From IMG/VR virus record IMGVR_UViG_3300032242_001280: a stretch of DNA of 64,000 bases; one strand, 5' to 3'. This document shows positions 1 through 64,000 of the stretch, in pieces. Made by a program: the position numbers and the translations under genes. How positions within the stretch are numbered: position 1 is the stretch's first letter; each line of letters starts with the position of its first letter. The notes beneath the pieces were generated by a model. That model saw nothing but the letters and a program-made list of their open reading frames with translations. It was not told the DNA's origin and made no database searches. The DNA is from a virus.

Positions 1-1
1 A

Positions 2-1579
2 ATTGCAGCCAGCGCAAGCCAACCAAATATTACAACTGTTGGTACACTAGTAGGTGGAACTTGGAATTCTACTATTATTTCTCCTGCATACGGTGGCACA
101 GGCATTAATAATGACACCAATACCCTAACACTAACAGGCGGAAACTATACTCTTAACCAAGCCGTTACAAGTGGCGCATCACCTACTTTTGCTGCTACTA
201 ATTTTACTGGATCGAGTGGCATCACTGGTCTTGGAACAATCACCAGTGGTATTTGGCAAGGAACACTTATCGGACCAACCTATGGCGGTACTGGCGTAAA
301 CAATGGAACAAATACTTTAACGCTAAGCGGTAGCTATACGCTAAATCAATCGGTAGCAAGCGGCGCGTCACCTACATTTACTGCTACTAACTTTACTGGT
401 ACAAGTGGTATCACTGGTCTTGGTACAGTTACAACAGGTGCATGGAATGCTTCTCCAGTATATCCACAATTTGGTGGTACTGGCGTAAACAACGGAACAA
501 ATACGCTTACAATAAGCGGCGCAAGTCGTACATTGGATCAAAGTGTGGCTAGTGGCGCTGCACCAACATTTACTGCGACTAATTTTACTGGCGCAAGTGG
601 TATCACTGGCCTTGGTACTATCGCAACAGGTGTATGGAATGGTACTGCCATTGGTCCAACTTATGGTGGAACTGGTGTAAACAATGGCACAAATACTCTA
701 ACAGTGAGCGGTAACTATACTTTAAATCAAAGTGTAGCTAGTGGCGCTGCCCCAACATTTGCTGCTACTAACATCACTGGCGCAAGTGGCATCACTGGTC
801 TTGGTACTGTAACTGTTCCAATTGTTTCAAGTGCAAATATAACTGCACGAACCGCCAATGTGTATGCTGCATACAATGTTGCTAATACTGCTACGGTTAG
901 TGCTGCGTATTACTGGGCAAACGGTGTTTCATTGGGCGGCGGCACAGGCGGTGTAACAAGTGTTGCTGGTACTGGTAGTATTCTTGTTAGTGGTACGGGC
1001 AGTGGACCATATACTGGCGCTGTCACTATAGATACTATACAAGGTTTAGCTACTACTTCTACGCCAACATTCGCTGGTTTAACTGTGCCTTCTATTACTC
1101 ATAGCGGAACAAGCGGCACTGGTGATATTGGTGCGAGTGGAAATAAATTTGGTACTGTTTATGCAACTGCCGCAACTGCGCAATACGCTGACTTAGCAGA
1201 AAAATATGCAGCAGATGCTGTATATGAGCCAGGAACAGTAGTTGAATTTGGTGGAGAAGCCGAAGTCACTATTAGCGATACACCAAATTCAATACATGTT
1301 GCTGGTATAGTTTCTAGTAAACCAGCTTATCTTATGAATGATGATTTAGAATCCGAATACATTGTATCTCTTGCACTTGTTGGTCGTGTTCCTTGTAAAG
1401 TAATTGGACCTGTTCGCAAAGGCAACATGATGGTTAGTGCTGGAAATGGAATGGCAAAGGCATTTGTTCCAGATATGTTGAAGTCCCAACCAGACATGGG
1501 CAGCGTATTAGGAAAAGCATTAGAAAATATTAATGATGATAGTATTCAAACAATAGAAATCGTAGTCGGCGTAAGATAA
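2..1579 (+). CDS. Tail fibre/tailspike-like protein (5' truncated by window) with ~63-64-aa Gly/Thr repeats and C-terminal Peptidase_G2-like intramolecular chaperone domain
   Basis: Frame is open from nt 2 (IAASASQPNITTVG...), so the TTG at 533 is internal. Contains GGTG[IV]NN repeats; C-terminus ATAATAQYADLAEKY...YEPGTVVEFGG...ALVGRVPCKV...LGKALE matches the autocleaving chaperone domain of phage fibres. Confidence 0.8.
   Translation: MAASASQPNITTVGTLVGGTWNSTIISPAYGGTGINNDTNTLTLTGGNYTLNQAVTSGASPTFAATNFTGSSGITGLGTITSGIWQGTLIGPTYGGTGVNNGTNTLTLSGSYTLNQSVASGASPTFTATNFTGTSGITGLGTVTTGAWNASPVYPQFGGTGVNNGTNTLTISGASRTLDQSVASGAAPTFTATNFTGASGITGLGTIATGVWNGTAIGPTYGGTGVNNGTNTLTVSGNYTLNQSVASGAAPTFAATNITGASGITGLGTVTVPIVSSANITARTANVYAAYNVANTATVSAAYYWANGVSLGGGTGGVTSVAGTGSILVSGTGSGPYTGAVTIDTIQGLATTSTPTFAGLTVPSITHSGTSGTGDIGASGNKFGTVYATAATAQYADLAEKYAADAVYEPGTVVEFGGEAEVTISDTPNSIHVAGIVSSKPAYLMNDDLESEYIVSLALVGRVPCKVIGPVRKGNMMVSAGNGMAKAFVPDMLKSQPDMGSVLGKALENINDDSIQTIEIVVGVR
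92..812 (+). repeat. ~4 tandem coding repeats of 189-192 bp in the tail fibre
   Basis: GGTG codon blocks start at 92, 284, 473 and 665 (spacing 192/189/192). Unit: GGTGVNNGTNTLT..G.YTLNQSVASGA.PTF.ATNFTG.SGITGLGT..TG.W. Confidence 0.9.
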
Positions 1580-1589
1580 AGGAAATAAT

Positions 1590-1988
1590 ATGTCAAGTTT
1601 ATCAGTAGCATTTTATCAACATGATGATGAAGAAATACCAGCACAAAGTATTGTTGTTTTTGGCGGTGAAAGAGATGTAACAATCAGCACAACTTCACAC
1701 GATCCTCGTGTCGCAGGTATTGCAATTGATCCTACAGCAGATGCTGAATTAACGCTTACTAATTTTGGGCTAAACGCTTGTTCAACTTTTGCTGTTATGG
1801 GAGTAGTTCCATGCAGCGTTCAAGGACCAATTTCAAAAGGCGATTGCGTAGTCACTAGTAGCATTGCTGGTGTTGGAGAAAAACTTGATCCAAAGAAATA
1901 TGTGCATGGATGCATTCTAGGCAAGTCAATTGAAAATATCCAAGATAACAGTATTCAAATTATTCAGGTTGCGGTTGGAATTAAATAA
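1590..1988 (+). CDS. Stand-alone Peptidase_G2-like tail fibre chaperone domain
   Basis: VVFGGERDVTIS...VAGI...MGVVPCSVQGPISKGD...ILGKSIENIQDNSIQIIQVAVG aligns by eye with the C-terminal domain of the upstream fibre; AAGGA RBS. Confidence 0.7.
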   Translation: MSSLSVAFYQHDDEEIPAQSIVVFGGERDVTISTTSHDPRVAGIAIDPTADAELTLTNFGLNACSTFAVMGVVPCSVQGPISKGDCVVTSSIAGVGEKLDPKKYVHGCILGKSIENIQDNSIQIIQVAVGIK

Positions 1989-2010
1989 ATACAACCGTGG
2001 GAAATAAAAT

Positions 2011-2943
2011 ATGTCGTATTTAAGTGGCGGATTAATACAGTTAGCTGACTATAACAGTCGTATTACTGGTATTAATAATCTTTGGAGCACAGGTAGCGGC
2101 TCAAATGGATATGGTCAAACTGCACTCGGCAGCGCCAGCGCCAGTAGCATTGTAACTGCTACTCAATGGACAACACTTATAAGCACGATGTCTACCATGC
2201 AACAACATCAGTTTAATAATACTACTGGTGTTCCTGCATCTCCATCAGCAGGTAGTATTATTACATATTTGAGTGCAGTAGACACTGAAATCAGTTCACT
2301 TATTACTAATAAGTTGACTACCGCAGCAGCAGGTACAAGCTTATCTAATGCGGCAACAAATGCATCATCTTGGGATGGTCACGCTACTCGTACATTTGTT
2401 CTTACCTTTCCAAGTGCTGACCAGCTTCGTTATTTCTTCAACGCTGGCGGTTATGTTCAACTTAATTTTACTGGAACATCGCTTAGCGGAAATACAAAAA
2501 GCACTTATTGGAATACTTTCTTGACAAGTGGGTTTGGAACATATACTTTAAAAGCAACTTCTTCAAGTTATACTGGAACTGGTTTTACTCCAACTACAAA
2601 CTTAACTGGTAGCGGTTATTATAATCTTTCCAACAATGCGTTTACTACTCTTTTCAAGATGCTTGATAGTCCAAGTTCCGTCGATTATATTAATAACTTT
2701 GTTCAAGTTGATTTTGCTGGTGGTGGAACTTCAACAAACGGTGGTTTTGGTGCAACTCTCATTGCCAATGTTACCCTCAGAGATGCTGCTGCCGATGTGG
2801 TAAATGACCAAGTTACAGGAACACTTACTTGTAATATGGTTGTTGTTCCGCCATGGGATACAACACATAATGCTGGAAAAATAGCAAACTCTTGGGGAAC
2901 ATATACATTAGTTTCTAATGTTAATACCCAAGGCGTATATTAA
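2011..2943 (+). CDS. Putative virion structural protein (Ser/Thr/Gly-rich)
   Basis: Composition, position beside fibre genes, and ATAAATA late-type motif at 1985-1991. Confidence 0.55.
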   Translation: MSYLSGGLIQLADYNSRITGINNLWSTGSGSNGYGQTALGSASASSIVTATQWTTLISTMSTMQQHQFNNTTGVPASPSAGSIITYLSAVDTEISSLITNKLTTAAAGTSLSNAATNASSWDGHATRTFVLTFPSADQLRYFFNAGGYVQLNFTGTSLSGNTKSTYWNTFLTSGFGTYTLKATSSSYTGTGFTPTTNLTGSGYYNLSNNAFTTLFKMLDSPSSVDYINNFVQVDFAGGGTSTNGGFGATLIANVTLRDAAADVVNDQVTGTLTCNMVVVPPWDTTHNAGKIANSWGTYTLVSNVNTQGVY

Positions 2944-2946
2944 TAA

Positions 2947-2975
2947 TTGACATTTTTTAATCATTATATTATAAT
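2947..2975 (+). promoter_or_regulatory. Consensus sigma70 promoter of the glycosyltransferase/radical SAM operon
   Basis: TTGACA (2947-2952), 17 bp, TATAAT (2970-2975); ATG 6 nt downstream suggests a leaderless mRNA. Confidence 0.85.
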
Positions 2976-2981
2976 TTTAAT

Positions 2982-3329
2982 ATGAACACAGAACAATTGC
3001 GCGATGCAGCCAGAGTAGCGTATGATCGTGAACTGGCAAAACAAAATATCAATACTGCCATAGAATCACGAATGACCGTAAATTATAATGGCGGTATGTT
3101 TATTGTAACCCAAGAACTTATTGCTTTCTTAAATGCTTGGCTGCCAACTCCAAATCTTTCACTAAATTCTGATGGCAAAATTTATATGATGGATGCCTAT
3201 GATGTTCCAGTTAAAGTTCTTCCATACGAACTATTGCACATTTGTCAACGCCGTTGGTATGAAGTAATGAACGAGTTTGCAGCAGAATACTCAGATTTTA
3301 CAAAGATTCGTAATGCAAAACAACTATGA
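2982..3329 (+). CDS. Hypothetical protein
   Basis: 115-aa ORF directly after the promoter; overlaps the next gene. Confidence 0.7.
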   Translation: MNTEQLRDAARVAYDRELAKQNINTAIESRMTVNYNGGMFIVTQELIAFLNAWLPTPNLSLNSDGKIYMMDAYDVPVKVLPYELLHICQRRWYEVMNEFAAEYSDFTKIRNAKQL

Positions 3330-4074
3330 AGGTTGTCTTATTGTTGCGTTTGATACAAAAGAAATCAATTATACGCAACAGGCAATTGAAGCTGCCAATC
3401 GAGTTAAGAAATATATAGGCATCCCTGTTACCATTGTAACAGATGATGAGACATTAGATTATAATAAAATAATTGTTGAACGACCAGTCAACAATAAACG
3501 AGGGTTCATAAACAATCCTCCACGCGATTGGTATAATCTTGTAAGAACTCAGTTATATGATTTAACGCCGTATGATCGTACTCTTGTAATTGATAGTGAT
3601 TTTTATATTTCAACAAGCTCGTTATTACCACATATTAAATCTTCTCGTGATTTTTTAATAGCAAAAGAAATATATGACATAGCGCGAGGCAAAACAAAAA
3701 TTGAAAAGATACACAGCAGTCCTATACCTATGTATTGGGCAACTATAATGATTTTTAATAAATCTAGTGAAGCTGCGACTATATTTGAAATGGCAAAAAA
3801 TATTCAAAAACACTATGCATATTATGCTTCGCTATATGGGTTTCACACAAAACCTGTTAGAAATGATTATATTTTTAGTATTGCTTGTCATTTAACAGGT
3901 GGTTATGGATTACGAGATTATGGATTAAAAAATTATCCATTAATAAACTGTGATGCTAGATCAGAATATGTTAGTTGGAAAGATAATAAGTTAATCTATT
4001 ACTATGAAGGTAACCAATGGATAAACCGCTTATCTAATGTTGATTTACATTTGATGAATAAGGACCAAATATGA
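3313..4074 (+). CDS. GT-A fold glycosyltransferase (GT8-like)
   Basis: LTPYDRTLVIDSDF (DxD), WATIMIFNK, RND, LHLMNK; ATG at 3313 preferred over TTG at 3277. Confidence 0.7.
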   Translation: MQNNYEGCLIVAFDTKEINYTQQAIEAANRVKKYIGIPVTIVTDDETLDYNKIIVERPVNNKRGFINNPPRDWYNLVRTQLYDLTPYDRTLVIDSDFYISTSSLLPHIKSSRDFLIAKEIYDIARGKTKIEKIHSSPIPMYWATIMIFNKSSEAATIFEMAKNIQKHYAYYASLYGFHTKPVRNDYIFSIACHLTGGYGLRDYGLKNYPLINCDARSEYVSWKDNKLIYYYEGNQWINRLSNVDLHLMNKDQI

Positions 4075-4913
4075 GTCAGGGCTACCTTTGTATCGCACAG
4101 AATAGTAGTAGCGTTGATTATCTTCGCATGGCATATCTTCAAGCATTAAGTTGTAAGTTGACACAATCACATGTGCGCAATTTTAGTGTTATTGTAGACA
4201 AAGAAACCGCAGAACAAGTCACAGATAATCAACGAGAAGTATTTGATAAAGTTATTATTCTTAAAAAAGATTTAGCTGAAAATAGTAAAATAAAACAGCA
4301 AAACGAATCGCAGGTATTTGCTTGCAGTCCATATAAAGAAACCATAAAAACAGAAGCAGATATGTTATTTACATGTGATGTAAGTTGGTTATGGAACATA
4401 TATTCGCAATATATAATGAATTTTACGCAAACCGTTTATACATATAACCATGATATAATTACTAATCGCAGTCAACGAAAATTGTTTGATGATAGTTTTC
4501 TGCCAAACATCTATAGCGCATGGACATACTTTAGCTATGATTTGCAATCTAAGAAATTTTATGATACAATACGCATGATAATGGATGATTGGAATTGGTA
4601 TAGAGATGAATATCTAATAAACTGTAGATATGAAACTCCTAGAACAGACGAAGTATATGCAATAGCTGCTCGTGCTATGAATGCGCCACTTGATAATATA
4701 AATTTTGGATTTGTTCACATGAAATCACAGTTACAAAATATTCGAATACATGATTGGACTAAAGAAATATATACAGAAGTTCATGATGATTTTGGGGTAG
4801 TGTTAGGATTTCATCGGCAAACGCGACCGCTACACTATCATCTTAAAACATTTGTAACCGATGAATTAATAGATAGATATGAGTATGGCTTCAAAAAACA
4901 ACTTTTGGGATGA
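4071..4913 (+). CDS. GT-A fold glycosyltransferase (GT8-like), paralog of upstream gene
   Basis: SPYKETIKTEADMLF (ExD variant), PNIYSAWTYF, RTD, FVHMK. Confidence 0.65.
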   Translation: MSQGYLCIAQNSSSVDYLRMAYLQALSCKLTQSHVRNFSVIVDKETAEQVTDNQREVFDKVIILKKDLAENSKIKQQNESQVFACSPYKETIKTEADMLFTCDVSWLWNIYSQYIMNFTQTVYTYNHDIITNRSQRKLFDDSFLPNIYSAWTYFSYDLQSKKFYDTIRMIMDDWNWYRDEYLINCRYETPRTDEVYAIAARAMNAPLDNINFGFVHMKSQLQNIRIHDWTKEIYTEVHDDFGVVLGFHRQTRPLHYHLKTFVTDELIDRYEYGFKKQLLG

Positions 4914-5238
4914 AGTAGACGCAGGTTTAGCAAAGTTAGTTCCGCATATTTCTGAAATAAAATATCGTTTATATTATAATACAGAAACTATGCGCGGTGA
5001 AATAATATCTGCGGATGAATTGGAAGGTCCGTGGGTAGATTTTCCCGCTGAAAATATCGGTATACCACCTATGGATTGGCTTGTTAAAAAAGATGGCACT
5101 ATCACACGAGAAGTGTTTACTCTTCCAACTAGAAAAAAATTAATAAAAGGCGGCACTATGTTTTATACACTTAAAAATGATTATCAATTTGCAGTAGATG
5201 CAGATTATCCAGCAGCAATAGGATGGTATTATGACTAA
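4879..5238 (+). CDS. Hypothetical protein
   Basis: 119-aa ORF overlapping both neighbours within the operon. Confidence 0.65.
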   Translation: MSMASKNNFWDEVDAGLAKLVPHISEIKYRLYYNTETMRGEIISADELEGPWVDFPAENIGIPPMDWLVKKDGTITREVFTLPTRKKLIKGGTMFYTLKNDYQFAVDADYPAAIGWYYD

Positions 5239-6169
5239 TATCATTGACATTGCAGAATTAGATTGTATATTTTTAAGTTATAAAGAACCAAATGCAGACG
5301 CTAATTGGGCATTTGTGCGAAGCATTGCGCCATGGGTAAAGCGCGTCCATGGCATAGAAGGCAGTGATGCAGCACACAAGGCTGCTGGATTAGCCAGTGA
5401 AACTGATAGATTTATATTAATTGATGGAGATAATCAGCCTGATCCTGAATTTTTTAATCAACAACTGCGCCTTGCACCAGATAGTGAACACTGTGTATTT
5501 CGTTGGCGAGCAAAGAACGCTATCAACGGTCTTTGCTATGGCAATGGCGGTATCAGCAGTTGGACTAAAGACTTTGTTGCTAATATGCGAACACACGAAG
5601 CTACAGATGGCGGCGATGAAACCGTTGTAGAATTCTGCTATGATAAAGATTATTGGGCAATGCATGATGTATGGAGCACAACTGTTCCAAATTATAGCCC
5701 ACAACAAGCATGGCAAGCAGGATTTCGTGAAGGAGTTAAGTTATGTCTAGATCGCGGTCGTCGTCCATCTGCTGAAGAATTTGAAACTGCTGCATGGAGG
5801 GGTAATCGAGAAAATTTGGTTATTTGGTGCAGTGTTGGTACAGATGTTGAATTTGGAAAATGGGCAATCCTTGGAGCAAGACAAGGCGCATATATGACAA
5901 TGTTTGATGATAGTTGGGATTATCGTGAAGTTCGTGACTTCACAAAATTAGAAAAATTATGGGACGATACCGCAGATGATCAATTTAAAAATATTGACCA
6001 TTACGGAAATGTTTTGCGTAAAAGATTAGATTTAGACATCGTTACACTTTCGCCAGAGCACAGTGCTTGGTATAAAAAACATCAACGCCCATATTATAAC
6101 ATTGATATTATGCTTCCAGAGCGAGATTTTATTAGGACATTACATGAAACAGCTAGACAATTCAGGTGA
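5231..6169 (+). CDS. GT-A (GT2-like) glycosyltransferase
   Basis: FLSYKEPNA..RVHGIEGSDAAHKAA..SETDRFILIDGDN (DxD), NGLCYGNGG, AWQAGFREGVKL. Confidence 0.65.
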   Translation: MTNIIDIAELDCIFLSYKEPNADANWAFVRSIAPWVKRVHGIEGSDAAHKAAGLASETDRFILIDGDNQPDPEFFNQQLRLAPDSEHCVFRWRAKNAINGLCYGNGGISSWTKDFVANMRTHEATDGGDETVVEFCYDKDYWAMHDVWSTTVPNYSPQQAWQAGFREGVKLCLDRGRRPSAEEFETAAWRGNRENLVIWCSVGTDVEFGKWAILGARQGAYMTMFDDSWDYREVRDFTKLEKLWDDTADDQFKNIDHYGNVLRKRLDLDIVTLSPEHSAWYKKHQRPYYNIDIMLPERDFIRTLHETARQFR

Positions 6170-7574
6170 TAAGGCTACCGCTGATGAGAGCGGCGTTCTG
6201 CACAGCGACTTCATGTCTAGTGCCGAACAAATGCAAGCAAAGCTTGGACCTGCTCTTTGCTTGGCAAAGTGGCAGCAAACAAGTTTGCACCTAACAACTG
6301 GTCATACCAACAGTTGTTATCACCCACCACTGCACAGGATTGATGCCAATGAGTTACAAGATAACCCCAGTGCGCTCCATAACACCGCTCATAAAAAGAC
6401 CCAGAGAGCACGAATGCTTAGTGGAGAGAAGCCAGAAGAATGTTCATATTGCTGGCGAGTTGAAGCCACGGGAAACCTATCCGACCGACATTACAGATCG
6501 GGAGAACCTTGGGCTGCTGAGAAGTTTAGCGAGATTTTGGTTCAAGACCCTCTAACATGGAATACAAATCCTGCTTATGTAGAAGTAAATTTTAATAGTG
6601 CTTGTAATTTAAAATGTTCATATTGTAGTCCACAATTCAGCAGTAGTTGGATGAAAGAAATCAATGAATACGGTGCTTATCCTACTTCTAATAGTCATAA
6701 TAGTCCTGCTTACTTTCGTGGTGATCGTAAACCTATACCGAATAGGGAAGATAATCCTTATGTCGATGCGTTCTGGCGATGGTGGCCCGAACTCTACCCT
6801 AACCTAAAACATTTCCGCATGACAGGTGGCGAGCCTCTTATGGATCGCAATACCTATCGCGTATTTGATTATGTGTTAGACCATCCAAAGAAAGATTTAC
6901 ATCTTAATGTAACTAGTAACTTTAGCCAAGATGAATATGTGTTTGACAAATATCTAACTTATGTCAATCATATGTGTGGCAACGGTGTGTTAGAACATTT
7001 TATGCAGTTTGTATCTATTGATGGATTTGGGGAACGCGCCGAATATGCTCGTCATGGATTAGATTTTGCTTTAATGAAAAGTAATGTAGAAAAATTTTTG
7101 ACCGATGTGCCTTATCGCAATAGTGTAACATTTATTATTACAATGAACTCTCTTAATGTTACTAGCTTGCAAGATTTGCTAGAATGGATTCTTGAACTTC
7201 GTGCTAAACACAGCAAAACTTATCAGCGTGTTTGGTTTGATACTCCTATTTTGCGCGAACCAGCTTGGCAATGCATAGATCAGTTGCCACAAAGTTATAC
7301 TTGGAAATTAGAAAAAATTGTAGAATGGATGCGTCCACAGATTGAAACTCTTGATACTAGATTTAATGGCTTCAAAGATTATGAAATTTCTAAGTTACAA
7401 CGAGTCGTAGATTGGAAACGCGATAATCAAAAGAACGATACTGTTGTTCAAGCAGATTTCTATCGTTTCTTTAATGAACATGATGCTCGTCGTAAGACAA
7501 ATTTTCTTGAAACATTTCCAGAAATGAGCGATTGGTATAACAACTGTAAGTATTGGGCAGATAATGCGAAGTAA
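6144..7574 (+). CDS. Radical SAM protein with N-terminal twitch domain (RS1)
   Basis: CNLKCSYC, TGGEP; N-terminal CLAKW..SCYH..ECSYCW; ATG 6144 preceded by AGGA. Confidence 0.9.
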   Translation: MKQLDNSGDKATADESGVLHSDFMSSAEQMQAKLGPALCLAKWQQTSLHLTTGHTNSCYHPPLHRIDANELQDNPSALHNTAHKKTQRARMLSGEKPEECSYCWRVEATGNLSDRHYRSGEPWAAEKFSEILVQDPLTWNTNPAYVEVNFNSACNLKCSYCSPQFSSSWMKEINEYGAYPTSNSHNSPAYFRGDRKPIPNREDNPYVDAFWRWWPELYPNLKHFRMTGGEPLMDRNTYRVFDYVLDHPKKDLHLNVTSNFSQDEYVFDKYLTYVNHMCGNGVLEHFMQFVSIDGFGERAEYARHGLDFALMKSNVEKFLTDVPYRNSVTFIITMNSLNVTSLQDLLEWILELRAKHSKTYQRVWFDTPILREPAWQCIDQLPQSYTWKLEKIVEWMRPQIETLDTRFNGFKDYEISKLQRVVDWKRDNQKNDTVVQADFYRFFNEHDARRKTNFLETFPEMSDWYNNCKYWADNAK

Positions 7575-8919
7575 GAAACCAGACGAAACATTTCAAGAAT
7601 ATAAACAGCGTGTGTTAGATAGCAAAAGTGCATCTTTTTGTGGCGCTAAGTGGTATAATGCAACCATTTGGTTAGGCAGTGGACAGACCACAAGCTGTCA
7701 TCACCCGCTGCCACATAAAGTAAGTGTAGAACAGGTAATGAATAATCCTGCTGCGCTGCATAATACACCAGAAAAGAAAGCACAGCGTCTACAGATGCAA
7801 AAGGGTGAACGACCAAGTGGTTGTGAATATTGCTGGCGCATAGAAGATACTAGCACAACTACCATCAGTGATCGCCCTTATAAAAGTATGATATTCAGCG
7901 AGGAAGAGTTAAATGAAGCATTTAACCTCCCAAGTGAAAGTGATGTAAATTTAAGAACATTGGAGATAGCTTTTGACCGCACTTGCAATTTTGCCTGCTC
8001 TTATTGTAATCCTGCATTTAGCACGACCTGGGTCCGAGATATTAAGACGAATGGCAGTTATATCGGGCTTCACAGCGATGGGCGTAATCATTTTACGCAT
8101 CCTCATGATGGCAGTCAGCTTTATGGATATACCGATACTAATCCATATGTAGAAGCATTCTTTAAATGGTGGGAAAGTGATCTACACAAGACTCTTCGTG
8201 AGTTGCGTATTACAGGCGGTGAACCGCTTATGAGCGGACATACTTGGAAACTACTAGATTGGTTTAAAAACAATCGCGGCAAAAGCAATACTAAGATTGC
8301 CATCAATAGCAATCTTGGATTAGAACCAAAGAAACTTGACGAATTTATAGATGCTGTTCGTGGAATGGATATCGAAGTTTATACCAGTTGTGAAAGCATG
8401 ACTGCCCAAGCTGAATATATTCGTGATGGTTTAAATTATTATCAATGGTTTGACAATATGGTCAAACTACATAGCAGCGGTTCAGTAAAGCAACTGCATG
8501 TAATGGCAACTATTAATGGGCTATGCTTAACCAAACTTCCTGATTTTCTTGCGCATATGTTAGATTTTAAACAAGCATATGGTCGTGATAGTTTAACAGT
8601 TACTCTTAATATCTTGCGGTTTCCAAGTTTTCAGAGTCCATTAGTTATGCCTGTAGAAATTAAACAAGGGTGTGCAACAAGGTTGCAACAATTTTTAGAT
8701 AGTCTTGGCGATAACCATTGGTTGCATCAAATGGAGATAGAACATATTAAGCGTCTTATAGAATACTTAAATAGTACTGAAGCGCCGCATGCTGGTGCTA
8801 GTTCCATGGATGTATTGCAGAAAGATTTTAAACAATTCTATCAACAATACGACCAGAGGCGCAACAAAGATTTTATTAATACATTCCCAGAATTGAAAGA
8901 ATGGTACAATGACTTATGA
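7564..8919 (+). CDS. Radical SAM protein with N-terminal twitch domain (RS2)
   Basis: CNFACSYC, TGGEP; N-terminal CGAKW..SCHH..GCEYCW. Confidence 0.9.
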   Translation: MRSKKPDETFQEYKQRVLDSKSASFCGAKWYNATIWLGSGQTTSCHHPLPHKVSVEQVMNNPAALHNTPEKKAQRLQMQKGERPSGCEYCWRIEDTSTTTISDRPYKSMIFSEEELNEAFNLPSESDVNLRTLEIAFDRTCNFACSYCNPAFSTTWVRDIKTNGSYIGLHSDGRNHFTHPHDGSQLYGYTDTNPYVEAFFKWWESDLHKTLRELRITGGEPLMSGHTWKLLDWFKNNRGKSNTKIAINSNLGLEPKKLDEFIDAVRGMDIEVYTSCESMTAQAEYIRDGLNYYQWFDNMVKLHSSGSVKQLHVMATINGLCLTKLPDFLAHMLDFKQAYGRDSLTVTLNILRFPSFQSPLVMPVEIKQGCATRLQQFLDSLGDNHWLHQMEIEHIKRLIEYLNSTEAPHAGASSMDVLQKDFKQFYQQYDQRRNKDFINTFPELKEWYNDL

Positions 8920-10216
8920 TTACAATGACCGAACACCAGAATTTATTAGCTTAAATAAATTAACAGAAAAAGAAAAATTTTTACTTATGGAAAGTAAAAC
9001 TTTTTGTATGTTGCCTTGGACACATCTTCATGCATTTCCTACAGGACAAGCATATGTGTGTTGCAATTCTGAAATGAAATATCCAATTGGTAATTTGCGG
9101 GAATCTACAATAAAAGAAGTGTGGAACAGCGATTCCATGAAAAAAACTAGAACTAACATGGTCACTGAAACTAAATGTGGTTCGTGCGTGAGGTGTTACG
9201 AGCAAGAAGACGCTGGTTTTTTTAGTATGCGCAATAGTAGTAATAAAAGATTCGGGCATAATATTAAGCGTGTTGATAAAACACTAGAAGATGGGCATCT
9301 TGAAGATTTAACTTTATCATATTGGGATATTCGTTTTTCAAATTTATGTAATTTTCGATGCCGTAGCTGTGGTCATATTTTTAGTAGCAATTGGTATGAT
9401 GACCAAGTTAAACTGATAGGAGATGAAAAAAATGTTGATTATTTTAAAAAAAATAGTAAAAGAATAGAATACGCTGGAAGAACTCAATTAGATATATGGG
9501 AACAATTAGAACCACATTTAGATTATGTTGAACACATTTATTTTGCTGGCGGTGAACCACTTATAATGGAAGAACATTATAAAATTCTCAATGCATTATT
9601 AAAAAAAGGAATGAATAAGGTTAGGCTTATTTACAATACCAATTTCAGTGAACTTCGCTACAAAAAACAAAATGTTTTAGAGTTGTGGAATGAGTTTTCT
9701 AATGTTTGTGTAGGGGCCAGCCTTGATGCAATGGGTCCGTTGGCAGAATTAATGCGTAAAGGCACTGATTGGGAACAAACTGAGCGCAATCGTGAAGAAA
9801 TGTTGCGAATATGTCCGCAGGTTGATTTTTATATTAGTCCTACCCTGAGTGTAATGAATGTTTGGCAACTACCAAGTTTTCATCGTGATTGGGTACAGAA
9901 AGGTTTCATAAAACCACAAGATTTAAATGTTAATATTTTGCAAGACGCACCTTTCTTTAGGATTGATATATTGCCAGATCAATGCAAAGTAGATATTCAA
10001 GAAATGTATTTAGAACATATTGAATGGCTTAAACCGCTTGATAATTTAAAAAGAGCCGTGACTGGCTTTGAAAGTGCAGTTAACTTTATGATGGCAGATG
10101 ACAAATCACATCTTATACCACAATTTTGGGCTAGAACGAATAAATTAGATAGTATTCGTGGAGAAAAATTGTTAGACCTTGTTCCAGAGTTAAGGAATCT
10201 TGATGGAAAAAAATAA
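8909..10216 (+). CDS. Radical SAM protein with N-terminal twitch domain (RS3)
   Basis: CNFRCRSC, AGGEP; N-terminal CMLPW..VCC..IGNL..CVRC. Confidence 0.9.
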   Translation: MTYDYNDRTPEFISLNKLTEKEKFLLMESKTFCMLPWTHLHAFPTGQAYVCCNSEMKYPIGNLRESTIKEVWNSDSMKKTRTNMVTETKCGSCVRCYEQEDAGFFSMRNSSNKRFGHNIKRVDKTLEDGHLEDLTLSYWDIRFSNLCNFRCRSCGHIFSSNWYDDQVKLIGDEKNVDYFKKNSKRIEYAGRTQLDIWEQLEPHLDYVEHIYFAGGEPLIMEEHYKILNALLKKGMNKVRLIYNTNFSELRYKKQNVLELWNEFSNVCVGASLDAMGPLAELMRKGTDWEQTERNREEMLRICPQVDFYISPTLSVMNVWQLPSFHRDWVQKGFIKPQDLNVNILQDAPFFRIDILPDQCKVDIQEMYLEHIEWLKPLDNLKRAVTGFESAVNFMMADDKSHLIPQFWARTNKLDSIRGEKLLDLVPELRNLDGKK

Positions 10217-11372
10217 CTTTTGTATATTGCCATTTGTTTCTATTGAGGCAGACCCGATGGGTAAATGCAAGGTATGCTGTTTAAGCTATGAAACTATACC
10301 TGATATTGATTTAAAAAAAAATACACTAAGTGAAGCTTTCAATAGTTCTTATATGAACAATCTTCGTCAAAGTTTTTTAAATAATGAAAAACCTGCCAAT
10401 TGTAATCGCTGTTGGTCAGAGGAAGCAAGTGGCAGAACTAGTAAAAGAATGCATAGTCATGCTAGGTTGCGTGAGATACTAGGTGATACAAAATTTACAC
10501 ATAGTGCCGATGGTAGTCTTATGTTTATAGATTTGAAACTTGGAAATATATGTAATCTTAAGTGTCGTATATGTGGTAGCTATAGCAGTTCAAAATGGGC
10601 ACAAGAAGAAATTGATATCTATACTGGCAATCAAACTGCTAAAGACAATCTTGAAAAAGGTCGTTGGCCTCGCGAATCAAAAAGATTTTGGGAAGATTTA
10701 ACACACTTACTTGCAACTTCAAAATACTTTGAATTTACTGGCGGCGAACCCTTTTTAATTGACGAGCATTTTACTCTTTTAGAAATTGCAGTTGAAATGG
10801 GTTTTGCTAAAGATATTGAAATTCATTATAATACAAATCTTACTACATTTCCAAAGCGTGGATTAGAAATTTGGCCACATTTTAAACTGGTTGAAATAGC
10901 AGTAAGTGTGGATGATATCGGTCCACGATTTGAATATCAACGATATGGAGCATCATGGGACAAAGCAATGGATAATCTTCAACGCCTCCGTGATCTTCGC
11001 AGCGCAAGCACAAATATTAAATTACAGTTATGCTCGACTATTAATGTTCAAAATTTTTATTACATTGATGAAATGTGTGAATGGATTTTTCAACAAAAAT
11101 TTAATTATGTTTATTTTAATGTTCTGCACGATGCTTGGCATTTTAGTATTAGCAGATTAAATGATACTGCAAAAGAACTTATTAATAGTAAATTTAAAGC
11201 ATATGTTGGTCCATATTCGAGTGAAGTTACTAATCTATTGCTTTTTATGAATCAAGGCGAAGGCAGTGATTGTAAAAAACTTGTTCAAACATTAAAAAAC
11301 AGTGACATTCAACGCAAACAAAAATTTAGTGATCATCATAGTGAGATAGCGGCGGCAATAGGATATGAATGA
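10203..11372 (+). CDS. Radical SAM protein with N-terminal twitch domain (RS4)
   Basis: CNLKCRIC, TGGEP; N-terminal CILPF..VCC..CNRCW. Confidence 0.9.
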   Translation: MEKNNFCILPFVSIEADPMGKCKVCCLSYETIPDIDLKKNTLSEAFNSSYMNNLRQSFLNNEKPANCNRCWSEEASGRTSKRMHSHARLREILGDTKFTHSADGSLMFIDLKLGNICNLKCRICGSYSSSKWAQEEIDIYTGNQTAKDNLEKGRWPRESKRFWEDLTHLLATSKYFEFTGGEPFLIDEHFTLLEIAVEMGFAKDIEIHYNTNLTTFPKRGLEIWPHFKLVEIAVSVDDIGPRFEYQRYGASWDKAMDNLQRLRDLRSASTNIKLQLCSTINVQNFYYIDEMCEWIFQQKFNYVYFNVLHDAWHFSISRLNDTAKELINSKFKAYVGPYSSEVTNLLLFMNQGEGSDCKKLVQTLKNSDIQRKQKFSDHHSEIAAAIGYE

Positions 11373-12666
11373 TTTTTGTTTGGCTCCATTTACGCATACC
11401 TATATCTCGCCACAAGGTGAACGGCGGCTGTGTTGTGCGTCACGAGAACCTGCACAAAATTTTAAACAGTATATTGATACTGCTGGCGGTGATGGACAAT
11501 TTACGCCGCTCACGCTAAAGGATTGGTGGAATGGCGAACATATTAGGCAAATTAGAAAGCAATGGTTGGCTGGTGAGGTTCCATCAGCATGTGAGGTCTG
11601 CGATAAAAAGCTACTTAACACTTCTGTATATCGTGATTACTTTGGACATCTTTTTGGTCATCTACGAGATGCTGCGGTGGCTAATACAGATGCTAATGGC
11701 TATACAACCTTAGAACCAATCTCATGGGACTATCGTTATAGTAATGTATGCAACTTTAAGTGCCGTATGTGTGGCGATATGCTAAGTTCGGCATGGGAAG
11801 TTGAAGTTCGTAAAAACAATATGGTTGATCTAACCAATCCAAAAAATCATTGGATGCAGCCAAAGAACCGCCATGCTATTCGTGATTTTACTCGTGATGT
11901 GGTCATACCAGAATTTCGTGCGGCTATTGAAAATAAAAGTGTTCGTGAAATCTATTGGGTAGGCGGCGAGCCGCTGCTATATGATGAGCACTGGACATTT
12001 ATGCGTCGAATAATAGAACTTGACTATGCAGACCAAGTTCGTGTAAGATATAATACAAATCTTAGTTATTGTAAAGATAATAAAGGTACGCTATGGGAAT
12101 TGTTAGACAATTTTCCACATTGGGAAATATGTGCAAGTTTAGATGGAACAGGAGCGATAGGTGAGTATATTAGAACTGGTCTTAATTATAATGATTGGCT
12201 CGTTGATTTTCGACAGGGGATACAGCATCAGCGAAACTCTCGCCAAATGCGCATTGACTTTACTCTTACTTTACTTGGTTTATTTGACCTTACCAATGTT
12301 ATTAGTCTTGTTAATGATCTTAATGTTTCATTATTGAGCAAAGTAGTATTTGCTTTTTCTCCTGATATTCTCTTAAGTCCACTAGCACTGCCTAGAACGG
12401 TTCTAGCGCCGCTATTAAACGATATACAAGACCGCATCAAGCCACTTATTACTCATCGTACCCAAAGTTTATGGGACACCCTAGAACATCTCAAAACTCG
12501 TCCTACTTTTGAAGAACAGTTTCCTGATACCTACAAGCGAGAAGCAATTCAAGGAAAAAAACATATTTTAAAATTGGAATTGTTGAGAAAAGATGCTAAA
12601 ATAACAATAGAAGATATTTTAAATGCTAGCCCAGAAGTGTTAGCATGGTGGCGGGGTATATCATGA
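11365..12666 (+). CDS. Radical SAM protein with N-terminal twitch domain (RS5)
   Basis: CNFKCRMC, VGGEP; N-terminal CLAPF..LCC..CEVC. Confidence 0.9.
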   Translation: MNDFCLAPFTHTYISPQGERRLCCASREPAQNFKQYIDTAGGDGQFTPLTLKDWWNGEHIRQIRKQWLAGEVPSACEVCDKKLLNTSVYRDYFGHLFGHLRDAAVANTDANGYTTLEPISWDYRYSNVCNFKCRMCGDMLSSAWEVEVRKNNMVDLTNPKNHWMQPKNRHAIRDFTRDVVIPEFRAAIENKSVREIYWVGGEPLLYDEHWTFMRRIIELDYADQVRVRYNTNLSYCKDNKGTLWELLDNFPHWEICASLDGTGAIGEYIRTGLNYNDWLVDFRQGIQHQRNSRQMRIDFTLTLLGLFDLTNVISLVNDLNVSLLSKVVFAFSPDILLSPLALPRTVLAPLLNDIQDRIKPLITHRTQSLWDTLEHLKTRPTFEEQFPDTYKREAIQGKKHILKLELLRKDAKITIEDILNASPEVLAWWRGIS

Positions 12667-13784
12667 GCGAAGTAATTGTAACATTACGAAATCCATTAAA
12701 CAAGGATGAAAAATTATCTTATTACATTAAACCTAATCCTAGTCAATTAGCTAGAGATTGGGTTGATGCTCTTAAGAAAGAATTAACAAAAAATAGTGAA
12801 CTTGAAAAAAATTATTGTTGGCATGGATGGTCAAAGACTAAACGAAATCTTGATTATCTTGCTGCTCAGTTATCTAAACATGCTACAAGGATTTGGGCAT
12901 TTAATGAATTAGGTGTTTGGCAATCGCAAGGATTATCAACATTTGATATTCGTACTAATTATACGGCAGCAGATATTATGTTGCCTATTACTGGTATAGA
13001 TGAAGATGGAAAACGAGGTGGCGGTCCAAACCATGATGTAATGAATGCTGTTCATAATTACTTTGAACATCTACAGGGAACCGTTGAAAACCTTAGTCCA
13101 TATTATAAACTTGCTACGCCAGAAGTCAAATATAGTATTAGACAAATTAATAATCTTTGTCATGAAATAGAAACACTGTGCTTGAGTTTACGAAAGGAAG
13201 TATATGCACCAGATTGGGTTCGCCCATCACAAATAACAACTTTTTTAAATGCCATGAGATATAGTTTAACACCAGAACATCGTCAAGGTTTTATTGAAAA
13301 TGGATATGATCGCCGTTTTGCACATGTGTACATGCATTGGACTCAGATAGGCAAGACGCTCAAGGAAGTATTTCATGATGAGGGTGCACCAGATTTAGAT
13401 CAGGCAACTTGCGATGCTATTACTCACCTTCAATATTATAGCGGTGAATTTGATGTTGAATGGGGGCGAGATGTTATATATAATAAACATCCTTGGCATA
13501 GAAAAGAAATGGATGAATATATAGCATGGTTAACTCGTCAAGGATACGATGTCAATGATCCTATGTTAAGTTTAGGTCATCTTGAACTAGGTCATGTAGA
13601 TTTAGAGCGCAGTTTTGGCACACATGATCCATATAAGATATGGGATATGATGAGTCCAATGCTTGATATCTATAGCATAGAAGTTGACGGGATTAAAGCA
13701 GTTTATGATTATAGCTGGGCAGATGAAGACTATGAGCAACGACAAATTAACTATCTAATGCCAGGTTATAAACGATATGTTTGA
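12663..13784 (+). CDS. Hypothetical protein (His-rich motifs)
   Basis: ATGA overlap with RS5 stop; NAVHNYFE, INNLCHEIE, YMHWTQIGK. Confidence 0.7.
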   Translation: MSEVIVTLRNPLNKDEKLSYYIKPNPSQLARDWVDALKKELTKNSELEKNYCWHGWSKTKRNLDYLAAQLSKHATRIWAFNELGVWQSQGLSTFDIRTNYTAADIMLPITGIDEDGKRGGGPNHDVMNAVHNYFEHLQGTVENLSPYYKLATPEVKYSIRQINNLCHEIETLCLSLRKEVYAPDWVRPSQITTFLNAMRYSLTPEHRQGFIENGYDRRFAHVYMHWTQIGKTLKEVFHDEGAPDLDQATCDAITHLQYYSGEFDVEWGRDVIYNKHPWHRKEMDEYIAWLTRQGYDVNDPMLSLGHLELGHVDLERSFGTHDPYKIWDMMSPMLDIYSIEVDGIKAVYDYSWADEDYEQRQINYLMPGYKRYV

Positions 13785-15531
13785 TAAACATTGGTACGAT
13801 TATGATGATTGTACCGATATTAAACAGCTAATTGAAGAAGCCAAGAAAAACAGCAGAACTGAATATGTATGGCTTTGTCATCATGCAGTAGATTATTCTA
13901 CTTTTAATTGGCGCTATCTTCCAAATCGACATCAACAGCATTTTATGCATGCATGGGCAAGTCATGATAATTCAGACTGTCTGACTACATGGCTTGTGCC
14001 GATCAATCAAGAGTTTGACAATACTGAAAAAGTATTCCATAGCGGTTTATTGCCTATCTTATATCAACCCAATGGCAAACTATGGCAGTGGAAAAAAGAC
14101 CCACTAATAGACTATTCTACTTTTAATTTTAACTGGTTTCCAAGCGTATGGGATTGGGGATATAACCATGAATTTACCATGCTTGGCAAAGAACGATTGA
14201 GCTATACTACGCTTAGCAGAAGTAGCACAAATATAAAATATCATGCCGCTAACCTAACTTATGATGGACTGTACTATGATATTTGTTGTATCGATACTAA
14301 CACCCATCCGTTACCAAACCATGATTATAAAGTTCGATTAATCACAACGATGGAAGAAGCGTTGAAGTTAGCTTTAAAACGAGCAACTAAACCTTGGCTA
14401 TGGGTAGTCAGTGATGTATGCGACTATGATGAATTTAATTTTACTTGGTTGCCAGAAGAAGGCGAAGAACATCAAGTACATTGCTGGCCAAGCGGCACAT
14501 GTGAAAAAGGCGACACATTTTTAATTCATGTTCCAACTTATCTTGGCGAATGGAATCCTTCTTACAACTTTAGCCATGATCCTGTAAAAAGAAAAAGATG
14601 GCCCGTGTATAATGTCAGTGAAAATTGTCTAGCATGGGATTTAAATAACTCGCCTAGAAACAAATCAATATACACATTATATTCTTTTACTGGAGTAATA
14701 GATTATCCAGATGTTTGTTTATGGGAAAAACGACCAGTAGTTAGTTTAAATCGCAGCAATAGTAGCTGCCTTGTTCCTCGTGATTGTATTGTTGAAAAAG
14801 AAATATATGAATACCCGCATCTGCTGCGCTATCCAGAATATGGTTTTGATATTCCTGTGGATGTAATTTTTATTCACAACGATGAAAGTTGTGCAGAAGA
14901 AAACTGGATAAAATTAAAAACGCTATGCCCAAGTGCAAAAATATTAAGTGGCGTTAACGGCAGATTGAAAGCATATAAAACTGCTGCCATAAGAAGCGAT
15001 ACTATTTGGTTTATTGCGGTTTTTGCTAAATGCAATATGAAAGAAAATTTTAAAGATTTAAATTGGCAACCAGATTTTTGGCAAGAACCTAAACATTATA
15101 TTTTTCATAATCATAATCTTAATACAGGTTTGATATATGGACATATGGCACCTATTGCGTATCATGCTAAATTACTGCATAAGAATACAGGTGGTCTTGA
15201 CATGACGCTAGCTCAACGCCATACGACCGTGCCGATAACCATAAGCGAAACTAATTTAGAAGACGATCCTTGGTTAACTTGGCGTACAGCATTTCGCGAA
15301 GTTGTTAAAATACTTCATTTTAGTAAAAATAATCCAAGTATTGAGAATGAATATCGACTGTGGTCTTGGCGTAATATTGCTAAAGGCAAAGATTCTATGT
15401 GGCAAAAGTATGCAGTTAAACACGCCGAAGAATATTATGCTGCATGCGGCGACAACGAAGAAGCATTAATGTTGACAAGCGAATGGGATTGGCTGTATGA
15501 GCACTACTTGCGTCTTACAGTGAATCCATAA
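13777..15531 (+). CDS. Multi-domain GT-A-like protein with degenerate internal repeats
   Basis: Repeated [WV]..DY..FN[WF].W.P motif; C-terminal domain parallels 5231-6169 (GVNGRLKAYK, NLNTGLIYGH, TWRTAFREVVK). Confidence 0.6.
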   Translation: MFDKHWYDYDDCTDIKQLIEEAKKNSRTEYVWLCHHAVDYSTFNWRYLPNRHQQHFMHAWASHDNSDCLTTWLVPINQEFDNTEKVFHSGLLPILYQPNGKLWQWKKDPLIDYSTFNFNWFPSVWDWGYNHEFTMLGKERLSYTTLSRSSTNIKYHAANLTYDGLYYDICCIDTNTHPLPNHDYKVRLITTMEEALKLALKRATKPWLWVVSDVCDYDEFNFTWLPEEGEEHQVHCWPSGTCEKGDTFLIHVPTYLGEWNPSYNFSHDPVKRKRWPVYNVSENCLAWDLNNSPRNKSIYTLYSFTGVIDYPDVCLWEKRPVVSLNRSNSSCLVPRDCIVEKEIYEYPHLLRYPEYGFDIPVDVIFIHNDESCAEENWIKLKTLCPSAKILSGVNGRLKAYKTAAIRSDTIWFIAVFAKCNMKENFKDLNWQPDFWQEPKHYIFHNHNLNTGLIYGHMAPIAYHAKLLHKNTGGLDMTLAQRHTTVPITISETNLEDDPWLTWRTAFREVVKILHFSKNNPSIENEYRLWSWRNIAKGKDSMWQKYAVKHAEEYYAACGDNEEALMLTSEWDWLYEHYLRLTVNP

Positions 15532-16621
15532 CAGTTTTAATAATAACATTAATATCAGCATCAGAAAGATGCCAGTGACTTGGCAAACTTATAACGCGCT
15601 GGTTATTAGTAATATTTTCAGCAGTTGAACATGGTTGATATCCATAAGACTTTACAAAATCTTCACGGTTAAGCGCCTTGGTATAGTGACTGCTATACTG
15701 AATGTTGGCTTCTTTTAACGCTGATTTGACATTTTCTTGTCGCTGCGGCGCAATAGAAAACGAATAATAATTCCATGTTCCCCATGGTTTGCGAATAGGT
15801 AAATCTACTTTGTCTGGATAATTTCTAAAATGATTATAATACAATTGGCATATTGCCATTTTTTTTGGAATCATTTCTGCGTAATAATAAATTTTAGAAA
15901 CTAAGGTAGCAGCTTGTGTGGATAGCATACGAAAGTTAAGCCCATGCAATTCTATATTTCCGTTTGATCCAGTAGTTGTTTTTCCAATGGTGCACACTGC
16001 TTGCATAATTGTTGAATGTATAGATTTGCTGATAAGCGCACCACCACCACTTCCACCAAAATTTTTAAGAGGATTAAAACTTAGGCAAATTGCATCAGCA
16101 ATAGTTTGGTCATATTGATCTGAGCATATTCCAAAGCTATGTGCAGCATCGATAATCCATTTAACATCATACTTGTTGCACCAGCGGCGGACCTTATCCA
16201 GTTCAACGCCTTGTCCATACAAGTCAACTGTGACAAGCGCACTTATCTGGTCGCCATATTTTTTATACGCATCATCTAGCAAATCAATATCTAATAGCCA
16301 ACTGCTATCAATATCAACAAATGTAGGTATACCGCCAACCGCTATTATAGCTTGTGCAGTAGCAGCATATGTCAGTGCTGGAAGCAGCACACGAGTGCCA
16401 GGTTTGATGTACAAGGCCATCAGAGCGGCTTGTATCGCACTGGTTCCGCTATTAGTAAGTACTACTTCTGCGCCATTATAATGCGTTTTAATATACTTTT
16501 CTAAAAGATCATGTGCCTCGCCGCTATAGAATTGACCGCTGCGGTAAACATTATCCATCCCGCCAAGTATGGCAAGTCTGCAATCTTCATATTGCTCCGT
16601 TAGGTTATAATAATTAATCAT
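15515..16621 (-). CDS. DegT/DnrJ/EryC1/StrS family PLP-dependent sugar aminotransferase
   Basis: NSGTSA, PALTYAAT, VDLYG, IDAAHSFG, SFNPLKNFG (PLP lysine), ISLP. Confidence 0.9.
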   Translation of the reverse strand: MINYYNLTEQYEDCRLAILGGMDNVYRSGQFYSGEAHDLLEKYIKTHYNGAEVVLTNSGTSAIQAALMALYIKPGTRVLLPALTYAATAQAIIAVGGIPTFVDIDSSWLLDIDLLDDAYKKYGDQISALVTVDLYGQGVELDKVRRWCNKYDVKWIIDAAHSFGICSDQYDQTIADAICLSFNPLKNFGGSGGGALISKSIHSTIMQAVCTIGKTTTGSNGNIELHGLNFRMLSTQAATLVSKIYYYAEMIPKKMAICQLYYNHFRNYPDKVDLPIRKPWGTWNYYSFSIAPQRQENVKSALKEANIQYSSHYTKALNREDFVKSYGYQPCSTAENITNNQRVISLPSHWHLSDADINVIIKTVMDSL

Positions 16622-17493
16622 TTAATAAGTTTTTGGATGCCGTTTTCCAAATTAATTTTTGGCGTATATCCAAGATACTGCACTGCTTTACGGATATCCA
16701 TTGCACCACGACGAGGCATGTCATCTGCTAAGTCACGACCGCATATGATTTCACTCTTGGTCCAAGTCCAATCTTTAATAACATTTGCTGCTTCTTGCAG
16801 GGATCGTCCTTCACCAAAGCTGACATTGGCAATGACTTTGTTGACAGGGGTAACAGCAGCGTTGCAAATAGCTTGTGATAGGTCTTCTACATGGGTAAAG
16901 TCAAGTTTTGCCATAGGGTCATCGACATGAATAGGTTCATGTTCTGCAGCAGCCTTTAACCATTTGGCGATAACACGATTGTTATCATCTCTTTTGCCGT
17001 ATACAGCAGTAGGACGAATGATTACCCAATCATTAGCAATGTCTTGTACCAATCTTTCACATGCCAACTTTGCCTTGCCATAGGCATTGACTGGTCGCAG
17101 TGGATCAGTTTCCTGAACCGTGCCAATCCAGTTGCCATATACCATGCTGCTGCTTATATAAACCATCTTTGCATCAGGATAAGCAGTCAACATATGTAAG
17201 GTGCTTTGTATAGCATTCTTCCACGCCGCTACACCATCTCTAGCGAACGATGCTTGATTAGGATGGCATGCTAAATGAACGATGACATCTACATCTTGAA
17301 TTACAGTGCTCGCACAGTCTGCATTAATCCAATCATCATATGCAAAGTCCATATAACGACCGCGAGCAAGATACAAATCTTGCTTGATAAATCGAATATC
17401 ATCAATTATAGTAACTGCATGTCCAGCATCTTTTAACCGTTTTACAACATGGTGACCGATAAAACCAAATCCACCTGTAACTAGTACATGCAT
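16618..17493 (-). CDS. NAD-dependent epimerase/dehydratase (extended SDR)
   Basis: VTGGFGFIG, SSSMVYG, YGKAK (YxxxK), RPTAVYG, DFTHVED. Confidence 0.9.
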   Translation of the reverse strand: MHVLVTGGFGFIGHHVVKRLKDAGHAVTIIDDIRFIKQDLYLARGRYMDFAYDDWINADCASTVIQDVDVIVHLACHPNQASFARDGVAAWKNAIQSTLHMLTAYPDAKMVYISSSMVYGNWIGTVQETDPLRPVNAYGKAKLACERLVQDIANDWVIIRPTAVYGKRDDNNRVIAKWLKAAAEHEPIHVDDPMAKLDFTHVEDLSQAICNAAVTPVNKVIANVSFGEGRSLQEAANVIKDWTWTKSEIICGRDLADDMPRRGAMDIRKAVQYLGYTPKINLENGIQKLIK

Positions 17494-17494
17494 A

Positions 17495-18379
17495 TTAAAC
17501 CGCCATTTCTGCTGTAATTGCTGGATGATGGCTATAATTCATTAAACGAATGTCTTCCATCTGTGCTGACCAAATATCTTTTACATCACTTAAATCAAGA
17601 AATGGAAGAGGATATGGTTTACGACTCAACTGTTCCATAACCTGCCCAACATGATTATTATAGATATGAACATCACCAAATGTCAAAATCAATTCACCTA
17701 CTTGTGCACCAATCGTCTTGGCAACTAAGTGTGTAAGTAGCGCATAACTTGCGATATTAAATGGCACACCTAAAAACAAATCAGCACTGCGTTGATACAT
17801 CTGGCAACTTAAAATATTTTTACGAATATAAAATTGCGCAAACATATGACAAGGCGGTAGCGCCATTTCTTTTAGTTCACCAGGATTCCATGCTGTGATA
17901 ATGTGACGGCGACCTGCTGGGTCTGCAATCAATCCATCGATTAAATCTTTTAATTGGTCTACTTCATCATAATTGCGAACTAGTGCGCCACTTTTAAATG
18001 GCGGAGTATTGTGATCTACATAGCGCCAATGACGCCATTGTACACCATATACACGACCCAAATCGCCAGGATAACGAGACTTTGGAAGCCAATAGCTTGC
18101 GTTAGCGTTTGCAGTCCAGATGGTTTTCTTTGCTTCATCTCTTGTGCCATGTAATATCTCTGCCAATCGTCGCTCATCGCCACTACCTTCAATAAACCAA
18201 AGTAATTCACTAACCACGCTCTTCCATGCAAGTTTCTTTGTTGTAACTGCTGGAAATCCTTCTTGTAGATTGTAGCGCAACTGCTCGCCAAATAAACTAA
18301 CAGTACCAACACCAGTTCTATCGATGCTTTGTGGTCCAGTTAGGATAATTTTTTTACATAGGTCATTATAATTTTGCAT
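17495..18379 (-). CDS. thyA: Thymidylate synthase
   Basis: DRTGVGT, ELLWF, LGRVYGVQWR, ALPPCH, YQRSADLFLGVPFNIASY, GDVHIYNNH. Confidence 0.97.
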   Translation of the reverse strand: MQNYNDLCKKIILTGPQSIDRTGVGTVSLFGEQLRYNLQEGFPAVTTKKLAWKSVVSELLWFIEGSGDERRLAEILHGTRDEAKKTIWTANANASYWLPKSRYPGDLGRVYGVQWRHWRYVDHNTPPFKSGALVRNYDEVDQLKDLIDGLIADPAGRRHIITAWNPGELKEMALPPCHMFAQFYIRKNILSCQMYQRSADLFLGVPFNIASYALLTHLVAKTIGAQVGELILTFGDVHIYNNHVGQVMEQLSRKPYPLPFLDLSDVKDIWSAQMEDIRLMNYSHHPAITAEMAV

Positions 18380-18863
18380 ACTTCCACACCTGAAATACTT
18401 TATCTTTGCCGTAGGTTTCCCAATCCATTTGGAAATTCTGTAGTAAGTCTACCACATCTACGCTTACATCACAATTATAATTATCATCAAATTTAGTCAT
18501 ATATATTTGTCGAAATAAATGTTTAGTGCTATCAATAAGTTTTGCACCGCCTATAATCCATATATCTTTATCAGGATAATTTGCTTTTAATACAGCTAAA
18601 CTTTGCTCAATATAGTTGCCATGAATGATAGTATGCGCATCACGAAAACTTTCAACTGGTTGATTGGTCACAACACAGCAATGGCGGTCTGGCAGAGGTT
18701 TTGGCATCTTAGGGTCTAGCCATGTGTTGCTGCCCATTACTACAATATGATTGCGGGTATTGGTAGAAAACCATTGCATATCTTGCTTGTCATAGGGCCA
18801 AGGAAGGCTTCCGCCTTGTCCTATACCGCCGTTTTTATCTACTGCAAAGATTGCCTTAATCAT
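18366..18863 (-). CDS. folA: Dihydrofolate reductase
   Basis: GGIGQGGSLPW, DMQWF, VVMGSNTW, PLPDR, WIIGG; adjacent to thyA. Confidence 0.93.
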   Translation of the reverse strand: MIKAIFAVDKNGGIGQGGSLPWPYDKQDMQWFSTNTRNHIVVMGSNTWLDPKMPKPLPDRHCCVVTNQPVESFRDAHTIIHGNYIEQSLAVLKANYPDKDIWIIGGAKLIDSTKHLFRQIYMTKFDDNYNCDVSVDVVDLLQNFQMDWETYGKDKVFQVWKYAKL

Positions 18864-19167
18864 CACCTAACAATCTATTGGTTTTTGCATCAACTTCTTC
18901 TGCCAATGCTGGTATGTTAATATGAAAATCTACTTGACTTATTATATCGTCATGTTCTGAAAGAAAATCTTCAACTGTTTCTTCAATCAACTTGACATCG
19001 TACCCATGATTAATCATATGTTGAATATCAAACACGGTTGTTTCATTATTATCAAATTCGATTGATACTTCTCGTATAAATCGCATGGGAACTTCTGAAA
19101 TTTCAACAGTAGATATCAGATGTTCCCAGCGATCATAGAAGTCTTCACTGAAATATGACTCAGGCAC
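18856..19167 (-). CDS. Hypothetical acidic protein
   Basis: 103-aa ORF coupled to its neighbours. Confidence 0.65.
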   Translation of the reverse strand: MPESYFSEDFYDRWEHLISTVEISEVPMRFIREVSIEFDNNETTVFDIQHMINHGYDVKLIEETVEDFLSEHDDIISQVDFHINIPALAEEVDAKTNRLLGDD

Positions 19168-19822
19168 TGGCCTTGGTCTTCGTGGTTTTCTTTACAGCAG
19201 GTGCCTTTGCTGGTGTGTGCACTGGATTAGGATTCTTAATTTCGTTTAACTGCTGTTGCATAGCTTGCATGGTTTGCATCATCTGCATCATTACCGCAGT
19301 CATATCTGGTGCTGCAGCAGGAGCAACTGGTGCAACCGCCTTTTCAATACCCATATCAGTAAGATTTACGCCTTCTGAAACAAACGCATCGGTTGCCTCT
19401 GTCTTCATGGGGTCAGCCATGCCTTGCTGATTTTCCATTCGTTCTAATTGCTTTACTGCACTATCGCCCCGCCCAACTTGGTTTAACAACTTGCTAAGCT
19501 CATCAAGGCGCATGCTGCTCTTGGCATTTGGAGTGACCATAACGCTGTTAGCTGTAACGCGCTTTAGATAACCTTCGCTGCTTAATGCTTCAAGCATATT
19601 CTGACCATCGGCCATCATGCGGCGTTGTAAAACATCTCTAAACTCAAATGCAGATTGACCAGCTTCGCTTTCAAGAATTTGCATAACATCATCATGGTAC
19701 TTGCTTGGCATAATATCGCTATAGATAACAACTGCCATGTGATCTTCTGGCATCGGTAATTGGCGCTGTACGATAATTACCTTCTTGCTGTTGACTTTGC
19801 CAACATGCTTAAAAAAACTCAT
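19160..19822 (-). CDS. Hypothetical protein
   Basis: 220-aa ORF with ATGA overlap and an Ala/Pro/Lys-rich tail. Confidence 0.7.
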   Translation of the reverse strand: MSFFKHVGKVNSKKVIIVQRQLPMPEDHMAVVIYSDIMPSKYHDDVMQILESEAGQSAFEFRDVLQRRMMADGQNMLEALSSEGYLKRVTANSVMVTPNAKSSMRLDELSKLLNQVGRGDSAVKQLERMENQQGMADPMKTEATDAFVSEGVNLTDMGIEKAVAPVAPAAAPDMTAVMMQMMQTMQAMQQQLNEIKNPNPVHTPAKAPAVKKTTKTKASA

Positions 19823-20049
19823 TGATTTACTTCCTCTGTTGGTTGATCAGCAACGGGTGCTGCTGGTGTATTGGCAACGACAAATGCCTTTATCTTAGTG
19901 TAAACTGCGCCTACTGTGGCTAATTCTTCAGCACGAAATGCTCCGCGCTGAGAACAAACTTCAATAATCTGTACTAGAAAACCAATATCTGCAATACTCA
20001 AGTTTGTATCTTGGGTTGGTGCAGGTTCATTAGTAATTTCATAACTCAT
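19819..20049 (-). CDS. Hypothetical protein
   Basis: GGAGA RBS; GTAAATA motif at 20072-20078; IIEVCSQRGAFRAEEL. Confidence 0.7.
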   Translation of the reverse strand: MSYEITNEPAPTQDTNLSIADIGFLVQIIEVCSQRGAFRAEELATVGAVYTKIKAFVVANTPAAPVADQPTEEVNQ

Positions 20050-20085
20050 TTTAATTCTCCGTAATATCTATTATTTACCCATAAA

Positions 20086-20118
20086 AAAATGGTGCCGATT
20101 TTTTTTCGGCACCATTTT
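20086..20118 (-). terminator. Rho-independent terminator
   Basis: aaaatggtgccga / tcggcaccatttt 13-bp stem followed by a T-run on the minus strand, directly after the vWA gene stop. Confidence 0.85.
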
Positions 20119-20121
20119 ATA

Positions 20122-21387
20122 TCAATCTTCGTAGTAAGCGTGGATACCAAATGGCGGTTCAATGGTCTTGTTGTACTTGTTATGGATGATCCATACTGTA
20201 TCGCAATAGTTCTCGTCGCCCCATGAACCGTATGGTTCGCCATCGGTAAACACAATAAAGAGTTTTGGATTTACATCTTCGTCCTTCATCCATTTCCAGT
20301 TGACATCAAAGTCAGTACCACCAAAACCTGCAGCTTCATAGTTGATGAGATCATCGCCATCAGCAGTGGTATAATCTACAGGGTTATGAATTTGCGTATC
20401 AAAACACCAAATCTTAACCTTGTAGTCATCATATGACTGCATGATGCCATTGATTTCGCTAAAGAAATCATTCAACTGGTCATTGCCAATAGAACCACTG
20501 GTATCAATTGCGATGCAAACATCAATAGCTTGATCCTTGCGCATGTTAGGCAGAACAAAACCCTGTGAGAACATTTTCTTGTTAGGAATAGTCCAAGTGT
20601 AATCGTTCTTGATAGTAGACTGGATTTGTTGTGTGATAAGTTCACGCCAGTTGATCTTAGGTTGCGTGAGTTCATTGATCATACGCTTGATATTGCCAGG
20701 CGTATTGCCAGCACCTGCGGATTGTGCAGCGGCAAGCATAGCTTCTTTAAACTCGTCCTTGATAGCCTGACGCTCTTCTGGTGTCATTGGATTAGGACGA
20801 CCATTGCCCTTGCCATCTTTGTCATCTTCGTTATCGCCTTCGCCCTTGCCGCTGTTACCTTCTAGGTGGTCATCAAGCAATTGGTCAAGCAAATCTTCGA
20901 TATTGATTTTCTGTGCGTTCTTAATCAAGTCATCATAAACTTGTTCAAAATTCCAGTCATCATACTTGCGATCATACAGGACAGGCACGACCGTAATCTT
21001 TTGACCAAGGTTGTACTTGATGCAATCAGCATTGACCACATAGTCCATTGCAATGTTAGCAAGGTCACGGTTATAACCACGACCACGGTTCATATGGTCA
21101 TACGCGCAATGAAGCAACTCATGACAGAACAAGAACATCATCTGGTTGGTAGGCAACTTGAGGATAAAGTCACTATTGTAGTAGAAGTGGCGACCATCAG
21201 TGGCAGCAGTGGTCAGCCAACTATCAGCATTGACCAGTTTGAGCCGCATGGCAAGGTTACCGAAAAATGGTTGCTTGAGAACGAGAGCAATACGCGCTTT
21301 AAGGATTGCCTGACGAGCGTCATGGTCCTTGTTTTGATCGATGGTATCGCTGAGTTTGCCAGCGCCTGGTTGGTTCTTTTTAGCCAT
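20122..21387 (-). CDS. Metallopeptidase (HExxH) plus vWA domain protein (DUF2201-like), MoxR partner
   Basis: TAATDG, FCHELLH, AIDTSGSI (MIDAS), GGTDF, FTDG. Confidence 0.85.
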   Translation of the reverse strand: MAKKNQPGAGKLSDTIDQNKDHDARQAILKARIALVLKQPFFGNLAMRLKLVNADSWLTTAATDGRHFYYNSDFILKLPTNQMMFLFCHELLHCAYDHMNRGRGYNRDLANIAMDYVVNADCIKYNLGQKITVVPVLYDRKYDDWNFEQVYDDLIKNAQKINIEDLLDQLLDDHLEGNSGKGEGDNEDDKDGKGNGRPNPMTPEERQAIKDEFKEAMLAAAQSAGAGNTPGNIKRMINELTQPKINWRELITQQIQSTIKNDYTWTIPNKKMFSQGFVLPNMRKDQAIDVCIAIDTSGSIGNDQLNDFFSEINGIMQSYDDYKVKIWCFDTQIHNPVDYTTADGDDLINYEAAGFGGTDFDVNWKWMKDEDVNPKLFIVFTDGEPYGSWGDENYCDTVWIIHNKYNKTIEPPFGIHAYYED

Positions 21388-21451
21388 AATCATGTTCTCC
21401 AATGTTTATAACTTATAATAGCACAATATAGATGTTTGTCAAGAGAAAAAA

Positions 21452-21484
21452 ATAGGGGAGCAGTTTCACGGACTGCTCCCCTAT
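21452..21484 (-). terminator. Rho-independent terminator
   Basis: ataggggagcagt / actgctcccctat 13-bp stem with a T-run on the minus strand, after the MoxR gene. Confidence 0.85.
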
Positions 21485-21521
21485 AACTCGCCCTCACTGA
21501 TGGAGAACGATGGGGCGAGAA

Positions 21522-22652
21522 TTAGTCACGCACGGCGGCGAGAATATAATCACCGTTCTTTGCATGGTATTCCTTGTAGTTGTTCATCTTGCTAGTCTTG
21601 ATTGGCAACTTGTAATTGCGCAAGATGGTAGCAAGCATCATTACCTGCAGTTCTGTGTCCATATGATCGAGGAAGAAACGGAACACATTATCCAGTTCAC
21701 CGTGCCATGCAGTGTAATCACTTTCCTTCATCTTGTCACCGCCGCGATTGACAAACGAGTCCTTGAGTTCGTAGCAGATAGAAACAGTCAACGAGTACTT
21801 GGCACCGATTTCCTTAGTACGAAGTTCCTTGACTTTACCGTTCAGAATGTCACTAGGATTAGGCATCTGGCTTGCAACCTTACGGTGGGCAGCAAACTTG
21901 AGTGCAACACCTTCACCAACCGTACCGCTCACAAGGTCATTGAGTTCGGTATCGTTAAGGTCTTCTTGCAGAAGTTCGCTGACAAACGACCACGAGCGAG
22001 GCGTAGCAAACGATGCACCTGACGAGCGAGGATCGAAGTTGAACAAGTCATTCTTATTACAGGTGACATATGCAACCACATCAGGGTTGATAGCATGGTT
22101 GATAGCCCAATCATTCCACGACTCGAAGTCAACACGCAAGTTCAAGTGAACAAAACGGTTAGCAAGTGGCGATGGCATACGATAGACTACACCACGATCA
22201 GTATCGCGGTTGCCAGCAGCAACGATAACAACATTGTCAGGAAGTTCATAAGTACCAACACGACGATTAAGAACCAACTGGTAAGCAGCAGCCTGTGTTG
22301 CAGGTGCAGCACTGTTCATTTCGTCAAGGAATAGGAATACCACAGGATACTTGGCAGCTTCTTCTGCAGATGGCAGATCAGGCGGAGCATTCCACATAGC
22401 ATTGCCGACAGTAGGATTGTAGTATAGAACGCCCTTCAAGTCAGAAGGGTCCATGAGTGCAAGACGCAAGTCATACAACTTACCACCCATGCTTTCGCAA
22501 AGGTCTGCAACGAGTTCGGACTTACCGATACCAGGCGCACCCCAAAGGAATACAGGACGCTTGCGACGAGCGCAAACCATGACCTCACGCTTTGCAGCAG
22601 CGAGGGTAACCGTGCGCACTTCGGAAAGTGCAGTGTCAGTGTTCTTAGCCAT
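21522..22652 (-). CDS. MoxR-like AAA+ ATPase
   Basis: GAPGIGKS (Walker A), LFLDEMN (Walker B), AAGN, LANRF, TPRSW. Confidence 0.9.
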   Translation of the reverse strand: MAKNTDTALSEVRTVTLAAAKREVMVCARRKRPVFLWGAPGIGKSELVADLCESMGGKLYDLRLALMDPSDLKGVLYYNPTVGNAMWNAPPDLPSAEEAAKYPVVFLFLDEMNSAAPATQAAAYQLVLNRRVGTYELPDNVVIVAAGNRDTDRGVVYRMPSPLANRFVHLNLRVDFESWNDWAINHAINPDVVAYVTCNKNDLFNFDPRSSGASFATPRSWSFVSELLQEDLNDTELNDLVSGTVGEGVALKFAAHRKVASQMPNPSDILNGKVKELRTKEIGAKYSLTVSICYELKDSFVNRGGDKMKESDYTAWHGELDNVFRFFLDHMDTELQVMMLATILRNYKLPIKTSKMNNYKEYHAKNGDYILAAVRD

Positions 22653-22718
22653 TTTGTTTCTCCATCAGTTGACTATAATTTAATATAGCATATTATTTTG
22701 TTCTGTCAAGGACTTTTT

Positions 22719-23045
22719 TTACAGTGCACCCGTCCAACGGATGCAATCAAGGGTACCGTCTAGAACATTACCACGAGCAAAGTTCATAGCAGGAGCCTTC
22801 CAAGAGGCAGGTTTCAAGATATCACCTGCACGGAATTTTGGACCATCCTTCTTAACTACAAAAGAATGCACCGAATTACGCTGAATGATCTTGAAATACT
22901 TGCTGCCTTCCTCAATACGGATAGAGGCATTATATTCTTTAATCATCTTGGCGACGATTGGATCACTAGTACGGTTGCCGCTCCAAGCAAGATAATCGGC
23001 TTTGGACTTTTCAATGATAGCGGCGAGACCAGATTGCATATCCAT
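22719..23045 (-). CDS. Conserved phage hypothetical protein
   Basis: KYFKI..SVHSFV..GDILKPASWKAPA..ARGNV motif typical of large myophages; own promoter and RBS. Confidence 0.75.
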   Translation of the reverse strand: MDMQSGLAAIIEKSKADYLAWSGNRTSDPIVAKMIKEYNASIRIEEGSKYFKIIQRNSVHSFVVKKDGPKFRAGDILKPASWKAPAMNFARGNVLDGTLDCIRWTGAL

Positions 23046-23098
23046 GGGAAATCTCCGTTGCTGTTTATATTATAACAATAACACAGAATTAGGGTATG

Positions 23099-23353
23099 TC
23101 AAGCACTTTTTGGTTTATTTAACATCATTTCTTTTATAAGAAATTTGGCGATATTTAACTGCTGACGGATAAATTCATCAACATTTGGGGACGGAATTGA
23201 TGGATTTTTTCTATCCATCATTTCCTGACAATCGGAAAGAATACCCATGACGACCATCTCCACGCCAACCAGTTTAGCAGAGAGGCTGTTGATATATTGG
23301 TCACGGATATCGGCTCTAGACATGCCGTAGCAGATTTGTTCAGAATGCGTCAT
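23099..23353 (-). CDS. Hypothetical early protein
   Basis: Own promoter and GGAGAGA RBS. Confidence 0.7.
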   Translation of the reverse strand: MTHSEQICYGMSRADIRDQYINSLSAKLVGVEMVVMGILSDCQEMMDRKNPSIPSPNVDEFIRQQLNIAKFLIKEMMLNKPKSA

Positions 23354-23411
23354 GTGTATCTCTCCATTGCTTATATTAGTAATATAACACAGAATTAGAG
23401 GCTGTCAAGGG

Positions 23412-23582
23412 TTATTTTTTAACCCCGTCTGTGAGACCAATTGCCACACATTCGTTAGGAAATTTAGCCCACATTTCCGTGATAAGAGCAGCACGAGATT
23501 CCTCAATGCCAGGAATTTCAGCGATTTCGCTAAGGGTGATGATTTCTTCCACATACTGAGAAAATGACCAAGAATTGCGCAT
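23412..23582 (-). CDS. Small hypothetical protein (56 aa; not in ORF track)
   Basis: MRNSWSFSQYVEEIITLSEIAEIPGIEESRAALITEMWAKFPNECVAIGLTDGVKK*; GGAGAA RBS; own promoter (23612-23639). Confidence 0.7.
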   Translation of the reverse strand: MRNSWSFSQYVEEIITLSEIAEIPGIEESRAALITEMWAKFPNECVAIGLTDGVKK

Positions 23583-23648
23583 CCGTGTTCTCCATCAATT
23601 GACTATAACTTAATATAACATGGATTTAGGAGTTGTCAAGCGAAAAGT

Positions 23649-23858
23649 TTAGCTATTATCACCAGACCAGTATTTTAATTCAGCCTCAGTTATTGGCGCA
23701 ACTACCTGTGGACGCCGAACTGATGACAGAGTTGCCCATGGATTAACCCGACAAACAGCCTCTTGAATATCGGCATCATTGCATCCATCAGGAAGACGAA
23801 CTGTAACAGTGCCACCAAAATCTGCATAACCTTTTGGCCAAATTTCTAAGATAATCAT
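23649..23858 (-). CDS. Hypothetical early protein
   Basis: Own promoter and GGAGA RBS. Confidence 0.7.
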   Translation of the reverse strand: MIILEIWPKGYADFGGTVTVRLPDGCNDADIQEAVCRVNPWATLSSVRRPQVVAPITEAELKYWSGDNS

Positions 23859-23910
23859 AGCCGTCTCCGTTGCTGTTTATATTATAACAATAACACAGAT
23901 TTAAAGGTTG

Positions 23911-24114
23911 TCAAGCACTTTTTTCAAAGTAGCGGATATCGGCTTCCGTGGTATGGGGGTCTTCTGCACGGATTGCCGCAACCAACATGCCCCACTTATT
24001 ATCAAGTGCCTTGCTGATCGCATTGGCTTCATCATACCGACCAGTGTCCATATAAAGACCATAGATGGTTTCTAGGGCGGTCAGGTCCATGCGGATGGCT
24101 TCGATGTGGTCCAT
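23911..24114 (-). CDS. Hypothetical early protein
   Basis: Own promoter and AAAGGGA RBS. Confidence 0.7.
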   Translation of the reverse strand: MDHIEAIRMDLTALETIYGLYMDTGRYDEANAISKALDNKWGMLVAAIRAEDPHTTEADIRYFEKSA

Positions 24115-24168
24115 GGGGTATCCCTTTCTATTGCTTATATTATGAATATAACACAGGTTTAAGGATTG

Positions 24169-24816
24169 TCAAGCATCTTTTTTAATCCGCACATAGTGCA
24201 AACGGGTTTGGTTATTGTCATCGTGCTTGTGAACACGGGCTGTCAAATTAATGACAGTTCCACGCGCCAGTTGTTCGCTGAGAGGGAAGCAAACAAGGCA
24301 ATTATCGGCAGTAATTGCGGTATGGTACCACTTATTGTAATTGGCGCTATAAACCGCTGATTTGATTGTAATTTCTGCGGAAATGTTATCGCCAACCTTG
24401 CCAATGTGACGGCTATTTTCTGAAATTTGACGGATTTCATCGCGAGAATTTTCACGATCAATAGCGTTTTTATAGGAATTTGGAACGCTAGCAACCAGTG
24501 CTAAGGTCTTGAAATCCTTGGCATTAATCTCTTTTTGTTCGGTCAGCAGAACCAAGTTCTTCCAATAATCATGAAGAGTTCCAGCAACAAGTTCAATCAT
24601 TTTGCTGTCAAGATATTGGAGAATTTCATTAGCAATTTCAATGTCTTGTGGCAAATGGTCAAAGTTTACCATTTCTGGATTGAGAAATTCACGCATAAGT
24701 GCGCCATTGGAAAGTTCACCTTCCTTGGCATCATAACGCTTGATATACTTGCCATTAACCCTTTGGGCGGCTACGGCGGCGGTCATGGCATCTTTGAGAG
24801 AAATGGTATCAGTCAT
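24169..24816 (-). CDS. Hypothetical protein with probable C-terminal OB fold
   Basis: SRHIGKVGD..I...V...TRLHYVRI; start moved to ATG 24816 (AAGGA RBS). Confidence 0.65.
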   Translation of the reverse strand: MTDTISLKDAMTAAVAAQRVNGKYIKRYDAKEGELSNGALMREFLNPEMVNFDHLPQDIEIANEILQYLDSKMIELVAGTLHDYWKNLVLLTEQKEINAKDFKTLALVASVPNSYKNAIDRENSRDEIRQISENSRHIGKVGDNISAEITIKSAVYSANYNKWYHTAITADNCLVCFPLSEQLARGTVINLTARVHKHDDNNQTRLHYVRIKKDA

Positions 24817-24928
24817 TGCTAGTTTCCTTTTGCTTCTTACGATTATAACTGCCTTTGCCTTTTTTGGCAAGAACTATTCTCTGACGGTACAGAGGTTTCG
24901 CTAATTCTCTTGCTTCTGCGCTGCGCAT
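24809..24928 (-). CDS. arfA: ArfA-like alternative ribosome-rescue factor (39 aa; not in ORF track)
   Basis: MRSAEARELAKPLYRQRIVLAKKGKGSYNRKKQKETSND*; core matches E. coli ArfA [29 protein letters not shown] RBS; first gene after promoter 24955-24982. Confidence 0.75.
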   Translation of the reverse strand: MRSAEARELAKPLYRQRIVLAKKGKGSYNRKKQKETSND

Positions 24929-24978
24929 TGCCTTTCTCCATTGCTTATATTATGAATATAGCATGGATTATATATCTG

Positions 24979-25380
24979 TCAAGACATATTTTGAATGGCT
25001 TGTCCTAAATTATTGTCACAAAGTGTCAGCATTACACTTAATTCGTTATCCATTAGGAATAGTTCCCCTTTGCTCATTTGATAAAACCAAGGGTGATTAT
25101 GGTATCGATCCATCAGCACAATTTCTTTGCCGTTTATTTGATATTTGCGCCTATCTATATGATGTTCATAGAATTTATAACCATAATTACGCATTAGTTC
25201 AAATGCAGTATTATTAAGCCTAAACCCAAAATTTTTATTGTTATTGTACCAATAAAGAATATAGATATTTTTTTGATTTATGTTTGGAATAAATGCATCT
25301 TCGCCATGGGCCAAATGATATAACTCATGGGTCCATTCAGTTTTAGATTTTTTATTTTGTTGGGTAAACGGTTGGTCCAC
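24979..25380 (-). CDS. Hypothetical protein
   Basis: 133-aa ORF (GFRL...HPWF); start uncertain. Confidence 0.6.
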   Translation of the reverse strand: MDQPFTQQNKKSKTEWTHELYHLAHGEDAFIPNINQKNIYILYWYNNNKNFGFRLNNTAFELMRNYGYKFYEHHIDRRKYQINGKEIVLMDRYHNHPWFYQMSKGELFLMDNELSVMLTLCDNNLGQAIQNMS

Positions 25381-25645
25381 TGTTCAACAACACTACGCTA
25401 AATTTAGTAGTTTTAAATTGTATGTTAAGTTTTTTACAAAGATTGATCGCATGACCAGGATTTGAAAAACTTGTTTTTTTATACTTTGGACCAGGATACT
25501 GCGCTAACATAGAAGTAGTTTTAAAGTTAATTGGATTGTTATCATAAAAGATAGCCCAAATACCTTCGCTAGCCAAAACCTGATCTGACTTGTAAGTAGT
25601 TTTATTCGTTATTTCTAATATAATTTGAGGTTTTGGTCTTGACAT
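25352..25645 (-). CDS. Conserved phage hypothetical protein
   Basis: MSRPKP..., PGPKYKKTSFSNPGHAINL; ATAAATA motif at 25665-25671. Confidence 0.7.
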   Translation of the reverse strand: MSRPKPQIILEITNKTTYKSDQVLASEGIWAIFYDNNPINFKTTSMLAQYPGPKYKKTSFSNPGHAINLCKKLNIQFKTTKFSVVLLNSGPTVYPTK

Positions 25646-25688
25646 TGTTGATTTTACGCATTAATATTTATCAATATAATATGCGCAG

Positions 25689-25916
25689 TTAAAAACTTCT
25701 TCCTTCCATGACAACTTCAATAACTTCGTTATCATTAATTTTCTTTTTTAAATCTTCAATTTGACTTTCTAATTCAAGCGTGTATGCAAGTAAATCTGTA
25801 AGTTCATTTATTACATTACGAAGTTCTTCGCCATCAATAAGATGTTTATTATTTCCACTAAGTGATTTTCCACGCTCATTAAATTTTCTTATCCAAAAAA
25901 GATTAGGCGGTCTCAT
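25689..25916 (-). CDS. Hypothetical coiled-coil protein
   Basis: 75-aa ORF in the operon. Confidence 0.6.
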   Translation of the reverse strand: MRPPNLFWIRKFNERGKSLSGNNKHLIDGEELRNVINELTDLLAYTLELESQIEDLKKKINDNEVIEVVMEGRSF

Positions 25917-26382
25917 TGTTTAAATTCCTAAATCTTTCTGTTTGTTCAATCTTAGTCTTAAATGGACCGCAGTATTCATATCGTTGAAGAGTAATCAACT
26001 TAGGCGAATACGCAAGTGTCCAAGTATTATCAAATTTAATTACATAATAACCTGCACAATAAAAACTGCTGCTCTTATCATTCTTAGTGTATAGCGGAAG
26101 TTTTAACTTTACATTCCAAATATGATTATGAGCAGTATGACTGGTTGGATAACCATATACTTCATTGGTCTTAATGGGGTTTTTAAAATCTTTTGCTCGT
26201 TTAGAGATAGTAATATTTTTTCTTTCCATCATCTCTTGTAGAGTTGGAAATTCTTCCATGGTATCACTAACGGTACACCGAACGCCGCTAGTAGTTTGCG
26301 CAATGTTCCCAATGCGCTCGCCTTTTTCGTTTTCAATGATCCAAAAACGATTTTCTACAATATTCTTAGCCTTGAGTGTCAT
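25903..26382 (-). CDS. Conserved phage hypothetical protein
   Basis: LPLYTK..KSSSFYCAGYY..PKLITLQRY..GPFKT. Confidence 0.7.
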   Translation of the reverse strand: MTLKAKNIVENRFWIIENEKGERIGNIAQTTSGVRCTVSDTMEEFPTLQEMMERKNITISKRAKDFKNPIKTNEVYGYPTSHTAHNHIWNVKLKLPLYTKNDKSSSFYCAGYYVIKFDNTWTLAYSPKLITLQRYEYCGPFKTKIEQTERFRNLNNETA

Positions 26383-26575
26383 CTTTAATCTTTCCTTCAA
26401 TCATGTCAAATAGCGAATTATATTCACTACGAACTTCAATAAACGAAGCCCAACCAATGGCAGCAACAATATCCATTAGAACACGATCTTGATCAATGTT
26501 CCAATAGTGAAAAATCTCATATCCAAAGAAAATGAGAATTACCCATGGAAAGTATTTTACAAAAAAATCACGCAT
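26366..26575 (-). CDS. Small membrane protein
   Basis: Two hydrophobic segments. Confidence 0.6.
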   Translation of the reverse strand: MRDFFVKYFPWVILIFFGYEIFHYWNIDQDRVLMDIVAAIGWASFIEVRSEYNSLFDMIEGKIKDDTQG

Positions 26576-27569
26576 CTGTGGTTTCCTTTACAAGTGGTTT
26601 GCTAAGTGCATCTGCCAGAGATTGTACGCTTTCGCTTATCTTGTTAAGTTCAAACTTTGCGCAGAACTTAATAAGTTGCGTACCAATCTGACGATTCTCT
26701 CTTGGATTAACTGCTATTAAAGCAGTATCAATTTTATCTCGTATATCTATGGGCTGGGCAGTGAGATCAATAAGCACACGGTTGGCATCATAACGGTCAA
26801 GAACGCGATGTTCTATACCATCATGGTCTACCCAACGCTGTAGCATTAAATTATTCCACGCCCAGCCCTTACGGTCGCGGTCAGCAAAGGCTTCGGTAAG
26901 TCCAACCCGCTTGGCTGTACCCTTGACACGAACGCCTGGACATGCTGACATCACATTATCTGTAGGATCGCCCCGCATACACTTTTCAAAAAGTATCCAC
27001 TTAGGGTCGCCTACAGTCTTGTGTTTCTTAGTTAGTTTATCAATAACTGGTTTGCCATTATCATCAAATACGCCTTCTAAGGTAATAAGATGATTAGCTA
27101 ACCCATTATACATAGTAACATTTTCTGCTAACAACTGATGAAAATCACTGTCATTGCTAAGAATAACATGGCTATCAGATGGATGCAACGCGATCCAACG
27201 AGCAATGATATCATCTGCTTCGGCTTGTTCTACTTTAATAACGCTTGCATTAGTACGATCATTTAACCAATTGGTCAATTCTTCATAGCATTGCCAAAAC
27301 TCTTTATCTTCTTCGGCTTCACGCACAGTCATTTTATCTTTGGTTACTTTACGATTAGCCTTGTAGCTAGCCGTATGATCTTTGCGCCAACTGCGTGACT
27401 CAAGTGCAAAGATGATATGGTCAGGCTTATGCTGACGATGTGCTTTCAAAATGCTTGTGAATGTCACATGCAACGCAAGACCAATGCGCTGCCACATATC
27501 AGCGCCACGAGCACTGCTATGACGAGCACGAGCGAAAAGATTAGCTGTATCTACAAGAAGATATTTCAT
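26568..27569 (-). CDS. rnh: RNase H / 5'-3' flap exonuclease (T4 rnh-like)
   Basis: LLVDTAN, SWRK...YKANR, EADDIIA, SNDSDFHQL, GDPTDNV. Confidence 0.9.
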   Translation of the reverse strand: MKYLLVDTANLFARARHSSARGADMWQRIGLALHVTFTSILKAHRQHKPDHIIFALESRSWRKDHTASYKANRKVTKDKMTVREAEEDKEFWQCYEELTNWLNDRTNASVIKVEQAEADDIIARWIALHPSDSHVILSNDSDFHQLLAENVTMYNGLANHLITLEGVFDDNGKPVIDKLTKKHKTVGDPKWILFEKCMRGDPTDNVMSACPGVRVKGTAKRVGLTEAFADRDRKGWAWNNLMLQRWVDHDGIEHRVLDRYDANRVLIDLTAQPIDIRDKIDTALIAVNPRENRQIGTQLIKFCAKFELNKISESVQSLADALSKPLVKETTDA

Positions 27570-27608
27570 AAGACCTAATATAATATGTTAGGGGTTAATT
27601 GTCAAGTA

Positions 27609-28055
27609 TTATCTTACTTCTGTTTTGCCATCACCTAAATCAGTACGACTGATATAACGGCTTCCATCAAGATTTTGCACATTGGCTTGTGAAGTTGCTA
27701 ATATATTGCGAGCAATATCATTGAGCCAAGCATCTACTAGTGCTTCTGGATTAACTCCACGATAACCAGATTGGCGAAGCATCTCAATAAATTCTGCGTT
27801 CCAATCAAGTTCCATAGACCCAATCTGTGGGTTTGCGGGATCAAAATCAAACTTAAGAACTTTTACTTCTGGTTTGGTATCGGCAGGTTTTTCTTCAATT
27901 AGTGCCTCTTCAACCTTTTTTGCTTTTGGTGTACGAGATTTCTTAGGTTTTATGCTAGTTTGAGTAGAGGCTAGTGGTGCGCTTTCTGTAATTACAGCAG
28001 AGGCGTTAGCGTCTTTGTTAATTAATTTGCCGATTAGTTTGTCGAGTAATCCCAT
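27609..28055 (-). CDS. Conserved phage hypothetical protein
   Basis: GSMELDWN..F...L...GY.G...E..VD.W. Confidence 0.65.
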   Translation of the reverse strand: MGLLDKLIGKLINKDANASAVITESAPLASTQTSIKPKKSRTPKAKKVEEALIEEKPADTKPEVKVLKFDFDPANPQIGSMELDWNAEFIEMLRQSGYRGVNPEALVDAWLNDIARNILATSQANVQNLDGSRYISRTDLGDGKTEVR

Positions 28056-28064
28056 TTTATACCT

Positions 28065-28391
28065 TTATTGCTGCCAGCATTGGCGTTGGCGACCTGCGAA
28101 ATTACCCCATGCATCATACATAGGAACCCAACGACAGAATGTCTGTGGGTAATACTGTGGTTGTGGATAATATTGTGGCTGTGGGTAATACTGGCGTTGG
28201 TTCTGCTCAGCCATGCTGCCTAAAATACCGCCAACAATCAACCCGCCAACAAGAGGCGCAACCCAATTACCACCGCCACCACCGCCATATCCAGGACGAG
28301 GACCGTGATGGTAACGCCAGTCGTCGGCATTTGCTGCTGTTGCAGTAATTAATGTAGCTGTTGCGAGTAGGATAGCTAGGGTTTTACGCAT
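28065..28391 (-). CDS. Secreted Gly/Pro/Tyr-rich protein (BA14K-like, alphaproteobacterial type)
   Basis: Signal peptide ending ANA, Gly-zipper GGLIVGGILG, YYPQPQ repeats, C-terminal C..C pair. Confidence 0.6.
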   Translation of the reverse strand: MRKTLAILLATATLITATAANADDWRYHHGPRPGYGGGGGGNWVAPLVGGLIVGGILGSMAEQNQRQYYPQPQYYPQPQYYPQTFCRWVPMYDAWGNFAGRQRQCWQQ

Positions 28392-28453
28392 GGTAGTTCT
28401 CCGATTGACTATAACTAATATAACATATTTATTGGTCTTGTCAAGGGTTATTT

Positions 28454-28675
28454 TTAATGTAAGGGGTGTTCAGCTTCGTATTTTTTAATGATTTCTAGGG
28501 CATCTGGGACCAAAACCATGTATATTTGCTCTGCATCGGCGGGTGCTTCGCATTGCAAGTATTCATATATTTCCGTTGCGGGAATTACGGCACGACCAGC
28601 ATAGGTCTGATCACGGATGTACTTTAACATCAAGTACTCTACTTCTTCGTCTGTTATATCAAGGTCTAGTTCCAT
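28454..28675 (-). CDS. Hypothetical protein
   Basis: 73-aa ORF in the operon. Confidence 0.55.
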   Translation of the reverse strand: MELDLDITDEEVEYLMLKYIRDQTYAGRAVIPATEIYEYLQCEAPADAEQIYMVLVPDALEIIKKYEAEHPLH

Positions 28676-28952
28676 TTTTTTCCTCGTATATCATTGATAA
28701 TAGAACCATATAATGATTCCATGCTTCTTTAAGTGATGGATACTGACTTTGAAGTGCTTTTTGATTACGCCAAGGAACTCTAAAAAAAGCTTCGTCGGTT
28801 GGATTGACATTGCCATTTTCGAGAAATTTGTTTATTTGTTTTACACGGTTAAGTTCAAATTGTCGCCATCCATCTGTATCGTTGCGTGGAATTACACGAC
28901 CAGTATCGTATTCAAAATCTTCACTTTGTGGCAAGTCTGAAAAATTACTCAT
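28659..28952 (-). CDS. Hypothetical protein (YPxLKxAxxxY motif)
   Basis: QYPSLKEAWNHY resembles KYPTLKDAYEQY in 35966-36412. Confidence 0.6.
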   Translation of the reverse strand: MSNFSDLPQSEDFEYDTGRVIPRNDTDGWRQFELNRVKQINKFLENGNVNPTDEAFFRVPWRNQKALQSQYPSLKEAWNHYMVLLSMIYEEKNGTRP

Positions 28953-29254
28953 TAATGATTACTTATAATGTACTGAACGATGATTTCACTTAACCGCTCA
29001 CCTAATTCTTCACTATCATTGATAACATGCAGTTCATTAAGACCACGATCTTTACGGTCATCATACCGATGAAACTCTACGATATATCCACCATTAGCAA
29101 CATGCAGTTTCATATTGATACCATCAGCACCAATTTTGTTTGAACTTATTGGTCTTATATTCTCGCCAGTATATATCAAGTTGTGTTGTGCTTTTTGTGT
29201 TTCTTCCCAAGCCCGTTTTGATTGCCGTTGAAACCATTTATCAAACCACCTCAT
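28952..29254 (-). CDS. Hypothetical protein
   Basis: ANGGYIVEF..YD..DR...LHVI motif. Confidence 0.65.
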   Translation of the reverse strand: MRWFDKWFQRQSKRAWEETQKAQHNLIYTGENIRPISSNKIGADGINMKLHVANGGYIVEFHRYDDRKDRGLNELHVINDSEELGERLSEIIVQYIISNH

Positions 29255-29598
29255 TGGAACCGCCTTTCAATATCATCTTCTTCACAAGCCTCGCCATATT
29301 GCGTTTCAATAATAACAAGTGGTTCCTTGCCAATATTAATAACTTGGTGCCAGTTACCAACTGAAATTTTAATAGTTTCACCTGCCTGTAAAACTTCGGT
29401 TCGGTCATTGTACATTGTATCGCTATGATTTGTAACAACTCTAGCAACACCACTTTGCACAACCCAAAACTCACTGCGCTTTTTATGCTTTTGATAACTC
29501 AAGCAATGACTTGGTTTAACAACCAGTTCTTTTACTTTTACATTTCCAGTATCATGAAGGACTGTAAAATGTCCCCAAATTCTTCCTTCACTAATCAT
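29251..29598 (-). CDS. Cupin protein, mannose-6-phosphate isomerase type II C-terminal domain
   Basis: WGHFTVL, KVKELVVKP..LSYQKH..RSEFWVV..G, WHQ..N, IIETQYG..EDDIER. Confidence 0.85.
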   Translation of the reverse strand: MISEGRIWGHFTVLHDTGNVKVKELVVKPSHCLSYQKHKKRSEFWVVQSGVARVVTNHSDTMYNDRTEVLQAGETIKISVGNWHQVINIGKEPLVIIETQYGEACEEDDIERRFQ

Positions 29599-29896
29599 CG
29601 TATTTTTCTTTCTGCATAGGAAGCTTCATAGCAGCAAAAGCTGCAGCTTCATTACTATTGAATTGTATATGAACTTTATCTAACCCGCAAGTTAAAAATG
29701 TAAAATCTTCGCCGTATTTGTAACCTGCTTCGCCCATAGCATTACAGATAACACAAGCGGCTTCAACATCACGATAGTTTGCATTTAACGCACCGCCATA
29801 TGACCAATCACCAGGATCAATCATATAACCATTTGATATAGGTCTTTGAGTAAGAGATTTACTTGGAAATTCAAGTATTAAGGGTTTTTTTAACAT
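29591..29896 (-). CDS. Hypothetical protein
   Basis: Paralogous C-terminus to 29890-30156. Confidence 0.6.
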   Translation of the reverse strand: MLKKPLILEFPSKSLTQRPISNGYMIDPGDWSYGGALNANYRDVEAACVICNAMGEAGYKYGEDFTFLTCGLDKVHIQFNSNEAAAFAAMKLPMQKEKYDD

Positions 29897-30156
29897 GCAT
29901 ATGCCAACATAAAAAAACTTACATGCTGTTCATCGGCAAACATAACTGGTAATTCTGTACCATTATCAAGTTGAAGAAATACATAATCTTGACCATTACG
30001 CAACCCATGATGATTAAAAATTTCTTTTAATTGAGACATCGCTATATTGCGTTTATTCCACAGCCCATATCTAGGCGTATTATTTAATTTTGCAAGTGGA
30101 AATCTTGCTATTTTATTTTCGTCTTTGTTATAGACTGAAACATCTAGGTTTGGCAC
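29890..30156 (-). CDS. Hypothetical protein
   Basis: GTG start; paralog of the downstream gene. Confidence 0.55.
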   Translation of the reverse strand: MPNLDVSVYNKDENKIARFPLAKLNNTPRYGLWNKRNIAMSQLKEIFNHHGLRNGQDYVFLQLDNGTELPVMFADEQHVSFFMLAYAC

Positions 30157-30172
30157 TGGCAGAACCTATTAA

Positions 30173-30391
30173 TTAATGTGAAGTATTGTGACTAGATTCT
30201 ACAATTAATGCAGCATCTAGTTCCCAGTTATTTCGAATATATTCACCACGCCGTACTTTTTCGTATTGACCATACGGAGTGTTGCGACGGTAAAGGTCTG
30301 CCTCATTAAAGACAAACCCATATTCACGGCAGAAATTGCGATATGCATCCAAATCATTGAATACACGGTTTACAGTTGAATTACGAATCAT
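30173..30391 (-). CDS. Conserved phage hypothetical protein
   Basis: VFNDLDAYRNFCREYGFVFNEADLY. Confidence 0.7.
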   Translation of the reverse strand: MIRNSTVNRVFNDLDAYRNFCREYGFVFNEADLYRRNTPYGQYEKVRRGEYIRNNWELDAALIVESSHNTSH

Positions 30392-30453
30392 TTGTTTCTC
30401 TTTTTTCTAGAGGTTAATATTATTATGGAACTGCCAGTGCCATAGTTCTTATA

Positions 30454-31134
30454 TTAGTCTGATTTCTTTTCTTTGTCAATATAATTTTTTTCTATATTGG
30501 CAATAGAAATTTCATCATTGAAATTGTTTTTTACTTTTATATCTGTGTATACTTCAATTATGCGTTTCAAATTTTTTACCATTAAAAATTTATCTACTGA
30601 CATTTTTTTAACCGTTGAAAGTTTTAAATTTAAATTTGCATTTACATTAATAGTTTTAAAAAAATTAATTTCATCCCCTATACAATCATTATAATTTATA
30701 ATATATTTTTCAACATTAAGGTCTTTGTAAATTTCAAAAATATTAGAGTAAAAATAATCAAATTCTTTTACTTTATTAATAAATTTGTAAAGATTGATAT
30801 TAAATCTTAAACCTTCAAATTGTTTCTTATATAACATTTCTTCTATTTTTGAATGTAATGTATATATTTTGGTTTCTTGTGCCACACATTGACTTATTAC
30901 CGATTCTAATATTGATCGTGTAGTTAGTAATAAAACAAAATCTGATGGAATTTTTTCAACAATTTTTATTTGATGAGTATGCTGAATAGGAAAAGACCAA
31001 TCTGGTGCAAGAAGGTCTTGTGAATAAAATACATTATTGTTCAATGACAAATAATTTTTAAAATACTCATTTAGTAGATGAGTAAAATATATGCTGCCAG
31101 TTCTTGATATTCCATATACAAGGTATTTTTTCAT
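30454..31134 (-). CDS. Sulfotransferase-like P-loop protein (very AT-rich)
   Basis: YGISRTGS (5'-PAPS-binding-like loop), HTH, R..LESVIS (3'-PB-like), INYND. Confidence 0.55.
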   Translation of the reverse strand: MKKYLVYGISRTGSIYFTHLLNEYFKNYLSLNNNVFYSQDLLAPDWSFPIQHTHQIKIVEKIPSDFVLLLTTRSILESVISQCVAQETKIYTLHSKIEEMLYKKQFEGLRFNINLYKFINKVKEFDYFYSNIFEIYKDLNVEKYIINYNDCIGDEINFFKTINVNANLNLKLSTVKKMSVDKFLMVKNLKRIIEVYTDIKVKNNFNDEISIANIEKNYIDKEKKSD

Positions 31135-31442
31135 CTTTTGTCAAGTAAATTATTATAGTGATCAATTGCTGCTTGTAGTTTAGGAATATCCTTCTTATCT
31201 ACAATTACATCATTCCAAATCAAGTCTGCGCTAAAAACATACTTTAGCGCAGCCCAAACTCGTTTGAAAAATGAACGATAATTTGAAGCTTGAACATTCA
31301 CAATAAAATCTGGTTTATAGGGCAGATTATCGCCCCAATCAAAAACTTGAACAATAATAGTATGTTCAGGGGAATGGCATTCACAAGAAAGAAATACCGT
31401 TAAGTCATCATGCTTTTCTGCTATATCTTCAATTGTGCTCAT
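31131..31442 (-). CDS. Hypothetical protein
   Basis: CECHSPEH motif; FFKRVWAALKYVF. Confidence 0.6.
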   Translation of the reverse strand: MSTIEDIAEKHDDLTVFLSCECHSPEHTIIVQVFDWGDNLPYKPDFIVNVQASNYRSFFKRVWAALKYVFSADLIWNDVIVDKKDIPKLQAAIDHYNNLLDKR

Positions 31443-31444
31443 TG

Positions 31445-32173
31445 TTATGCCTTTGCGGGTAACAGATATTCATATTTAATAAGACCGCTATCAACCATAA
31501 TCTGTGCTACACCATCATCGCTGAATTGAACAATCTTGTCGCCCTGCAGGTTCAAGATGCTTAAGAACAACCCAACTGGCCAACTCCAAGTTTTTAGTAA
31601 CTTACCAGTTACTGCACTTTGGAATACAAAGTTACCTGCGTGTGTAGAATGGTCGCCAAAATAGAACTTAAGATCACCGTTTTCTGTCTTGGCAGTAAAC
31701 ATCTTTTCTTCGCTGTTAGCCTGAGATTGAAACTTCAGTCTGGTAATATTTATTACAGTTGGTTCAAAAGTAATATTCCAAGTAGCGCCTTTAAACTTAG
31801 GCGTTTTAAGTTTCTCATTTACCATTTCAGTAGACATAAAACGATAATCGTTTTTGAAATCACCTGCGGCATTTTCAAAATGCAATCCAGTAGGAACTGT
31901 TGTTCCGTTTCGTTCTTGTGTCACGAGAGTGATGTTTGCATTTTCTTTATATTCGGGAATATTAAGAATAGTACTAAGCTTAGCTAGATTTGGCATACCA
32001 AATGTGCCATTAAAACTAGGATTAACTGTATTAAACTTTGCTCTAACAATTACTTCGCGTTGTTCACTGACGCTATCAATAGCCGTTGCAGTATCATCGC
32101 CAGTAATCTTTACCGTGTCTATGATACCTAATGCTTGCGTGTGGGAAACGATATCTGTAAGAAAATCTTTCAT
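31445..32173 (-). CDS. Putative sliding clamp / polymerase processivity factor
   Basis: 242 aa, beta-rich two-domain size, ends YEYLLPA like T4 gp45/PCNA; near the DNA polymerase; promoter TTGACT-17-TATAAT at 32193-32221. Confidence 0.55.
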   Translation of the reverse strand: MKDFLTDIVSHTQALGIIDTVKITGDDTATAIDSVSEQREVIVRAKFNTVNPSFNGTFGMPNLAKLSTILNIPEYKENANITLVTQERNGTTVPTGLHFENAAGDFKNDYRFMSTEMVNEKLKTPKFKGATWNITFEPTVINITRLKFQSQANSEEKMFTAKTENGDLKFYFGDHSTHAGNFVFQSAVTGKLLKTWSWPVGLFLSILNLQGDKIVQFSDDGVAQIMVDSGLIKYEYLLPAKA

Positions 32174-32210
32174 CTGTTTTTACCTTTTCTATATTATACT
32201 CTTGTTATTA

Positions 32211-33059
32211 TTACAAGTCAATAATTTCTGCAATACCACCAGCTATTTTTAATTTATCGTCGGGTATGCCTGGTTTTTTTACTTTTATATAGCTTGCCTT
32301 AGTTTGACGAATTGATACTTGTTCTAGTTCCCAACCTTGTTTTTCTAATTCATTTATTACCATTTGTTGATCAATAGTTGAAAATTCAAATCGTTGGTTG
32401 TGACCGATAGCCCACGGTTCGTCATTTGGTAGAAAATTAAATACAAATTTTCCACCTTCACTTAAAAGATTATATACTAATTTACTCCAAGCTAAAATAT
32501 ATTTTTCATCTGCAAAGAAAAATTCATTAAAGCAATATACTAATTTAAACACGCCTTGCGGAAGACTGCGCAAGCTAAAATAATCTACTTTATATTTTCG
32601 CAATCTACGATCTACATAAAAGTTATTTTGCAAACTTTCTGCTGCGCTATCGCATACTTCTATAAACCTATCAGCAATATATAGCGGTTCAGCAGCTAGC
32701 GCAAATTCTAAAAACTGCCCAGAGCCTGGAAACAATTCTAAAGTTGGAGCATTAAATGAACTTTCACCAGCTAACGCTCCTGATAGAAATTCTAAATCGC
32801 TGTCATTGAATTTATTCAGTTCAATAAATGATCTTCGTGTCTCTAGTGTTTGGTGCTTAAGTTTATCGCATATTGTCTGGTTGTTGATAGCTAACACTTG
32901 CTTGTCATATGCTAAGCTAACATTCATTTTTTCTAAGACTGTATCTAATAAATTAGCAATCTCAGTATATTGATCGCCAACTTCGCGATGGTGGTCTCTG
33001 GCTTTTTTTAAATTATTATAGTAAGTTTGTTTTTCTAACAAGTGCATATTAGAACTCAA
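32211..33059 (-). CDS. Class I SAM-dependent methyltransferase-like protein
   Basis: LELFPGSGQF, YIAD, LPQGVFKLVY, LLSEGGKFVF. Confidence 0.55.
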   Translation of the reverse strand: MSSNMHLLEKQTYYNNLKKARDHHREVGDQYTEIANLLDTVLEKMNVSLAYDKQVLAINNQTICDKLKHQTLETRRSFIELNKFNDSDLEFLSGALAGESSFNAPTLELFPGSGQFLEFALAAEPLYIADRFIEVCDSAAESLQNNFYVDRRLRKYKVDYFSLRSLPQGVFKLVYCFNEFFFADEKYILAWSKLVYNLLSEGGKFVFNFLPNDEPWAIGHNQRFEFSTIDQQMVINELEKQGWELEQVSIRQTKASYIKVKKPGIPDDKLKIAGGIAEIIDL

Positions 33060-35706
33060 ACAAATTTGTAAAAGTGTTTGTGATGTTTGTATGTGAACTA
33101 ATATCCCAATCTAGCACACCTAGTAGATTGTCTACCTTTTGTGTTACGATTGTATCTTCCATTTCTTGTTGGTCAAACGGCAAATCCTTAAACCATTGAG
33201 GTATACGAGATTCGTCTGTTGGGTAACCAATACTAGTTAAACCAAGTGGATTATCTTTGAGTTTGCATACAACGGTTTTCATACCATCTACAACTTCAAG
33301 ACTGCGAGAATCACTATGCATTTTGCGTAGATTATTCCAGTTAATCGCTGCACGAACATGGCCTGGCATGTTTGCTCTGCCTTGGCGTTTTTCTAAATCG
33401 CCATAGTATGTTAACTTATTAACACGCTTTGGTGTACCTTTCTCCCAACTTGGAAGATTTTTAAATGTGTACTTGAAAGCACGAACATGTTTAATAATTT
33501 CATCTCTATCTGCTCCATCAAGCACTTTCTTTAGTACATCACTTAGGAAATCCTGTACAATCTTTGGAGTATCCGACCGTTTAAGATCAAGCCCCATTGC
33601 TTTTAATTTGCCTGTCTTACCATCTTTATCAAGGCGGTTTCCTTCCAAATCATAGATTAACACAGCATAGCGTTTCTTGGTGATAAACAACCCACGAGAT
33701 GCTACAAGTTCACGACCACCCTTGATGATAGAACCAAGTTCTGGCGTAGTATGAAATGCTTCGTACATAAACTTTGGAAAAGTTAGATTGACCTGTTCAC
33801 CAATAGAATCATATAACTGCACACAGATTTCCTTGTTCCATTCCATCTTGCCGCTTTTGACATCGTTTTTGATTGCTGGCCAAGCAGAGAAGTAAACAGA
33901 ATCAGTATCGCCATAGATAATGCTTTCACCCACATGATCATATGATCCCATAATCAACTGATTAACTGTTGCATCCATGTGCTTGGCAATCGTGCGTCCG
34001 CATAGCGTTGTGCTTTGCCCAATGCGTTGGTCAAAGAAGCGACACCCTGCATTAAGAATAGCTCCATATAGTGAGTTCAAGTTAATCTTCTTAACCAACT
34101 GACGCTTATCCCAAAACGCAACTTCTTTTGGGTCTTTTGCTTCTTTCTTCTTAGCTTGCAATTCTTTGCGCTCGCTATACCAACGCTCAAGCAAGCTTGG
34201 AATAATGCCTTGATGCTCAAGATTGAAGATAGTTCCGTTGGCACTCAACGCCCATGGCGCATAGTTGTCAAATATCATGTCAAAGATTTGAGCAGCACTA
34301 TAAACTTCACTCTTGCCGTCTGTCCAATCTAGTGTAATCTCTGTGCCAACCTCGCGGTTCATAACTGCAGTATATTCCAGTGAAGAAAACAAACCTTCCC
34401 ATGCAGCAGCAAGTGACTTACCTTCATCGGTCTTGGATTTTAGATGCGCTTCTGTCATAATAGGACGCAGTTGACCAATAATTGTTTCTGGTCCCATGTT
34501 GAGTGCACGAATTACAGATGGATACAGTGAGTTAATGTCAATTGCACCAATCCAATCATGCAATCCTTTTTTAGGATATGCAACATAAGCGCCAGCAACT
34601 TGTGTATTGATTTCATCACTGCGTGGACGACGATTGGGAACTACCATGCCACGGCGATGCGCTTCATTGATAATTGCTTGATCTGTTACAGCAACTGCAC
34701 CCATAGTTGTTTGCAGCAACACTGTGTTATCGTGCGCAATTTCATTTGCTAACTCAAGAAAACGCAGTTTCTTGTCTAGTTTATTGAGAAGCGCGACATC
34801 TTGACGAGAATATTGAATAAATGTTTCGTAGTCGCGATTATATAACTGGTCAAGAGACCCTTCGTATGCGGTCTTGCGCTCATTTAATTCATATTCGCCA
34901 ATAGCATCAAGGCTGTAAGAATGACGCTCTTCATATGTATACTTTTGATAAAGCAACATATAATCTAGATGCACTCGTCCTACTAGATCATATGTGTGGC
35001 TAGTCTTGCCGTATTTTTCATATTCTCGTTCTTTTGGAAATTGATTCCACAAACAGAATCGACGAGTATCGTCTTTGCTTAGTACACGCGCAACACGGTT
35101 AACAGTATAAGGAATATCAAATCCTTCACTATTCCACCCACTTAACACATCAGCATCTTCGATAAGTTCTAAAAATGTAAGAAGCAAATCACTTTCTTTT
35201 TCAAAGATAAAAGTGTTATCAAACTTAGTAGCAATTACATTTGCTTCATCTATTGTCATTGTTTTTGGCGGCATTGCCAGTGTGATTAATTGGTCTAGCC
35301 AATCAAGATATATTGTAATAGCAGTAATCTTAGTAAACGGATCATCTGGTGTGCTATATCCACGGACGCTATCAAAGTCCGTCTCAATATCGAAAAACGC
35401 TGTTTGTAGTTGTGGCGAGTCCTTGCCTAGATAGTTTTCTGCTAAACAACGAAATGTCTGATTAACATCAGATTCAAACAATCGCTTGTTAGCATGCGCT
35501 TTTAATTCATTGTGAAATTCACGACTGCTGCGACAGTTTACACGGCGAACAGGAGTGTCGTATATACTTTTGAAACTCCCGTTGCCATCTTCATAGTAAA
35601 ATACATAATTTATTGGATAATCTTTATAGATGCGCTTGCCATCTACTCGTTCTACAACGAATACTTTTTCATTCTTTCGGTCAAGTAATGCATCTACATA
35701 TGCCAT
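33049..35706 (-). CDS. Family B DNA polymerase with 3'-5' exonuclease
   Basis: FFDIET, GWNSEGFDIPY, DINSLYPS, KINLNSLYG, YGDTDS, KKRY. Confidence 0.97.
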   Translation of the reverse strand: MAYVDALLDRKNEKVFVVERVDGKRIYKDYPINYVFYYEDGNGSFKSIYDTPVRRVNCRSSREFHNELKAHANKRLFESDVNQTFRCLAENYLGKDSPQLQTAFFDIETDFDSVRGYSTPDDPFTKITAITIYLDWLDQLITLAMPPKTMTIDEANVIATKFDNTFIFEKESDLLLTFLELIEDADVLSGWNSEGFDIPYTVNRVARVLSKDDTRRFCLWNQFPKEREYEKYGKTSHTYDLVGRVHLDYMLLYQKYTYEERHSYSLDAIGEYELNERKTAYEGSLDQLYNRDYETFIQYSRQDVALLNKLDKKLRFLELANEIAHDNTVLLQTTMGAVAVTDQAIINEAHRRGMVVPNRRPRSDEINTQVAGAYVAYPKKGLHDWIGAIDINSLYPSVIRALNMGPETIIGQLRPIMTEAHLKSKTDEGKSLAAAWEGLFSSLEYTAVMNREVGTEITLDWTDGKSEVYSAAQIFDMIFDNYAPWALSANGTIFNLEHQGIIPSLLERWYSERKELQAKKKEAKDPKEVAFWDKRQLVKKINLNSLYGAILNAGCRFFDQRIGQSTTLCGRTIAKHMDATVNQLIMGSYDHVGESIIYGDTDSVYFSAWPAIKNDVKSGKMEWNKEICVQLYDSIGEQVNLTFPKFMYEAFHTTPELGSIIKGGRELVASRGLFITKKRYAVLIYDLEGNRLDKDGKTGKLKAMGLDLKRSDTPKIVQDFLSDVLKKVLDGADRDEIIKHVRAFKYTFKNLPSWEKGTPKRVNKLTYYGDLEKRQGRANMPGHVRAAINWNNLRKMHSDSRSLEVVDGMKTVVCKLKDNPLGLTSIGYPTDESRIPQWFKDLPFDQQEMEDTIVTQKVDNLLGVLDWDISSHTNITNTFTNLFEF

Positions 35707-35709
35707 TTA

Positions 35710-35976
35710 TTATTCGCTATCCAAATTGTTAGTGCTGTTAAGAATGCTTTCAATGATATCAAGGTCTTCACGCGCCTTGTCAAAGTCACGCTTCTGTGCC
35801 ATCTTAATTGCTTTCTTAAGCAGATTTGGCTTGATATTCATTTCTTCTGCAATTGCAGCAATAGTATCGTTAAGTCCACCTGTCAAAACCTCTACTTCGG
35901 TCATTACAGACATGCTTTCGCTCATTAATTGCTTAAGTTTCGTGCGTTCCTCTGCATTAAAATTTCTAGTCGCCAC
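35710..35976 (-). CDS. DsbA/GapR-like dsDNA-binding protein
   Basis: 88-aa helical protein (IAEEMNIKPNLLKKAIKMAQK) beside the polymerase. Confidence 0.55.
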   Translation of the reverse strand: MATRNFNAEERTKLKQLMSESMSVMTEVEVLTGGLNDTIAAIAEEMNIKPNLLKKAIKMAQKRDFDKAREDLDIIESILNSTNNLDSE

Positions 35977-36412
35977 TTTCTTCTCCTTGCTTGTAAAGTT
36001 CTAATAGGGTATGGTATTGTTCATATGCATCCTTTAGCGTAGGATACTTTTCTGTGAAATATGGATCATCTGCGATAATCATCATCTTATCTGCAATCAT
36101 CATAACAGTTTTATATAATTTATCAAGATTTATTTCATTATGATTAGTTCTAATAATTGCATCACCTTTATCTTGTGGTGTAATTTGCAATTCTTTACTA
36201 GTTATTGATACTGTTGGGCTTACAGTAGACCAATTCATAGAACCAGTATTTGATAGATATCCAGTGCCGCCATTGCCTCCACTTGAAACAATTCCTACTG
36301 AATAAGAACTTGAACCAACTGCGCCGATTGCGGGTGTATATGTAGTTGAACCAGCGGCACCAATTGTAGTATAAACTGTATTAGATGGATTTTGGACGGT
36401 TTTGGCGGTCAT
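35966..36412 (-). CDS. Hypothetical protein with low-complexity N-terminus
   Basis: Ser/Thr/Gly-rich N-terminus; KYPTLKDAYEQY. Confidence 0.6.
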   Translation of the reverse strand: MTAKTVQNPSNTVYTTIGAAGSTTYTPAIGAVGSSSYSVGIVSSGGNGGTGYLSNTGSMNWSTVSPTVSITSKELQITPQDKGDAIIRTNHNEINLDKLYKTVMMIADKMMIIADDPYFTEKYPTLKDAYEQYHTLLELYKQGEESGD

Positions 36413-36737
36413 GCTTTAATTTAGCAGCATAACGGTCTGGTGTCAATTTATATTTGGTAATAAATGCATTATGCAAGTCTTTTGGATCAATCTGAAATGC
36501 CATGCAAATGCTTTGCATTTCATGATCTATGCTATCATAATCTATTTTTTCTATTTCTGGCAATCTGCTAGCTAGTCTTGCAACTGCATTTTTCATATTG
36601 TTTGGTTCTGCGCTACGAACAATATTGTCATATTTCCAACGAGCAGCCATAAGACCACGGGCACCCGCACTTACTGGTCTACGGCCTTGGATGCCTACAC
36701 TCATCGCTGCTTCGGAAATAATCTCGTTAATTTTCAT
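36381..36737 (-). CDS. Putative head internal protein (CTS-like N-terminus MKINEIISE)
   Basis: Start moved to ATG 36737; YDSID..MQ.IC......LH..F..KY..TPD.Y domain. Confidence 0.6.
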   Translation of the reverse strand: MKINEIISEAAMSVGIQGRRPVSAGARGLMAARWKYDNIVRSAEPNNMKNAVARLASRLPEIEKIDYDSIDHEMQSICMAFQIDPKDLHNAFITKYKLTPDRYAAKLKHDRQNRPKSI

Positions 36738-36738
36738 T

Positions 36739-37689
36739 TTATGCTGTTCTAATCTTTTTAACAATTGCTGGTATAAAAAGTTTTTTAAGCAATTCAGAAC
36801 TATAAATTTCTAATGTTGCTTCTTTAAATTTTACCATTTCTTCTTTTGTAAATTCAAAGAATCCTGCGCATCTTGATTTACTTTCATCCACAAATGCTTC
36901 ACTATCTGTGATTGTTTCTTGACGCTCAGCCAATGCTGTTTTCTTAGCAGCATCTTTGAATAATTCCTTATCTTCGTTGGATAATGAATCCCAAAATTCA
37001 TTTGATATTACGATAGTTGTTAGAAATAAACTATGCTTTGTATTTGTAATATAAGGAGTTTTTTCTTTTACTCTGTCAAAGCGAACTAATGTTGTTTCAC
37101 CACCATCAAAATCAATATCTGGGTTCTCATCAAAGTGCACTGATAAATCATGTCCACTGCGATCCAATACAGGATTTGCTCCTAGAATATTATATATTTC
37201 TTCTGCAATAGGGCTTTCAGAACAACTAATTGTTTTTCCCTTAATATCTTCCAAATTCTTAATTGGTGAATTTGATACCATCACTCTAAATCCACCACTA
37301 TATGTAAATGCCAAGCCTCTAACTTTGGTGTTTTTGCTTAATAAATCAAGCAAATTTTCGCCAATTGAACCATCTAGTACTCTGGTTGCATGTGCATGAT
37401 CTTTAAATAAAAATGGTAAATCAAAAATGTGAAAATTTTTATATTTTGTACCAAGTGCAGTAGTTTGAAATTGCGCCATCTGAAAACGATTATTAACTAA
37501 ATCACTAAAAAATCCTCTTCTGTTAGCAGCATTTGGATCATTATAAAATTCTGATTTTGTTAAAATTGTTACATTGATTCTACCATTTGTTTGTTCTTCA
37601 ATAATATTCTTAAATGCATTTGCTGTTCTAAGAAATAAGTGCAGTGGTTCGTGTGCAACAACCCATGTTAAATTAACTTTCTCAGTCAT
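36739..37689 (-). CDS. dctP: TRAP transporter substrate-binding protein (DctP-like), no signal peptide
   Basis: F...IEEQTNGRINV, IFDLPFLFKD..HA.RVLDG.IG, GGFR, PIKNLEDIKG, LGANP, FWDSLS. Confidence 0.8.
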   Translation of the reverse strand: MTEKVNLTWVVAHEPLHLFLRTANAFKNIIEEQTNGRINVTILTKSEFYNDPNAANRRGFFSDLVNNRFQMAQFQTTALGTKYKNFHIFDLPFLFKDHAHATRVLDGSIGENLLDLLSKNTKVRGLAFTYSGGFRVMVSNSPIKNLEDIKGKTISCSESPIAEEIYNILGANPVLDRSGHDLSVHFDENPDIDFDGGETTLVRFDRVKEKTPYITNTKHSLFLTTIVISNEFWDSLSNEDKELFKDAAKKTALAERQETITDSEAFVDESKSRCAGFFEFTKEEMVKFKEATLEIYSSELLKKLFIPAIVKKIRTA

Positions 37690-37761
37690 ATGATATTCCT
37701 TGGCTTAATGTATTTATTACTAGTTTTTTTTCATGGACTAGTCTTATTAACTGATATATTA

Positions 37762-38553
37762 TTATTTACTTAACGCTAATATATTGTTTTTTATAATTGC
37801 ATTTATAATATTGGCTACACTTTGATGCGTTTTAATTCCTGGATGGTTATCTCGCCCAAAATCTTTCCATGCAATAAAATCTTTCATCTGATCGCTTTCA
37901 TACCATACAGGTTTGGAATAAAAACTTTCTACATTAAAGTTTATTTTAACAAAATTTGTACTAACTTGGATAACAGGTATATTATGCAATTTTGCCAATA
38001 GATCAACGGTTCGAACATACTCTAACAAATGCAATTCGCTGCAGTTTTGACTCCAGTATATCATATGATTTTGTTCTTCTTCAGTCATCTCATCAATCCA
38101 GCCAGGACCACGGGTAACACGAACATAATCATCTTTAGTAGGTACAGCATATGAAAACCTAGCACAGTCTGCCCACATAACTACCAGTAATTTAACATCG
38201 ATATTTTCACATGAACTGTTAAAAAATGAATTAATGTTGCGCATTATAGCAAGATTATCACCACCTGTGCTAGCAAAGCTAAAGTTTGTTAAATTATGTT
38301 TTTTTGCTACCAGATCACAGAAGCGCAATTCTACTGGTATACCTACGCCAACAGAAAAGCTAGGACCAAAACTTGCTAATGCTGGTGTATCTCTTTCTAA
38401 TTGAGGACCACGAAACCCGTAGTCGTTAAATTTATAATCAAAATCAGGTCCACGATAATTGCCATGCCAATTTCCTGCTCTATCTGGCCCATGATGCGGC
38501 GTTTGTTTTTTAGCAGTAGGCAGTATACAAGATATGTATTTTAGTTCTGGCAT
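37762..38553 (-). CDS. SGNH/GDSL-hydrolase-like protein
   Basis: YKFNDYGFRG, FGPSFSVG (block I), NF..GGDN, DNHPG..TH (block V). Confidence 0.55.
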   Translation of the reverse strand: MPELKYISCILPTAKKQTPHHGPDRAGNWHGNYRGPDFDYKFNDYGFRGPQLERDTPALASFGPSFSVGVGIPVELRFCDLVAKKHNLTNFSFASTGGDNLAIMRNINSFFNSSCENIDVKLLVVMWADCARFSYAVPTKDDYVRVTRGPGWIDEMTEEEQNHMIYWSQNCSELHLLEYVRTVDLLAKLHNIPVIQVSTNFVKINFNVESFYSKPVWYESDQMKDFIAWKDFGRDNHPGIKTHQSVANIINAIIKNNILALSK

Positions 38554-38762
38554 TATACTTTGCCGTCTGACCTTAATTGAGGAGGACGCCCAAGTTTGTC
38601 TGTTTTGTTACCAAACTTAGCTGCTTGCTTTTGTGTTTCACCTGGATGGATATCGACCGTTAGCGCATTGGCATAACGAGGGTCTTTTGCAGCCTTCTTA
38701 GTAGCAGGAACTACACCAACACCAGCGGCTTCATCGAGGTCAAATAATTCAGTTAATAACAT
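38553..38762 (-). CDS. Putative head internal peptide (MLLTELFDLDE leader)
   Basis: Acidic leader followed by a basic peptide. Confidence 0.55.
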   Translation of the reverse strand: MLLTELFDLDEAAGVGVVPATKKAAKDPRYANALTVDIHPGETQKQAAKFGNKTDKLGRPPQLRSDGKV

Positions 38763-38767
38763 TCAAA

Positions 38768-39610
38768 TCACCACTTACGGCAAGACCAGTATCTCGCCTT
38801 AGTGCGTGGACCTGGATTCTCACAATGATGTCTAGCACGGAAACTCTTACGACGCTTTGGATTACTCTTCTTAATACGCATATTAGGATCACCAAAGTTG
38901 ACTTTCTTTACATTGCCGCTCTTTGGGTCTTTAACAAATACTTTAAACTTCTTTACATCACCACGCATTGGTTTGCCAAGTGCAACCTTACGACCATGAT
39001 ATTCTGCCTCATAAAGGTCATCCATAAAGAAACGAACTTCTTGATCGCCCTTGTATAGAACAACATCATCGTCTTCTTCTTCAACATCCCACCCCATATT
39101 ATCAAGCATCTTTGCGGCTTGGGCATGTTTCCCTTCATCGCCATTCCACCACATTTTTACCAATCGTTTTAAGGTTTGTTCATTGTTTTTTAGTGAAACT
39201 ACTTCACCTTCTTCAATGCTTTCACCATAATCTTTCTTATCGGTGTTTTCACGATAGCCTTTGGAATATGCTTCTACTTCACTTGGGTCAGTTAATTTTT
39301 CATGACTGTGACCACCATGATTGTTTGGAACAAGCTTGTGTGGATTGTGTCTGCGACCATAGTAAGAATCTGCACGACCGCGATCATATGGTGAACCATG
39401 CTTATCTTCTATATCATCTAAATTTTCAAGCATATTCATAAGTTTTTCATCGGCCATGAGGATAATGCCATCGCCATCATCGGTCATTTCCATGATATGC
39501 GTTTCTACTTCAATTGCATTGCCAAATTCTAAAAACACACCATCACCAATAGTTGGTCTGTTTTCTTGTATTGCTGTAAGTTTTTCAATTATATAACGCA
39601 TATCACTCAT
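38768..39610 (-). CDS. Modular putative internal-head polyprotein with basic C-terminal domain
   Basis: Modules GSPYDRGRADSYY..., and KKVNFGDPNM..NPKRRKSFRARHHC..ARYWSCRKW, separated by ESIEE and LYE linkers. Confidence 0.65.
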   Translation of the reverse strand: MSDMRYIIEKLTAIQENRPTIGDGVFLEFGNAIEVETHIMEMTDDGDGIILMADEKLMNMLENLDDIEDKHGSPYDRGRADSYYGRRHNPHKLVPNNHGGHSHEKLTDPSEVEAYSKGYRENTDKKDYGESIEEGEVVSLKNNEQTLKRLVKMWWNGDEGKHAQAAKMLDNMGWDVEEEDDDVVLYKGDQEVRFFMDDLYEAEYHGRKVALGKPMRGDVKKFKVFVKDPKSGNVKKVNFGDPNMRIKKSNPKRRKSFRARHHCENPGPRTKARYWSCRKW

Positions 39611-39632
39611 TTTATAAATCCTAACATATTAT

Positions 39633-40115
39633 TTATTTTGCTTTAGTGCTTACACGGATTGGAGCTTTTCCGTTGCCACCGCTGTCTTTGCCGCCACGCC
39701 CTGATGCATTTTGTGCTTTGCGTTTACGGGTAACTGCGCTCTTTTTTTCCGATGCACTCATACTACGGGCTTTTGCTGCTGGTACGCATTTGGCATAGCC
39801 ACTTTTACTGCCACTTGTTCCGCATGGCGGATGTTTGCCACCTACTTTCTTACCAATATTAACCCACTTGTCTTTAAACCACTTATGAAGATTGCTGCTT
39901 GCTTCTGGTAGAATTAAATTACCGCAGTTCATACAATAATCAACTTGTTCCAATAAAGTACTTTCACTTATTGGATCACAACTGATTTCTGTGCTCTCGC
40001 TGCGTTTCTTTTTATTCTTGACGCAGTTTGGATATTTCTTTCCAAACATAGTCTTCATGCCTTCTTTATGGTAACCTTTCCAGCATGCTTCGCCAAGAAT
40101 TTCTTCCGCTTTCAT
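39633..40115 (-). CDS. Modular basic polyprotein (MKAEEILGE leader)
   Basis: CWKGY..G.K...PNCV module plus LHKWFKDKWVNI..PCG..KCVP module, joined by Glu linkers. Confidence 0.65.
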   Translation of the reverse strand: MKAEEILGEACWKGYHKEGMKTMFGKKYPNCVKNKKKRSESTEISCDPISESTLLEQVDYCMNCGNLILPEASSNLHKWFKDKWVNIGKKVGGKHPPCGTSGSKSGYAKCVPAAKARSMSASEKKSAVTRKRKAQNASGRGGKDSGGNGKAPIRVSTKAK

Positions 40116-40954
40116 TTGGATTTATTTCCCCAGTTTGCAGCACCCTTCTTACGGCAAGTAACTAGCGCACCACTGGCATAAGCACTAGGCCATACTTTAT
40201 AACGACTTTTTACTTTATAATAACAAGCATCTTGTTTTTCATCAACACGCGATTCTGGTAGTATAAGTCCACCACAGTGTGGGCAGCTTTCATTCATATC
40301 ATCATGCGCAGCACTGCCAACGATTTCATTATAATTGTCCATGCAAAGATAATCATGGTTCTTGCTCAGCGCAATCATCTTTTCGGCAACATCGTGCAAA
40401 TCTAGATCAGTCTTTGCATCTTCACGAGCATATTCCATCATACGAAGTAGTAGCGGAATGTCTAGTGATACTGTATCTGTCTTATCTGCTTCCATTACAC
40501 TTTCATCATGCTTTGGCTTCTTGCCACGCTTTTTCATATTAATAGCAATGGCTGCTTGTTGTGCTGCGCTACTTGCTTCACCAATACTTTTCTGCGTACC
40601 ATCAATGTCAAATGTATTCTTTATTTTCTCAAGTGTTTTTAATAAAATTTCGCGATTTGGTTCTGCTGGATTCATTCCAAATTCAGCACGAGCAACATCA
40701 ACTAATTTCAAATATTGTTCAGGCTCAGCTCCGCCCATCATTCCACGAGAATTTTTTGAAATAACTCGCATGATAGCTTGGTTGCGTTTGTTTGGTGGGA
40801 GTTTATCTGCAGTAAAAACTTCGTCGATTGCTGCTGATATTGTATTGGCATTGCGAACTAGTTGTTGCGCAATATGCGGATTTCTTAAAAGATTAGTGTT
40901 CTTTTGTATATCAAGTTTATTAGATGATTCTGCAATAATATCTTTTATTCTCAT
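40112..40954 (-). CDS. Modular polyprotein (MRIKDIIAE leader)
   Basis: Modules AAQQAAIAINMKKRGKKPK, DIPLLLRMMEYAREDAKTD and DACYYKVKSRYKVWPSAYASG, each preceded by x-x-E. Confidence 0.65.
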   Translation of the reverse strand: MRIKDIIAESSNKLDIQKNTNLLRNPHIAQQLVRNANTISAAIDEVFTADKLPPNKRNQAIMRVISKNSRGMMGGAEPEQYLKLVDVARAEFGMNPAEPNREILLKTLEKIKNTFDIDGTQKSIGEASSAAQQAAIAINMKKRGKKPKHDESVMEADKTDTVSLDIPLLLRMMEYAREDAKTDLDLHDVAEKMIALSKNHDYLCMDNYNEIVGSAAHDDMNESCPHCGGLILPESRVDEKQDACYYKVKSRYKVWPSAYASGALVTCRKKGAANWGNKSK

Positions 40955-41550
40955 TATACTCTCGCAGGTTCTCTTGCTGGCTGCGCGGGTGCAGTTGCAG
41001 CAGTAGCAGGTTTTACTTGTGGTTTCTGTGTGATAGTTTGGTTGTAAGCTGGTTTCAAAGGTTGCTTTTGTTGCTGCGCTGGTTGCTCTGGCGGTAACGC
41101 ATTTTTTGATTTAAGATAGTTATACAGTTTATTGCCACCGTACAGTAACGCAATAACACCAGCAACTGGCAACGCATATGAAACTGCTAGTTTAGCAAGA
41201 CCAGTTATTGCTGCGTTTGGCAAATTATCGCCAATAATCATAGAAAGATCACTTGCAGCTTTTGCAGAATCTGCCCATGGAGTTATTTGGTTTGCAAGAA
41301 TTTTTCCTGTTGCAGCAGGATCAGATACCAAATTAAAAGTAAGATTGGCAAGATTCCATGCACCTTTTGGATGAGTAGTGGCTGCTGCCAATGTAACAGC
41401 TTTTATTGGATTTGTCACAACCCAAAAAACGCCCTTAGCGCCTTTTTGCAATCCCCATGCAAGTGCTTGTAATATTTTATCACCAGATGCTTTCATATCT
41501 GCTTCGGATAATAATTCATAATCTTCTAAAATTATTTCGTTGATTTTCAT
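40954..41550 (-). CDS. Putative internal/membrane-active protein (MKINEIILE leader)
   Basis: Start at ATG 41550; hydrophobic YALPVAGVIALLYGG; Pro/Gln/Ala-rich tail. Confidence 0.6.
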   Translation of the reverse strand: MKINEIILEDYELLSEADMKASGDKILQALAWGLQKGAKGVFWVVTNPIKAVTLAAATTHPKGAWNLANLTFNLVSDPAATGKILANQITPWADSAKAASDLSMIIGDNLPNAAITGLAKLAVSYALPVAGVIALLYGGNKLYNYLKSKNALPPEQPAQQQKQPLKPAYNQTITQKPQVKPATAATAPAQPAREPARV

Positions 41551-41551
41551 A

Positions 41552-42475
41552 TTAAACTCCGCCACCTACCATTTTCTTGCCAGGAGTTCCCTTGTCGGTA
41601 CCTTTCCAATAGCCAGTAAATTTTGGACCGCTGCTTCCTTTTTCAGCAGCAGTCATAGTGCCTTCTAGTTTTTTTTTCTTGCGTTTTTTCTGATTGTAAG
41701 TGCCACCAAATAGCGAACCAACGCTACTGCTGCCAGCACCACCATTCATGCCACCGACGGCTATGCCACCAGCGCCACTTGCGCCAGAACTAGCACTTTC
41801 GCCTATTACATGGAATCCAGCTTGTTGTTTAGATTTAACTTGCGCAGCAGGTACAATAATTGGTTGACCTTGAACTTTTCCATTTGTGTCAACCTTTGCC
41901 ATCTTAACCATTCCTGGAGTTTGATTTGCTCCAGATACGGATGCTGGTGCTTTTTGTCCAGGAACTTGCGGTGATTGTTGCCCTTGCGGTGGTTGCAATT
42001 GGCCAGGAACTTGTGGTTCTTCGTTCATTTCTTCAGGATAGCGCATTTCATAATCCATATAATCAAATACGCTTTCAATATAATCAGCAGCACGAGTTAG
42101 TTTGCGCTGTACCCAGCCATCAAGTCCTTGGCGTTCGTCAATATTTTTTAACATTTCATGCAGCATAATAGCTAACTTTGCTGTGCGATAAAGATCAGCA
42201 CGAGCCATATGAACTTCATTGTCGCGAGGTTCTTCATTATATGGTTGCATAACATATTCTGTACTGTCGTTGCCAGCACTTTGACAATCACATTCTTCAA
42301 TACTGTTGATTGTTTCTGGCAATTTAATTAGATAACGACCATCGTATAACTTCCAAACTGAAGCATTAAAGCGTTGTGTGAGTTTATCCGCTTCATCATA
42401 ATTTACAATTACTGGACGCCCGTCCTTATATAATATCTTTCCATATACTGGACTATTGTGGACTTCATATCCCAT
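41552..42475 (-). CDS. Modular hypothetical protein
   Basis: MARADLY..GWVQRKLTRAADYIESVFDY module, Gly-rich segment, KKRKKKK, GYWKGTD..PGKKMVGG; ATAAATA at 42495-42501. Confidence 0.65.
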   Translation of the reverse strand: MGYEVHNSPVYGKILYKDGRPVIVNYDEADKLTQRFNASVWKLYDGRYLIKLPETINSIEECDCQSAGNDSTEYVMQPYNEEPRDNEVHMARADLYRTAKLAIMLHEMLKNIDERQGLDGWVQRKLTRAADYIESVFDYMDYEMRYPEEMNEEPQVPGQLQPPQGQQSPQVPGQKAPASVSGANQTPGMVKMAKVDTNGKVQGQPIIVPAAQVKSKQQAGFHVIGESASSGASGAGGIAVGGMNGGAGSSSVGSLFGGTYNQKKRKKKKLEGTMTAAEKGSSGPKFTGYWKGTDKGTPGKKMVGGGV

Positions 42476-42514
42476 AAGAATTATTCCTTTGGAGTATTTA
42501 TTCTGTCCTATAAA

Positions 42515-42838
42515 TTATGTTTGGATAATAAATTTACCGCCTTTATTGTCTATTTTAAAAAAAATAAATTCTTCTGACAAATCAATCTTTACATCATTTA
42601 TTACAATTTTTGATAATTTTATCTTTTTTGGTTTTAAATTAATTATTTTAAAATCAATTGTATTATCTGGCGCAGGAAGAAGAATATATTTTTCTGCAAG
42701 TGCTTGGTTATTATTTAAACAGGGAATTGCTCGTTCAGTCAATAGCTGACGATTGCCAATAATTCGATATACAATATCGCCATCGGCATAATCATATGTT
42801 TCTGGGTATAATACAAAAGTTATTCTATTTTCAATCAT
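42515..42838 (-). CDS. Hypothetical protein (AT-rich)
   Basis: YRII..QLLTER motif; ATGA overlap. Confidence 0.5.
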   Translation of the reverse strand: MIENRITFVLYPETYDYADGDIVYRIIGNRQLLTERAIPCLNNNQALAEKYILLPAPDNTIDFKIINLKPKKIKLSKIVINDVKIDLSEEFIFFKIDNKGGKFIIQT

Positions 42839-43134
42839 TGATTACATTTGAAAACTCTTTGTAATTCTTGTGCAAGTTTTGCACCACGAGCTTTTTCTTC
42901 CTTATCTGCACTGTTTTTCATTTTTTTAATTTTGGCAGATAATCTACGAAGATCGCTGCGAGTTACTTTGCGATTTATCTTTTTTCTAAGATAATGTATG
43001 GCTTGTCGTTTTATACTTATTGGGTGAGGATCGTAATCTGTTCTTTCTTGAAAGTCATTCCACAGCGATAATATTTTGAACCAGTTGTCATCGGTATATT
43101 TGGTATATTCGGTATTGTCATATTCGTAATACAT
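42835..43134 (-). CDS. Hypothetical basic protein
   Basis: GAGGA RBS; 99 aa. Confidence 0.55.
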   Translation of the reverse strand: MYYEYDNTEYTKYTDDNWFKILSLWNDFQERTDYDPHPISIKRQAIHYLRKKINRKVTRSDLRRLSAKIKKMKNSADKEEKARGAKLAQELQRVFKCNQ

Positions 43135-43144
43135 TTATATATCC

Positions 43145-43678
43145 TCATGCTACTTCTCCTTGTTTTGCAAATTTTTTAAGTGTTTGCGCAACACGGGAAA
43201 AATCTTTATCATCATATTTGATACCAATTCCGCCAGCCATTTGCCAAGAAGCAATGTTCTTGCCATAATCATCAACGAGAATATTGCTCATGCCATATTC
43301 ATTAGTGGCAAACTGCGCTTTGTTATGCGTAAGTTCAATGCCGCTTGGCAGCATATCACTGAAATGCATATTAATCCATGCTCGTTTGCCACTTTCGCTG
43401 CGAGGATCATTAGCTAGTGGGGTACTACAAATATAATATTTTCCATAAAATTCTTTGACAGTACGCACAAGTTCCCTTGCATGAGGAAGCAGTGGAAGGT
43501 CTACCCAAAAGGTAGGATGTTGGCGCACTAATTCTAATTTAGCTTCTGGGTTGTCAATGTCTTTGTAATGGCTCTTGCCATCCAACCTTGCCCATTCACC
43601 AAAGAAATCGGCAAGAACGCCGTCCATATCAAGATATACATTAAATTCTTGGTGGGCAACGACTTCACTGATACGCAT
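43145..43678 (-). CDS. 5'(3')-deoxyribonucleotidase, HAD superfamily (NT5C-like) with CTS-like leader
   Basis: YLDMDGVLADF, ICSTP, K.AW, ILVDDYGKNI; start MRISEVVAHQE at 43678. Confidence 0.85.
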   Translation of the reverse strand: MRISEVVAHQEFNVYLDMDGVLADFFGEWARLDGKSHYKDIDNPEAKLELVRQHPTFWVDLPLLPHARELVRTVKEFYGKYYICSTPLANDPRSESGKRAWINMHFSDMLPSGIELTHNKAQFATNEYGMSNILVDDYGKNIASWQMAGGIGIKYDDKDFSRVAQTLKKFAKQGEVA

Positions 43679-43683
43679 AATTT

Positions 43684-43792
43684 TATTTATCCTAGTTTTT
43701 GTCATGCTTAATCATAGCACAAGCTGTGGATAAGTCAAGTCCTATTTTTTCCTTGACAGATAAGCTATTTGTGCTATTATAAGGTATAAATA
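43684..43792. promoter_or_regulatory. Back-to-back divergent promoters (sigma70-type plus late-type on each strand)
   Basis: Minus strand: TTGACT..TGTGCTATGAT then ATAAATA (43684-43690). Plus strand: TTGACA..TGTGCTATTAT then TATAAATA (43785-43792). Confidence 0.75.
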
Positions 43793-43806
43793 TTACAGGA
43801 GTTCCG

Positions 43807-43989
43807 ATGCGTATCAGTGAAGTTATCCCTACAAATGAAGATTTTTCAAGCCAAATTGTAGCTGTTGATCCTGTTATTTCTCAGGAAGATACTGCTCGCA
43901 TCCTTGCTGTGCAGGAAAGCAATTTCAGCGAGCCTATGAGCGGCGATGAACTTGTTGAACATATGAAATCTGTTCTTGGAATTCAATAA
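43807..43989 (+). CDS. Putative antitoxin-like small acidic protein (MRISEVIPTNE leader)
   Basis: 60 aa, CAGGAG RBS, TAATG coupling to the downstream toxin-like gene. Confidence 0.5.
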   Translation: MRISEVIPTNEDFSSQIVAVDPVISQEDTARILAVQESNFSEPMSGDELVEHMKSVLGIQ

Positions 43990-44348
43990 TGGCTACAGTT
44001 TTTAGAACCTGTGCACTATTTGATGAGACGCTAAAATCACATGGCGCTACAGTTCTAAAAGCATTTATTGATTTTAAAAAGACTAAAGAAATCAATGCTA
44101 TGACTCCGTTTGGCAGTAAAGATCGTCCGTTTAATGGCGATGGTCCACTTGGAATGATGAAGCCACGCCTTATACATGCTGGCATGACTAAAGACATTAG
44201 TTTATTTTATTATATCTCAGGTCAAAATCCACAAGTTATTAGCTTGTATGGTTTCTTTACGCATGATGAAAGCGGCATTGGTCAACCTGCTAAACCTGCT
44301 ATTCAAAAAGCACTGGTTAAAAAGTTTGGCAATCAAGAAATGAAGTAA
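43989..44348 (+). CDS. RelE/YafQ-like ribosome-dependent mRNase homolog
   Basis: KDRPF.G.......HA.M..D.SLFY......ISLYGFFTHDE parallels YafQ DHPLQG..RDAHVEPDWILIY....GTH. Confidence 0.6.
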   Translation: MATVFRTCALFDETLKSHGATVLKAFIDFKKTKEINAMTPFGSKDRPFNGDGPLGMMKPRLIHAGMTKDISLFYYISGQNPQVISLYGFFTHDESGIGQPAKPAIQKALVKKFGNQEMK

Positions 44349-47300
44349 TTACGATAGCTGTCTTACTGTCCAACCTGTAAAACCTGAATTATTCACTAGC
44401 GGCGTGAAATGGCGTAGTGCATCTTGATAGGAATTAAATTCTAATTCTTCGGATATCTGCGTTCCATTTTGAACAAATAAAGCATATGTGCCACGACCAC
44501 CAGGATTTGCAATTCTAGGTGTGTTATTAGTTACACTAATATTGGGATCATTTGCCCAATCTGGCGTAGGTTCAGCAGCAGGTTGATTTACAATAGCCTC
44601 GCCTGGTCCCATATAGAATAGTTCTTCTTCAGCGGTGTCTGGATCAATGGCATACATCGCCATGCCCCTAATTCCACCTAATGTGCCACCCCAACGCATT
44701 GAACTGCTATAGCGTCGTTGAACACTATTAGCATACTCTTTTGCTTGTTCTGGATTGTAGAAAGTAAATGAAGTAATATTTGCTCCAGTATCTGTGTATT
44801 TTAACACATACCTTACAGAACGACCTGTAGCAGCACCAGAAGCAGTTGTACTTGATTGTGGTGGTGCCGATGGTGGTGATGGCGCACGGTCTTCGCCACG
44901 AGTGGTAATACGCATCATTTCATCACGCATATATTGTAGTGAATATTCATCTAATACACGAACAGAAAGACGATCCGCTCGCAAGCCGCTTACGCCCCAG
45001 TTTACGCCCCAGTGTTTCTCTATTACTGGTATAGCTAGTTTTTCTATTTCACTTGAATATGTTGAATACATCTCAACCTGTGGTATAAACACCATAGTTT
45101 TACTGTCTGTTTCATTTGGATTGGTAGAATAGTATTGAACAGTCACTAAACTATAACCAGGATAGCGTAGGGCTATATCGCCCAGCGGCAGTTGACGAGC
45201 GTTAGCAAACTTTATTGCCGTCTCAATCATATCATATGGTGCAGTGCCGTTGATTTTTACAACATTTTCACCGTCTTCATTTTCCAAGAAACCATCAACT
45301 GGACCAGACCCAAGTGGTGCAACAGGCTTACGACGCTCTTGAGCAGTGCGTAATTCTTTTACAAGTTGTTCTTTGTTTATTGCGCCAGCAGTATATTTGG
45401 CAAACAGTTGCATCGTGTTATCTTTTTCACTGATACCGCCGCTTACAAATTTATACAGTTTCTTTTGATATTCTTGACGAGCATCTTCGGTATCAGCGGC
45501 TGCTCCCATAACACGAACATAACGCAACATAGTCTTGCGAATTTCTTCGTATTGCTCAAAGTAATTGCCGCCAGCACTGCGGAACTCAATATAGTTTGGC
45601 TTGATGTTTACGCTTACATAACGGTCGCCACGAGGAACCAACAGTTTATTGATTTCTTTTTTAGCAATATCTTCCAATCCACTACGCATCTTATCAAGGA
45701 TAGCAGGAATATTCTTTCTGCCACTTCTGCCACGCACTTCACGCTTGGCTTGGTCAAAACTACTCTTTGTCCATCGTGAACCAGCACGACCAAATGCTTT
45801 TAACACATACTCATCACCAAGCAACATAATCACTTTAAGATGGTCAATGTTTTCCATTGTTTGGTTAGGGATACTAACACCAATATGGAAACCAGTTGTG
45901 CGATTAGTATAATAATCATTGCTCTTTGCCCAACTGAAAACATTTTCTAACGCAGCCAAACCATCTTCCAAGTTCATTGGCGGTGATACAAGTTCAATGC
46001 CACCATCGCCATCATTGTTTGGACTATCAAGCGAACTATCTGGTTCAAATATCCAAGTGGTTTCATCACGGTCTGCTCCGTGATAACCGCTGCTTGCTCG
46101 TGCCTTATAACCAGTTGTGCGTCTAAAATCATCAACGACATCGCCAATGTCTTCGGTTGGTTCTTCTCTACTGCTGCTAAATGTATAATGCGGCCAAGTT
46201 AGCGATTCACGAGTATTGCGATTTACCCAACGCATCCAATCATACATATCACCAATGTTATTGCGATAAAGGAATTGACGCCAAATACCTTCTTCGTTTT
46301 CGCTCATCCAATTTTCACGAACGCTGTCTTTGGCATCATCAAGTTCACGCTCACTTGCTTCGTCCGCAGGAGTATCGCCTAATTCTTCTTGAATTGCATC
46401 TTTCCAATCTGTGGTATTTTCATAATTATCGTCATAATATTCAGATTGATAATCACTAAATGCTTCATAGAATAATTCTAGCGCACTTTCAACCTCACGG
46501 CGGGTATTGTGATCGCCAGCAAAAAAATCCATAACATCACGCTGACGATCACGATATGAAGCCGTGCCAGGAAAATCCTCATTGGTATCCATATCCTCTT
46601 CCTCTTCCTCTTCGCCTTCTTCGCCACCAAGACCAGGAATATACATTTCAGTTTCAAAACCAACTTTCATACTCTTGGCAAATGGTGTTTGGGAAAACTT
46701 TTCAAGAGATGTAGGACTCATATTGATTTCGTTAAGGATACTTTCTTCAAGGCTTTCTTCTCTATTTGGAACTTCTGCCAATTGCCAAGGTGCTGCCAAA
46801 TTATGTTCCTCGGCATAACTTACAGCATAACGACGAGCACCAGTTACACTTGCAGCGTTAAATGTATGAACAACACGACTTTCACTATCCAAAATATTAT
46901 ATGTTGTGCCATTTGTAGCAGTGATGTTTGCTTGTGGTCTTGGGATAGCATTGCCCGCAATATCATAACCACGATCAATTTCTGCTTGTGTATATTGGCG
47001 AGGTTGTTCTGGTTGTGGGCTTGGTTGAGGAATTACTTGACCTTGCGTATCCCATAGATTATTGTTGTTTGGTGATCTTATAGCAATACTTGCTAATGGT
47101 AGACCATGTTCTTGCGCAAATCTTTGGGCTGCTTGCGTTGCTGCGTAAAAACTTTGTGCTTGTGTTGCTAATAATTCTGTGCCATCGCTACGGTTTACAA
47201 CAACATAGGTTGCTGCGCTACCACTAGGCAATTGTAGTGCCTGTGTACCTGCACCAGGTATTGGTGTATTTGTGTCATCACTTGCAAGGGTTAGAAACCA

Positions 47301-49223
47301 ATCGCTATCACGATAGCCATATTCACGGGTCATACGAACAGCAATATCTCGTGCTTGCTCATTATCTGGCGCACGAAACTGTGTAACCGCCATTTGATTA
47401 TTTGCTAAGCGAATCATATACATTGGTTGCATAGATAATACAGGTCGGTCACCGCCAATTGATAATGGTTGGCGTGTTAGAATATCACCTGCTTGACCAT
47501 CACGGGTATCTTTTAACGCAACTAAGTCAAATGAACGACCACTTGCTCGCACTATGCGTGCGGCAATATCATATACATCACTGTAAGTAATTCTTGGAGA
47601 TACTACAAATTCTTGAATTACGCCACCAGTTATACGACTAATAATCTGGAATGTGATACCACCAATACCATCATAATCTACATGCGGTTCATCATCAGCC
47701 GCTAGTTTAGCATACGGATCACTTGACTGTGGTCGGTCTGACTTTGCTTTCTTGGCAAAATCACGCTTGCTTTGTGCATTCTTAATATAACTTACCAATG
47801 CTGTACGAGGCAGATTTCCAGTAGCAAACTGTGTAAAATACTTGATAGTATCAGTTTCATCTTTCTTATCAGCAGTTAACAGTTTCGCAAATTTCTTTTG
47901 ATATTCTTTGCGTTCCATCTCTGGATGTAGTGCGATATTCATAGCATATACAACACGGAGCAGTGTATTCACTACTTCATCAGTATTCATATCAAGCCAA
48001 TTGCCGCCTGGTGAACGAAACTCTACACGATTATCTTTAGTATTGATAGAGGTAAACTTATCAGTATAACCATTATGAATAAGTTTGGATGCTACGGTAT
48101 TCAAGCTCTTACGCATAGCATCTACGGCTTGGTCTGCTTTTGTAGGGTTTTGTTTAATGAATGATGCAATCTGGTCAAAAGCACTGCGAGCATAAGAATT
48201 GCCAAGACGACCAAACTTTTCAAGAATATACTTGTCGCCTAAAAACAACGCAAGTTTAACATAATCAAGTTTATCTAACTGATAACCTGGTATAGAGATA
48301 TTCATATGCAAACCAGTTTTATCATTGGTATAAGCATTGCCATCTTTTGCCCATGCTTTGACTTTATTAATTTGGTCAATCATAGTTGGAATATCAAGTG
48401 GCGGTGATACGAACTCTAAACCTTCGCCACCTTTGCCACGAGTAGGTGATAGGCTGCTATCTGGTTCAACCACATACGCATCGTTTGGCTTTGCAATACT
48501 ATGATAACTACCACTCTTAATAGTTTTCATACCAACAGCACGGCGGAAATCACCTACATCAACAGTAGAACGAGTTCTGCGGTCATATTCATCTGGTTCA
48601 GTCCAAACTGGCCAAGATAGCCCAAGATTGCTATCATTTGCCAAATCACTCATGTAATTACCACCATAGGTATCTTCTAAAAATTTTTCCAGATAATCAT
48701 CTATGTTATCATCATCTTCAATATTATCACGCCAAGTTTGATAGTATTCTTTTCTAAATGTTTCGTATGGATCAATGGCATCTAATTCACTAAACAGTTC
48801 TTGTTGGTTTTTATAATCACGACCATAACGCTTGTCAATAAAATCTTGAATACGATCACCTGCCCAAGTGTCCCATAGACCACTACCAATATAATCTTCC
48901 CATGCATCCTTCATTAAATCAATTGCACGATTTACATCACGGCGACTATTGTGATCGCCAGCGAAGAAATTCATAAGGTCTCGTTCTAAGTTGCTCCAAC
49001 TGACAGTAGAAACACGCTCATCTTGGTCATAATCTGGTTCGCTATCAAAATCTTCATATGGATCATAATCATCGTCCTCTTCTTCTTCAAGATTAGTGAC
49101 GATAAGTTCAAATTCAAGACCTGCCTTAGCATTGGGAATCTTTGCCACCGCCGCACGAAGGGCTGCTGGACTCATATTCACTTCATTTAGGATTTCTTCA
49201 AGGATCAGGTCTTTGTTTTTCAT
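44349..49223 (-). CDS. 1624-aa polyprotein with two amidoligase (COOH-NH2 ligase, Amidoligase_2-like) domains and repeated small accessory domains
   Basis: Two sets of G[LF]E[FT]E / EPDSSL / [LI]E[FL]VSPP / TG[LF]H / EFRS.GG motifs; start MKNKDLILEEILNE at 49223, 5 nt after GTAAATA. Confidence 0.8.
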   Translation of the reverse strand: MKNKDLILEEILNEVNMSPAALRAAVAKIPNAKAGLEFELIVTNLEEEEDDDYDPYEDFDSEPDYDQDERVSTVSWSNLERDLMNFFAGDHNSRRDVNRAIDLMKDAWEDYIGSGLWDTWAGDRIQDFIDKRYGRDYKNQQELFSELDAIDPYETFRKEYYQTWRDNIEDDDNIDDYLEKFLEDTYGGNYMSDLANDSNLGLSWPVWTEPDEYDRRTRSTVDVGDFRRAVGMKTIKSGSYHSIAKPNDAYVVEPDSSLSPTRGKGGEGLEFVSPPLDIPTMIDQINKVKAWAKDGNAYTNDKTGLHMNISIPGYQLDKLDYVKLALFLGDKYILEKFGRLGNSYARSAFDQIASFIKQNPTKADQAVDAMRKSLNTVASKLIHNGYTDKFTSINTKDNRVEFRSPGGNWLDMNTDEVVNTLLRVVYAMNIALHPEMERKEYQKKFAKLLTADKKDETDTIKYFTQFATGNLPRTALVSYIKNAQSKRDFAKKAKSDRPQSSDPYAKLAADDEPHVDYDGIGGITFQIISRITGGVIQEFVVSPRITYSDVYDIAARIVRASGRSFDLVALKDTRDGQAGDILTRQPLSIGGDRPVLSMQPMYMIRLANNQMAVTQFRAPDNEQARDIAVRMTREYGYRDSDWFLTLASDDTNTPIPGAGTQALQLPSGSAATYVVVNRSDGTELLATQAQSFYAATQAAQRFAQEHGLPLASIAIRSPNNNNLWDTQGQVIPQPSPQPEQPRQYTQAEIDRGYDIAGNAIPRPQANITATNGTTYNILDSESRVVHTFNAASVTGARRYAVSYAEEHNLAAPWQLAEVPNREESLEESILNEINMSPTSLEKFSQTPFAKSMKVGFETEMYIPGLGGEEGEEEEEEDMDTNEDFPGTASYRDRQRDVMDFFAGDHNTRREVESALELFYEAFSDYQSEYYDDNYENTTDWKDAIQEELGDTPADEASERELDDAKDSVRENWMSENEEGIWRQFLYRNNIGDMYDWMRWVNRNTRESLTWPHYTFSSSREEPTEDIGDVVDDFRRTTGYKARASSGYHGADRDETTWIFEPDSSLDSPNNDGDGGIELVSPPMNLEDGLAALENVFSWAKSNDYYTNRTTGFHIGVSIPNQTMENIDHLKVIMLLGDEYVLKAFGRAGSRWTKSSFDQAKREVRGRSGRKNIPAILDKMRSGLEDIAKKEINKLLVPRGDRYVSVNIKPNYIEFRSAGGNYFEQYEEIRKTMLRYVRVMGAAADTEDARQEYQKKLYKFVSGGISEKDNTMQLFAKYTAGAINKEQLVKELRTAQERRKPVAPLGSGPVDGFLENEDGENVVKINGTAPYDMIETAIKFANARQLPLGDIALRYPGYSLVTVQYYSTNPNETDSKTMVFIPQVEMYSTYSSEIEKLAIPVIEKHWGVNWGVSGLRADRLSVRVLDEYSLQYMRDEMMRITTRGEDRAPSPPSAPPQSSTTASGAATGRSVRYVLKYTDTGANITSFTFYNPEQAKEYANSVQRRYSSSMRWGGTLGGIRGMAMYAIDPDTAEEELFYMGPGEAIVNQPAAEPTPDWANDPNISVTNNTPRIANPGGRGTYALFVQNGTQISEELEFNSYQDALRHFTPLVNNSGFTGWTVRQLS

Positions 49224-49239
49224 GATATTATTTACCCGT

Positions 49240-52200
49240 TTATTGTAGCCATGCACCAGAAGCAGGTTGGTCAAGCACGATTGGTGGTATGCTATGATCA
49301 TCTGGCTCCAAGTATAAACTTTTAGCATCAAAGGTACTTGAAAGACGATCTGCATATGATTTTGCCCAAGCATATGCTTCACTTGGTGTAGCAAAGCGTT
49401 TTGGGTCAGAGAGATTAGAACCATATGGCGGTTCGCCAATCCATACTCTATAAATCTTTGTGCTAGCAACAAATGCTGATCTTGCTGCTGCATCTGCTTT
49501 ATCGGTCTGACGCTTCTGCAAGCGCATCTTCAACACATTTTGGTCAATTAAACCACTGGCATACATGGTAAAGTTTGAAAGTTGGTCATCATCTTGTGGA
49601 ATATGTTTGGCAATCATTGCATAAAGTTTTTTAGCATATTCTTCACGATATGCCTGTGGATCAGCCGCAATTGCCATTACCTGAACATAACGCAACACAG
49701 TATTCTTGATGTCGTCTATATGTTCCATGAAGTTGCCGCCAGCACTGCGGAACTCAATGTAATTTGTTTTTATATTCACACTTACATAACGATCAGTACT
49801 AATTGAACGATTTATAATCTCTTTTGCAACTTTTGCTAAGTTGGTGCGCAGTTTTTTTGCATACTCTTGTGGTGTTGTTGCGCTGCCTCGTCTTTTTAAC
49901 ATCTTTTGTATTTGTGTAAACATACTTTTAGTATATGCGTTACTGCCACGATCAAATAGGTCTAGCACATATTGATCACCAAGCAGCATTACTACTTTGA
50001 GTGGGTCAACTTTTGCTTGTAGTTCTTCTGGCAAACTAACTCCAACATGGAAACCAGTTGATGTATTGCCATAATAACCGTTTTGTCCTGCCCATTGGAA
50101 GAACTTATCAAGTGCTGCTATACCTTGTTGCAGCGGCATTGGCGGTGAAACAAGTTCAATGCCACTATCATCACCACTAATACTGCCATCAGGCTCAAGA
50201 ATCCAACTAGTAGCATCGCGTTTTGCGCCATGATATCCACTACTGACTTTTGTTTTAAAGCCGCTGTACTCATTCCAATTCTTTGCAAGTTGCGCTATCG
50301 TTATCACGCCACTAGGTTGCATATTTGGTTTTAAATAAGGGAACCATGCTCCACCACCGCCATATTCTGCATATTTTAGAACCCAATCGGATATGTGTTT
50401 AACATTTTCTGACTTTAGAAATTTTTTCCATTGCTTTTCATAATCTTCTGTGGAAAGTTCATTTATTGTTTTTGTAAAAAATATTGCTCGCGCCCGTGCA
50501 CCCAATCCATATGGATTGTTTGGTTCATCGGCAATTCTATCTCTTATCTCTCGCTGGCCTGACCAACCACTTCTGCGCCCGCCAAGATCGTCATAGATTT
50601 TTTTAGCAATTACTTTTAAATTTTCTGGTTTCAGCATTTCATCAATCATGCTAGGATTTTTCTCAACTATATAATCAATGAATGAATGTTTCAAGGTCAA
50701 TAAGTCATCATTTATTGCTGACAAATCACTTTCACCAGTACCAGCATCCTTATACCAGTTTAAGACTTCATCTTGCCATGTTCTAGTAATTGGAAATTTA
50801 ATATCTTTAGTCATATCCCAATTTCTTGCATCTTGGCGAGGATCAGATTCATCGTCATCTTCATCTTCTAAACCAGGTACTAGCATTTCTGCTTCAAATC
50901 CAATAGTCATTGCTTGTGCTTGTGGGGTGGCAGCAAACTTTGCCAATGAACCAGGTGACATGTTTACTTCATCAAGCTCACCGACATAATCTACTTCGCT
51001 GCCGCCTGTATCTGGCTGAACCCAACGGTCCCAAGGAAAAACCGCTACCTGACGGTCAGGATAATCATTACCACCGCCTACAGTTCCTATGATAGAGCCA
51101 GCATGTTCGCCAACAGAACTTGGACCAAGCAACTGCATAAACTTTGCTTTTTCTTGTGGTATTCTAAAATCATGACTTGAAGTTGCATTTCCTCTATTGC
51201 CATAATAAACATCTACGGCAATATTCGGTCTTGATAGTGCAGATGCTGCATAAACTCTATATAATTTTTTAAGACTACCTAATGTTCCCTCTAGAAAAAA
51301 TGTATTGGGAAGATTTACAAAACGAACATATCCTTGGGTAAATGCTTCTTCATATCCATCAATGTCGTTATCATAAAGCCATGACAGATGTTCTTCTGAA
51401 CCAACATATTCTACACGACGATTAGGCAAAATCCAACCATGTGTTTCATTTGTATCAAGTGCTTCTTCTACACTTTCTTTTTTGGCAGTGGCAGCACGGA
51501 TTTTAGCAATAGCACTTTGTGCGGCATTATCACTCTTGGCTGGTTGTTGTGCTTCTGCGTCCCATTTCTTGTGTAGGAATGTTAATAAACCTTTTAGGTC
51601 TGCAACACCAATCTTACGCATAGCAGCAATAATTTTATTAGCCTGATCATAGCCACTATTGCCTGGCTTGCGAGCATTTGAAATTTCATTGCGCAGACCT
51701 AAGTCATCAGCAAACTGACCGCCGTTCCAATAAGTTAAACTATAACGCAGTTCATTTGCTCGCTTGGATAACTCGCTGCGACTTTTCTTGAATATTAGTT
51801 CTAACCACGGACCTAACATTCGCTTACCATAATTACTGGTACTTACATAACCAGTTTTCTTTTGGCCACGAATTAAATCTTGGGCTTTGCTTACTGGTAT
51901 TGCTCGCTTGGTGTCCTGTAATTTCCATGCATTTTCGTTGCTATAGAGATATGTTGGTAAACCACGCTTCTTTGCTACAATCATCAACTGACGAGTAGTT
52001 GGACTTGCAAACTCACCTGCTTCTTTAAGCAGAATATGAACTGCTGTAATCGCATCTGCTGGTATTGTTGGCTCACGAGCAAATATACGGTCTTCGCTTT
52101 CACTGTGTTTTTGCTTATCAAATCCTGCCCAGTAATCAATAGCCTTCACAGGATAACGACGATTAAACCAATTACCATCAAGATTAAACATAACGGCAGT

Positions 52201-54918
52201 GCCACCTGTTAACTCGTGATAGCCGCCTACTTTGCTGCGTGTAGTAGATAAGAAATAGTTATATCCTTTTGGCGCATACGGTGCTTCTACGGTGCCAGTA
52301 GAAATGCTCAACATAAACTCATTGTTCTTGAGAATGTTTAATGCTGCACCCACGCTGCCTGTATAATGGAACAACACTGGTGATGCTGCTTCATCTAAAC
52401 TTTCTGTTTCTTCTAAATCTTTACGATGACTACGCTTGTAGTATGAACACCAACCATTTGCCGCAATCTTGCCACTAACAGCCGAACAACCGTGTGGAGG
52501 ACGCCACATAGTGCAGTGATCACAGCGTTGACCATTGCGAGGCATAGCCTGATACTTTGCTTCGGCTTTGGTTGATTTTTCTGCAACTTCATTCAAGCCT
52601 TCCGCCACACTTTCTTTTACTGCAAATTGCGCCATATCTGCAATAGGAATAACCTTTGCATTTATACTTGGTAATTTATTCAATATAGCTTTGTGTGCTC
52701 TATGGGTGCCATCGGCTATCCAAAACTGCCCATTTTGTCTTTTAACAACAATAATTGGATATTGCAAGTCTGCTTTTTGCATCCGAGCCATAGATTGTGT
52801 TTCATCTTCTTCACGACCTGCAATTTGGTCAGCAAACTGTTTTGGATCAACTTTAACAACAGGATATTTGTCTGCTAATGCAACTAAATCTCTAATTTTA
52901 AACTTAAATGATTTTCCATCTATGCCAATACCTGCTTCTTGTTCAAATCCTTCACCTTCTTCTAATTCTTCATTAACTTTGTTTTTACTGATTTCTTCAA
53001 TATCACTATCAGGAACTAATCGTGCAGGTATACTATCTTTTTTAAGTGTTTTATAAGCCCAAAATCTATGATGACCATCTAATACTTGATACCCACCTTT
53101 GTATTTGCGGACTAAAATAGGTGGTATATTTTCATTCTTCTCTAGACCATCTATAATTTTCGCAACATTTGCTTGGGCTTTTGGTAATTTCATCTTTTCA
53201 TCTGGTTCAAACCCAACAAGTTCTTTTGTAGGAATGTTGATGATAGGCAGTGAATCAAACCCGCTATCATCTACTTCTGCACCAAAATAGTCTGGATCAG
53301 TATATAGTTTTACTTTACCTTCGTTTGCCAAGTCAGGAGCAACCATGTAACTGTTCTTGCTGCCTGGCGGAAACTCAAAGCGTTGCGCACCCTTTTCACG
53401 AGCAGCAGCACGAGCCTTCTTAAACTCCAGTGTCCACCAACGACGATTAGTATAATCCTTATTGCCCATATAGGCTTTTGGATCAGTAATACGCAACTCG
53501 TTCCATTGGTCAGGAGTTAGGTCTTCGTTTATTTGAACGCCCAACGCTTGCAACATAGCACGAGCAACTACACGATCTTTTTCTTTTTCTACTTCTGGCA
53601 ACTGACCATAAGTTTGTTGGGCAAGTGCATAACGCTTCTTTTTCTTATCGGGAATTGTAGGCGCATCTAACTGCAACTTGCCCATATAATCAGCCACTGC
53701 AGTCTTATTCCAACCATCGTGGATTGCGCTAGCAATAGCGTCAACATCTGTTATACCACTATCAATCATACGCTTGGCAGCGGTTGCACTTTCAATGTTC
53801 GCTAACCAACCAAAGTTAGCACCTGGTGTGGATAACCCATAATGATAAGCATCATCTAGGGCTTTATCACTTATGTGAGCAAGTTGCTCTACTGATAGGC
53901 TTTCAGGGATAATGCTTTCAATAAATTTACTTTCATTTGAGTTTCGGGTCAAATTGTAGCGCACTGCATATCCATCATCAATAGTTCTTGCATCGTAACC
54001 AAGAGATGTGGCATAACGGTCTACAAGTCTATTGTATAGCTTGGCACGGCTTTGTTTGTTTGATCCAGATTCAACTTCTTTGTCAACAGAGAAAGTTATT
54101 TGTAATGGTTTGTGTTTTTTAATAAATTTTTGTATAGCATTTAAAACAGTTGCAAATATTCGTTGTGCATCACCTTCACCAGTGACATCTTGGCTGTTGT
54201 TTCTCCAGAACTCAACTTGCCATTTGGCGTCGCCTTCGTTATTAAACATGACACTTAAATTTGTTCCATCTGGTAATGGAACTAGCATATCATAGCTACC
54301 AAATTCACTTTTTTCCCACTTGCCTCGGTAAGGTTTATCAAAGGTTTCTTCCATACTTTCGCCAAGTCCCATACCACGGCGAACTGCTTGAAATAGCGTC
54401 TTGTCATCAACCGTCATATTTTGTGGCACACGAGTAGCCCGTTCAAACGCATCTGGATCACCATCTTCTGCAGCTTTTCTTGCATTGGTTGCGCTTGTTA
54501 AACGAGGACTTTCCATAAAAGAAAGTGGTTCAAATTTATAATAGCCGTGCGCTACTTCTTTTCCATTGTACTGTTCCAGTACTGGTCGCATGCTTGCCAT
54601 GTCATCTTCACCAGCCACAAAAGTGGCACTGCGGAAACCTTTGTCATAAAGATATGCGGCTGCTTGTAGGAATGTTTTGATGTTTGGGTCTTCAACTAGA
54701 TGTCCTTGAACTTGTGGATATAATAATTTAACCCATGCTATTTTTTCTACATAGGTAAGTGGATTTTTCTTTGCATCATGGCTTTTACTTAAGAATAGCG
54801 CCCATGCGCCTTGTTTTGCCACGCTAGCAATAGTATTAATTAAACCTTCGTGTCCATAATGTGGAGGATTCAGACGCCCGAAAGCAAACGCGATATGAGG
54901 ATTATTAGCCATTTTCAA
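49240..54918 (-). CDS. 1892-aa polyprotein: HIGH nucleotidyltransferase, unknown domain, RyR, 2x ParB-like, HiPIP, ART-like, unknown domain, amidoligase
   Basis: FGRLNPPHYGH; AIHDGW..YGQLPEVEKEKDR; VLDGHHR and IADGTHR; CDHC..C..GWC; LFHYT..LSTTRS..ESEDR; GFEAE/EPDGSI/IELVSPP/TGFH/EFRSAGG. Confidence 0.8.
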   Translation of the reverse strand: MKMANNPHIAFAFGRLNPPHYGHEGLINTIASVAKQGAWALFLSKSHDAKKNPLTYVEKIAWVKLLYPQVQGHLVEDPNIKTFLQAAAYLYDKGFRSATFVAGEDDMASMRPVLEQYNGKEVAHGYYKFEPLSFMESPRLTSATNARKAAEDGDPDAFERATRVPQNMTVDDKTLFQAVRRGMGLGESMEETFDKPYRGKWEKSEFGSYDMLVPLPDGTNLSVMFNNEGDAKWQVEFWRNNSQDVTGEGDAQRIFATVLNAIQKFIKKHKPLQITFSVDKEVESGSNKQSRAKLYNRLVDRYATSLGYDARTIDDGYAVRYNLTRNSNESKFIESIIPESLSVEQLAHISDKALDDAYHYGLSTPGANFGWLANIESATAAKRMIDSGITDVDAIASAIHDGWNKTAVADYMGKLQLDAPTIPDKKKKRYALAQQTYGQLPEVEKEKDRVVARAMLQALGVQINEDLTPDQWNELRITDPKAYMGNKDYTNRRWWTLEFKKARAAAREKGAQRFEFPPGSKNSYMVAPDLANEGKVKLYTDPDYFGAEVDDSGFDSLPIINIPTKELVGFEPDEKMKLPKAQANVAKIIDGLEKNENIPPILVRKYKGGYQVLDGHHRFWAYKTLKKDSIPARLVPDSDIEEISKNKVNEELEEGEGFEQEAGIGIDGKSFKFKIRDLVALADKYPVVKVDPKQFADQIAGREEDETQSMARMQKADLQYPIIVVKRQNGQFWIADGTHRAHKAILNKLPSINAKVIPIADMAQFAVKESVAEGLNEVAEKSTKAEAKYQAMPRNGQRCDHCTMWRPPHGCSAVSGKIAANGWCSYYKRSHRKDLEETESLDEAASPVLFHYTGSVGAALNILKNNEFMLSISTGTVEAPYAPKGYNYFLSTTRSKVGGYHELTGGTAVMFNLDGNWFNRRYPVKAIDYWAGFDKQKHSESEDRIFAREPTIPADAITAVHILLKEAGEFASPTTRQLMIVAKKRGLPTYLYSNENAWKLQDTKRAIPVSKAQDLIRGQKKTGYVSTSNYGKRMLGPWLELIFKKSRSELSKRANELRYSLTYWNGGQFADDLGLRNEISNARKPGNSGYDQANKIIAAMRKIGVADLKGLLTFLHKKWDAEAQQPAKSDNAAQSAIAKIRAATAKKESVEEALDTNETHGWILPNRRVEYVGSEEHLSWLYDNDIDGYEEAFTQGYVRFVNLPNTFFLEGTLGSLKKLYRVYAASALSRPNIAVDVYYGNRGNATSSHDFRIPQEKAKFMQLLGPSSVGEHAGSIIGTVGGGNDYPDRQVAVFPWDRWVQPDTGGSEVDYVGELDEVNMSPGSLAKFAATPQAQAMTIGFEAEMLVPGLEDEDDDESDPRQDARNWDMTKDIKFPITRTWQDEVLNWYKDAGTGESDLSAINDDLLTLKHSFIDYIVEKNPSMIDEMLKPENLKVIAKKIYDDLGGRRSGWSGQREIRDRIADEPNNPYGLGARARAIFFTKTINELSTEDYEKQWKKFLKSENVKHISDWVLKYAEYGGGGAWFPYLKPNMQPSGVITIAQLAKNWNEYSGFKTKVSSGYHGAKRDATSWILEPDGSISGDDSGIELVSPPMPLQQGIAALDKFFQWAGQNGYYGNTSTGFHVGVSLPEELQAKVDPLKVVMLLGDQYVLDLFDRGSNAYTKSMFTQIQKMLKRRGSATTPQEYAKKLRTNLAKVAKEIINRSISTDRYVSVNIKTNYIEFRSAGGNFMEHIDDIKNTVLRYVQVMAIAADPQAYREEYAKKLYAMIAKHIPQDDDQLSNFTMYASGLIDQNVLKMRLQKRQTDKADAAARSAFVASTKIYRVWIGEPPYGSNLSDPKRFATPSEAYAWAKSYADRLSSTFDAKSLYLEPDDHSIPPIVLDQPASGAWLQ

Positions 54919-54955
54919 TTCCAGATAAAATATTTATCTGCTTTGAAACTTGACC

Positions 54956-56083
54956 TTAATTTGGTGTCCAGCGATGCCTTGGCACTAATTTTATGTTTGG
55001 GTCGCCATAGTGAACATAGCCTTCGCCGCCGCGCTGACCTTTGGTAGATTGCTGAATATCACCGCCTTCGCTATCTAATTGGTCAATAATTTGATTTTTG
55101 ACTGTACGAAGATTCTCTAGTGTAGCAAAGGTTGCAATAAAACCTTTTTGGTTTTGCGCAATCCAGTCGCTAATCTTTGCTTGCATTGGCGCACTTTGTT
55201 TGCTGCTACTGTTTAACCAGTTTACAAACTCACTAGCAAGATCGTTTGTTCTACCAACTCTTGCCATTTGATTATTAAAGTTATAAAGAACGCCTTTAAA
55301 CCCTGCCATTTTCATGGCAGCGAGGCGGTCATCGTCCAAGAAGTTATCAATTACATTTTTGTTTGCAGCAATATACTTTTGTAAGTCTTGTAACTTTTTT
55401 GTATCTACTTTTATAGGCTGTTGTGCATATCGTGGACCTAACACAATCAATCCTTGTGTTTGATTAAATTTAGTGAAGTCATCTATTGGTTGTTGTTGAT
55501 CATCGCCCATTCCAAATTGTGGAAAGAAAGCATGCCCAACAACGGCTGCAGTTGCTTTTGAAATACGCTGCCCAAGTTCAGTTGTTGTTGGTACGCTATA
55601 TGTTACATTGTTTGGTGTAAAGGTATATGAATCATTTTCCATTTGTGGGCGGCGCATAAACAACAAATCGCCATACACATATCCACGAAAATCTTTAGGG
55701 GTTGCTGCTTCGAATAGCGCCCATAAACTAGCATACTCGTTTGCAAAACGCATACGCTCATCTTCTTTATCTGGCGTTACATTGCCAGTGCTCATAATAA
55801 ATTTTACAAGTTCTTGTGGACTGCGACTTTTACCACTGTCATTTGGCTTTAACCAACCGTTGTGCCCAACCATTATAAAACTGCCATCTGGTTCGCGTCC
55901 CCAATATACTTGAGGTTTACCGTCCCATTTCCAACGAATTTGAGTTGGGCTACGAGCAAGATCACTGAGGCGACTAACTGCTGTCTCTGCTCCAGCACTG
56001 CCGCTGATAAGCACAAGGTCTTCTACATGCTGAAATGCACGACCAACTTTTGGGGCTTCGTTAATAATTTGGTTTATAAACAT
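54956..56083 (-). CDS. Ligase-like covalent nucleotidyltransferase (DUF6267-like) with CTS-like leader MFINQIINE
   Basis: KWDG (motif I), YGDLLF (III), GEGYV (IV), IKLV (V); QHVED N-terminal motif. Confidence 0.65.
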   Translation of the reverse strand: MFINQIINEAPKVGRAFQHVEDLVLISGSAGAETAVSRLSDLARSPTQIRWKWDGKPQVYWGREPDGSFIMVGHNGWLKPNDSGKSRSPQELVKFIMSTGNVTPDKEDERMRFANEYASLWALFEAATPKDFRGYVYGDLLFMRRPQMENDSYTFTPNNVTYSVPTTTELGQRISKATAAVVGHAFFPQFGMGDDQQQPIDDFTKFNQTQGLIVLGPRYAQQPIKVDTKKLQDLQKYIAANKNVIDNFLDDDRLAAMKMAGFKGVLYNFNNQMARVGRTNDLASEFVNWLNSSSKQSAPMQAKISDWIAQNQKGFIATFATLENLRTVKNQIIDQLDSEGGDIQQSTKGQRGGEGYVHYGDPNIKLVPRHRWTPN

Positions 56084-56093
56084 TATGCAATAT

Positions 56094-56570
56094 TTATAGG
56101 TTTTCTAGGAACCACATATATGTGGGAACTGAAAACTTCAAACGCCATTCGCCGTTGAAACCAAAATTTTGATACTTTTCAGGCGTTGGAGTATCTGAAA
56201 AAACAGGAGAACCATTACTAGTTCCTGTCTGGCGATAAAATTCACCAGATGAATAGTATAGATAATCTAATTCAATTTCATCTATCTCAACTTGTTTTAA
56301 ATTTAACAGTTGGTCTTTTAAAATTTTTCCACTATCATCTACTTGTGTGTTTATGTCTGTTTTACCAAGAAGGCGAATTTTTAAATAGTGTTCGCCTTCT
56401 TCTAAATCTTCGCTAAAACTAATAACTTTTTGTTGCCCATCTTCTTCTTTTTCAGTAACTTGTCCATATTCAATAAAATCATCATCAATCAATATTTCAT
56501 AGTTTGGTGCATCTTTCCACCAAACAGAATCCATTGTTAATTTAAATTCTACAGTTTCAATATCGGACAT
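56094..56570 (-). CDS. Hypothetical acidic protein
   Basis: 158 aa; GFNGEWRLKF..P.YMWFLENL. Confidence 0.65.
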   Translation of the reverse strand: MSDIETVEFKLTMDSVWWKDAPNYEILIDDDFIEYGQVTEKEEDGQQKVISFSEDLEEGEHYLKIRLLGKTDINTQVDDSGKILKDQLLNLKQVEIDEIELDYLYYSSGEFYRQTGTSNGSPVFSDTPTPEKYQNFGFNGEWRLKFSVPTYMWFLENL

Positions 56571-56571
56571 G

Positions 56572-57462
56572 TTACTTTCCTTTAGAAGAAATCTTTAATT
56601 TGCTTTTGTCACCACTATTTAATTTAAGTTTAATTGGCGTTGGTGCGCCTTGTGGTGGAGCAGTCTGTGGTTGACTCTGTGGGTCAAGATGATGCGGTCC
56701 ACCATTTGAAACTTGGTTTGTCAACACCTTCTTAAGTTCTTCAACATTACCTTCGTACTTGTGATATCCAGTATGATCCAGTTTAATGCCAGTGTCAGCA
56801 AAAATCTTACCACCAGCAAGTCGCCATAGATAACAGAATGTCCAATCTTCGCTCAGATAATTGTCATCCTTATCAATCATGGTATCAAACAAGCCATACA
56901 TAAGTGGTTCGTATTGTGGACCAATACCAATATTATCGCGATATTTTAATTCTGGATGCAATGAGATTAGGTTCTCAATAACATGACGCTTAACCATCAT
57001 GAAACCAGTTCCAAGTGTACTAACTTCAACAAGGTCGCCCATAGTAACTGGATTTGGAACAGTGTTAATAACATAACGAATTGGAATACGCTTCATTGGA
57101 TATACGCCACCGACGACATCCTGATTGGCAAGTAGTAGACGAATGATTGCTTCTGGGTCAAACCCTAAGTCAACATCAATAAACATAAGGTGTGTTGCTG
57201 CTTGATTATACAAGAACTTAGCAACAAGATTGTTACGACCACGGGTAATAAGTGATTCGTTAACCATGGTATCAATTGAATAATTAAGACCAAGTTTTCC
57301 AGCAATGATACCAAACTTAATCATTGCGATAAAAGTAGCTTCGTTACATAATCCGCCGTACATTGGCAGACAGAAATGAATATGTTGTTGGCGGAGAAAT
57401 TCTAGTGCTTCTGGCGGTAAGCCATGGTCGTTCTGTGGTGGTACAGTATTTTCTTCAGTCAT
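56572..57462 (-). CDS. GT-A fold glycosyltransferase-like protein
   Basis: PMYGG, ESLITRGRN, HLMFIDVD (DxD), GGVYPMK, GTGFMM, YLSEDWTFC, LDHTG. Confidence 0.75.
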   Translation of the reverse strand: MTEENTVPPQNDHGLPPEALEFLRQQHIHFCLPMYGGLCNEATFIAMIKFGIIAGKLGLNYSIDTMVNESLITRGRNNLVAKFLYNQAATHLMFIDVDLGFDPEAIIRLLLANQDVVGGVYPMKRIPIRYVINTVPNPVTMGDLVEVSTLGTGFMMVKRHVIENLISLHPELKYRDNIGIGPQYEPLMYGLFDTMIDKDDNYLSEDWTFCYLWRLAGGKIFADTGIKLDHTGYHKYEGNVEELKKVLTNQVSNGGPHHLDPQSQPQTAPPQGAPTPIKLKLNSGDKSKLKISSKGK

Positions 57463-57495
57463 TCGTTGATAATCTTTCCTAAGTTTTATTGAGTA

Positions 57496-57867
57496 TTATG
57501 TATTATATAGCACTCTACCAATGTTACCCGCAGAAAAGTTTGTTATGTGGGCACGACACCAGACGAAGTTGCCAGTAAAATTGAAATAATAAGTTCCTGA
57601 AACAGGAGTAGTTCCATCACCAATACTAGTGTCAGGAACATCAAACCAATCGCTTTCTTGTGGATTGGTTACGAGAGTAGCTTGAAATTTTAATATGCCT
57701 TTAAAAGCTATAACATTATAGGTTACTGTGTGCAACCCATCGGTATAACCATAGTAACCATTGCCTTTAAATTGGTTACTGCTCCAAGTAGTACTAGAGC
57801 CATCATATGGCGGATAAACTTGTCCAAACTGAATTGCACTTAATACTACGGTCGGTAAACTAGCCAT
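57496..57867 (-). CDS. Hypothetical beta-rich (probably structural) protein
   Basis: KGNGYYG..DGLHTV..QATL..P.ESDWF..NFTGNFVWCRA. Confidence 0.6.
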   Translation of the reverse strand: MASLPTVVLSAIQFGQVYPPYDGSSTTWSSNQFKGNGYYGYTDGLHTVTYNVIAFKGILKFQATLVTNPQESDWFDVPDTSIGDGTTPVSGTYYFNFTGNFVWCRAHITNFSAGNIGRVLYNT

Positions 57868-58027
57868 TATTTTCCACTTCTACTAAACATTTGTCGCCAG
57901 CAAGTTCTTGAATAACTGCAACCAACTGGTATACTGTATCCTGATCTAGTTTTGTGTCAGCAGTTTTATTGTCTGCAACTAGTTGTGATACCTTAATTGT
58001 AATTGATTCTTCAAATAGGTGTGCCAT
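57860..58027 (-). CDS. Small hypothetical protein (55 aa; not in ORF track)
   Basis: MAHLFEESITIKVSQLVADNKTADTKLDQDTVYQLVAVIQELAGDKCLVEVENNG*; GGAGAA RBS; ATAAATA at 58043-58049. Confidence 0.7.
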   Translation of the reverse strand: MAHLFEESITIKVSQLVADNKTADTKLDQDTVYQLVAVIQELAGDKCLVEVENNG

Positions 58028-58370
58028 TGATATTCTCCAAAGTATTTATTCTAGGTTTACGACCACGCTTTTTACCTGCGCCACGAACCACGCCATTTGC
58101 TTTAATATCATATGCAAGTCCAAGGCGCGTAGGTTCCATGCCATCAATTTCATCAATCTTGTCAATGGGAACACTAAACTTGCGACCTGTTCGATGTGAA
58201 GAAATAAACTTCATGGTGCCTTCATCGCTGACAATTCTATCTACATTAAGGAATAGCAGCTTTTCCGTTGGCATACCACCAAATGCAGAAACTGGACATC
58301 TTGCTAAGATACGAGTTTTGCTATTCACGATACCACGATTGATAAGGGCTGTTGCTAATTCTAAATTCAT
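58011..58370 (-). CDS. Hypothetical protein with basic tail
   Basis: IDGMEPTRL..AYDIK..GKKRGRKPR. Confidence 0.65.
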   Translation of the reverse strand: MNLELATALINRGIVNSKTRILARCPVSAFGGMPTEKLLFLNVDRIVSDEGTMKFISSHRTGRKFSVPIDKIDEIDGMEPTRLGLAYDIKANGVVRGAGKKRGRKPRINTLENINGTPI

Positions 58371-58374
58371 TGTG

Positions 58375-59076
58375 TTACACCTTTACTTTCTTTACTAATT
58401 TGTAAACTTTTTTAATTCCATTTTGAAATAACATATACAACAGTGGAATATTGTCTGCACTTCTGCAGAATACACGAACACTGCCATAATAATAATGATT
58501 ATCAAGTCCTATCATAGCACGAGAACACCAACGGTTTAGCTCAAATGACAGGAACAAATCATCTTTGTTGTTATTAACAAACTCATACAATTCAAGCAAG
58601 TTTTGTCTTTGTGTTTGTTTGCTACTACCTTGTCCACCACCTACCCAACCCCAATAAGTTTCAAAGTCAACTTGATAAGGAACTGTTGGATCATATTTTT
58701 TCTCACTTACCAGTTTAACATCTACTGCGATATTGTCAAGGTTTTTTATCGCTGTAATATACTGATCATTACTTGTGGTAAATCTTTTGACTGCGGCAAG
58801 AAGTGATGGATCATCAAGAATAGCATCAAGTGCTGTCGTGCTATTGGTAAAGAAACGCAAGTATGATTCTTTACGAAGCCGACAGTCTGGGTCAAGATTT
58901 TTTAAGGTTTTTCGCATATTTTCACGAATATCCCAATCTCTTGGAATTGCTAATTCTACACGAAAGTGATACTTGCCATACCACAGTTTGTTTTCGGTAT
59001 CAATGCGCCACTTAAACAAATGGTCTCTGAACCGATCACGGTATTCAATTAGCGTTAATTCTGCTATCTCTGTCAT
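58375..59076 (-). CDS. Hypothetical protein
   Basis: 233-aa ORF; KLWYGKY. Confidence 0.65.
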   Translation of the reverse strand: MTEIAELTLIEYRDRFRDHLFKWRIDTENKLWYGKYHFRVELAIPRDWDIRENMRKTLKNLDPDCRLRKESYLRFFTNSTTALDAILDDPSLLAAVKRFTTSNDQYITAIKNLDNIAVDVKLVSEKKYDPTVPYQVDFETYWGWVGGGQGSSKQTQRQNLLELYEFVNNNKDDLFLSFELNRWCSRAMIGLDNHYYYGSVRVFCRSADNIPLLYMLFQNGIKKVYKLVKKVKV

Positions 59077-61282
59077 CTTGTGCTACCAATTCTAGCTTGT
59101 CAACATTTAGGTCTACCTTAATACTAGCATGATTCTTTGTCTTGTCAAACAAAATCATCTTAGCTAACGGAACTTTAATGTGTTCATGAATTGTGCGACT
59201 CATGGGGCGAGCACCTAAACTTGGTGTATAACCAGTCTTACATAGCCAATCAAGCGCAGAATTAGTTAATGATACAGATGTATTCTTTAATGCAAGTTGT
59301 TCATTGAGTTCACGAATGAATTTCCCTGCAACCTTGCGAATAGTAGCGCCATCAAGTTTATTGAATGTAACAATCGCATCAACACGATTTCGAAACTCTG
59401 GACGGAAAAACTCTTTAACAGCAGCATCAACTGTATCGCTGCGATCTTGATTACCAAAACCAATAGCAAGGCGTTCACTGTCTGCAGCACCAAGATTGCT
59501 TGTCATAATAAGAATAGATTGACGACAATCTGCTTTCTTGCCATTGCTACCCGTAATAAAACCTTCGTCCATTACTTGTAGTAGAACTTGAGTTACATCT
59601 GGGTGCGCCTTTTCAATCTCATCAAAGAGAATGATACAATGTGGGTTCTTTGCTACTTCACTGATGAGCAAGCCACCAGCTAGGTTACTATCTTCATATC
59701 CAACATAGCCAGGCGGTGCACCTATAAGGCGTGAAATAGCATGTTTTTCTTGATATTCACTCATATCAAAGCGCAGCAGTTTCATGCTTAAACGATCTGC
59801 CAGTTGCTTAGCAAGTTCTGTCTTACCTGTGCCAGTTGGACCAAGGAATAAAAACGATCCAACAGGTTTATTATCACTTTTTAAACCAGCTTGCGATACC
59901 CACACACGATCAAGAACCTTATCGACTGCAGTATCTTGGTTAAACACAATAGATTTAATTTCTGTGCCAATATTAGGCATAATCTTTTGTGTATTTTCTG
60001 CGCCAAGTTGTGCTTCTGGAATACCAGTGATACGGGAAAGTTCACGACGAATTTGATTTACATCAATGGTACGAGAACCACGAGACTGTGTACGACGAAG
60101 CGCAGCAGCACTATCAATAAGATCAATTGCTTTATCTGGTAACCGCTTGTCTGCTTGATAACGATGACTTAAGTTTACTGCTTCATTAATAGCATTTTCT
60201 GTGATTTTTACATTATGGAATGTTTCGTAGATTTCTTTAAGACCAAGCAGGATTTGCTTACTAACTTCAACACTTGGTTCATCAACAGTAACACGATTGA
60301 AACGACGCATAAGAGCACGATCTTTTTCAAAGTGCTGCGTATATTCTTCCCAAGTTGTTGATGCAATAACTTTAAAGTCACCACGAGCAAGTGCTGGCTT
60401 CAACATGTTGCTCAAATCAACTGCACTGTTGCTGCCACCACCTGCGCCACGCATCTGATGTGCTTCGTCAATAAACAGGATAACATTTCCTAATTCTGTT
60501 GCAGCAGAAATGATTTCTTGAAGTCGCTCTTCGAAATCACCACGATATTTGGTACCTGCGAGCAAGCTGCCAATATTGAGGCTGTAAACTTCATAGTTCT
60601 TAATAAACTTTGGTACATTGCCATTGATAATATTCAGTGCAAGACCTTCTGCAATTGCAGTTTTACCTACACCTGCATCGCCTACGAGCAACGCATTGCA
60701 TTTATTCTTACGAGCAAGAATTTGTGTTAATTCAGCAAGTTCTGTTTCACGCCCAATTACAGGATCAATCTTGCCATTTGCTGCTTGAGTATTAAGGTTT
60801 GTGCAATACTCTTCCATTGTTTTGGTGGCAAATCCACCCGCCGATGTTTTCTTTGGCTTAGATTTATTATAAATTTCAACGACTTTTTCTGGTTCTACAC
60901 CATACTTGTTTAAGAAATATACAGCGTGACTGTGAATTTCTTTAGAGATACTAAGGTATAGATCAGTAACATGAATAGTTTGACGACCAAGTAAAATAAC
61001 TTGTGTGAAAGCACGATTGAACACTCGCTCAAGACTTTGTGTTCTTTTTGGTTCATCTATGGATTTTACTGGAACATTATCAAAGATATGCTCTTCGATT
61101 TCTGCGGTTAGTTGCTCTACATCAACTCCTAACCCTTGCAAAATTCCAAAGAATCCTTTTTCATGGAGCATACTAAGCAATAGATGCTCAATGGTGAAAT
61201 ATTCGTGACTGTTATCCGTTGCAAACTGCTTTGCAAACTTAACAATCTTTTCTAGGTCGCCGTTACTACTAAATTGGGTCAT
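59045..61282 (-). CDS. clpA: ATP-dependent Clp protease ATP-binding subunit ClpA
   Basis: EHLLL, DPVIGR, GDAGVGKT, GTKYRGDFEER, FIDEAH, LPDKAIDLID, GPTGTGKT, RLIGAPPGYVG, DEIEKAHP, IGF loop, GARP. Confidence 0.95.
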   Translation of the reverse strand: MTQFSSNGDLEKIVKFAKQFATDNSHEYFTIEHLLLSMLHEKGFFGILQGLGVDVEQLTAEIEEHIFDNVPVKSIDEPKRTQSLERVFNRAFTQVILLGRQTIHVTDLYLSISKEIHSHAVYFLNKYGVEPEKVVEIYNKSKPKKTSAGGFATKTMEEYCTNLNTQAANGKIDPVIGRETELAELTQILARKNKCNALLVGDAGVGKTAIAEGLALNIINGNVPKFIKNYEVYSLNIGSLLAGTKYRGDFEERLQEIISAATELGNVILFIDEAHQMRGAGGGSNSAVDLSNMLKPALARGDFKVIASTTWEEYTQHFEKDRALMRRFNRVTVDEPSVEVSKQILLGLKEIYETFHNVKITENAINEAVNLSHRYQADKRLPDKAIDLIDSAAALRRTQSRGSRTIDVNQIRRELSRITGIPEAQLGAENTQKIMPNIGTEIKSIVFNQDTAVDKVLDRVWVSQAGLKSDNKPVGSFLFLGPTGTGKTELAKQLADRLSMKLLRFDMSEYQEKHAISRLIGAPPGYVGYEDSNLAGGLLISEVAKNPHCIILFDEIEKAHPDVTQVLLQVMDEGFITGSNGKKADCRQSILIMTSNLGAADSERLAIGFGNQDRSDTVDAAVKEFFRPEFRNRVDAIVTFNKLDGATIRKVAGKFIRELNEQLALKNTSVSLTNSALDWLCKTGYTPSLGARPMSRTIHEHIKVPLAKMILFDKTKNHASIKVDLNVDKLELVAQDDRDSRINAN

Positions 61283-61288
61283 ATTATT

Positions 61289-61316
61289 AATATAACAGAT
61301 TTCTATTGTTTGTCAA
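61289..61316 (-). promoter_or_regulatory. sigma70-type promoter of clpA (leaderless)
   Basis: TTGACA (61311-61316), 16 bp, TATATT; ATG 6 nt downstream; the -35 box contains the dnaJ stop codon. Confidence 0.7.
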
Positions 61317-62185
61317 GTATTTATAGGACGAATTTTTTGAATTTCTTTGATTAAATTTAACTGGTCGGTTGTTAGGGCAGTTGGTATCATGATATTGATC
61401 TTGGCTATGTATTTACCTCTACCAGCGTTATGGTTTCTAGGAAAACCTTCGTCTGTAATGCCAAACTGCGATTGGTGCTGCGTTCCTGGCGGAACATATA
61501 ACTCTATTGTTCTGCCGCTTGGTAATTGTACATTAAGTGTATGTCCAATAATTGCTTGAAAACAATCAATAGTAATGTCTTCAATGATGTTTTCGCCATT
61601 TCTGAAAAACCTGTTATGTGGTTTTATTCGTATAGCTACTTCAAGGTTTCCACGAGGGATGCCAATATTTAAATCATCACCGCGATTGGCAACAGTAAAA
61701 ACTGTGCCACTATCAACGCCACTAGGAATCTCAATCTGCAGTGTTTCTGTTGTATTTGAAGTTTTATATTCTAGAACTTTAACCTGCGAATTAAGTGTTT
61801 CTAAAAAATCTAGTTCAACTGTTAATCTGATATTACGATTGCGCTGTGGTTGACGAGTGTGAAACCCAAAATGTTGAAAAATTTGTTCATGTATGTTTGG
61901 AAACGGATCGCCAGCATTGAAGTTAAAATTAAATTCAAATGGATTGCCGCCGCCAGAATGTTGTGCATGTGGGCTATACTGTGGTTGAGGATTGCGCAGC
62001 ATATGGTCATAATGTGCACGAGCGTTTTGATCACTTAGTGTACTATATGCCTCGTTAATCTGTTGAAACTTTGCCAGATCACCGCCCATATCAGGGTGAT
62101 GTTGCTTTGCAAGTTTTCTAAATGCAGATTTAAGTTCTTCTGGTGTAGCATTTTCTGTTACACCCAATGTTTGATAATGACTCAT
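61313..62185 (-). CDS. dnaJ: DnaJ/CbpA-like (class II) co-chaperone
   Basis: J-domain YQTLGV..HPD..INEAY; G/F-rich region; C-terminal domain; no zinc finger; start MSHYQ at 62185. Confidence 0.9.
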   Translation of the reverse strand: MSHYQTLGVTENATPEELKSAFRKLAKQHHPDMGGDLAKFQQINEAYSTLSDQNARAHYDHMLRNPQPQYSPHAQHSGGGNPFEFNFNFNAGDPFPNIHEQIFQHFGFHTRQPQRNRNIRLTVELDFLETLNSQVKVLEYKTSNTTETLQIEIPSGVDSGTVFTVANRGDDLNIGIPRGNLEVAIRIKPHNRFFRNGENIIEDITIDCFQAIIGHTLNVQLPSGRTIELYVPPGTQHQSQFGITDEGFPRNHNAGRGKYIAKINIMIPTALTTDQLNLIKEIQKIRPINT

Positions 62186-62224
62186 ATTGGTAATTATGCC
62201 ATAATTGTTCTTAGGAGTCAATTA

Positions 62225-62839
62225 TTAAGTGGTACTAATTGTTCCGCCACTTGGCTTTACTCCAGCCGCCGCGCTAGCCGCTGATGTTTTCTCTTGTGTT
62301 CTACCATAAGCACTAATACCAAGAATAGCACCAAATGCAAGGTGAATTAATCCACCATTTGATAATGTAAGGCTTTGCCATTGAGCATATGTAACCGTAT
62401 TGGCACCAAGACTTTTCAAGAAGATCGGCATTAACATACTTAAAACTGGCGCAATAACAAAGTCAAACGCACAGATTAACATATAAAGCCAACCCATTGC
62501 TGGACGCCAGTATGACTTCATCCAGTGTTCGCTTTCTTTATCTTTTTTCTTGGCTTCTTCTTTTGCTATTTGTGCTCGTTCATAAGAAACTTCTTCTTCT
62601 TTTTGTTCTTCATGACGAATTTCAATTTGCATCTTATGAATTTCTTTGCGTTCTTCAAGATGAAAACGCATTTCTTCAAGCATTAATTTACGAAGTTCAA
62701 TATCATTAGATAGCGAAACAGGTGGCGCAAGGGATTCGGTTGTAGCAGCAGTTTTTAACTGCGCATCTGCTGAACGCTCATCATCTGCCATACGGCGAGG
62801 ACCAACTGGCTCGTCATCTTCATCAATTGGTGCTGCCAC
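62225..62839 (-). CDS. Holin-like membrane protein (3TM holin family)
   Basis: WRPAMGWLYMLICAFDF, WQSLTLSNGGLIHLAFGAILGISAYGRTQEK; GTG 62839 with AGGA RBS (or ATG 62791). Confidence 0.6.
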   Translation of the reverse strand: MAAPIDEDDEPVGPRRMADDERSADAQLKTAATTESLAPPVSLSNDIELRKLMLEEMRFHLEERKEIHKMQIEIRHEEQKEEEVSYERAQIAKEEAKKKDKESEHWMKSYWRPAMGWLYMLICAFDFVIAPVLSMLMPIFLKSLGANTVTYAQWQSLTLSNGGLIHLAFGAILGISAYGRTQEKTSAASAAAGVKPSGGTISTT

Positions 62840-63221
62840 TAGTGCTTCCTGATTTAGTTGTACCACTAGTAGAGGCTTGGCTATCGTAGTACTGCTTGTA
62901 TGCGTTAATTTGTATTTGATATTGTCTAATGATTTTAACAATGTTGGCTTGATTAATTGCCATGTCTTCATAATCTCTTGGACTAATGGCGAAAAGGCTT
63001 TCGCTATGTGCTTTTCCAAATGCCGTGTCAATGTGATCTTCACTTCCTGGTTTTGCTGCTTTATTTACCACATGCCATTCTACATCATTCAGCTTAACTC
63101 GGTCTACACTTGGTAGCACAAGAGTTGGGCGTTCAACAGTAACGACTGCTGTGGTAGGCTGCATCGTCTGGCAAGCAGTGAGTAATAAACATAGCGGGAG
63201 TATTTTAGCAACCTTGAGCAT
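62823..63221 (-). CDS. Outer-membrane spanin (Rz1-like lipoprotein)
   Basis: Lipobox LLLTAC; overlaps the i-spanin 3' end. Confidence 0.7.
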   Translation of the reverse strand: MLKVAKILPLCLLLTACQTMQPTTAVVTVERPTLVLPSVDRVKLNDVEWHVVNKAAKPGSEDHIDTAFGKAHSESLFAISPRDYEDMAINQANIVKIIRQYQIQINAYKQYYDSQASTSGTTKSGSTSGSTN

Positions 63222-63606
63222 TGGTTATACCTTTGTTGATTGTATCTTCAATACAGCGGAATGATTTGGCTGTGGCATCATTCATACGCTTCTTAACTTC
63301 GGCTGGTTTTGCAGCAGCAAATGCGCCAAGGTCACGATTATTCTTTGTGAACTTGTCCTGAATATCTTGTACTTCATTGCGAGCAGCTTGATAATCATCG
63401 AATGTCTTTTGTGAAATAGCTTGCTGTTCTTTTAAATCTGCTTGTGTTTTTTCTAGCGTTGCAGTAGTAGTTTTGAGAGCAAAATCTTTTGTTGCAACTT
63501 CTTGATTTAATCTTGCTAGTTCATCTTGCGTATATTTAAAATACCCAACACCTGCACCAATTAAACCAATGATAACAAATATTTTCCAAAGACTAAATCC
63601 AAACAT
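63205..63606 (-). CDS. Inner-membrane spanin (Rz-like)
   Basis: N-terminal TM segment, coiled coil, C-terminal Cys residues. Confidence 0.7.
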   Translation of the reverse strand: MFGFSLWKIFVIIGLIGAGVGYFKYTQDELARLNQEVATKDFALKTTTATLEKTQADLKEQQAISQKTFDDYQAARNEVQDIQDKFTKNNRDLGAFAAAKPAEVKKRMNDATAKSFRCIEDTINKGITNAQGC

Positions 63607-64000
63607 TAGATAATCCCGCTTAGTTTTTTGATAGCTTCTATTTCATTATTTAGTTTCTTGGTCTCTTCGGTAATTCTCTCAAATTGTGTAACATCCTGTT
63701 CATATTTTTCAGGAGTCATTGGAACAACTTTAGTAAAATTTTCTTCATTCATTTGCATATAATCACTGCTTTTGTACCAACGGAACTTCCACTTATCTGG
63801 TTTAATTCCAGTTAAATGGTCAAGATCAGTTAGCATTTCGCTGATATATTTGTAAAGATTTGGACGGCGTTGTGCCTCAACAAACACTAAACGATTCATG
63901 TCACTGATTTCACCAGTGCTAACATCTGCATCTAAAACCCAATCATATCCGTTTTCTAAGAAGCTAACTAAATCAGTTGCTGGCATGATATCGCGGATTT
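63606..64000 (-). CDS. Hypothetical protein (probably 5' truncated by window)
   Basis: FLENGYDWVLDADVSTGE..LVFVE; frame appears to continue to the window edge. Confidence 0.55.
   Translation of the reverse strand, partial: IRDIMPATDLVSFLENGYDWVLDADVSTGEISDMNRLVFVEAQRRPNLYKYISEMLTDLDHLTGIKPDKWKFRWYKSSDYMQMNEENFTKVVPMTPEKYEQDVTQFERITEETKKLNNEIEAIKKLSGII

Follow-up and report, generated by a model that had tools for sequence, protein, structure and literature searches.

An overlapping operon of glycosyltransferase-like and N-terminal-twitch radical SAM genes in an uncultured freshwater giant phage

Enzymes of the SPASM/twitch radical SAM group mostly modify peptides. BtrN (PDB 4M7T) is a twitch radical SAM dehydrogenase of butirosin biosynthesis, and its pathway partner BtrR is a DegT-family aminotransferase. 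The locus described here resembles this pair in two respects: BtrN and the phage radical SAM enzymes each have one auxiliary [4Fe-4S]-type Cys set, and a DegT-family aminotransferase adjoins the phage operon. However, the twitch domain of BtrN (~270 aa) is C-terminal, whereas that of the phage enzymes is N-terminal. A profile of the N-terminal domain matched the twitch domain of BtrN (residues 183-258), though at no better than E 9e-4, and similarity outside the Cys domain was negligible. The phage operon also has no aminocyclitol genes. To our knowledge, no N-twitch radical SAM enzyme has a known activity, and our literature searches found no paper on the family and no reaction, substrate or structure, in line with the first-pass annotation, which had called it functionally uncharacterised. 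The family has been a catalogue entry only (NCBIfam NF033640, N_Twi_rSAM), whereas here five old subfamilies form a fixed set in a phage operon with glycosyltransferase-like genes.

Viral sugar pathways offer a second comparison. A64R (PDB 2P6W) is a capsid glycosyltransferase of PBCV-1. In the glycan machinery of giant viruses (PBCV-1 A64R, the amino-sugar pathways of mimivirus), virus-encoded GT-A transferases likewise accompany an NDP-sugar dehydratase/epimerase and an aminotransferase of DegT type, but these are eukaryotic viruses with no known radical SAM tailoring, and the similarity is at the level of fold only (TM 0.24-0.37). The alpha- and beta-glucosyltransferases of T4 are also early-expressed phage enzymes encoded near nucleotide-metabolism genes; in contrast, they have a GT-B fold and need hydroxymethylated bases. 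Mycobacteriophages (Che8 and others) glycosylate their virions (Freeman et al. 2023, cited in PMC12619734), using phage-encoded GT-A-type transferases near structural genes. These systems are not known to include radical SAMs; their genes belong to late structural operons, and the transferases come from known glycosyltransferase families.

Layout and conservation of the operon

The operon lies directly behind tail-fibre genes of an uncultured freshwater giant phage, within a stretch of 64,000 nucleotides (the window). Its features and those of its neighbours are as follows.

2011-2943, plus strand: up3, Thr/Ser/Gly/Asn-rich fibre-like protein directly upstream of the operon (T 16%, S 12%)
2947-2975, plus strand: perfect sigma-70-type promoter, TTGACA-N17-TATAAT, with 6 nt from the end of the -10 hexamer to the g1 ATG
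2982-3329, plus strand: g1, first operon gene, 115 aa; no family match; kept in relatives and in RsoM2USA (ORF354)
3313-4074, plus strand: g2, retaining GT-A glycosyltransferase-like by predicted fold (GT8/GT6-like), with an invariant D-x-D (D-S-D)
4071-4913, plus strand: g3, g2 paralogue with (E/D)-A-D at the DxD position; HMM cross-matches with g2
4879-5238, plus strand: g4, 119 aa; no family match; tblastn finds it in close relatives at 42-91% identity
5231-6169, plus strand: g5, predicted GT-A-type N-domain with DxD (D65, D67) and helical C-domain
6144-7574, plus strand: RS1, N-terminal-twitch radical SAM, S-C-Y-H subtype (NF033640, 329 bits)
7564-8919, plus strand: RS2, N-terminal-twitch radical SAM, S-C-H-H subtype (303 bits)
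8909-10216, plus strand: RS3, N-terminal-twitch radical SAM, C-C subtype (391 bits; Pfam SPASM at residues 33-96)
10203-11372, plus strand: RS4, N-terminal-twitch radical SAM, C-C subtype (333 bits)
11365-12666, plus strand: RS5, N-terminal-twitch radical SAM, C-C subtype (277 bits)
12645-13784, plus strand: g11, conserved, unknown fold; invariant N..H..FE and N..CHE.E motifs
13777-15531, plus strand: g12, two-part; three D-Y-x-x-F-N-F-x-W-x-P repeats in the N-half, g5-type C-half (361-584)
15515-16621, minus strand: DegT/DnrJ/EryC1-family PLP sugar aminotransferase (Pfam E 4.9e-58)
16618-17493, minus strand: short-chain NDP-sugar epimerase/dehydratase-family enzyme (Pfam Epimerase E 6e-34)
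17657-17686, minus strand: second perfect sigma-70-type promoter, TTGACA-N18-TATAAT, within thyA and 164 bp upstream of the epimerase start

The operon consists of 12 translationally coupled plus-strand genes (g1-g5, RS1-RS5, g11 and g12) driven by a host-type promoter. The perfect promoter noted at its head in the first-pass annotation matches the consensus at 12 of 12 positions. It is equally perfect in six relatives and differs at one or two positions in seven more, and its 6-nt distance to the g1 ATG is the same in all 13. The earlier count of 11 genes was one too few, but the overlaps described with it were found at all 11 junctions (4-35 nt each). The tail-to-tail overlap with the DegT gene also proved to be exactly 17 bp. 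No membrane segment was found in any operon protein, and the operon has neither a sugar-activating nucleotidyltransferase nor an obvious acceptor-recognition protein.

A synteny survey showed that the radical SAM genes are linked to the glycosyltransferase-like genes. Of 55 related viral contigs, 46 contain the block fibre-g1-g2-g3-g5-radical SAM, as does the cultured Ralstonia phage RsoM2USA. The same fraction (46/55) of viral loci bearing g5 has at least one N-twitch radical SAM gene nearby, and the order RS1-RS5 is identical in 22 relatives. In most related loci the gene before g1 is an up3 homologue, as is ORF355 of RsoM2USA. In this phage, the order is up3-g1-g2-g3-x-g5-RS1-g5-like, with the virion structural block and a gene for an NDP-sugar dehydratase/epimerase alongside, while the RS2 orthologue adjoins a NodU/CmcH-type carbamoyltransferase. 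The convergent DegT/epimerase pair is retained in three distant relatives (L058-L060) despite g5/g12 identity of only ~31%, and in two of these (L059 and L060) DegT converges on the operon. In L057, the convergent cluster adds a cupin, an NDP-sugar C-methyltransferase and a UDP-glucose dehydrogenase, which makes a full NDP-sugar pathway.

The association extends to bacteria. Across 201 Bdellovibrionota genomes, all eight carriers of the g5 family were among the 45 carriers of N-twitch radical SAMs (hypergeometric P 4e-6, uncorrected for relatedness), and in genomes carrying both, the genes were mostly ~10 kb apart or less. These bacterial arrays also contain GT2 and PMT_2 glycosyltransferases, an SDR and more radical SAMs. 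The bacterial clusters also include pilin-like genes, and these together with the GT2 and PMT_2 genes point to a cell-surface theme, which is one reason to consider a host target. Here, early soluble enzymes would make a modified sugar nucleotide, glycolipid precursor or free metabolite, and the product would remodel the host envelope (superinfection exclusion, receptor masking) or host metabolism. The consensus host-type promoter suggests the required early expression, and DegT and the epimerase sit in a minus-strand block with early nucleotide-metabolism genes. However, genes for membrane proteins, lipid-carrier transferases, flippases and ligases are all missing from the operon, and the module is fixed to the fibre/structural block in two distant phage lineages. 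We consider a host target unlikely.

Radical SAM enzymes RS1-RS5

The five N-terminal-twitch radical SAM enzymes named in the first-pass annotation all match NF033640 over the full model length, at 277-391 bits against a curated cut-off of 170 bits, which no protein exceeded in any of 14 control genomes. All five contain CxxxCxxC and GGEP, with the auxiliary-cluster domain ahead of the CxxxCxxC core and four N-terminal Cys that are invariant throughout the N-twitch family. The division into two subtypes also held, with S-C-[YH]-H in RS1 and RS2 and C-C in RS3-RS5. RS1-RS5 are intact, each with a SAM cluster motif and one auxiliary-cluster motif that is fully Cys-ligated. RS2 is 50% identical to RsoM2USA ORF202, and the RS2 and RS5 clades (support 99 and 100) both include bacterial members. 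RS1-RS5 belong to anciently separate subfamilies common to phage and bacteria.

Could these enzymes be peptide maturases that crosslink, epimerise or otherwise modify a phage protein (fibre, g1 or g4) which the glycosyltransferase-like proteins also glycosylate? The N-domains of RS3-RS5 match Pfam SPASM, and weak NCBIfam and PDB matches include sactisynthases, SkfB and PqqE-like and anSME-like enzymes. In addition, g1 and g4 are small and conserved, and the fold of g5 has the peptide S-glycosyltransferase SunS as one of its neighbours. However, viperin, BtrN, MoaA and BlsE, whose substrates are nucleotides or sugars, were matched equally weakly. Neither an RRE/PqqD-like domain nor short precursor genes between the tandem genes were seen in the phage or bacterial arrays, and the partner genes are sugar enzymes. 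RS3 is also unusually conserved, with >7,700 homologues, many at 58-62% identity. Such conservation over very many contigs is easier to reconcile with a constant small-molecule substrate than with variable peptides. Peptide maturation seems quite unlikely.

Glycosyltransferase-like proteins and neighbouring enzymes

Every sequence library searched failed to detect the glycosyltransferase-like proteins, and the Pfam and NCBIfam glycosyltransferase models miss g2 and g3, such that the GT-A assignment of g2, g3, g5 and g12 rests on predicted folds. These support the four GT-A-like genes proposed earlier, as two GT8/GT6-like (g2, g3) and two GT-A-like (g5, g12). The g2 model (pLDDT 94.8) gave 327 PDB matches at E<1e-3. 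It aligns over its whole length with GT8/GT6 enzymes (glycogenin, LgtC, GlyE and alpha-1,3-galactosyltransferase; Z 13-14.9), although sequence identity is 8-15%. The glycogenin alignment had Z 14.9 and rmsd 3.8 over 191 residues; LARGE1 and UGGT were further neighbours. Glycogenin, GlyE, UGGT and LARGE1 glycosylate proteins. The DxD residues D90 and D92 are invariant across the g2 family, and g3 aligns with g2 over 254 columns (hhalign probability 99.8%, E 5e-28). In predicted fold and in metal-binding motif, g2 and g3 match the retaining glycosyltransferases of GT8/GT6.

The g5 family is large and unannotated, with at least 6,579 homologues and a Pfam domain in none. In the predicted model (pLDDT 89.7), the N-domain is of GT-A/nucleotidyltransferase type (Z 7-9.3), and nearly all fold matches (PDB and viral) are glycosyltransferases or nucleotidyltransferases, including SunS, PBCV-1 A64R (the top Foldseek match) and the mycobacteriophage Che8 glycosyltransferase. 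Residues 361-584 of g12 are a g5 paralogue (E 1.4e-71) in which F-A-K replaces DxD. By predicted fold, g5 has a DxD-bearing nucleotide-sugar domain of GT-A type, and g12 carries a copy of this domain that lacks the DxD. The g5 match is middling, and as nucleotidyltransferases share this fold, the role of g5 could be sugar activation instead of transfer. The 2,584 homologues of g11 are unnamed apart from one automatic label; a weak homologue adjoins radical SAMs in one bacterial locus.

Pfam agreed with the earlier identification of DegT, epimerase, ThyA and DHFR. The solved structures nearest to DegT are WbpE, NtdA, QdtB and a scyllo-inositol transaminase, all equally close; the last is a point of similarity to butirosin biosynthesis. 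Those nearest to the epimerase are MoeE5, UDP-GlcA 4-epimerase, UXS and GalE.

The proximity of thyA and DHFR had been taken to suggest DNA as the decorated target, in which case the phage DNA would carry an unusual glycan, as in the T4-type glycosylated hydroxymethyl-pyrimidines. Replication genes are also near the operon, its promoter is of early type, and phage DNA glycans from glycosyltransferase arrays are known (bioRxiv 10.1101/2023.12.21.572611). However, both the catalytic PCH and the Asn that specifies uracil (PFNI) are present in ThyA, and its best PDB matches are true thymidylate synthases (E 1e-77). ThyA is paired with DHFR, and the two are ordinary dTMP-synthesis genes, which argues against a DNA target. 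Among the window ORFs scanned there was no hydroxymethylase, kinase (including 5-hmdU kinase), methyltransferase, dioxygenase or TET-type oxygenase. Radical SAMs are unmentioned in the DNA-glycosylation papers found, and in bacteria these gene families also occur together in chromosomal clusters of glycan type. We regard DNA hypermodification as highly improbable.

Proposed pathway and acceptor

The operon probably encodes a soluble cytoplasmic pathway in which a glycan is assembled and then edited by radical chemistry. The sugar pathway proposed in the first-pass annotation is supported by the glycosyltransferase-like folds, the radical SAM linkage, the retained DegT/epimerase pair and the expanded L057 cluster. 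In our model, g5 would start the sugar chain, and g2 and g3 would lengthen it with host or phage NDP-sugars. Each radical SAM enzyme would act by hydrogen abstraction at its own position on the sugar, while its twitch cluster would handle the electron. Such a step could oxidise the sugar to a keto-sugar, epimerise it, deoxygenate it or form a C-C/C-X bond. DegT would aminate a keto intermediate, and the epimerase would supply the right NDP-sugar epimer.

The acceptor is the least certain part of this proposal. Our tentative first choice, holding somewhat under half of the overall probability, is the Thr/Ser-rich fibre proteins directly upstream, with up3 as a candidate. This adjacency is conserved, yet it is adjacency alone, and may simply mark where the structural module meets the early one. 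The timing implied by an early-type host promoter is at least as compatible with DNA or the host surface as the target.

Some observations count against a glycan pathway. The early-type promoter differs from the late structural operons of mycobacteriophage virion glycosyltransferases, g12 has no DxD, and four viral loci with full flanks (L038 and L048-L050) carry g5 copies with no radical SAM within 10 kb. The middling g5 fold match, the prevalence of peptide-modifying enzymes in the SPASM/twitch group, and the lack of a sugar-activating nucleotidyltransferase and an obvious acceptor-recognition protein in the operon point the same way. An unusual, chemically edited sugar decoration is nevertheless the most likely product, and we propose the glycan pathway with moderate confidence.

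Genomic setting and layout of the operon

An uncultured jumbo-type phage is the source of the window, which spans part of its genome and codes for a family-B DNA polymerase, an exonuclease, a Lon-like protease, and a MoxR/VWA pair; no tRNAs were found in it. Several freshwater metagenome runs hold sequence near-identical to it, and related versions of the operon region were present in a viral contig (G001, 94% identical) and 55 further IMG/VR loci. No link was established between this phage and the published 'moraphages', which count four putative glycosyltransferase orthologous groups among their core genes (PMC12619734). Features away from the operon region include:

33049-35706, family-B DNA polymerase
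36739-37689, minus strand, homologue of a TRAP-transporter solute-binding protein (Pfam DctP, E 1.5e-42), amid replication genes
44349-54918, minus strand, two giant ORFs of 1,714 and 1,892 aa, the first with PHROG matches to one unknown family and an amidoligase

The operon region contains:

2-1988, fibre protein up1, in which a Gly/Thr/Asn-rich repeat of ~95 aa occurs three times; a separate 132-aa gene, up2, repeats the last ~125 aa of up1 (37% identity)
2011-2943, fibre-like protein up3
2947-2975, promoter TTGACA-N17-TATAAT
2982-15531, plus strand, operon of g1-g5, the radical SAM genes RS1-RS5, g11, and g12
15515-16621, minus strand, DegT-family aminotransferase
16618-17493, minus strand, epimerase (SDR)
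17657-17686, minus strand, second 12/12 sigma-70 promoter, TTGACA-N18-TATAAT, within thyA and 164 bp upstream of the epimerase start

The perfect promoter that the first-pass annotation placed at the head of the operon was borne out, with all 12 consensus positions matched. A -35/-10 pair occupied the equivalent site in 13 relatives (within the L006-L023 range; g1 50-95% identical), six of them perfect and seven with one or two changes. The spacing from the -10 hexamer to the g1 ATG was exactly 6 nt in the window and in all 13. As both position and spacing are kept, the promoter is more than a chance match. A 6-nt gap leaves no space for a Shine-Dalgarno sequence. Transcription would begin on the A of the ATG itself or right beside it, and translation of g1 may accordingly do without an mRNA leader. 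The same annotation had described 11 overlapping genes; overlaps of 4-35 nt were found at all 11 junctions, but the genes number 12. It had also noted a 17-bp 3' overlap with the DegT gene, which the ends of g12 (15531) and DegT (15515) reproduce. None of the operon proteins contained membrane segments. On the opposite strand, the promoter inside thyA could provide a separate transcript for the epimerase-DegT pair.

The N-twitch radical SAM family in phages and Bdellovibrionota

All five radical SAM proteins matched the NCBIfam model NF033640 (N_Twi_rSAM) over its whole length, with scores of 329, 303, 391, 333, and 277 bits for RS1 to RS5 against a curated cut-off of 170 bits. No members above this cut-off were found in 14 control genomes. 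In an 18-member alignment, the radical SAM core was invariant at the CxxxCxxC motif (C147/C151/C154, RS3 numbering) and at GGEP (G214-G215-E216-P217). Four N-terminal cysteines (C33, C52, C93, and C96) were also invariant, sufficient for one fully ligated auxiliary cluster. Pfam placed a SPASM domain at the N-terminus of RS3-RS5, and the N-domain of the family profile aligned to the C-terminal twitch domain of BtrN (E 9e-4). This alignment confirms a permuted twitch architecture, from which the reaction is not deducible. The invariant cysteines, the position of the SPASM domain, and the BtrN alignment uphold the earlier placement of the Cys twitch domain at the N- rather than the C-terminus. 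The core of the profile gave weak alignments to viperin, an unnamed radical SAM (8VPO), GDGT-MAS, BlsE, SkfB, and MoaA. The proposed division into two subtypes was likewise recovered in the alignment: RS1 and RS2 read S-C-[YH]-H, whereas RS3-RS5 are marked by the extra Cys of a C-C pair and one further Cys. Literature searches returned no papers on the family, neither the literature nor the PDB yielded a characterised NF033640 member, and a PDB sequence search with RS3 gave nothing usable.

RS1-RS5 share only 20-29% identity with one another, compared with 42-51% to single members of an eight-gene tandem array in one Bacteriovoracaceae genome; this array adjoins obg, rsfS, and rplU. The five enzymes are therefore not recent duplicates. 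In a 119-sequence tree, the RS2 clade (support 99) and the RS5 clade (support 100) each mixed phage and bacterial members; groupings of RS1, RS3, and RS4 had weaker support. Homologues of RS3 number over 7,700, and many of these are 58-62% identical to it.

Across 201 sampled Bdellovibrionota genomes, the N-twitch family was present in 45, often in at least eight copies. The g5 family occurred in eight genomes, all among these 45 (hypergeometric P 4e-6, uncorrected for relatedness of the genomes), and the two kinds of gene mostly lay no more than about 10 kb apart. The bacterial tandem arrays also include radical SAMs of other types, a B12-binding one, transferases of the GT2 and PMT_2 kinds, and an SDR. 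Expansion in this group (G002-G200; loci L005 and L071-L084) is strong, reaching 36 first-look candidates per genome, and one locus (L071) carries about 11 radical SAM genes in a single 20-kb stretch. At another (L080, G156:C1:749000-768999), a divergent N-twitch radical SAM pair has as neighbours two PMT_2 (GT-C) glycosyltransferases, three large pilin-like proteins whose N-termini bear a methylation motif, and a weak homologue of g11.

Glycosyltransferase-like proteins and nucleotide-sugar genes

Pfam, PHROGs, and NCBIfam returned no match for g1-g5, g11, or g12, and these proteins were therefore analysed through alignments built from related loci. The predicted structure of g2 (pLDDT 94.8) gave 327 PDB matches in Foldseek at E<1e-3, all of them GT-A. 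Its comparison with glycogenin (Z 14.9, rmsd 3.8, 191/249 residues aligned; VIA) was followed by LARGE1, alpha-1,3-galactosyltransferase, GlyE, LgtC, and UGGT. Both aspartates of its D-S-D motif (D90 and D92) were invariant in 24 sequences. Judged from the model, g2 has a retaining GT-A glycosyltransferase fold. A clear g2 paralogue (hhalign E 5e-28), g3 reads E-A-D at the DxD position with the second D invariant, and is counted as GT-A through this profile homology. Given the absence of library matches, g2 and g3 are filed as GT8/GT6-like by fold and not as members of those families.

For g5 (pLDDT 89.7), the N-domain (residues 3-157) matched glycosyltransferases and sugar nucleotidyltransferases uniformly, including B4GALNT1, STIV A197, SunS, PBCV-1 A64R, and the Che8 phage glycosyltransferase. 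These matches had middling Z scores of 7-9.3 (rmsd 3.1-3.7, ~140 residues aligned), which leaves 'glycosyltransferase' short of proof for g5. Its DxD aspartates (D65 and D67) are near-invariant, and the predicted fold is likely GT-A-like. At least 6,579 proteins belong to the g5 family, and not one of them carries a Pfam domain or is informatively named. The C-terminal half of g12 is a g5 paralogue (E 1.4e-71) that has lost the DxD, the positions reading F-A-K in 10 of 10 orthologues; its N-terminal half carries three D-Y-x-x-F-N-F-x-W-x-P repeats, for which the ESM Atlas offered only unnamed viral clusters. The Atlas gave no usable match for g11, nor did PDB sequence searches for g5, up1, or g11. 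Conserved His/Glu motifs characterise g11, whose 2,584 homologues are unnamed apart from one automatic JGI label, 'RNR-beta/ferritin-like'; this candidate assignment was dropped, having no support from Pfam or PDB profile searches.

The converging DegT protein matched Pfam PF01041 over its full length (residues 22-364; 197.5 bits against a cut-off of 19.8), about equally distant from the solved relatives WbpE, NtdA, QdtB, and scyllo-inositol transaminase. The epimerase is a 291-aa SDR nearest to MoeE5, UDP-GlcA 4-epimerase, UXS, and GalE. Both fell far below the cut-offs of all NCBIfam equivalog models. Convergence of g12 on DegT and epimerase genes recurred in two related loci (L059 and L060), despite a g5/g12 identity of only ~31%. 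In a third (L057), the convergent block adds a cupin, a second epimerase/dehydratase, an NDP-hexose C-methyltransferase, and UDP-glucose dehydrogenase. The DegT and SDR identities, the conserved convergence, and this expanded block show that the operon's neighbours form a nucleotide-sugar pathway.

The first-pass annotation had also taken the proximity of thyA and DHFR as a pointer to decoration of the DNA. That pointer is not supported: with PCH, RSAD, and the Asn of PFNI, and true thymidylate synthases matching at E 1e-77, ThyA is by its residues an ordinary, canonical thymidylate synthase, paired with DHFR as in T4. No pyrimidine hydroxymethylase or other base-activating gene was found in the scanned parts of the 64-kb window, and homologues of the operon genes lie on bacterial chromosomes. 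A glycan on the DNA is thus quite improbable, even though the early-type promoter suits such a target at least as well as it would a virion protein. In G001, an extra 244-aa gene that is absent from the window lies between thyA and DHFR (L002:781-1515); its N-terminus resembles GDSL/SGNH-type proteins (F-G-C-S-F motif).

Conserved linkage, the glycan acceptor, and significance

A synteny survey across related phages, suggested as a check by the first-pass annotation, linked the radical SAM genes to the g2/g3/g5 block. An N-twitch radical SAM lay in the fetched flank of 46 of the 55 viral loci, which were themselves found through g5, and 22 of the 55 kept the RS1-RS5 order. The near-universal order was fibre (up1/up2), up3, g1, g2, g3, (g4), g5, followed by radical SAMs, additional g5 copies, or both.

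A Megablast search with the operon gave no match among GenBank phages. Among ~50,700 GenBank phage records, homologues of g2 and g5 occurred only in the cultured Ralstonia phage RsoM2USA. By tblastn it was also the only one with close radical SAM homologues, Vibrio phages K566/K567 having a distant one. In RsoM2USA, up3-g1-g2-g3-x-g5-RS1-g5-like corresponds to ORF355-348, a block that adjoins ORF358, an NDP-sugar dehydratase/epimerase, and the virion structural block, of which ORF356 and ORF359 were detected in virions. An RS2 orthologue (50% identity) lies elsewhere (L003, 114888-140222), between three DUF6071 paralogues and a NodU/CmcH-type carbamoyltransferase with Carbam_trans_N/C domains. 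This arrangement suggests that O-carbamoylation is part of the same chemistry in some phages. In the cyanomyovirus S-SCSM2R, a DegT/AHBA-synthase-family aminotransferase (ORF305) is reported to adjoin a radical SAM 'maturase' (ORF306), and the authors interpret the two as antibiotic genes (PMC12801897). Judged from the published description, the pair may belong to the same class of sugar modules.

The most economical reading of the operon, and one we consider somewhat probable, is a soluble glycan assembly line with sugar-directed radical SAM tailoring. The folds, motifs, family memberships, and synteny described above are observations; in the pathway proposed from them, g5 would initiate the glycan, g2 and g3 would extend it, each radical SAM would functionalise a different sugar C-H, and DegT would aminate a keto intermediate. 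Tandem radical SAMs might instead be protein maturases. Against that role stand the sugar-enzyme partners of the operon and the strong conservation of RS3; in addition, no RRE/PqqD-like domain was found by Pfam scan, a search that could miss distant RREs, and no short precursor genes lay between the tandem radical SAMs among the annotated genes. Together these points favour sugars or nucleotide sugars over peptides as substrates and leave maturases an unlikely though possible alternative.

Virion proteins are the acceptor favoured for the assembled glycan, although we give them somewhat less than half of the total probability. In two lineages the operon keeps its position, bordering a structural block and following Thr/Ser-rich fibre genes, and several of the fold neighbours glycosylate proteins. 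A product directed at the host, or released free, is unlikely; the early-type promoter would suit a host-directed target at least as well.

Few radical SAM enzymes are known to act on sugars (BtrN, DesII, AprD4, and some others), and each has brought new chemistry. Conserved synteny now ties the N-twitch family, which is thousands strong but has no known reaction, to NDP-sugar enzymes and sugar transferases across many uncultured jumbo phages, one cultured phage (RsoM2USA), and Bdellovibrionota. Through this link the family gains a class of substrates that can be tested and a system for experiments. We tentatively entertain, as possible but rather doubtful in its entirety, a joint reading in which N-twitch radical SAMs and the g5 family form a widespread oxygen-independent glycan-editing toolkit of freshwater and marine jumbo phages and predatory Bdellovibrionota. 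Each subfamily would have its own sugar C-H functionalisation, and the phage product would coat tail fibres and act in adsorption or in resistance to host defences. If so, the toolkit would represent a type of virion modification and carbohydrate radical reactions as yet undescribed. Should the product decorate virions, phage glycobiology would extend from simple glycosyltransfer to multi-step radical tailoring, with bearing on host range, immune and defence recognition, and enzyme discovery.

Follow-up and report, generated by a model that had tools for sequence, protein, structure and literature searches.

Can a peptide of 39 amino acids that lacks the first part of E. coli ArfA still rescue stalled ribosomes? 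This question is raised by a short gene in the window (by which we mean the whole stretch of viral DNA that was analyzed, 64,000 nucleotides). A sequence-only reading had proposed that the open reading frame at 24809-24928 encodes a hidden ArfA-like ribosome-rescue factor. We confirmed the open reading frame and its likeness to ArfA, and we can add that it lies on the minus strand, which was absent from that reading. The gene and the elements around it are:

24809..24928 (-): gene for a short ArfA-like protein of 39 amino acids, with its ATG at 24928-24926 and its TGA at 24811-24809
24955..24982 (-): sigma70-like promoter, with TTGACA at 24982-24977, a 16-nt spacer that includes an extended TG, and TATATT at 24960-24955
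24939-24936 (-): Shine-Dalgarno sequence GGAG, read from the sequence, 7 nt 5' of the ArfA-like ATG
24169..24816 (-): gene for a phage-only protein of 215 amino acids, co-transcribed with the arfA-like gene

The source is an uncultured jumbo phage of about 345 kb, distantly related to the Rak2/GAP32/Atu_ph07 type. Its DNA polymerase shares 44-46% identity with the enzymes of the jumbo phages Atu_ph07, Phosso, GAP32, PBECO4, and XbC2; relatives of the 215-aa neighbor gene are found on contigs of 343-348 kb; and the G+C content is about 38%.

The sequence-only reading had suggested an HMM search with the ArfA family, and we found that the peptide matches the Pfam family for ArfA (PF03889) with E = 6.3e-10. 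The score of 38.8 bits, which comes from positions 20-43 only of the 44 in the profile, is above the curated gathering cut-off (25.5 bits), and such a match is far above chance for a 64-kb window. The 16 short relatives that we aligned all match PF03889 as well. Furthermore, six distinct solved chains of E. coli ArfA from the PDB match the peptide (E ~3e-4), with 15 of 24 aligned residues identical, and this alignment confirms the E. coli motif that the earlier reading had given. A search of NCBIfam with the peptide gave no match, a search of PHROGs gave weak matches only (all to families of unknown function), and megablast of the region gave no match among GenBank phages. An exhaustive single-sequence HMMER search also returned long proteins in which as many as 10 stretches looked "ArfA-like." We consider these to be spurious because they are without KGxGSY and have Ala/Leu/Glu/Arg-rich repeats that fit the N-terminal helix by composition.

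Phage ArfA as a kind of gene is already annotated by JGI and in GenBank and is mentioned in two papers, so the gene is less new than the earlier reading implied, and the present window is one more instance. Gene g10 of Citromicrobium phage RXM was described as ArfA (PMC8953757), and gp30 of pelagiphage HTVC027P, which belongs to PF03889, shows strong early transcription, with high expression 3 h after infection and a second time late (PMC12753301). Some phages in GenBank, Brevundimonas jumbo phages included, bear the annotation "alternative ribosome-rescue factor." The gene is short, in keeping with its description as hidden, but the JGI gene caller had already called its metagenomic orthologues and named them ArfA. 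All of these are likewise small phage genes of PF03889; RXM, HTVC027P, and the Brevundimonas jumbo phages are of a different lineage from the present Rak2/GAP32/Atu_ph07-type phage. Our search of the literature turned up no biochemical assay of an ArfA from a phage or from the short class, nor any report of an ArfA truncated at its N-terminus. We add the observation that the short class of ArfA, shared by phages and SAR11, is without the activating arm.

The 39-codon open reading frame is a real gene under purifying selection. The nearest viral record that we found encodes an identical 39-aa peptide. In a scan of IMG/VR, the identical peptide turned up on 11 contigs, and relatives were present on 112 viral contigs. 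Metagenomic orthologues that are 85-90% identical share their gene order with the window (5'-3' exonuclease, small ORFs, ArfA, the 215-aa gene, a MoxR-type ATPase, and DUF2201). As the reference set for dN/dS we used two more diverged orthologues, L004 and L005. The ratio was 0.04 against L004 (dN 0.074; dS 1.67, which is saturated) and 0.15 against L005; in these comparisons, the amino-acid changes fall only within residues 3-10 and the final four positions, and the core is nearly invariant. The sigma70-like promoter and the ATG are conserved across the orthologous loci, and GGAG is kept in all of the orthologues. The stop codon has a constant position and is TGA in most orthologues and TAA in L004. 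Because the position is kept while the codon varies, we consider the stop to be genuine.

The promoter has 11 of 12 matches to the sigma70-type hexamers, and its -35 hexamer overlaps the stop codon of the upstream 133-aa gene. Downstream, the ATG of the 215-aa gene overlaps the arfA-like stop (ATGACTGA), and the two genes are translationally coupled; the next promoter after them is at 24172. These features support the arfA-like gene as the first of a two-gene unit with its own promoter, much as the earlier reading had described it (a strong ribosome binding site and the first position in a promoter cassette). The sigma70-like type of the promoter suggests that expression may be early. A 51-aa version of the protein has been called on sister contigs. 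We rejected it for this window, where an in-frame TAA (24952-24950) closes the upstream extension and where the ATG of the longer version falls within the TG/-10 element of the promoter.

The E. coli arfA gene has a long hairpin within its open reading frame; in contrast, the phage gene has no such hairpin or RNase III site and ends in an ordinary stop codon. The non-stop mRNA design of the E. coli type (an in-frame hairpin, an RNase III site or terminator, and a hydrophobic, unstable tail) is absent. We found no significant RNA structure in the phage arfA-like mRNA (z = -0.83), and the peptide continues for just 9 residues after the motif, all in a hydrophilic tail. Because the stop is normal and conserved, and because there is neither a hairpin nor a hydrophobic tail, expression of the phage gene should not hinge on the failure of tmRNA. 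In this respect, the sequence-only reading was correct: it had noted the normal stop and the lack of a hydrophobic tail, and had proposed constitutive ribosome rescue. As a separate observation, codons 12-17 of the arfA-like gene (24879-24894 of the window, minus strand) contain a 5-bp hairpin, CTCTG...CAGAG, which is kept in 4 of 4 distinct orthologues with one compensatory synonymous pair (T-A vs. G-C) and one G-U wobble. It sits too early in the open reading frame to give a functional truncated product.

How much of ArfA does the phage peptide retain? In E. coli, the core of ArfA binds in the A site, gives RF2 an additional strand, and fills the vacant mRNA channel. Cryo-EM studies found that Gln27-Glu30 add this strand to domain 2 of RF2, that a hydrophobic contact of Phe25 makes ArfA specific for RF2, and that the basic tail occupies the empty mRNA channel. 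Residues 2-24 fold into a hairpin, a minidomain that becomes ordered in concert with the opening of RF2, and within it Ala18 packs against Ile11 and C1914. A truncated ArfA (residues 1-40) is inactive, and residues up to ~46-48 are ordered.

In our alignment, Met1 of the phage peptide corresponds to Lys12 of E. coli ArfA, and the phage C-terminus corresponds to E. coli position ~50. The phage peptide has 39 amino acids, as compared to 72 for E. coli ArfA (about 55 in its active form). It shares with E. coli ArfA (YhdL; PDB 5MGP, 5MDV, 5U4I, and 5H5U) a common core of P-L-[FY]-R-Q-R-[VI] followed by KKGKGSY-x-RK, and residues 12-31 of the peptide read PLYRQRIVLAKKGKGSYNRK. Leu20, Pro23, Leu24, Arg26, Gln27, Arg28, KKGKGSY, Arg41, and Lys42 of the E. 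coli protein are kept, and Phe25 and Val29 are kept as Tyr and Ile, respectively. The basic KGKGSY segment (KKGKGSYNRKKQK) is present, and the peptide is long enough to cover the region that is ordered in E. coli, past the end of the 1-40 truncation. The RF2-recruiting strand is present at the sequence level (Y14 and Q16-R17-I18-V19), and the aromatic residue and R17 are found in every member.

The N-terminal side is different. The phage peptide is without E. coli residues 1-11, which are the first arm of the minidomain (Thr7, Lys8, and Ile11); it begins at the tip of the hairpin, and the minidomain with its Ile11/Ala18 core is incomplete. Ala18 is replaced by Arg in the phage and by Lys in relatives, Leu19 is replaced by Glu in the phage and by Ala in relatives, and the Lys-His motif of the E. 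coli tail is missing from the phage peptide. The elements for sensing the channel and for recruiting RF2 are thus present, and the activation element is halved. Judged by its sequence, the phage gene is a homologue of ArfA that lacks two canonical features of the E. coli type, namely the complete minidomain and the non-stop regulation. The earlier reading was right about the homologous core but overlooked the loss of residues 1-11 and the change of Ala18 to Arg. Because the first arm is absent and the Ala18 position is Arg or Lys, activation of RF2 is not to be assumed. A complex prediction with the peptide family (A4) and E. coli RF2 scored 0.01, which we count neither for nor against binding.

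By analogy with E. coli ArfA, we propose that the peptide is a constitutive, RF2-dependent rescue factor that is made early in infection, and we give this a probability of roughly 0.6. We favor this proposal because the peptide matches PF03889 and keeps key ArfA residues, because dN/dS is low and the stop is conserved, and because the peptide reaches position ~50, has relatives on 112 viral contigs, and has a highly expressed counterpart in HTVC027P. It is weakened by the loss of the minidomain arm, Ala18, Leu19, and the Lys-His motif, and by the species specificity of ArfA/RF2 pairs. Under our proposal, the RNA polymerase of the host would transcribe the gene from the sigma70-like promoter, probably early, and translation of an ordinary, stop-terminated mRNA would let the peptide accumulate whether or not tmRNA works. 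When a ribosome has run to the 3' end of a cleaved mRNA and stalled, the basic KGKGSYNRKKQK tail would enter the empty mRNA channel, as in E. coli, and the YRQRIV segment would contribute a strand to domain 2 of RF2. RF2 could then hydrolyze the peptidyl-tRNA without a stop codon, which would free the ribosome and yield a product without the ssrA tag. The phage might benefit by recycling ribosomes that are stranded by mRNA degradation during takeover or by RNase-type defenses. That phages need rescue for these reasons (breakdown of host mRNA, or RNase-type defenses) is our conjecture, and specific roles in host shut-off or against abortive infection, as put forward by the sequence-only reading, are speculation.

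The halved activation element also suggests another role, in which the peptide would fill the empty mRNA channel and perhaps recruit RF2 in its closed form without triggering release. In E. coli, ArfA(A18T) behaves in this way: its binding to the ribosome and to RF2 is intact, yet it is inactive in release. The phage peptide has lost the first arm of the minidomain that activates RF2, and a bulky residue (Arg, or Lys in relatives) stands where E. coli has Ala18. As a takeover device, such a peptide could block trans-translation by tmRNA-SmpB along with the host's own ArfA, or it could titrate RF2. We think that this is unlikely, given where else the same architecture is found and what is conserved within it.

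For a survey of the class, we used the pattern KG-x-GSY-[ND]-R to collect open reading frames at 80 loci from viruses and 80 from cells. At 78 viral loci, the median length was 43 amino acids, the median tail was 9 residues, and the G-x-I-x-D-N-A arm was never present (0/78). The 22 loci from Pelagibacteraceae had a median length of 38 amino acids, a median tail of 6 residues, and no arm either (0/22). The 58 loci from other bacteria (mostly Gammaproteobacteria) had a median length of 67.5 amino acids and a tail of 25 residues with a hydrophobic end, and 56 of them had the arm. The short architecture without the arm is, as far as these sequences indicate, a class and not an oddity.

The Pelagibacteraceae (SAR11) copies are chromosomal. 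They encode ArfA-like proteins of 38-42 amino acids with a normal stop, like the phage gene, and share 51-58% identity with the phage peptide along almost its entire length. Both SAR11 and phage peptides have about 24 residues before KGKGSY, and the basic tail of the SAR11 form has 5-6 residues. The SAR11 form differs in being cellular, with a conserved housekeeping neighborhood, and in having Lys-Lys in place of Pro-Leu before the aromatic residue. For example, one copy (L143:1992-2108, plus strand) scores 28.1 bits against PF03889, has no hairpin, and is surrounded by genes for DapB, an HhH-GPD glycosylase (endonuclease III-like), a PfkB kinase, and YkuD; a second locus (L095) has the same layout of open reading frames. 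A published survey reported arfA in 0 of 2,376 Alphaproteobacteria, yet SAR11 has copies, which implies that standard searches have overlooked the short form.

In the streamlined genomes of Pelagibacteraceae, a gene that inhibits rescue would come at a cost, and the location of the short form on the chromosome, among housekeeping genes, is our chief reason for regarding it as a working cellular factor and not an inhibitor. Furthermore, R2, A6, and L9 of the helix vary little or not at all throughout the short class, which suggests that the N-terminal element is functional and has not decayed.

Other short copies are found in phage-like contexts: near a T4-type clamp and clamp loader, near a phage DNA polymerase A, and near phage genes for S21, HSP70, and NAMPT. 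There are also ArfA-like cores inside longer open reading frames, as judged from predicted starts, at six IMG/VR loci (L046, L047, L049, L050, L067, and L068). Some of these are 114-116 amino acids long and carry the core C-terminally; the others, of 159-163 amino acids, have a long lysine-rich extension. Finally, a 101-aa open reading frame from Mesorhizobium sp. SP-1A (L096) combines an N-terminus of the short phage/SAR11 type with a 67-residue tail and is possibly an alphaproteobacterial example of the non-stop design.

The peptide could also be related to rescue but act with another partner, either RF1 or a phage protein, or without any release factor. If it acts with no release factor, it might merely displace tmRNA-SmpB, so that phage products would escape ssrA tagging. 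The N-terminal helix is unlike the patch of ArfA that binds Trp319 of RF2 (Leu19 is lost), and rescue factors of similar design do use other partners or modes. Specifically, BrfA from Bacillus and ArfT from Francisella are likewise small, basic sensors of the empty mRNA channel that recruit a release factor; they have no detectable sequence kinship with the phage peptide and are analogues of mechanism only. However, after KGKGSY, the most strongly conserved features of the peptide are the RQRIV strand and the aromatic residue that corresponds to F25, through which E. coli ArfA recruits RF2 and is specific for it, and no adjoining partner gene is conserved in different phages. We consider a different partner to be quite improbable. 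It is very hard to believe that this basic peptide binds nucleic acids and has no role at the ribosome, or that it is what remains, now drifting, of a gene captured from a host. Very short peptides rich in lysine and arginine, like this one, do bind nucleic acids non-specifically, but this one is under strong purifying selection, it matches PF03889 above the curated cut-off, and it is widely conserved in phages.

If the peptide does act in RF2-dependent rescue, then large phages bring their own rescue factor, freed from the cell's control by tmRNA, which would suggest that ribosomes stalled on cut mRNA are a real bottleneck or battleground during infection. The short class in phages and SAR11 would be a natural minimal ArfA, which raises the question of how RF2 opens without the first arm of the minidomain. 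The class also extends ArfA-like genes to the Alphaproteobacteria.

The promoter of the arfA-like gene belongs to a family. The motif CTTGACA-N7-AA-N4-TG-N-TAT-NN-T (CTTGACA-N7-AA-N4-TGNTATNNT) occurs 11 times in the window, as compared to 0.01 expected occurrences. Eight copies on the minus strand form an array at 21.4-25.0 kb (21415-24983), and each precedes one or two small genes. Further copies are at 28417, 43752 (plus strand), and 61289, and several copies have the leader ATAATATAAGCAAT in common.

We also examined the 215-aa protein encoded next to the ArfA-like peptide. Its strong matches are to uncharacterized phage proteins only, and the family is widespread and phage-only. The structural model (pLDDT 89.4) has a helical N-terminal domain and a C-terminal beta-barrel. 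The modeled barrel looks like an OB fold, with weak resemblance to the OB folds of IF1, the S1 domains of the exosome, and RPA (all PDB matches have E > 0.001). The 215-aa gene was not found as a conserved neighbor of ArfA in other phages. Given the weak PDB matches and the lack of a conserved partnership with ArfA, we do not use this gene as a clue to function.

Elsewhere in the window, five adjacent genes at 6063-12666 (plus strand) match radical SAM families, which is unusual for a phage. Two of these genes (8909-10216 and 11365-12666) also have SPASM domains, and the genes that flank the cluster have no family matches. The minus strand also contains two giant open reading frames, at 44349-49493 (1714 amino acids) and at 49240-54918 (1892 amino acids), with patchy PHROG matches to cytidylyltransferase, ParB-like, and amidoligase families.

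Follow-up and report, generated by a model that had tools for sequence, protein, structure and literature searches.

Why do ten otherwise unrelated phage genes, gathered within about 20 kb, begin with much the same short peptide? The island in question (positions 36381-56083) lies in a stretch of 64,000 nt from an uncultured virus (IMG/VR record IMGVR_UViG_3300032242_001280), which we analysed as a whole and call the window. Judged by its sequence, the source is an uncultured jumbo phage of the T4 superfamily, a giant relative of T4; its DNA polymerase is 45.7% identical to that of Atu_ph07, which places it in this superfamily. A megablast search with the 19.7-kb island found no match among cultured phages. 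An earlier note on this DNA had proposed a capsid-cargo system. We give this reading a probability of roughly 0.7: the leaders, and related joints inside two giant proteins, would be head-targeting and cleavage signals of the T4 type, and the cargo would be packed, cut and delivered with the DNA.

All ten leaders on which that proposal was built were found, at gene starts 36737, 38762, 39610, 40115, 40954, 41550, 43678, 49223 and 56083 on the minus strand and 43807 on the plus strand. They are N-terminal peptides of 9-16 residues and fall under the definition of T4-type leaders used here, 6-20 aa with a Leu/Ile/Val-x-Glu end. A search of all six frames of the 64 kb with a strict pattern (M[KRFL][ILN][NSKTE][EDQ][ILV][ILV]), limited to ATGs that have 40 or more codons behind them, gave seven matches; all were predicted gene starts within 36.7-56.1 kb, and none lay outside that interval. 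With a looser pattern, no called gene in the rest of the 64-kb window carried a leader. A protein beginning MKLSELVAY, encoded beside the polymerase in distant relatives, fits the loose pattern; it has no terminal Glu and was treated as unrelated. In IMG/VR, MKINEII.E is the start of at least 120 genes spread over 36 unrelated families.

The leader genes are diverse (all features below are on the minus strand unless indicated, and a slash marks the putative cleavage position). The 118-aa gene at 36381-36737 begins with MKINEIISE (36711-36737), and its orthologues retain MRIKEIIE/AAMS or MKIKEILE/AAMS with synonymous codon changes. The 69-aa gene at 38553-38762 has an Alt-like leader, MLLTELFDLDE (38730-38762); a segment homologous to it lies inside a 1243-aa polyprotein of the related genome G002. 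Two genes encode modular proteins of 280 aa. One (38768-39610) has a 16-aa leader, MSDMRYIIEKLTAIQE (39563-39610), and an internal joint, ESIEE (39209-39223), and the N-terminus of its orthologue in the relative G003 is MSDMRSLIEKLTAISE. The other (40112-40954) has the leader MRIKDIIAE (40928-40954) and the joints KSIGE/ASS and ESVME (40490-40504); in L002 the leader is fused straight onto ASSPAQQAAIAIN. The 160-aa gene (39633-40115) combines MKAEEILGE (40089-40115) with a basic Cys/Trp module that has a weak DUF5872 match, and the 198-aa gene (40954-41550) begins with MKINEIILE (41524-41550). A 177-aa NT5C-type 5'-nucleotidase (43145-43678; Pfam PF06941) starts with MRISEVVAHQE (43646-43678); its G003 orthologue has no leader (MAYQKFRVYLDMDG) and that of L014 has MRIDEVVKTE. 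On the plus strand, a 60-aa acidic gene (43807-43989) with the leader MRISEVIPTNE (43807-43839) is conserved in L002, L006 and L008. Finally, the 375-aa KxDG ligase-like protein (DUF6267; 54956-56083; Pfam PF19782) begins with MFINQIINE (56057-56083), and its G003 orthologue with MFINQILTE. Several of the leader proteins are small, acidic or of low complexity.

The likeness of these leaders to T4 propeptides, whose processing by gp21 is documented (PMC5694885, PMC9026906), is close. The T4 propeptides read from NC_000866 are MKTYQEFIAE/A in IPII and IPIII, MAKINELLRE/S in gp24 and MELITE/LFDE in Alt. The gp24 sequence resembles MKINEIISE of the window, that of Alt (MELITELFDE) resembles MLLTELFDLDE, and the capsid-targeting sequence of IPII and IPIII resembles MRAQEFIKE of relatives. 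Of 133 unique N-termini, 74 have Glu and 2 have Asp as the P1 residue; this preference agrees with the T4 rule that requires Glu at P1, where Asp blocks processing (PMC9026906). Neither head genes nor a prohead protease gene lies within the 64-kb window. A gp21-type prohead protease (Peptidase_S77) is encoded by all eight large related contigs searched, including G003, whose polymerase is 84% identical to that of the analysed phage and whose island has the same gene order. The relatives' own head proteins (core, scaffold and capsid) bear the same kind of Glu site as the cargo leaders: in relatives the core protein begins with MRSQYEQLIE, and the capsid protein reads KYLAE/SAS or KYLKE/NASAGS at a position that aligns with the maturation site of T4 gp23. 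The leaders would be T4-type propeptides that dock a protein onto the prohead scaffolding core and are then removed by a gp21-type protease, which would cut behind the last Glu (Glu at P1, a hydrophobic residue at P3).

The leaders on core, scaffold and capsid proteins would also suit a different fate, in which the tagged proteins are accessories of the prohead core that carry real assembly and protease signals and are degraded and expelled at maturation, not delivered as effectors. The T4 core proteins gp22, gp67 and gp68 are degraded and expelled in this way during maturation, and the small, acidic or low-complexity nature of several leader proteins would fit as well. However, no scaffold role is plausible for the folded enzymes of the cargo (ART, GNAT-like, ParB-like, amidoligase and nucleotidase), and a homologue of one of them is present in mature virions. 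Gene product 196 of Atu_ph07, encoded two genes from the portal gene, is homologous to the amidoligase (E 1e-28); 14 of its unique peptides, at 30% coverage, were identified in virions (PMC6102473 Table S5). A virion analysis of RsoM2USA, which covered ten gel bands only, does not mention the amidoligase homologue. We consider the accessory role improbable and continue with the delivery of cargo.

Two giant proteins lie in the same island. PP2, a 1624-aa polyprotein (44349-49223), has the leader MKNKDLILEEILNE (49182-49223), which matches an internal joint of a 2845-aa giant in G003. It contains the joint EESLEESILNE (46728-46760) and two amidoligase modules (Pfam PF12224 twice), each beginning E/[VI]NMSP. 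PP1, a polyvalent protein of 1890 aa (49240-54912), consists of a cytidylyltransferase, a GNAT-like module, a helical module, two ParB_N-like modules, a HiPIP-like stretch (modelled by AlphaFold with low confidence), a DarT/Tpt1-like ART module, an unknown module and an amidoligase. Its N-terminus (MANNPH) carries no leader, and homologues that start with the cytidylyltransferase generally have none either. No peptidase family in Pfam or PHROGs matched PP1 or PP2. Both giants may be read as strings of separately folding modules, with joints of the form E-S-h-x-E/ and h-x-E/ (h, hydrophobic).

The joints of PP1 can be followed along the chain. At GESMEE/TFDKPY (aa 184-189; 54346-54363) pLDDT is low and a folded domain is modelled from aa 190; stand-alone homologues that start MRASEFITE/AFDQPY or MKINEIITE/AFDQPY align onto this joint. 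Around ESIIPE/SLSVE/ (aa 332-342; 53887-53919) the model falls below a pLDDT of 50 at aa 326-338, with the following helix starting near aa 341, and homologue alignments stop at about aa 320-330. Alignments end in the 640s and begin in the 660s on the two sides of VNEELEE/GEGFEQ (aa 646-652; 52957-52977), with which the N-terminus of P0094, MRASEFTQGLAE/GSGFEQEAGIG, may be compared. ESVAE/GLNE/ (aa 767-775; 52588-52614) follows. LEETESLDE/AASPVLFHY (aa 833-841; 52390-52416) precedes a folded domain that begins at about aa 840-846, and at least 12 stand-alone homologues that begin with a leader followed by A(S/T)xVLFHYT align there. The first approximately 160 residues of the following module (aa 842-1122; 51547-52389) resemble a DarT/Tpt1-like ADP-ribosyltransferase fold: VIA-align gave Z 10.1 to DarT (7yk3_C; rmsd 3.3 A over 140 residues), Z 9.9 to 7omw and Z 8.4 to Tpt1 (8tg3), whereas Foldseek gave only E 2.7e-3. 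On these models, aa 842-1002 is a candidate DarT/Tpt1-like ADP-ribosyltransferase. A low-pLDDT stretch at aa 1124-1150 ends at the Glu of KESVEE/ALDT (aa 1145-1150; 51463-51480), which reads ESIEE/A or SIDE/A in orthologues; the next predicted fold, aa 1152-1262, had no convincing fold match, with gelsolin-like structures at Z 4-5 only. VGELDE/VNMSP (aa 1310-1315; 50968-50985) precedes the amidoligase module.

The ten linker strings quoted in the earlier note are all present, and its suggestion that they mark disordered domain boundaries agrees with the AlphaFold models, in which the four PP1 joints with low pLDDT (at aa 189, 337, 841 and 1150) are floppy and each adjoins a folded domain; the starts and ends of homologue alignments also cluster at PP1 joints. 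The supposed clustering of generic [ILVM]-x-E did not hold, since it occurs 16.1 times per 1000 aa within the region versus 17.3 times outside. The narrower motif E-S-[ILVM]-x-E is enriched, with 7 occurrences in 6451 aa of the region versus none in 13747 aa outside (Fisher p 3e-4); against the background of the whole genomes G002 and G008 (about 0.08 per 1000 aa) the Poisson probability for the region is 1.3e-6. We rejected the idea that E-S-h-x-E is an exclusive mark throughout the lineage, because it is found in unrelated proteins of G002 and G008. In more distant genomes it also occurs outside cargo and head proteins. The sequence comparisons and fold models support the view that the internal joints are degenerate copies of the leader between folded modules. 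As such copies, they would let the same protease cut the giants into single enzymes in the head, and the released pieces would exit with the DNA at infection. Since PP1 lacks an N-terminal leader, its loading would have to use the internal joints; we know of no such loading in T4.

The earlier note further proposed that effectors are added or removed by fusion at the Glu linkers, and relatives indeed gain, lose, fuse and split modules exactly at the Glu joint. Among homologues of PP1 modules, the leader core stands at the start in 81 of 120 and the full leader in 65. Relatives have PP1-type modules as separate genes that begin with a leader, and such leaders align at PP1 aa 181-189 and 833-841. 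No leader is present on the ART-module homologues of SCTP-2 and JA29 or on the cyanophage homologues of the ligase-like protein; thus, the tag is an add-on of the lineage and not part of the folds. Exchange that falls exactly at the joint would also be expected if leaders and joints were conserved stretches for shuffling, with no role in targeting or cleavage, and the internal joints were relics of gene fusion. In two divergent genes, 17 leader nucleotides are identical, as such seams would predict. However, the leader is conserved as a peptide despite many synonymous codon changes, P1 strongly favours Glu over Asp, the leaders resemble functional T4 propeptides, and orthologous joints keep P3 and P1 while their flanking residues drift. 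Mere seams are accordingly hardly likely, and we return to cleavage signals at which modules were exchanged.

The island lies beside DNA polymerase and chaperone genes and away from head genes, with the giants between the chaperones and the polymerase, and the context of virion and packaging genes typical of polyvalent proteins was not found in the window. ClpB-like and DnaJ genes border it here, as they do in G002 and G003. This neighbourhood, and the nucleotide-metabolism type of several tagged enzymes, would accord with another address, in which the tag sends proteins to another machine or site, such as the neighbouring ClpB/ClpA-like unfoldase with DnaJ or a replication-associated complex, or is cut by a cytoplasmic protease. 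Against it, the tag matches T4 head propeptides, co-occurs with Peptidase_S77 in the eight large contigs and is borne by the lineage's own head proteins; furthermore, we know of no Clp tag of this form. Such an address seems very unlikely to us. A late-type motif precedes part of the island's genes, as the earlier note had noticed for several of them: TAAATA stands no more than 60 nt upstream of the start in 8 of the 17 region genes versus 10 of 62 elsewhere (p 0.012). One copy, at 56091-56096 within TATAAATA, lies 13 nt ahead of the start of the ligase-like gene; comparable motifs are at 54931-54936, 49229-49234, 43684-43689, 43787-43792 (plus strand), 42495-42500, 39630-39635 and 37711-37716. 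In G003, the same ATAAATA precedes portal, gp67-like and tail genes, and cargo genes too, at a distance of 21-28 nt. Selection at translation starts, favouring AT-rich K/I/N/E codons where the Shine-Dalgarno leader of the mRNA is short or missing, can practically be dismissed as the source of the shared N-terminus. Leader codons are AT-rich, many leader genes lack an obvious Shine-Dalgarno sequence and in three of them TAAATA precedes the ATG by 11-13 nt, but this explains neither the match to T4 propeptides, the internal joints and the fixed placing of Glu nor why the other 62 genes of the window lack the motif.

The capsid-cargo interpretation thus stands in part. The T4-like leaders, the protease of the lineage, joints between folded modules, module exchange, the late-type motif and one virion homologue speak for it; the generic [ILVM]-x-E clusters, the leaderless PP1 and, in T4-like cyanophages, a leaderless pair of ligase-like protein and cytidylyltransferase that adjoins gp41 (primase-helicase) and MazG speak against it. 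That the proteins are targeted to the head, cut there and ejected into the host is what we infer. With about even odds, T4-superfamily phages share an old and readable address code with three leader flavours (gp24-like, Alt-like and IP-like) and a worn joint form; head-carried proteins could then be listed from metagenomes. Each giant would act as an "operon at the protein level", a string of enzymes divided by the head protease, and recombination at the tag would add, remove, fuse or split payloads. Provided that the tag functions as it does in T4, sequence alone would suffice to recognise proteins that are packaged in the head, and probably injected, in thousands of large uncultured phages, including ART-, GNAT-, ParB-, NUDIX- and amidoligase-type enzymes that are likely active in the first minutes of infection. 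The tag also suggests a natural, modular way to bring foreign proteins into T4-like capsids.

The internal proteins of T4 are the nearest counterpart: they too form a variable cargo set that includes an ADP-ribosyltransferase, and the lineage of the analysed phage has a gp21-type protease. However, the tag here is carried by some ten genes of a single 20-kb island and by at least 36 unrelated IMG/VR families, is one residue shorter than the T4 IP tag, and has worn copies inside multi-enzyme proteins of 1600-2800 aa; T4 has no such polyproteins, and its targeting is established for N-terminal tags only. In phiKZ and SPN3US, many internal head and ejection proteins are cut after Glu, at (S/A/G)-x-Glu, by a related protease, and their propeptides are thought to target cargo. 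These phages differ in lineage and motif, their propeptides are mostly longer than 100 residues, and neither a common short leader nor beads-on-a-string enzyme polyproteins are described for them (PMC5694885). The Dar system of phage P1 (DarA, DarB, DdrB and Hdf) likewise packages anti-defence proteins in the head, one of them processed beforehand, and DdrB shares a ParB-like domain with PP1; it has no common N-terminal tag, incorporates its members hierarchically via partner proteins and follows another protease logic. The polyvalent proteins of Iyer et al. 2017 (PMC5512222) join up to about nine unrelated domains in one phage polypeptide and are predicted to be packaged and injected. PP1 and PP2 belong to them by domain number (two to 15), with disparate activities in PP1 and two amidoligases in PP2, and PP1 shares with them ART, GNAT-like, ParB-like and nucleotidyltransferase domains; the word amidoligase does not occur in that text. 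For processing, that paper proposes zincin-like metallopeptidase domains, which are frequent in the family and not obligatory; the available part of its discussion of processing mentions neither T4-type tags nor prohead-protease joints. In contrast, the giants described here have no detected peptidase domain and their joints bear a head-protease motif, which would explain how polyvalent proteins are loaded and cut, a point left open. What is new here is the combination of T4 internal-protein tagging with polyvalent proteins, both of which were already known.

In the earlier note, ten genes were claimed to begin with similar leaders, short N-terminal tags ending in Glu; all ten were found at their starts, together with every internal linker string quoted. 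We scanned the window in six frames, at all ATGs with at least 40 codons behind, for the strict pattern M[KRFL][ILN][NSKTE][EDQ][ILV][ILV]. All seven matches fall on gene starts within 36.7-56.1 kb (the island), and a loose pattern gave no match among genes called outside it. Three synonymous substitutions separate the two MKINEII leaders, and in orthologues from seven loci the peptide is kept while its codons drift; such drift under a constant peptide indicates selection on the peptide. The leaders of the divergent genes at 43678 (minus) and 43807 (plus) have identical first 17 nucleotides, ATGCGTATCAGTGAAGT, and these copies form an inverted repeat (43662-43823) with a 128-bp spacer and TAAATA facing each way.

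The family-B DNA polymerase encoded in the window (33049-35706, minus strand) has its best cultured matches in Atu_ph07 (45.7%), Phosso and GAP32, jumbo phages of the T4 superfamily. A DNA-level search of the 19.7-kb region against cultured phages gave no match; IMG/VR contains many relatives, among them G003 (117 kb, polymerase 84% identical, island gene order identical) and the complete 347-kb genome G002 (polymerase 67%). The island lies beside replication and chaperone genes. A ClpB/ClpA-like double-AAA ATPase and a DnaJ homologue border it (59045-62185), as they do in both relatives. In the whole genomes G002 and G008, the loose pattern matched 9 of 417 and 13 of 436 genes; about half of these look like true leaders. 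The true-looking ones are confined to a few islands, with no case observed on a recognisable tail or replication gene. The capsid protein also fits the loose pattern in G002 and G003. A nucleotidase carries a leader in the window and at one related locus (L014) and lacks it in G003. A degenerate DNA pattern for MKINEII.E was found in at least 120 IMG/VR stretches, nearly all of those listed being gene starts, and the proteins behind it, among the matches listed, fall into 36 groups (single-linkage BLAST clustering, E < 1e-4).

We read the T4 propeptides directly from the T4 genome and compared them with leaders of the window and its relatives (a slash marks the cut, predicted for all but the T4 proteins). 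IPII and IPIII (MKTYQEFIAE/A) have counterparts MRAQEFIKE and MRASEFITE in relatives, gp24 (MAKINELLRE/S) resembles MKINEIISE, MKINEIILE and MRIKDIIAE, and Alt (MELITE/LFDE) resembles MLLTELFDLDE; for gp22 (MLKEQLIAE) and gp21 (MNEPQLLIE) no counterpart was listed. In T4, propeptides direct proteins to the scaffolding core and gp21 cleaves after Glu; in the IPIII tag, targeting depends on residues 4 and 7 and processing on residues 8 and 10, and Alt is cleaved at ITE-6 and LTE-619 (PMC9026906, PMC5694885). Asp at position 10 of the IPIII tag blocks cutting (PMC9026906). Among 133 unique N-termini, chosen by likeness to the first seven leader positions only, 74 have Glu at position 9 and two have Asp there. 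Furthermore, Peptidase_S77, the family of gp21, is present in all four of the related genomes G002-G005 and in four of four further large contigs bearing MKINEII.E genes. The head module of G003, G002 and G008 is arranged as in T4, running from portal through gp67-like, acidic core protein, protease and scaffold to capsid protein. In relatives, the core protein begins MRSQYEQLIE or MTSKFEQLIE, and the capsid protein reads KYLAE/SAS or KYLKE/NASAGS where it aligns with the gp23 maturation site. Small proteins of about 53-66 aa in relatives (L030:1582, L027:1442 and L143) read leader/NASVGATSSG and copy the predicted mature capsid N-terminus (KYLKE/NASAGSTAAG in G002).

Two giant proteins of the island consist of modules strung together, with worn copies of the leader at the joints. 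PP1 (1890 aa; 49240-54912, minus) has cytidylyltransferase, DUF6934/GNAT-like, two ParB_N-like, HiPIP-like and amidoligase matches, and PP2 (1624 aa; 44349-49223, minus) has two amidoligase modules. Among 120 proteins listed as shorter relatives of PP1 aa 181-1310, which have many architectures with partners including GNAT, NUDIX, GH19, ParB and deaminase, the leader core stands at the start of 81 and a full leader at the start of 65; the remainder mostly begin with the cytidylyltransferase domain or within a module, the latter being likely fragments. In BLAST, the stand-alone start MRASEFITE/AFDQPY aligned onto the PP1 joint GESMEE/TFDKPY (aa 181-189), and MRAQELLQE/RASPVLFHY and MLINEVITE/GATPILFHY onto ETESLDE/AASPVLFHY (aa 833-841). 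Alignment ends and starts on PP1 cluster at aa ~185, 320-340, 640-660, 770, 835 and 1110-1150. Orthologous giants retain a hydrophobic residue at P3 and Glu at P1 of the joints, with altered flanks. In G003, PP1-like and PP2-like parts are fused into one 2845-aa protein, and the PP2 leader MKNKDLILEEILNE/V corresponds to its internal joint DSLITEELLNE/V, which reads as one gene having been split, or two fused, precisely at that joint; a 69-aa leader gene of the window is an internal segment of a 1243-aa polyprotein in G002. Both cases fit the suggestion of the earlier note that gene fusion at Glu linkers could add or remove effectors. PP1 itself has no N-terminal leader in the window phage, its G003 counterpart has a weak one (MMTIINSTLKE/ASGPH), and cytidylyltransferase-first homologues generally have none. 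By eye, several short, loosely alike segments follow each amidoligase module of PP2 (44349-46700 and 47000-47750), and similar-looking ones follow the amidoligase in the 1243-aa protein.

The generic [ILVM]-x-E clusters of the earlier note were not above background (16.1 per 1000 aa in the island versus 17.3 outside). The narrower E-S-[ILVM]-x-E occurs seven times in the island's 6451 aa versus none in the other 13747 aa of the window; with a background of 0.08 per 1000 aa in two related genomes, the Poisson probability for the island is 1.3e-6. Two AlphaFold models were built from collinear homologue alignments. PP1 aa 773-1310 is folded at aa 840-1122 and 1152-1262, with low confidence at aa 773-839 and at aa 1124-1150, the latter stretch terminating exactly at ESVEE. 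In the model of PP1 aa 150-490, one fold spans aa 190-325 and another begins at about aa 341; confidence is low for aa 150-188 and for aa 326-338. Since low confidence flanks the folds, the joints at aa 189, 337, 841 and 1150 lie in floppy segments adjoining folded domains, as expected if linkers are disordered domain boundaries. For the modelled domain after aa 841, the fold appears to be that of a DarT/Tpt1-like ADP-ribosyltransferase (Z 10.1 to 7yk3_C, 9.9 to 7omw and 8.4 to 8tg3; Foldseek E-values weak), and that at aa 190-325 is weakly GNAT-like. Homologues of the ADP-ribosyltransferase module in SCTP-2 and JA29 are untagged; the tag is an add-on of the window's lineage and not part of this fold.

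The Atu_ph07 amidoligase homologue (500 aa, 57.93 kDa, E 1e-28 to PP1/PP2), encoded two genes from the portal gene, starts MRWQDISSKKLTE/LKMNSST and is gp196 by gene order and mass. Attai et al. 2018 (Table S5) list gp196 as a virion protein, identified by 14 unique peptides at a coverage of 30.2% (PMC6102473); thus, at least one module family of the giants is a virion protein in the superfamily.

Of the 17 island genes, 8 have TAAATA, noticed earlier before several genes, in the 60 nt preceding them, versus 10 of 62 others (p = 0.012), and the ligase-like gene has the full TATAAATA. In G003, ATAAATA precedes not only island genes but also the portal gene, the gp67-like gene and several tail genes, at a distance of 21-28 nt. 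This distribution agrees with T4-type late transcription, short of proof. At 43678, 49223 and 56083, TAAATA is only 11-13 nt before the ATG, with no evident Shine-Dalgarno sequence, so that late transcripts would carry next to no 5' untranslated region.

Ligase-like and cytidylyltransferase genes are adjacent and leaderless in T4-like cyanophages, adjoining gp41 and MazG; in S-RSM4 and S-CAM4 (L258:2480-4236; L259:2510-4269), the ligase-like (DUF6267) gene and a cytidylyltransferase gene immediately after it are a conserved pair. In the window (54912-56083), the cytidylyltransferase after the ligase-like gene is now the N-terminal module of PP1. The two units probably came from the ordinary metabolism of phages, or may not be cargo. 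A DctP/TRAP-type solute-binding protein homologue inside the island (36739-37689; Pfam E 1.5e-42), kept in G003, has neither leader nor obvious signal peptide. The 119-aa gene at 43989-44348 (plus), coupled to a leader-bearing 60-aa gene, had no Pfam match at E 0.01; a RelE/YafQ-like product is suggested. Elsewhere in the window, a MoxR-type AAA ATPase adjoins a DUF2201 protein (putative metallopeptidase and VWA-like domain; 20122-22652), and large paralogous genes form a row (6144-13784). In tblastn, products of 6144-12666 cross-match each other's G002 counterparts; 6144-7574, the only gene of the run scanned, has a weak radical-SAM Pfam match below the curated cutoff.

The cargo interpretation thus stands in part, through the T4-like tags and the joints at domain borders, and not through generic [ILVM]-x-E enrichment. 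Head targeting and cutting of the tagged proteins is the best explanation, with a probability of roughly 0.7; their injection seems less probable. Leaders would target proteins to the scaffolding core, a gp21-type protease would cut after Glu, and the joints of the giants, as worn leaders, would be cut by the same protease. In T-even phages, variable internal proteins having only the targeting sequence in common are established (PMC3012670). Injected polyvalent proteins are an established prediction, and their processing is ascribed to metallopeptidase domains, in passages on processing that mention neither T4 tags nor head-protease joints (PMC5512222). Our literature search found no paper joining T4-type tags and polyvalent proteins. 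On this search, the combination is new: T4-type tags at scale in uncultured jumbo phages, serving also as polyvalent-protein joints.

Follow-up and report, generated by a model that had tools for sequence, protein, structure and literature searches.

Genes A and B, two adjoining minus-strand genes in a 64,000-nucleotide stretch of viral DNA (the window), encode giant proteins that carry three predicted amidoligases of the glutamine synthetase (GS) fold. We favor the reading, at a probability of about 0.55, that a jumbo phage of the T4 superfamily expresses both genes late as polyvalent cargo polyproteins, that these enter the capsid, are processed by the prohead protease and are injected, and that the ligases form amide bonds on a host target. 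A T4-type capsid-targeting N-terminal leader would bring the polyprotein into the assembling prohead, and a T4-type prohead protease would cut after Glu at [LI]xE sites bracketing each module. Cleavage would free, among other modules, three GS-fold amidoligases, each with trailing mini-domains. Once ejected with the DNA, the freed ligases would draw on host ATP and, early in infection, form amide bonds, most likely of the gamma-glutamyl type, on a host target. Specificity probably differs among the three paralogues.

Gene organization and the ligase modules

Gene A (44349..49223, minus strand), defined by its open reading frame and translation, encodes a 1624-aa polyprotein whose start, MKNKD at 49223, is backed by conserved starts in relatives. 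Its parts, all on the minus strand, are ordered as a leader, ligase 1, four mini-domains, a linker, ligase 2 and a mini-domain tail. The leader MKNKDLILEEILNE (49182..49223) has two [LI]xE sites (LILE and ILNE) and resembles a capsid-targeting sequence; in relatives whose genes B and A form a single fused protein (2845 aa or 2226 aa), this segment serves as an internal linker. The leader is followed by amidoligase module 1 (47724..49181), which begins VNMSP, and, between ligases 1 and 2, by four beta-beta-alpha-beta mini-domains of about 48 aa each (46776..47663), delineated from AlphaFold secondary structure and an iterated HMM. The internal linker ESLEESILNE (46728..46757) copies the end of the leader, has a Glu at the putative P1 position and precedes amidoligase module 2 (45294..46727), which begins INMSP and was the module used for the AlphaFold model. 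The C-terminal tail (44352..45287) contains at least two further mini-domains, with HMM matches at gene A residues 1313-1354 and 1468-1511.

Gene B (49240..54912, minus strand) adjoins gene A, with 16 nt between its stop and the gene A start, and encodes a 1890-aa polyvalent polyprotein. The order is an HxGH nucleotidyltransferase, a DUF6934-like module, two ParB-like modules, a HiPIP-like module, two unassigned modules, ligase 3 and a tail. Amidoligase module 3 (49549..50967, minus strand) begins VNMSP after GELDE. The modules of gene B are present or absent depending on the relative, and that of ligase 3 is missing in four of the six relatives compared (L007, L011, L013 and L017). Here gene B is without the N-terminal leader of its relatives, its N-terminus being 10 residues shorter. 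Pfam and PHROG scans, in which about 480 gene B residues received no assignment, detected no peptidase family in genes A and B.

The original prediction of three paralogous ligase domains was borne out by Amidoligase_2 (PF12224) matches of 46.8 bits in gene A (two stretches) and 25.9 bits in gene B, against a cut-off of 22 bits, and PHROG 'amidoligase enzyme' matches were obtained too. Domains 2 and 3 are 42% identical to each other and 31-33% identical to domain 1. Each domain begins at E-[VI]NMSP where it had been placed, with the [VI] codons at 49181, 46727 and 50967, each after L-[ND]-E, and the motifs GxExE, EPD[SG]S, GxExVSPP, TGxH and EFRSxGGN are found in all three. The acidic insert after the first ExE is likewise present in all three paralogues (13-16 Asp/Glu among the 40 residues following GxExE); a helical insert of about 130-150 residues with an acidic loop divides the Pfam match. 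The 26-nt identical stretch said to be common to two domains lies at 45565-45590 and 49733-49758, in ligases 2 and 3, and codes for the conserved (Y)IEFRSAGGN motif. An identical run of this length arose in 9 of 2000 codon-resampling simulations, and we regard it as a mildly unusual, minor feature.

The proposed GS/GCS fold and intact catalytic residues were also confirmed. The AlphaFold model of ligase 2 (pLDDT 89) matched 2ojw (Z 12.1, rmsd 3.6 over 193 residues), and all structural matches at ranks 1-19 were GS, GCL or PafA/Dop. The structural matches include the gamma-glutamylating (amine) GS-family enzymes 9qur (Z 10.8) and 8wwu (Z 11.7) and the PafA/Dop entries 4bjr (Z 7.8) and 9cku (Z 7.6); no sequence-level match of the ligase to any PDB entry was found. 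GxExE, ExDxS, E, GxH and ExR, which were assigned to the GS metal/ATP residues by motif order rather than by model coordinates, are invariant in a 55-sequence alignment with a mean column identity of 31% and occur in all three paralogues. Invariance of metal and nucleotide residues across sequences this diverged argues for selection for catalysis, and we predict from sequence and model that the three amidoligases are catalytically competent.

Leaders, module junctions and evidence from relatives

The Glu preceding [VI]NMSP is invariant among 55 aligned relatives, and 96 of 104 family members have [LIVMFY]xE-[VILM]-x-[ML] just ahead of the domain. At the level of sequence, an [LI]xE motif before the ligase is a family-wide trait, far beyond chance. 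Stand-alone relatives have a leader of 8-24 residues before the motif, most often 13, and in 119 long fused relatives L, I or V stands two residues before the Glu at 143 of 159 ligase starts. The leader is disordered in the model (residues 1-6, pLDDT <50), and order starts at the motif. NMSP itself is ordered in the model (pLDDT 96), and even proteins that have a separate upstream leader with its own xE site keep the Glu; this residue could therefore serve the structure or catalysis of the ligase itself instead of marking a cut.

The leader is shared with unrelated proteins. Six unrelated genes in the window open M-[KRFL]-x-x-[DEQ]-[IL]-[ILF]-x-E/[ASD] (here and below, a slash follows the Glu of the putative site), and the same leader type is found on 10 ORFs of the complete relative G002, including a GGACT (gamma-glutamylamine cyclotransferase) enzyme. 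A cluster of small, mostly basic proteins (36381..41550, minus strand) includes five with the shared leader: MKINEIISE/A (36381-36737), MLLTELFDLDE/A (38553-38762), MKAEEILGE/A (39633-40115), MRIKDIIAE/S (40112-40954) and MKINEIILE/D (40954-41550), all on the minus strand. The neighboring leader-bearing proteins have a pI of 8.4-9.8. The DUF6267 gene (54956..56083, minus strand) opens with MFINQIINE/A and has TATAAATA directly upstream; KWDG in its product, as we read it, resembles motif I of ATP-dependent ligases, and in other phages DUF6267 is part of a giant protein. In the gene for an NT5C 5'-deoxyribonucleotidase (43145..43705, minus strand), an internal Met opens the leader-like MRISEVVAHQE and is preceded by TAAATA; NT5C is fused into the ligase polyproteins of other phages.

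TAAATA, the T4 late promoter core, lies 11 nt upstream of the gene A start (49229..49234, minus strand), 13 nt upstream of the DUF6267 gene and 24 nt upstream of gene B, where a conserved inverted repeat, GCAGATAAATATTTTATCTGG (54921..54941, minus strand), includes it. Of the 25 minus-strand TAAATA copies, eight lie no more than 45 nt from one of 30 inspected gene starts; for the exact T4 late promoter TATAAATA, the window shows no enrichment, with 3 copies against 7.7 expected.

Seven related polyproteins gain or lose modules at conserved [LIV]xE/[ASTV] sites. The motif is found at 18 of 50 indel boundaries versus a background of 12.6% per 12-mer, counts that are not independent because the compared sequences are akin, and [LIV]xE is a short motif. 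In T4, internal proteins are directed to the capsid by N-terminal propeptides of 10-20 residues (residues 1-10 in IPIII), which gp21 cleaves off after a Glu (PMC9026906, PMC5694885). Peptidase_S77, the T4-type prohead protease, is present in four of five related records (G002, G003, Atu_ph07 and RsoM2USA), including one complete genome, and no S77 prohead protease gene was found within the 64-kb window. G002 encodes a capsid protein with YLAE/SASAG, and its protease homologue opens MNNLLIE.

The Atu_ph07 homologue gp196 (500 aa, 57.93 kDa), which starts ...KKLTE/LKMNSS, is represented by 14 peptides (30% coverage) in the published proteome of PEG-purified virions, and it is encoded in a cluster of genes for virion proteins, two genes away from the portal. 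Coming from one proteome, this is thin evidence, and it speaks for presence in the virion preparation, not for ejection. At least 424 related loci are found in one viral collection, and the family has at least 166 fused giant forms. Virion delivery of the ligases, as originally predicted, has real but indirect support: the shared T4-like leader, the [LI]xE junctions, the protease genes of relatives and gp196 in virions are consistent with it, whereas the leaderless gene B is not.

Comparison with known systems

Amidoligase_2 genes usually have a class II glutamine amidotransferase and GGCT/AIG2 as genomic partners, and the original prediction held that such partners are absent. This is correct for the window, whose ORFs gave no match to a GATase or GGCT family (for ORFs 1-23353, among the matches listed), but relatives carry GGACT-type cyclotransferases elsewhere in the genome or in fused form. 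Close relatives have one about 25 kb from the ligase genes, the complete relative G002 has three, one of which bears the shared leader, and in other phages GGCT is fused directly to the ligase. Searches of a complete relative for the class II amidotransferase families GATase_2, _4, _6 and _7 found none. One related locus has an S-adenosylmethionine decarboxylase gene beside two ligase genes.

The Amidoligase_2/COOH-NH2 ligases of the GS-GCS2 superfamily were reportedly described by Iyer, Abhiman, Burroughs and Aravind in 2009. The modules studied here resemble them in Pfam match, GS catalytic fold, full catalytic motifs and phage occurrence; fusions, together with paralogues in the same genome, link them likewise to cyclotransferases of the GGCT/AIG2 type. 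Unlike the described enzymes, the present modules have the acidic-loop insert, an N-terminal [LI]xE-[VIL]xMSP element and a leader, are trailed by one to four mini-domains and are built into giant multidomain proteins as one, two or three copies; they also differ in that no class II amidotransferase partner was found and that a homologue is present in a virion. PafA joins a Glu gamma-carboxylate to a lysine amine, and this chemistry is a possible model for enzymes of a similar fold class. Identity with the PafA/Dop Pup ligases themselves was rejected, the PafA score being well below that of GS with no PDB match by sequence, and Pfam scans identified no Pup-like substrate.

Polyvalent proteins, known from phages and conjugative elements, unite between two and fifteen effector-type domains, unrelated to one another and variable between relatives, in a single polypeptide, and their processing has been proposed to occur via embedded zincin-like peptidase (MPTase) domains, which are frequent but not universal (Iyer et al. 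2017, PMC5512222). Amidoligases are mentioned zero times in that paper (PMC5512222). Similarly, gene B joins nucleotidyltransferase, DUF6934-like, ParB-like, HiPIP-like and ligase modules, its content differs between relatives, and a delivered, early-acting role is predicted for both; fusion modules in relatives include GNAT, deaminase and NT5C. In contrast to that proposed processing, the junctions of genes A and B show prohead-protease-type [LI]xE sites and T4-type leaders, with no peptidase domain detected.

With T4 IPI-III and Alt, the latter an injected ADP-ribosyltransferase (PMC9026906, PMC5694885), the system shares a short propeptide ending in hydrophobic-x-Glu (gene A, six neighbors and the family at large, but not gene B), promoter motifs of the late type, enzyme cargo and a lineage that has an S77 protease. 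It differs in that the putative cargo is a 180-210 kDa multi-module polyprotein with putative internal cleavage sites and that the predicted enzyme class is an ATP-dependent amide ligase.

Alternative readings and significance

Packaged and processed ligases need not act on host proteins. They may instead act on small amines (polyamines) or on basic internal proteins or DNA-associated components of the phage itself, with GGACT later removing the gamma-glutamyl-amine conjugates. We consider this unlikely, even though an acidic loop after the first catalytic strand in all three paralogues would suit a basic substrate, the adjacent leader-bearing proteins are basic, and amine gamma-glutamylating enzymes (9qur, 8wwu) are among the structural matches. 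The partner family, GGACT, which is fused to the ligase in some phages and leader-bearing in G002, points the same way, as does the S-adenosylmethionine decarboxylase neighbor, although the latter is seen in a single locus only. However, a sealed capsid has no ATP source, so the ligases could act in this way only inside the cell, and substrate-binding residues could not be assigned.

The ligases may also be ordinary cytoplasmic late enzymes that are not purposely packaged, in which case L-x-E-[VI]-N-M-S-P would be the N-terminal element of the subfamily and the leader a folding or regulatory extension. Ordered packing of NMSP in the model, conservation of [VIL]-x-M-S-P-x-x-L after the Glu beyond the needs of a protease site, the leaderless gene B and possible contaminants in PEG-purified virion preparations would all fit. 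We nevertheless find it quite unlikely: unrelated proteins nearby and in G002 bear the same leader, modules are swapped at [LIV]xE junctions unconnected with ligase domains, and gp196 was detected in the Atu_ph07 virion and is encoded among virion proteins near the portal gene. The modules could even be non-catalytic structural head filling, an inner-body-like mass kept for bulk or charge, as the proteins are large, acidic and repeated and their module number differs between close relatives; the metal- and nucleotide-binding residues, invariant in 55 diverged sequences, make this highly improbable.

What happens in the first minutes of infection is decided by enzymes that the phage injects, of which, to our knowledge, only a few kinds are known, namely ADP-ribosyltransferases, virion RNA polymerases and anti-restriction proteins. 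Here, a large uncharacterised family of ATP-dependent amide ligases apparently travels in the capsids of T4-like jumbo phages as cassettes between putative protease sites. If genes A and B indeed encode injected cargo, they would bring a new modification chemistry to phage-host conflict and extend the rule of capsid targeting and gp21 processing from the small internal proteins of T4 to polyproteins of about 200 kDa. Module swapping between relatives would be explained, and the leader plus [LI]xE would provide a simple sequence rule for predicting capsid cargo in these genomes. Tentatively, we hypothesize that the cargo of T4-like jumbo phages makes up a gamma-glutamyl (isopeptide) tagging system that is ATP-dependent and reversible: at least three injected paralogous ligases, freed by the head protease, would mark host proteins or amines as infection begins, GGACT enzymes packaged with them would serve as erasers and the conserved mini-domains would pick the targets. 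Such a system, which we regard as doubtful, would represent a new host-takeover or counter-defence chemistry beside Alt ADP-ribosylation.

Three predicted amidoligases in two adjoining genes

The window belongs to a jumbo phage of the T4 superfamily. The family B DNA polymerase it encodes (33049-35706) shares about 45% identity with the polymerases of Atu_ph07, Phosso and the Rak2/GAP32 group, and PHROG matches near the locus are to phage families. A megablast search of the phage collection with the locus gave no match, and the nearest record, a 51-kb fragment (G001), contains neither ligase nor protease. Gene B (49240-54912, minus strand) encodes 1890 aa counted from ATG and adjoins gene A (44349-49223, minus strand; 1624 aa). 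We placed the start of gene A at MKNKD because relatives begin at the equivalent position, directly after the gene B stop; an extended start at 49493 would overlap gene B and was discarded.

The window also carries two other gene groups. Five consecutive large ORFs (6063-13781, plus strand) match Radical_SAM, two of the five also match SPASM, and two sugar-modifying enzymes, an aminotransferase of the DegT type and an epimerase that is NAD-dependent (15515-17493, neighbouring strand), lie alongside; this could be a phage peptide-maturation or sugar-modification cluster. The 59045-62221 region (minus strand) lies upstream of the ligase genes and encodes a 745-aa ClpA/B-like AAA+ "ATP-dependent protease" homologue and a DnaJ-like protein, with sigma-70-like promoters. 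The phage has chaperones of its own.

The original prediction described three paralogous ligase domains, and every element of that description was confirmed. Pfam Amidoligase_2 (PF12224) matched twice in gene A (domain 1, 47724-49181; domain 2, 45294-46727) and once in gene B (domain 3, 49549-50967), all above threshold. The domains align across about 480 residues with 31-42% identity, share the motifs GxExE, EPD[SG]S, GxExVSPP, TGxH and EFRSxGGN, and all three carry an acidic stretch after the first catalytic strand. Their [VI]NMSP starts lie at 49181, 46727 and 50967, each immediately preceded by L-[ND]-E. The 26-nt stretch noticed in two domains is indeed identical (copies at 45565 and 49733) and codes for the EFRSAGGN motif; as a sign of gene conversion we gave it no weight, because such identity was matched in 9 of 2000 codon-resampling simulations and is thus only mildly unusual.

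The expected glutamine synthetase/glutamate-cysteine ligase (GS/GCS) fold was recovered with an AlphaFold model of domain 2, built from an alignment of 55 family members (mean pLDDT 89). Exhaustive structural comparison ranked glutamine synthetases first (human GS 2ojw, Z 12.1; ten GS-type chains at Z ≥ 10), followed by glutamate-cysteine ligases (Z 8-9), PafA (7.8) and Dop (7.6), with unrelated folds no earlier than rank 20. The fold is clear only with the exhaustive aligner, since Foldseek against the PDB reached GS matches only at E ~2e-3; PDB sequences searched with a profile built from the ligase alignment yielded only noise. The metal- and nucleotide-binding residues of the superfamily are invariant in 55/55 sequences at a mean column identity of just 31%. 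Together, the model and the alignment indicate that the ligase domains are catalytically competent GS/GCS2-class enzymes. A helical insert of about 130-150 residues relative to the Pfam model (model helices 68-181) explains why the Pfam matches are split.

Modular polyproteins with Glu junctions

The Glu before [VI]NMSP is among only 24 invariant columns of the 55-sequence alignment, and the Met is almost invariant. The pattern [LIVMFY]-x-E-[VILM]-x-[ML] lies about 22 residues ahead of GxExE in 96 of the 104 relatives with an intact N-terminus. Stand-alone ligases carry a leader of 8-24 residues ahead of the motif, most commonly 13, a typical one being MRLNEIFEEKLDE|VNMSP (the bar marks the putative cut position), and 143/159 ligase starts in 119 longer fused relatives have L, I or V two residues before the Glu. 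In the domain 2 model, residues 1-6 are disordered and confidence is high from the motif onward. Judged by these alignments, the Glu-[VI]NMSP motif is a rule of the family.

Alignment of the window's genes B and A with six relatives revealed that modules are gained and lost between close relatives: ligase 3 is missing in four of the six, DUF6934-like and ParB-like modules are missing from some, and some have an additional module inserted behind the HiPIP-like module. At every large junction, one of the residues A, S, T and V comes directly behind a conserved [LIV]-x-E (examples being SVEE|S, I[PT]E|S, LDE|AAEK, DLDE|T, QLDE|AASP, SVEE|ALD, ELDE|VNMSP and ILNE|VNMSP). The motif occurs at 18 of 50 indel boundaries versus 12.6% of random 12-mers, counts that are not independent because the compared sequences are related. 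Moreover, genes B and A form a single ORF in two related genomes, G002 (2845 aa) and G003 (>2226 aa), where the gene A leader becomes an internal linker.

Among longer relatives, at least 166 proteins (855-2440 aa) contain this ligase, with ParB_N, NT5C, cytidylyltransferase-like, DUF6934, GNAT, dCMP deaminase and GGCT modules among the fusion partners; among 119 of them, 84 have one ligase module, 21 have two and 11 have three. Genes A and B thereby follow the theme of the polyvalent proteins (Iyer et al. 2017, PMC5512222), where amidoligases are not listed and processing by embedded zincin-like peptidases was proposed. Pfam and PHROG scans detected no peptidase domain in genes A and B.

Two further gene B modules lie between such junctions. 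Residues 776-827 (52438-52593, minus strand) form a HiPIP-like four-Cys module between [LV]xE junctions (Pfam HIPIP, 23.7 bits, cut-off 22), 87-94% identical across all relatives compared. Residues 843-1150 (51469-52392, minus strand), between LDE|AASP and SVEE|ALD, have no Pfam match; the nearest named Atlas clusters, below trust level, are of ADP-ribosyltransferase type (DarT/PARP 0.85, Arr 0.82), which we treat as a lead only.

Each ligase is trailed by units roughly 48 residues long with a predicted beta-beta-alpha-beta structure (consensus G.YvIvd...G.vvhrF.A.np.DA.e.A.rWararG). A profile iterated within a 135-protein set, to which alone its E-values apply, found one to four copies in 67/135 proteins, in every case on the C-terminal side of the ligase. 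By sequence, the stretch between the ligases is nearly confined to the clade (two representatives among 1.8 billion proteins). The region has no Pfam family and no Atlas look-alike, and its AlphaFold model, whose quality was modest (pLDDT 61), matched nothing in the PDB credibly; a possible likeness to YegP/DUF1508 was without support and was dropped. The mini-domains may be accessory units through which the ligase binds a target or partner.

Putative capsid-targeting leaders, late-promoter motifs and virion evidence

The gene A leader reads MKNKDLILE-EILNE|V. Six unrelated genes of the same strand share a leader of this type: MKINEIISE|A (36381-36737, minus strand), MLLTELFDLDE|A (38553-38762, minus strand), MKAEEILGE|A (39633-40115, minus strand), MRIKDIIAE|S (40112-40954, minus strand), MKINEIILE|D (40954-41550, minus strand) and MFINQIINE|A (54956-56083, minus strand; DUF6267). 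All six proteins are basic (pI 8.4-9.8), and a strict leader occurs on ten ORFs of G002. Gene B lacks the 10-residue leader (e.g. MTLSHRTIFNE|A) present in the orthologues of four relatives.

The internal proteins of T4 are directed to the prohead core by N-terminal propeptides 10-20 residues long (in IPIII, the first 10), which gp21 cleaves off behind a Glu. Residues 4 and 7 are important in targeting and residues 8 and 10 in processing, and the injected ADP-ribosyltransferase Alt takes the same route (PMC9026906, PMC5694885). The leaders in the window match this pattern at the sequence level.

Five of the leader genes lie in a run of small basic proteins (36381-42475, minus strand) reminiscent of T4 internal proteins, some with Cys-rich or Lys/Arg-rich tails and one with a weak DUF5872 match. 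Between them lies an unusual auxiliary gene for a DctP-type TRAP solute-binding protein (36739-37689, minus strand; E 1.5e-42). The DUF6267 gene has TATAAATA directly upstream, and its KWDG resembles motif I of ATP-dependent nucleotidyltransferase ligases; this protein and the N-terminal nucleotidyltransferase of gene B are fused in other phages, since the phrog_455 profile spans both.

The T4 late-promoter core, TAAATA, precedes gene A by 11 nt, gene B by 24 nt and the DUF6267 gene by 13 nt. Of its 25 minus-strand copies, eight lie within 45 nt of a gene start (30 starts examined), whereas replication genes have TTGACA-type promoters. The complete octamer of the T4 late promoter, TATAAATA, shows no enrichment in the window, and the placement ahead of gene starts is seen only for the shorter TAAATA. 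A conserved 21-nt inverted repeat with TAAATA precedes gene B (54921-54941, minus strand), with one mismatch to a related locus (L007).

An S77 (gp21-type) prohead protease is encoded in the related records G002, G003, Atu_ph07 and RsoM2USA. G002, complete at 338 kb and with terminal repeats, has a ligase of 56% identity (73% for G003). Its major capsid protein contains YLAE|SASAG, which we take to be the maturation cut position as in T4 gp23, and its protease homologue starts with MNNLLIE, in agreement with the "LIE" near the N-terminus of gp21.

The Atu_ph07 homologue, AUZ94978.1 (500 aa), begins with MRWQDISSKKLTE|LKMNSS. It corresponds to gp196 by gene order (CDS 195 is the 993-bp nucleotidyltransferase and CDS 198 the portal) and by mass (computed 57.93 kDa versus 57.94 in the table). 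The supplementary table of the Atu_ph07 paper lists gp196 among the virion proteins (14 peptides, 30% coverage), annotated only as a hypothetical protein, and the gene sits within the CDS 170-215 virion-protein cluster. This is the sole direct experimental datum, and it bears on presence in the virion, not on cleavage or ejection.

Partner genes and possible functions

The prediction that the usual partner genes are absent holds within the window, where neither an amidotransferase nor a GGCT is among the family matches listed, but the GGCT link persists in relatives. Several of these are GGCT-ligase fusions with the joint LNE|VNMSP, the close relatives G007 and G009 (ligase 89% identical) encode a 145-aa GGACT at a distance of about 25 kb from the ligase, and G002 has three GGACT genes, one starting MQVKDIITE|A. 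The class II amidotransferase models GATase_2, _4, _6 and _7 found no match in the relatives, including G002, where no ORF starts with Met-Cys. In a related ENA contig (L004), an S-adenosylmethionine decarboxylase gene (4710-5084) adjoins two amidoligase genes, one GGCT-fused, and a giant DUF6267 protein; a link to polyamines is possible.

We favor a reading, to which we assign a probability of roughly 55%, in which genes A and B encode packaged, protease-cut and ejected polyproteins. They would be produced late and taken up into the prohead by means of the leader; the prohead protease would cut them at [LI]xE junctions, the products would be ejected together with the phage DNA, and the released ligases would act on a host target with host ATP. 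The same delivery might instead serve other substrates, either amines or basic proteins of the phage itself, to which the acidic loop of the ligases, the GGACT partners and the decarboxylase neighbour at one related locus would point; we consider this distinctly less probable. Somewhat less probable still, the motif may be intrinsic to the enzyme and the ligases not packaged by design, consistent with the ordered NMSP segment of the model and the leaderless gene B. That the modules are non-catalytic head filling is very improbable, as it is at odds with the invariant catalytic residues.

The enzyme family, the polyvalent proteins and the T4 targeting and processing system are each already known singly; their combination, the family-wide Glu rule and the trailing mini-domain are new. 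A homologue of these ligases has thus already been present in a published virion proteome, that of Atu_ph07, under the name of a hypothetical protein only (gp196).
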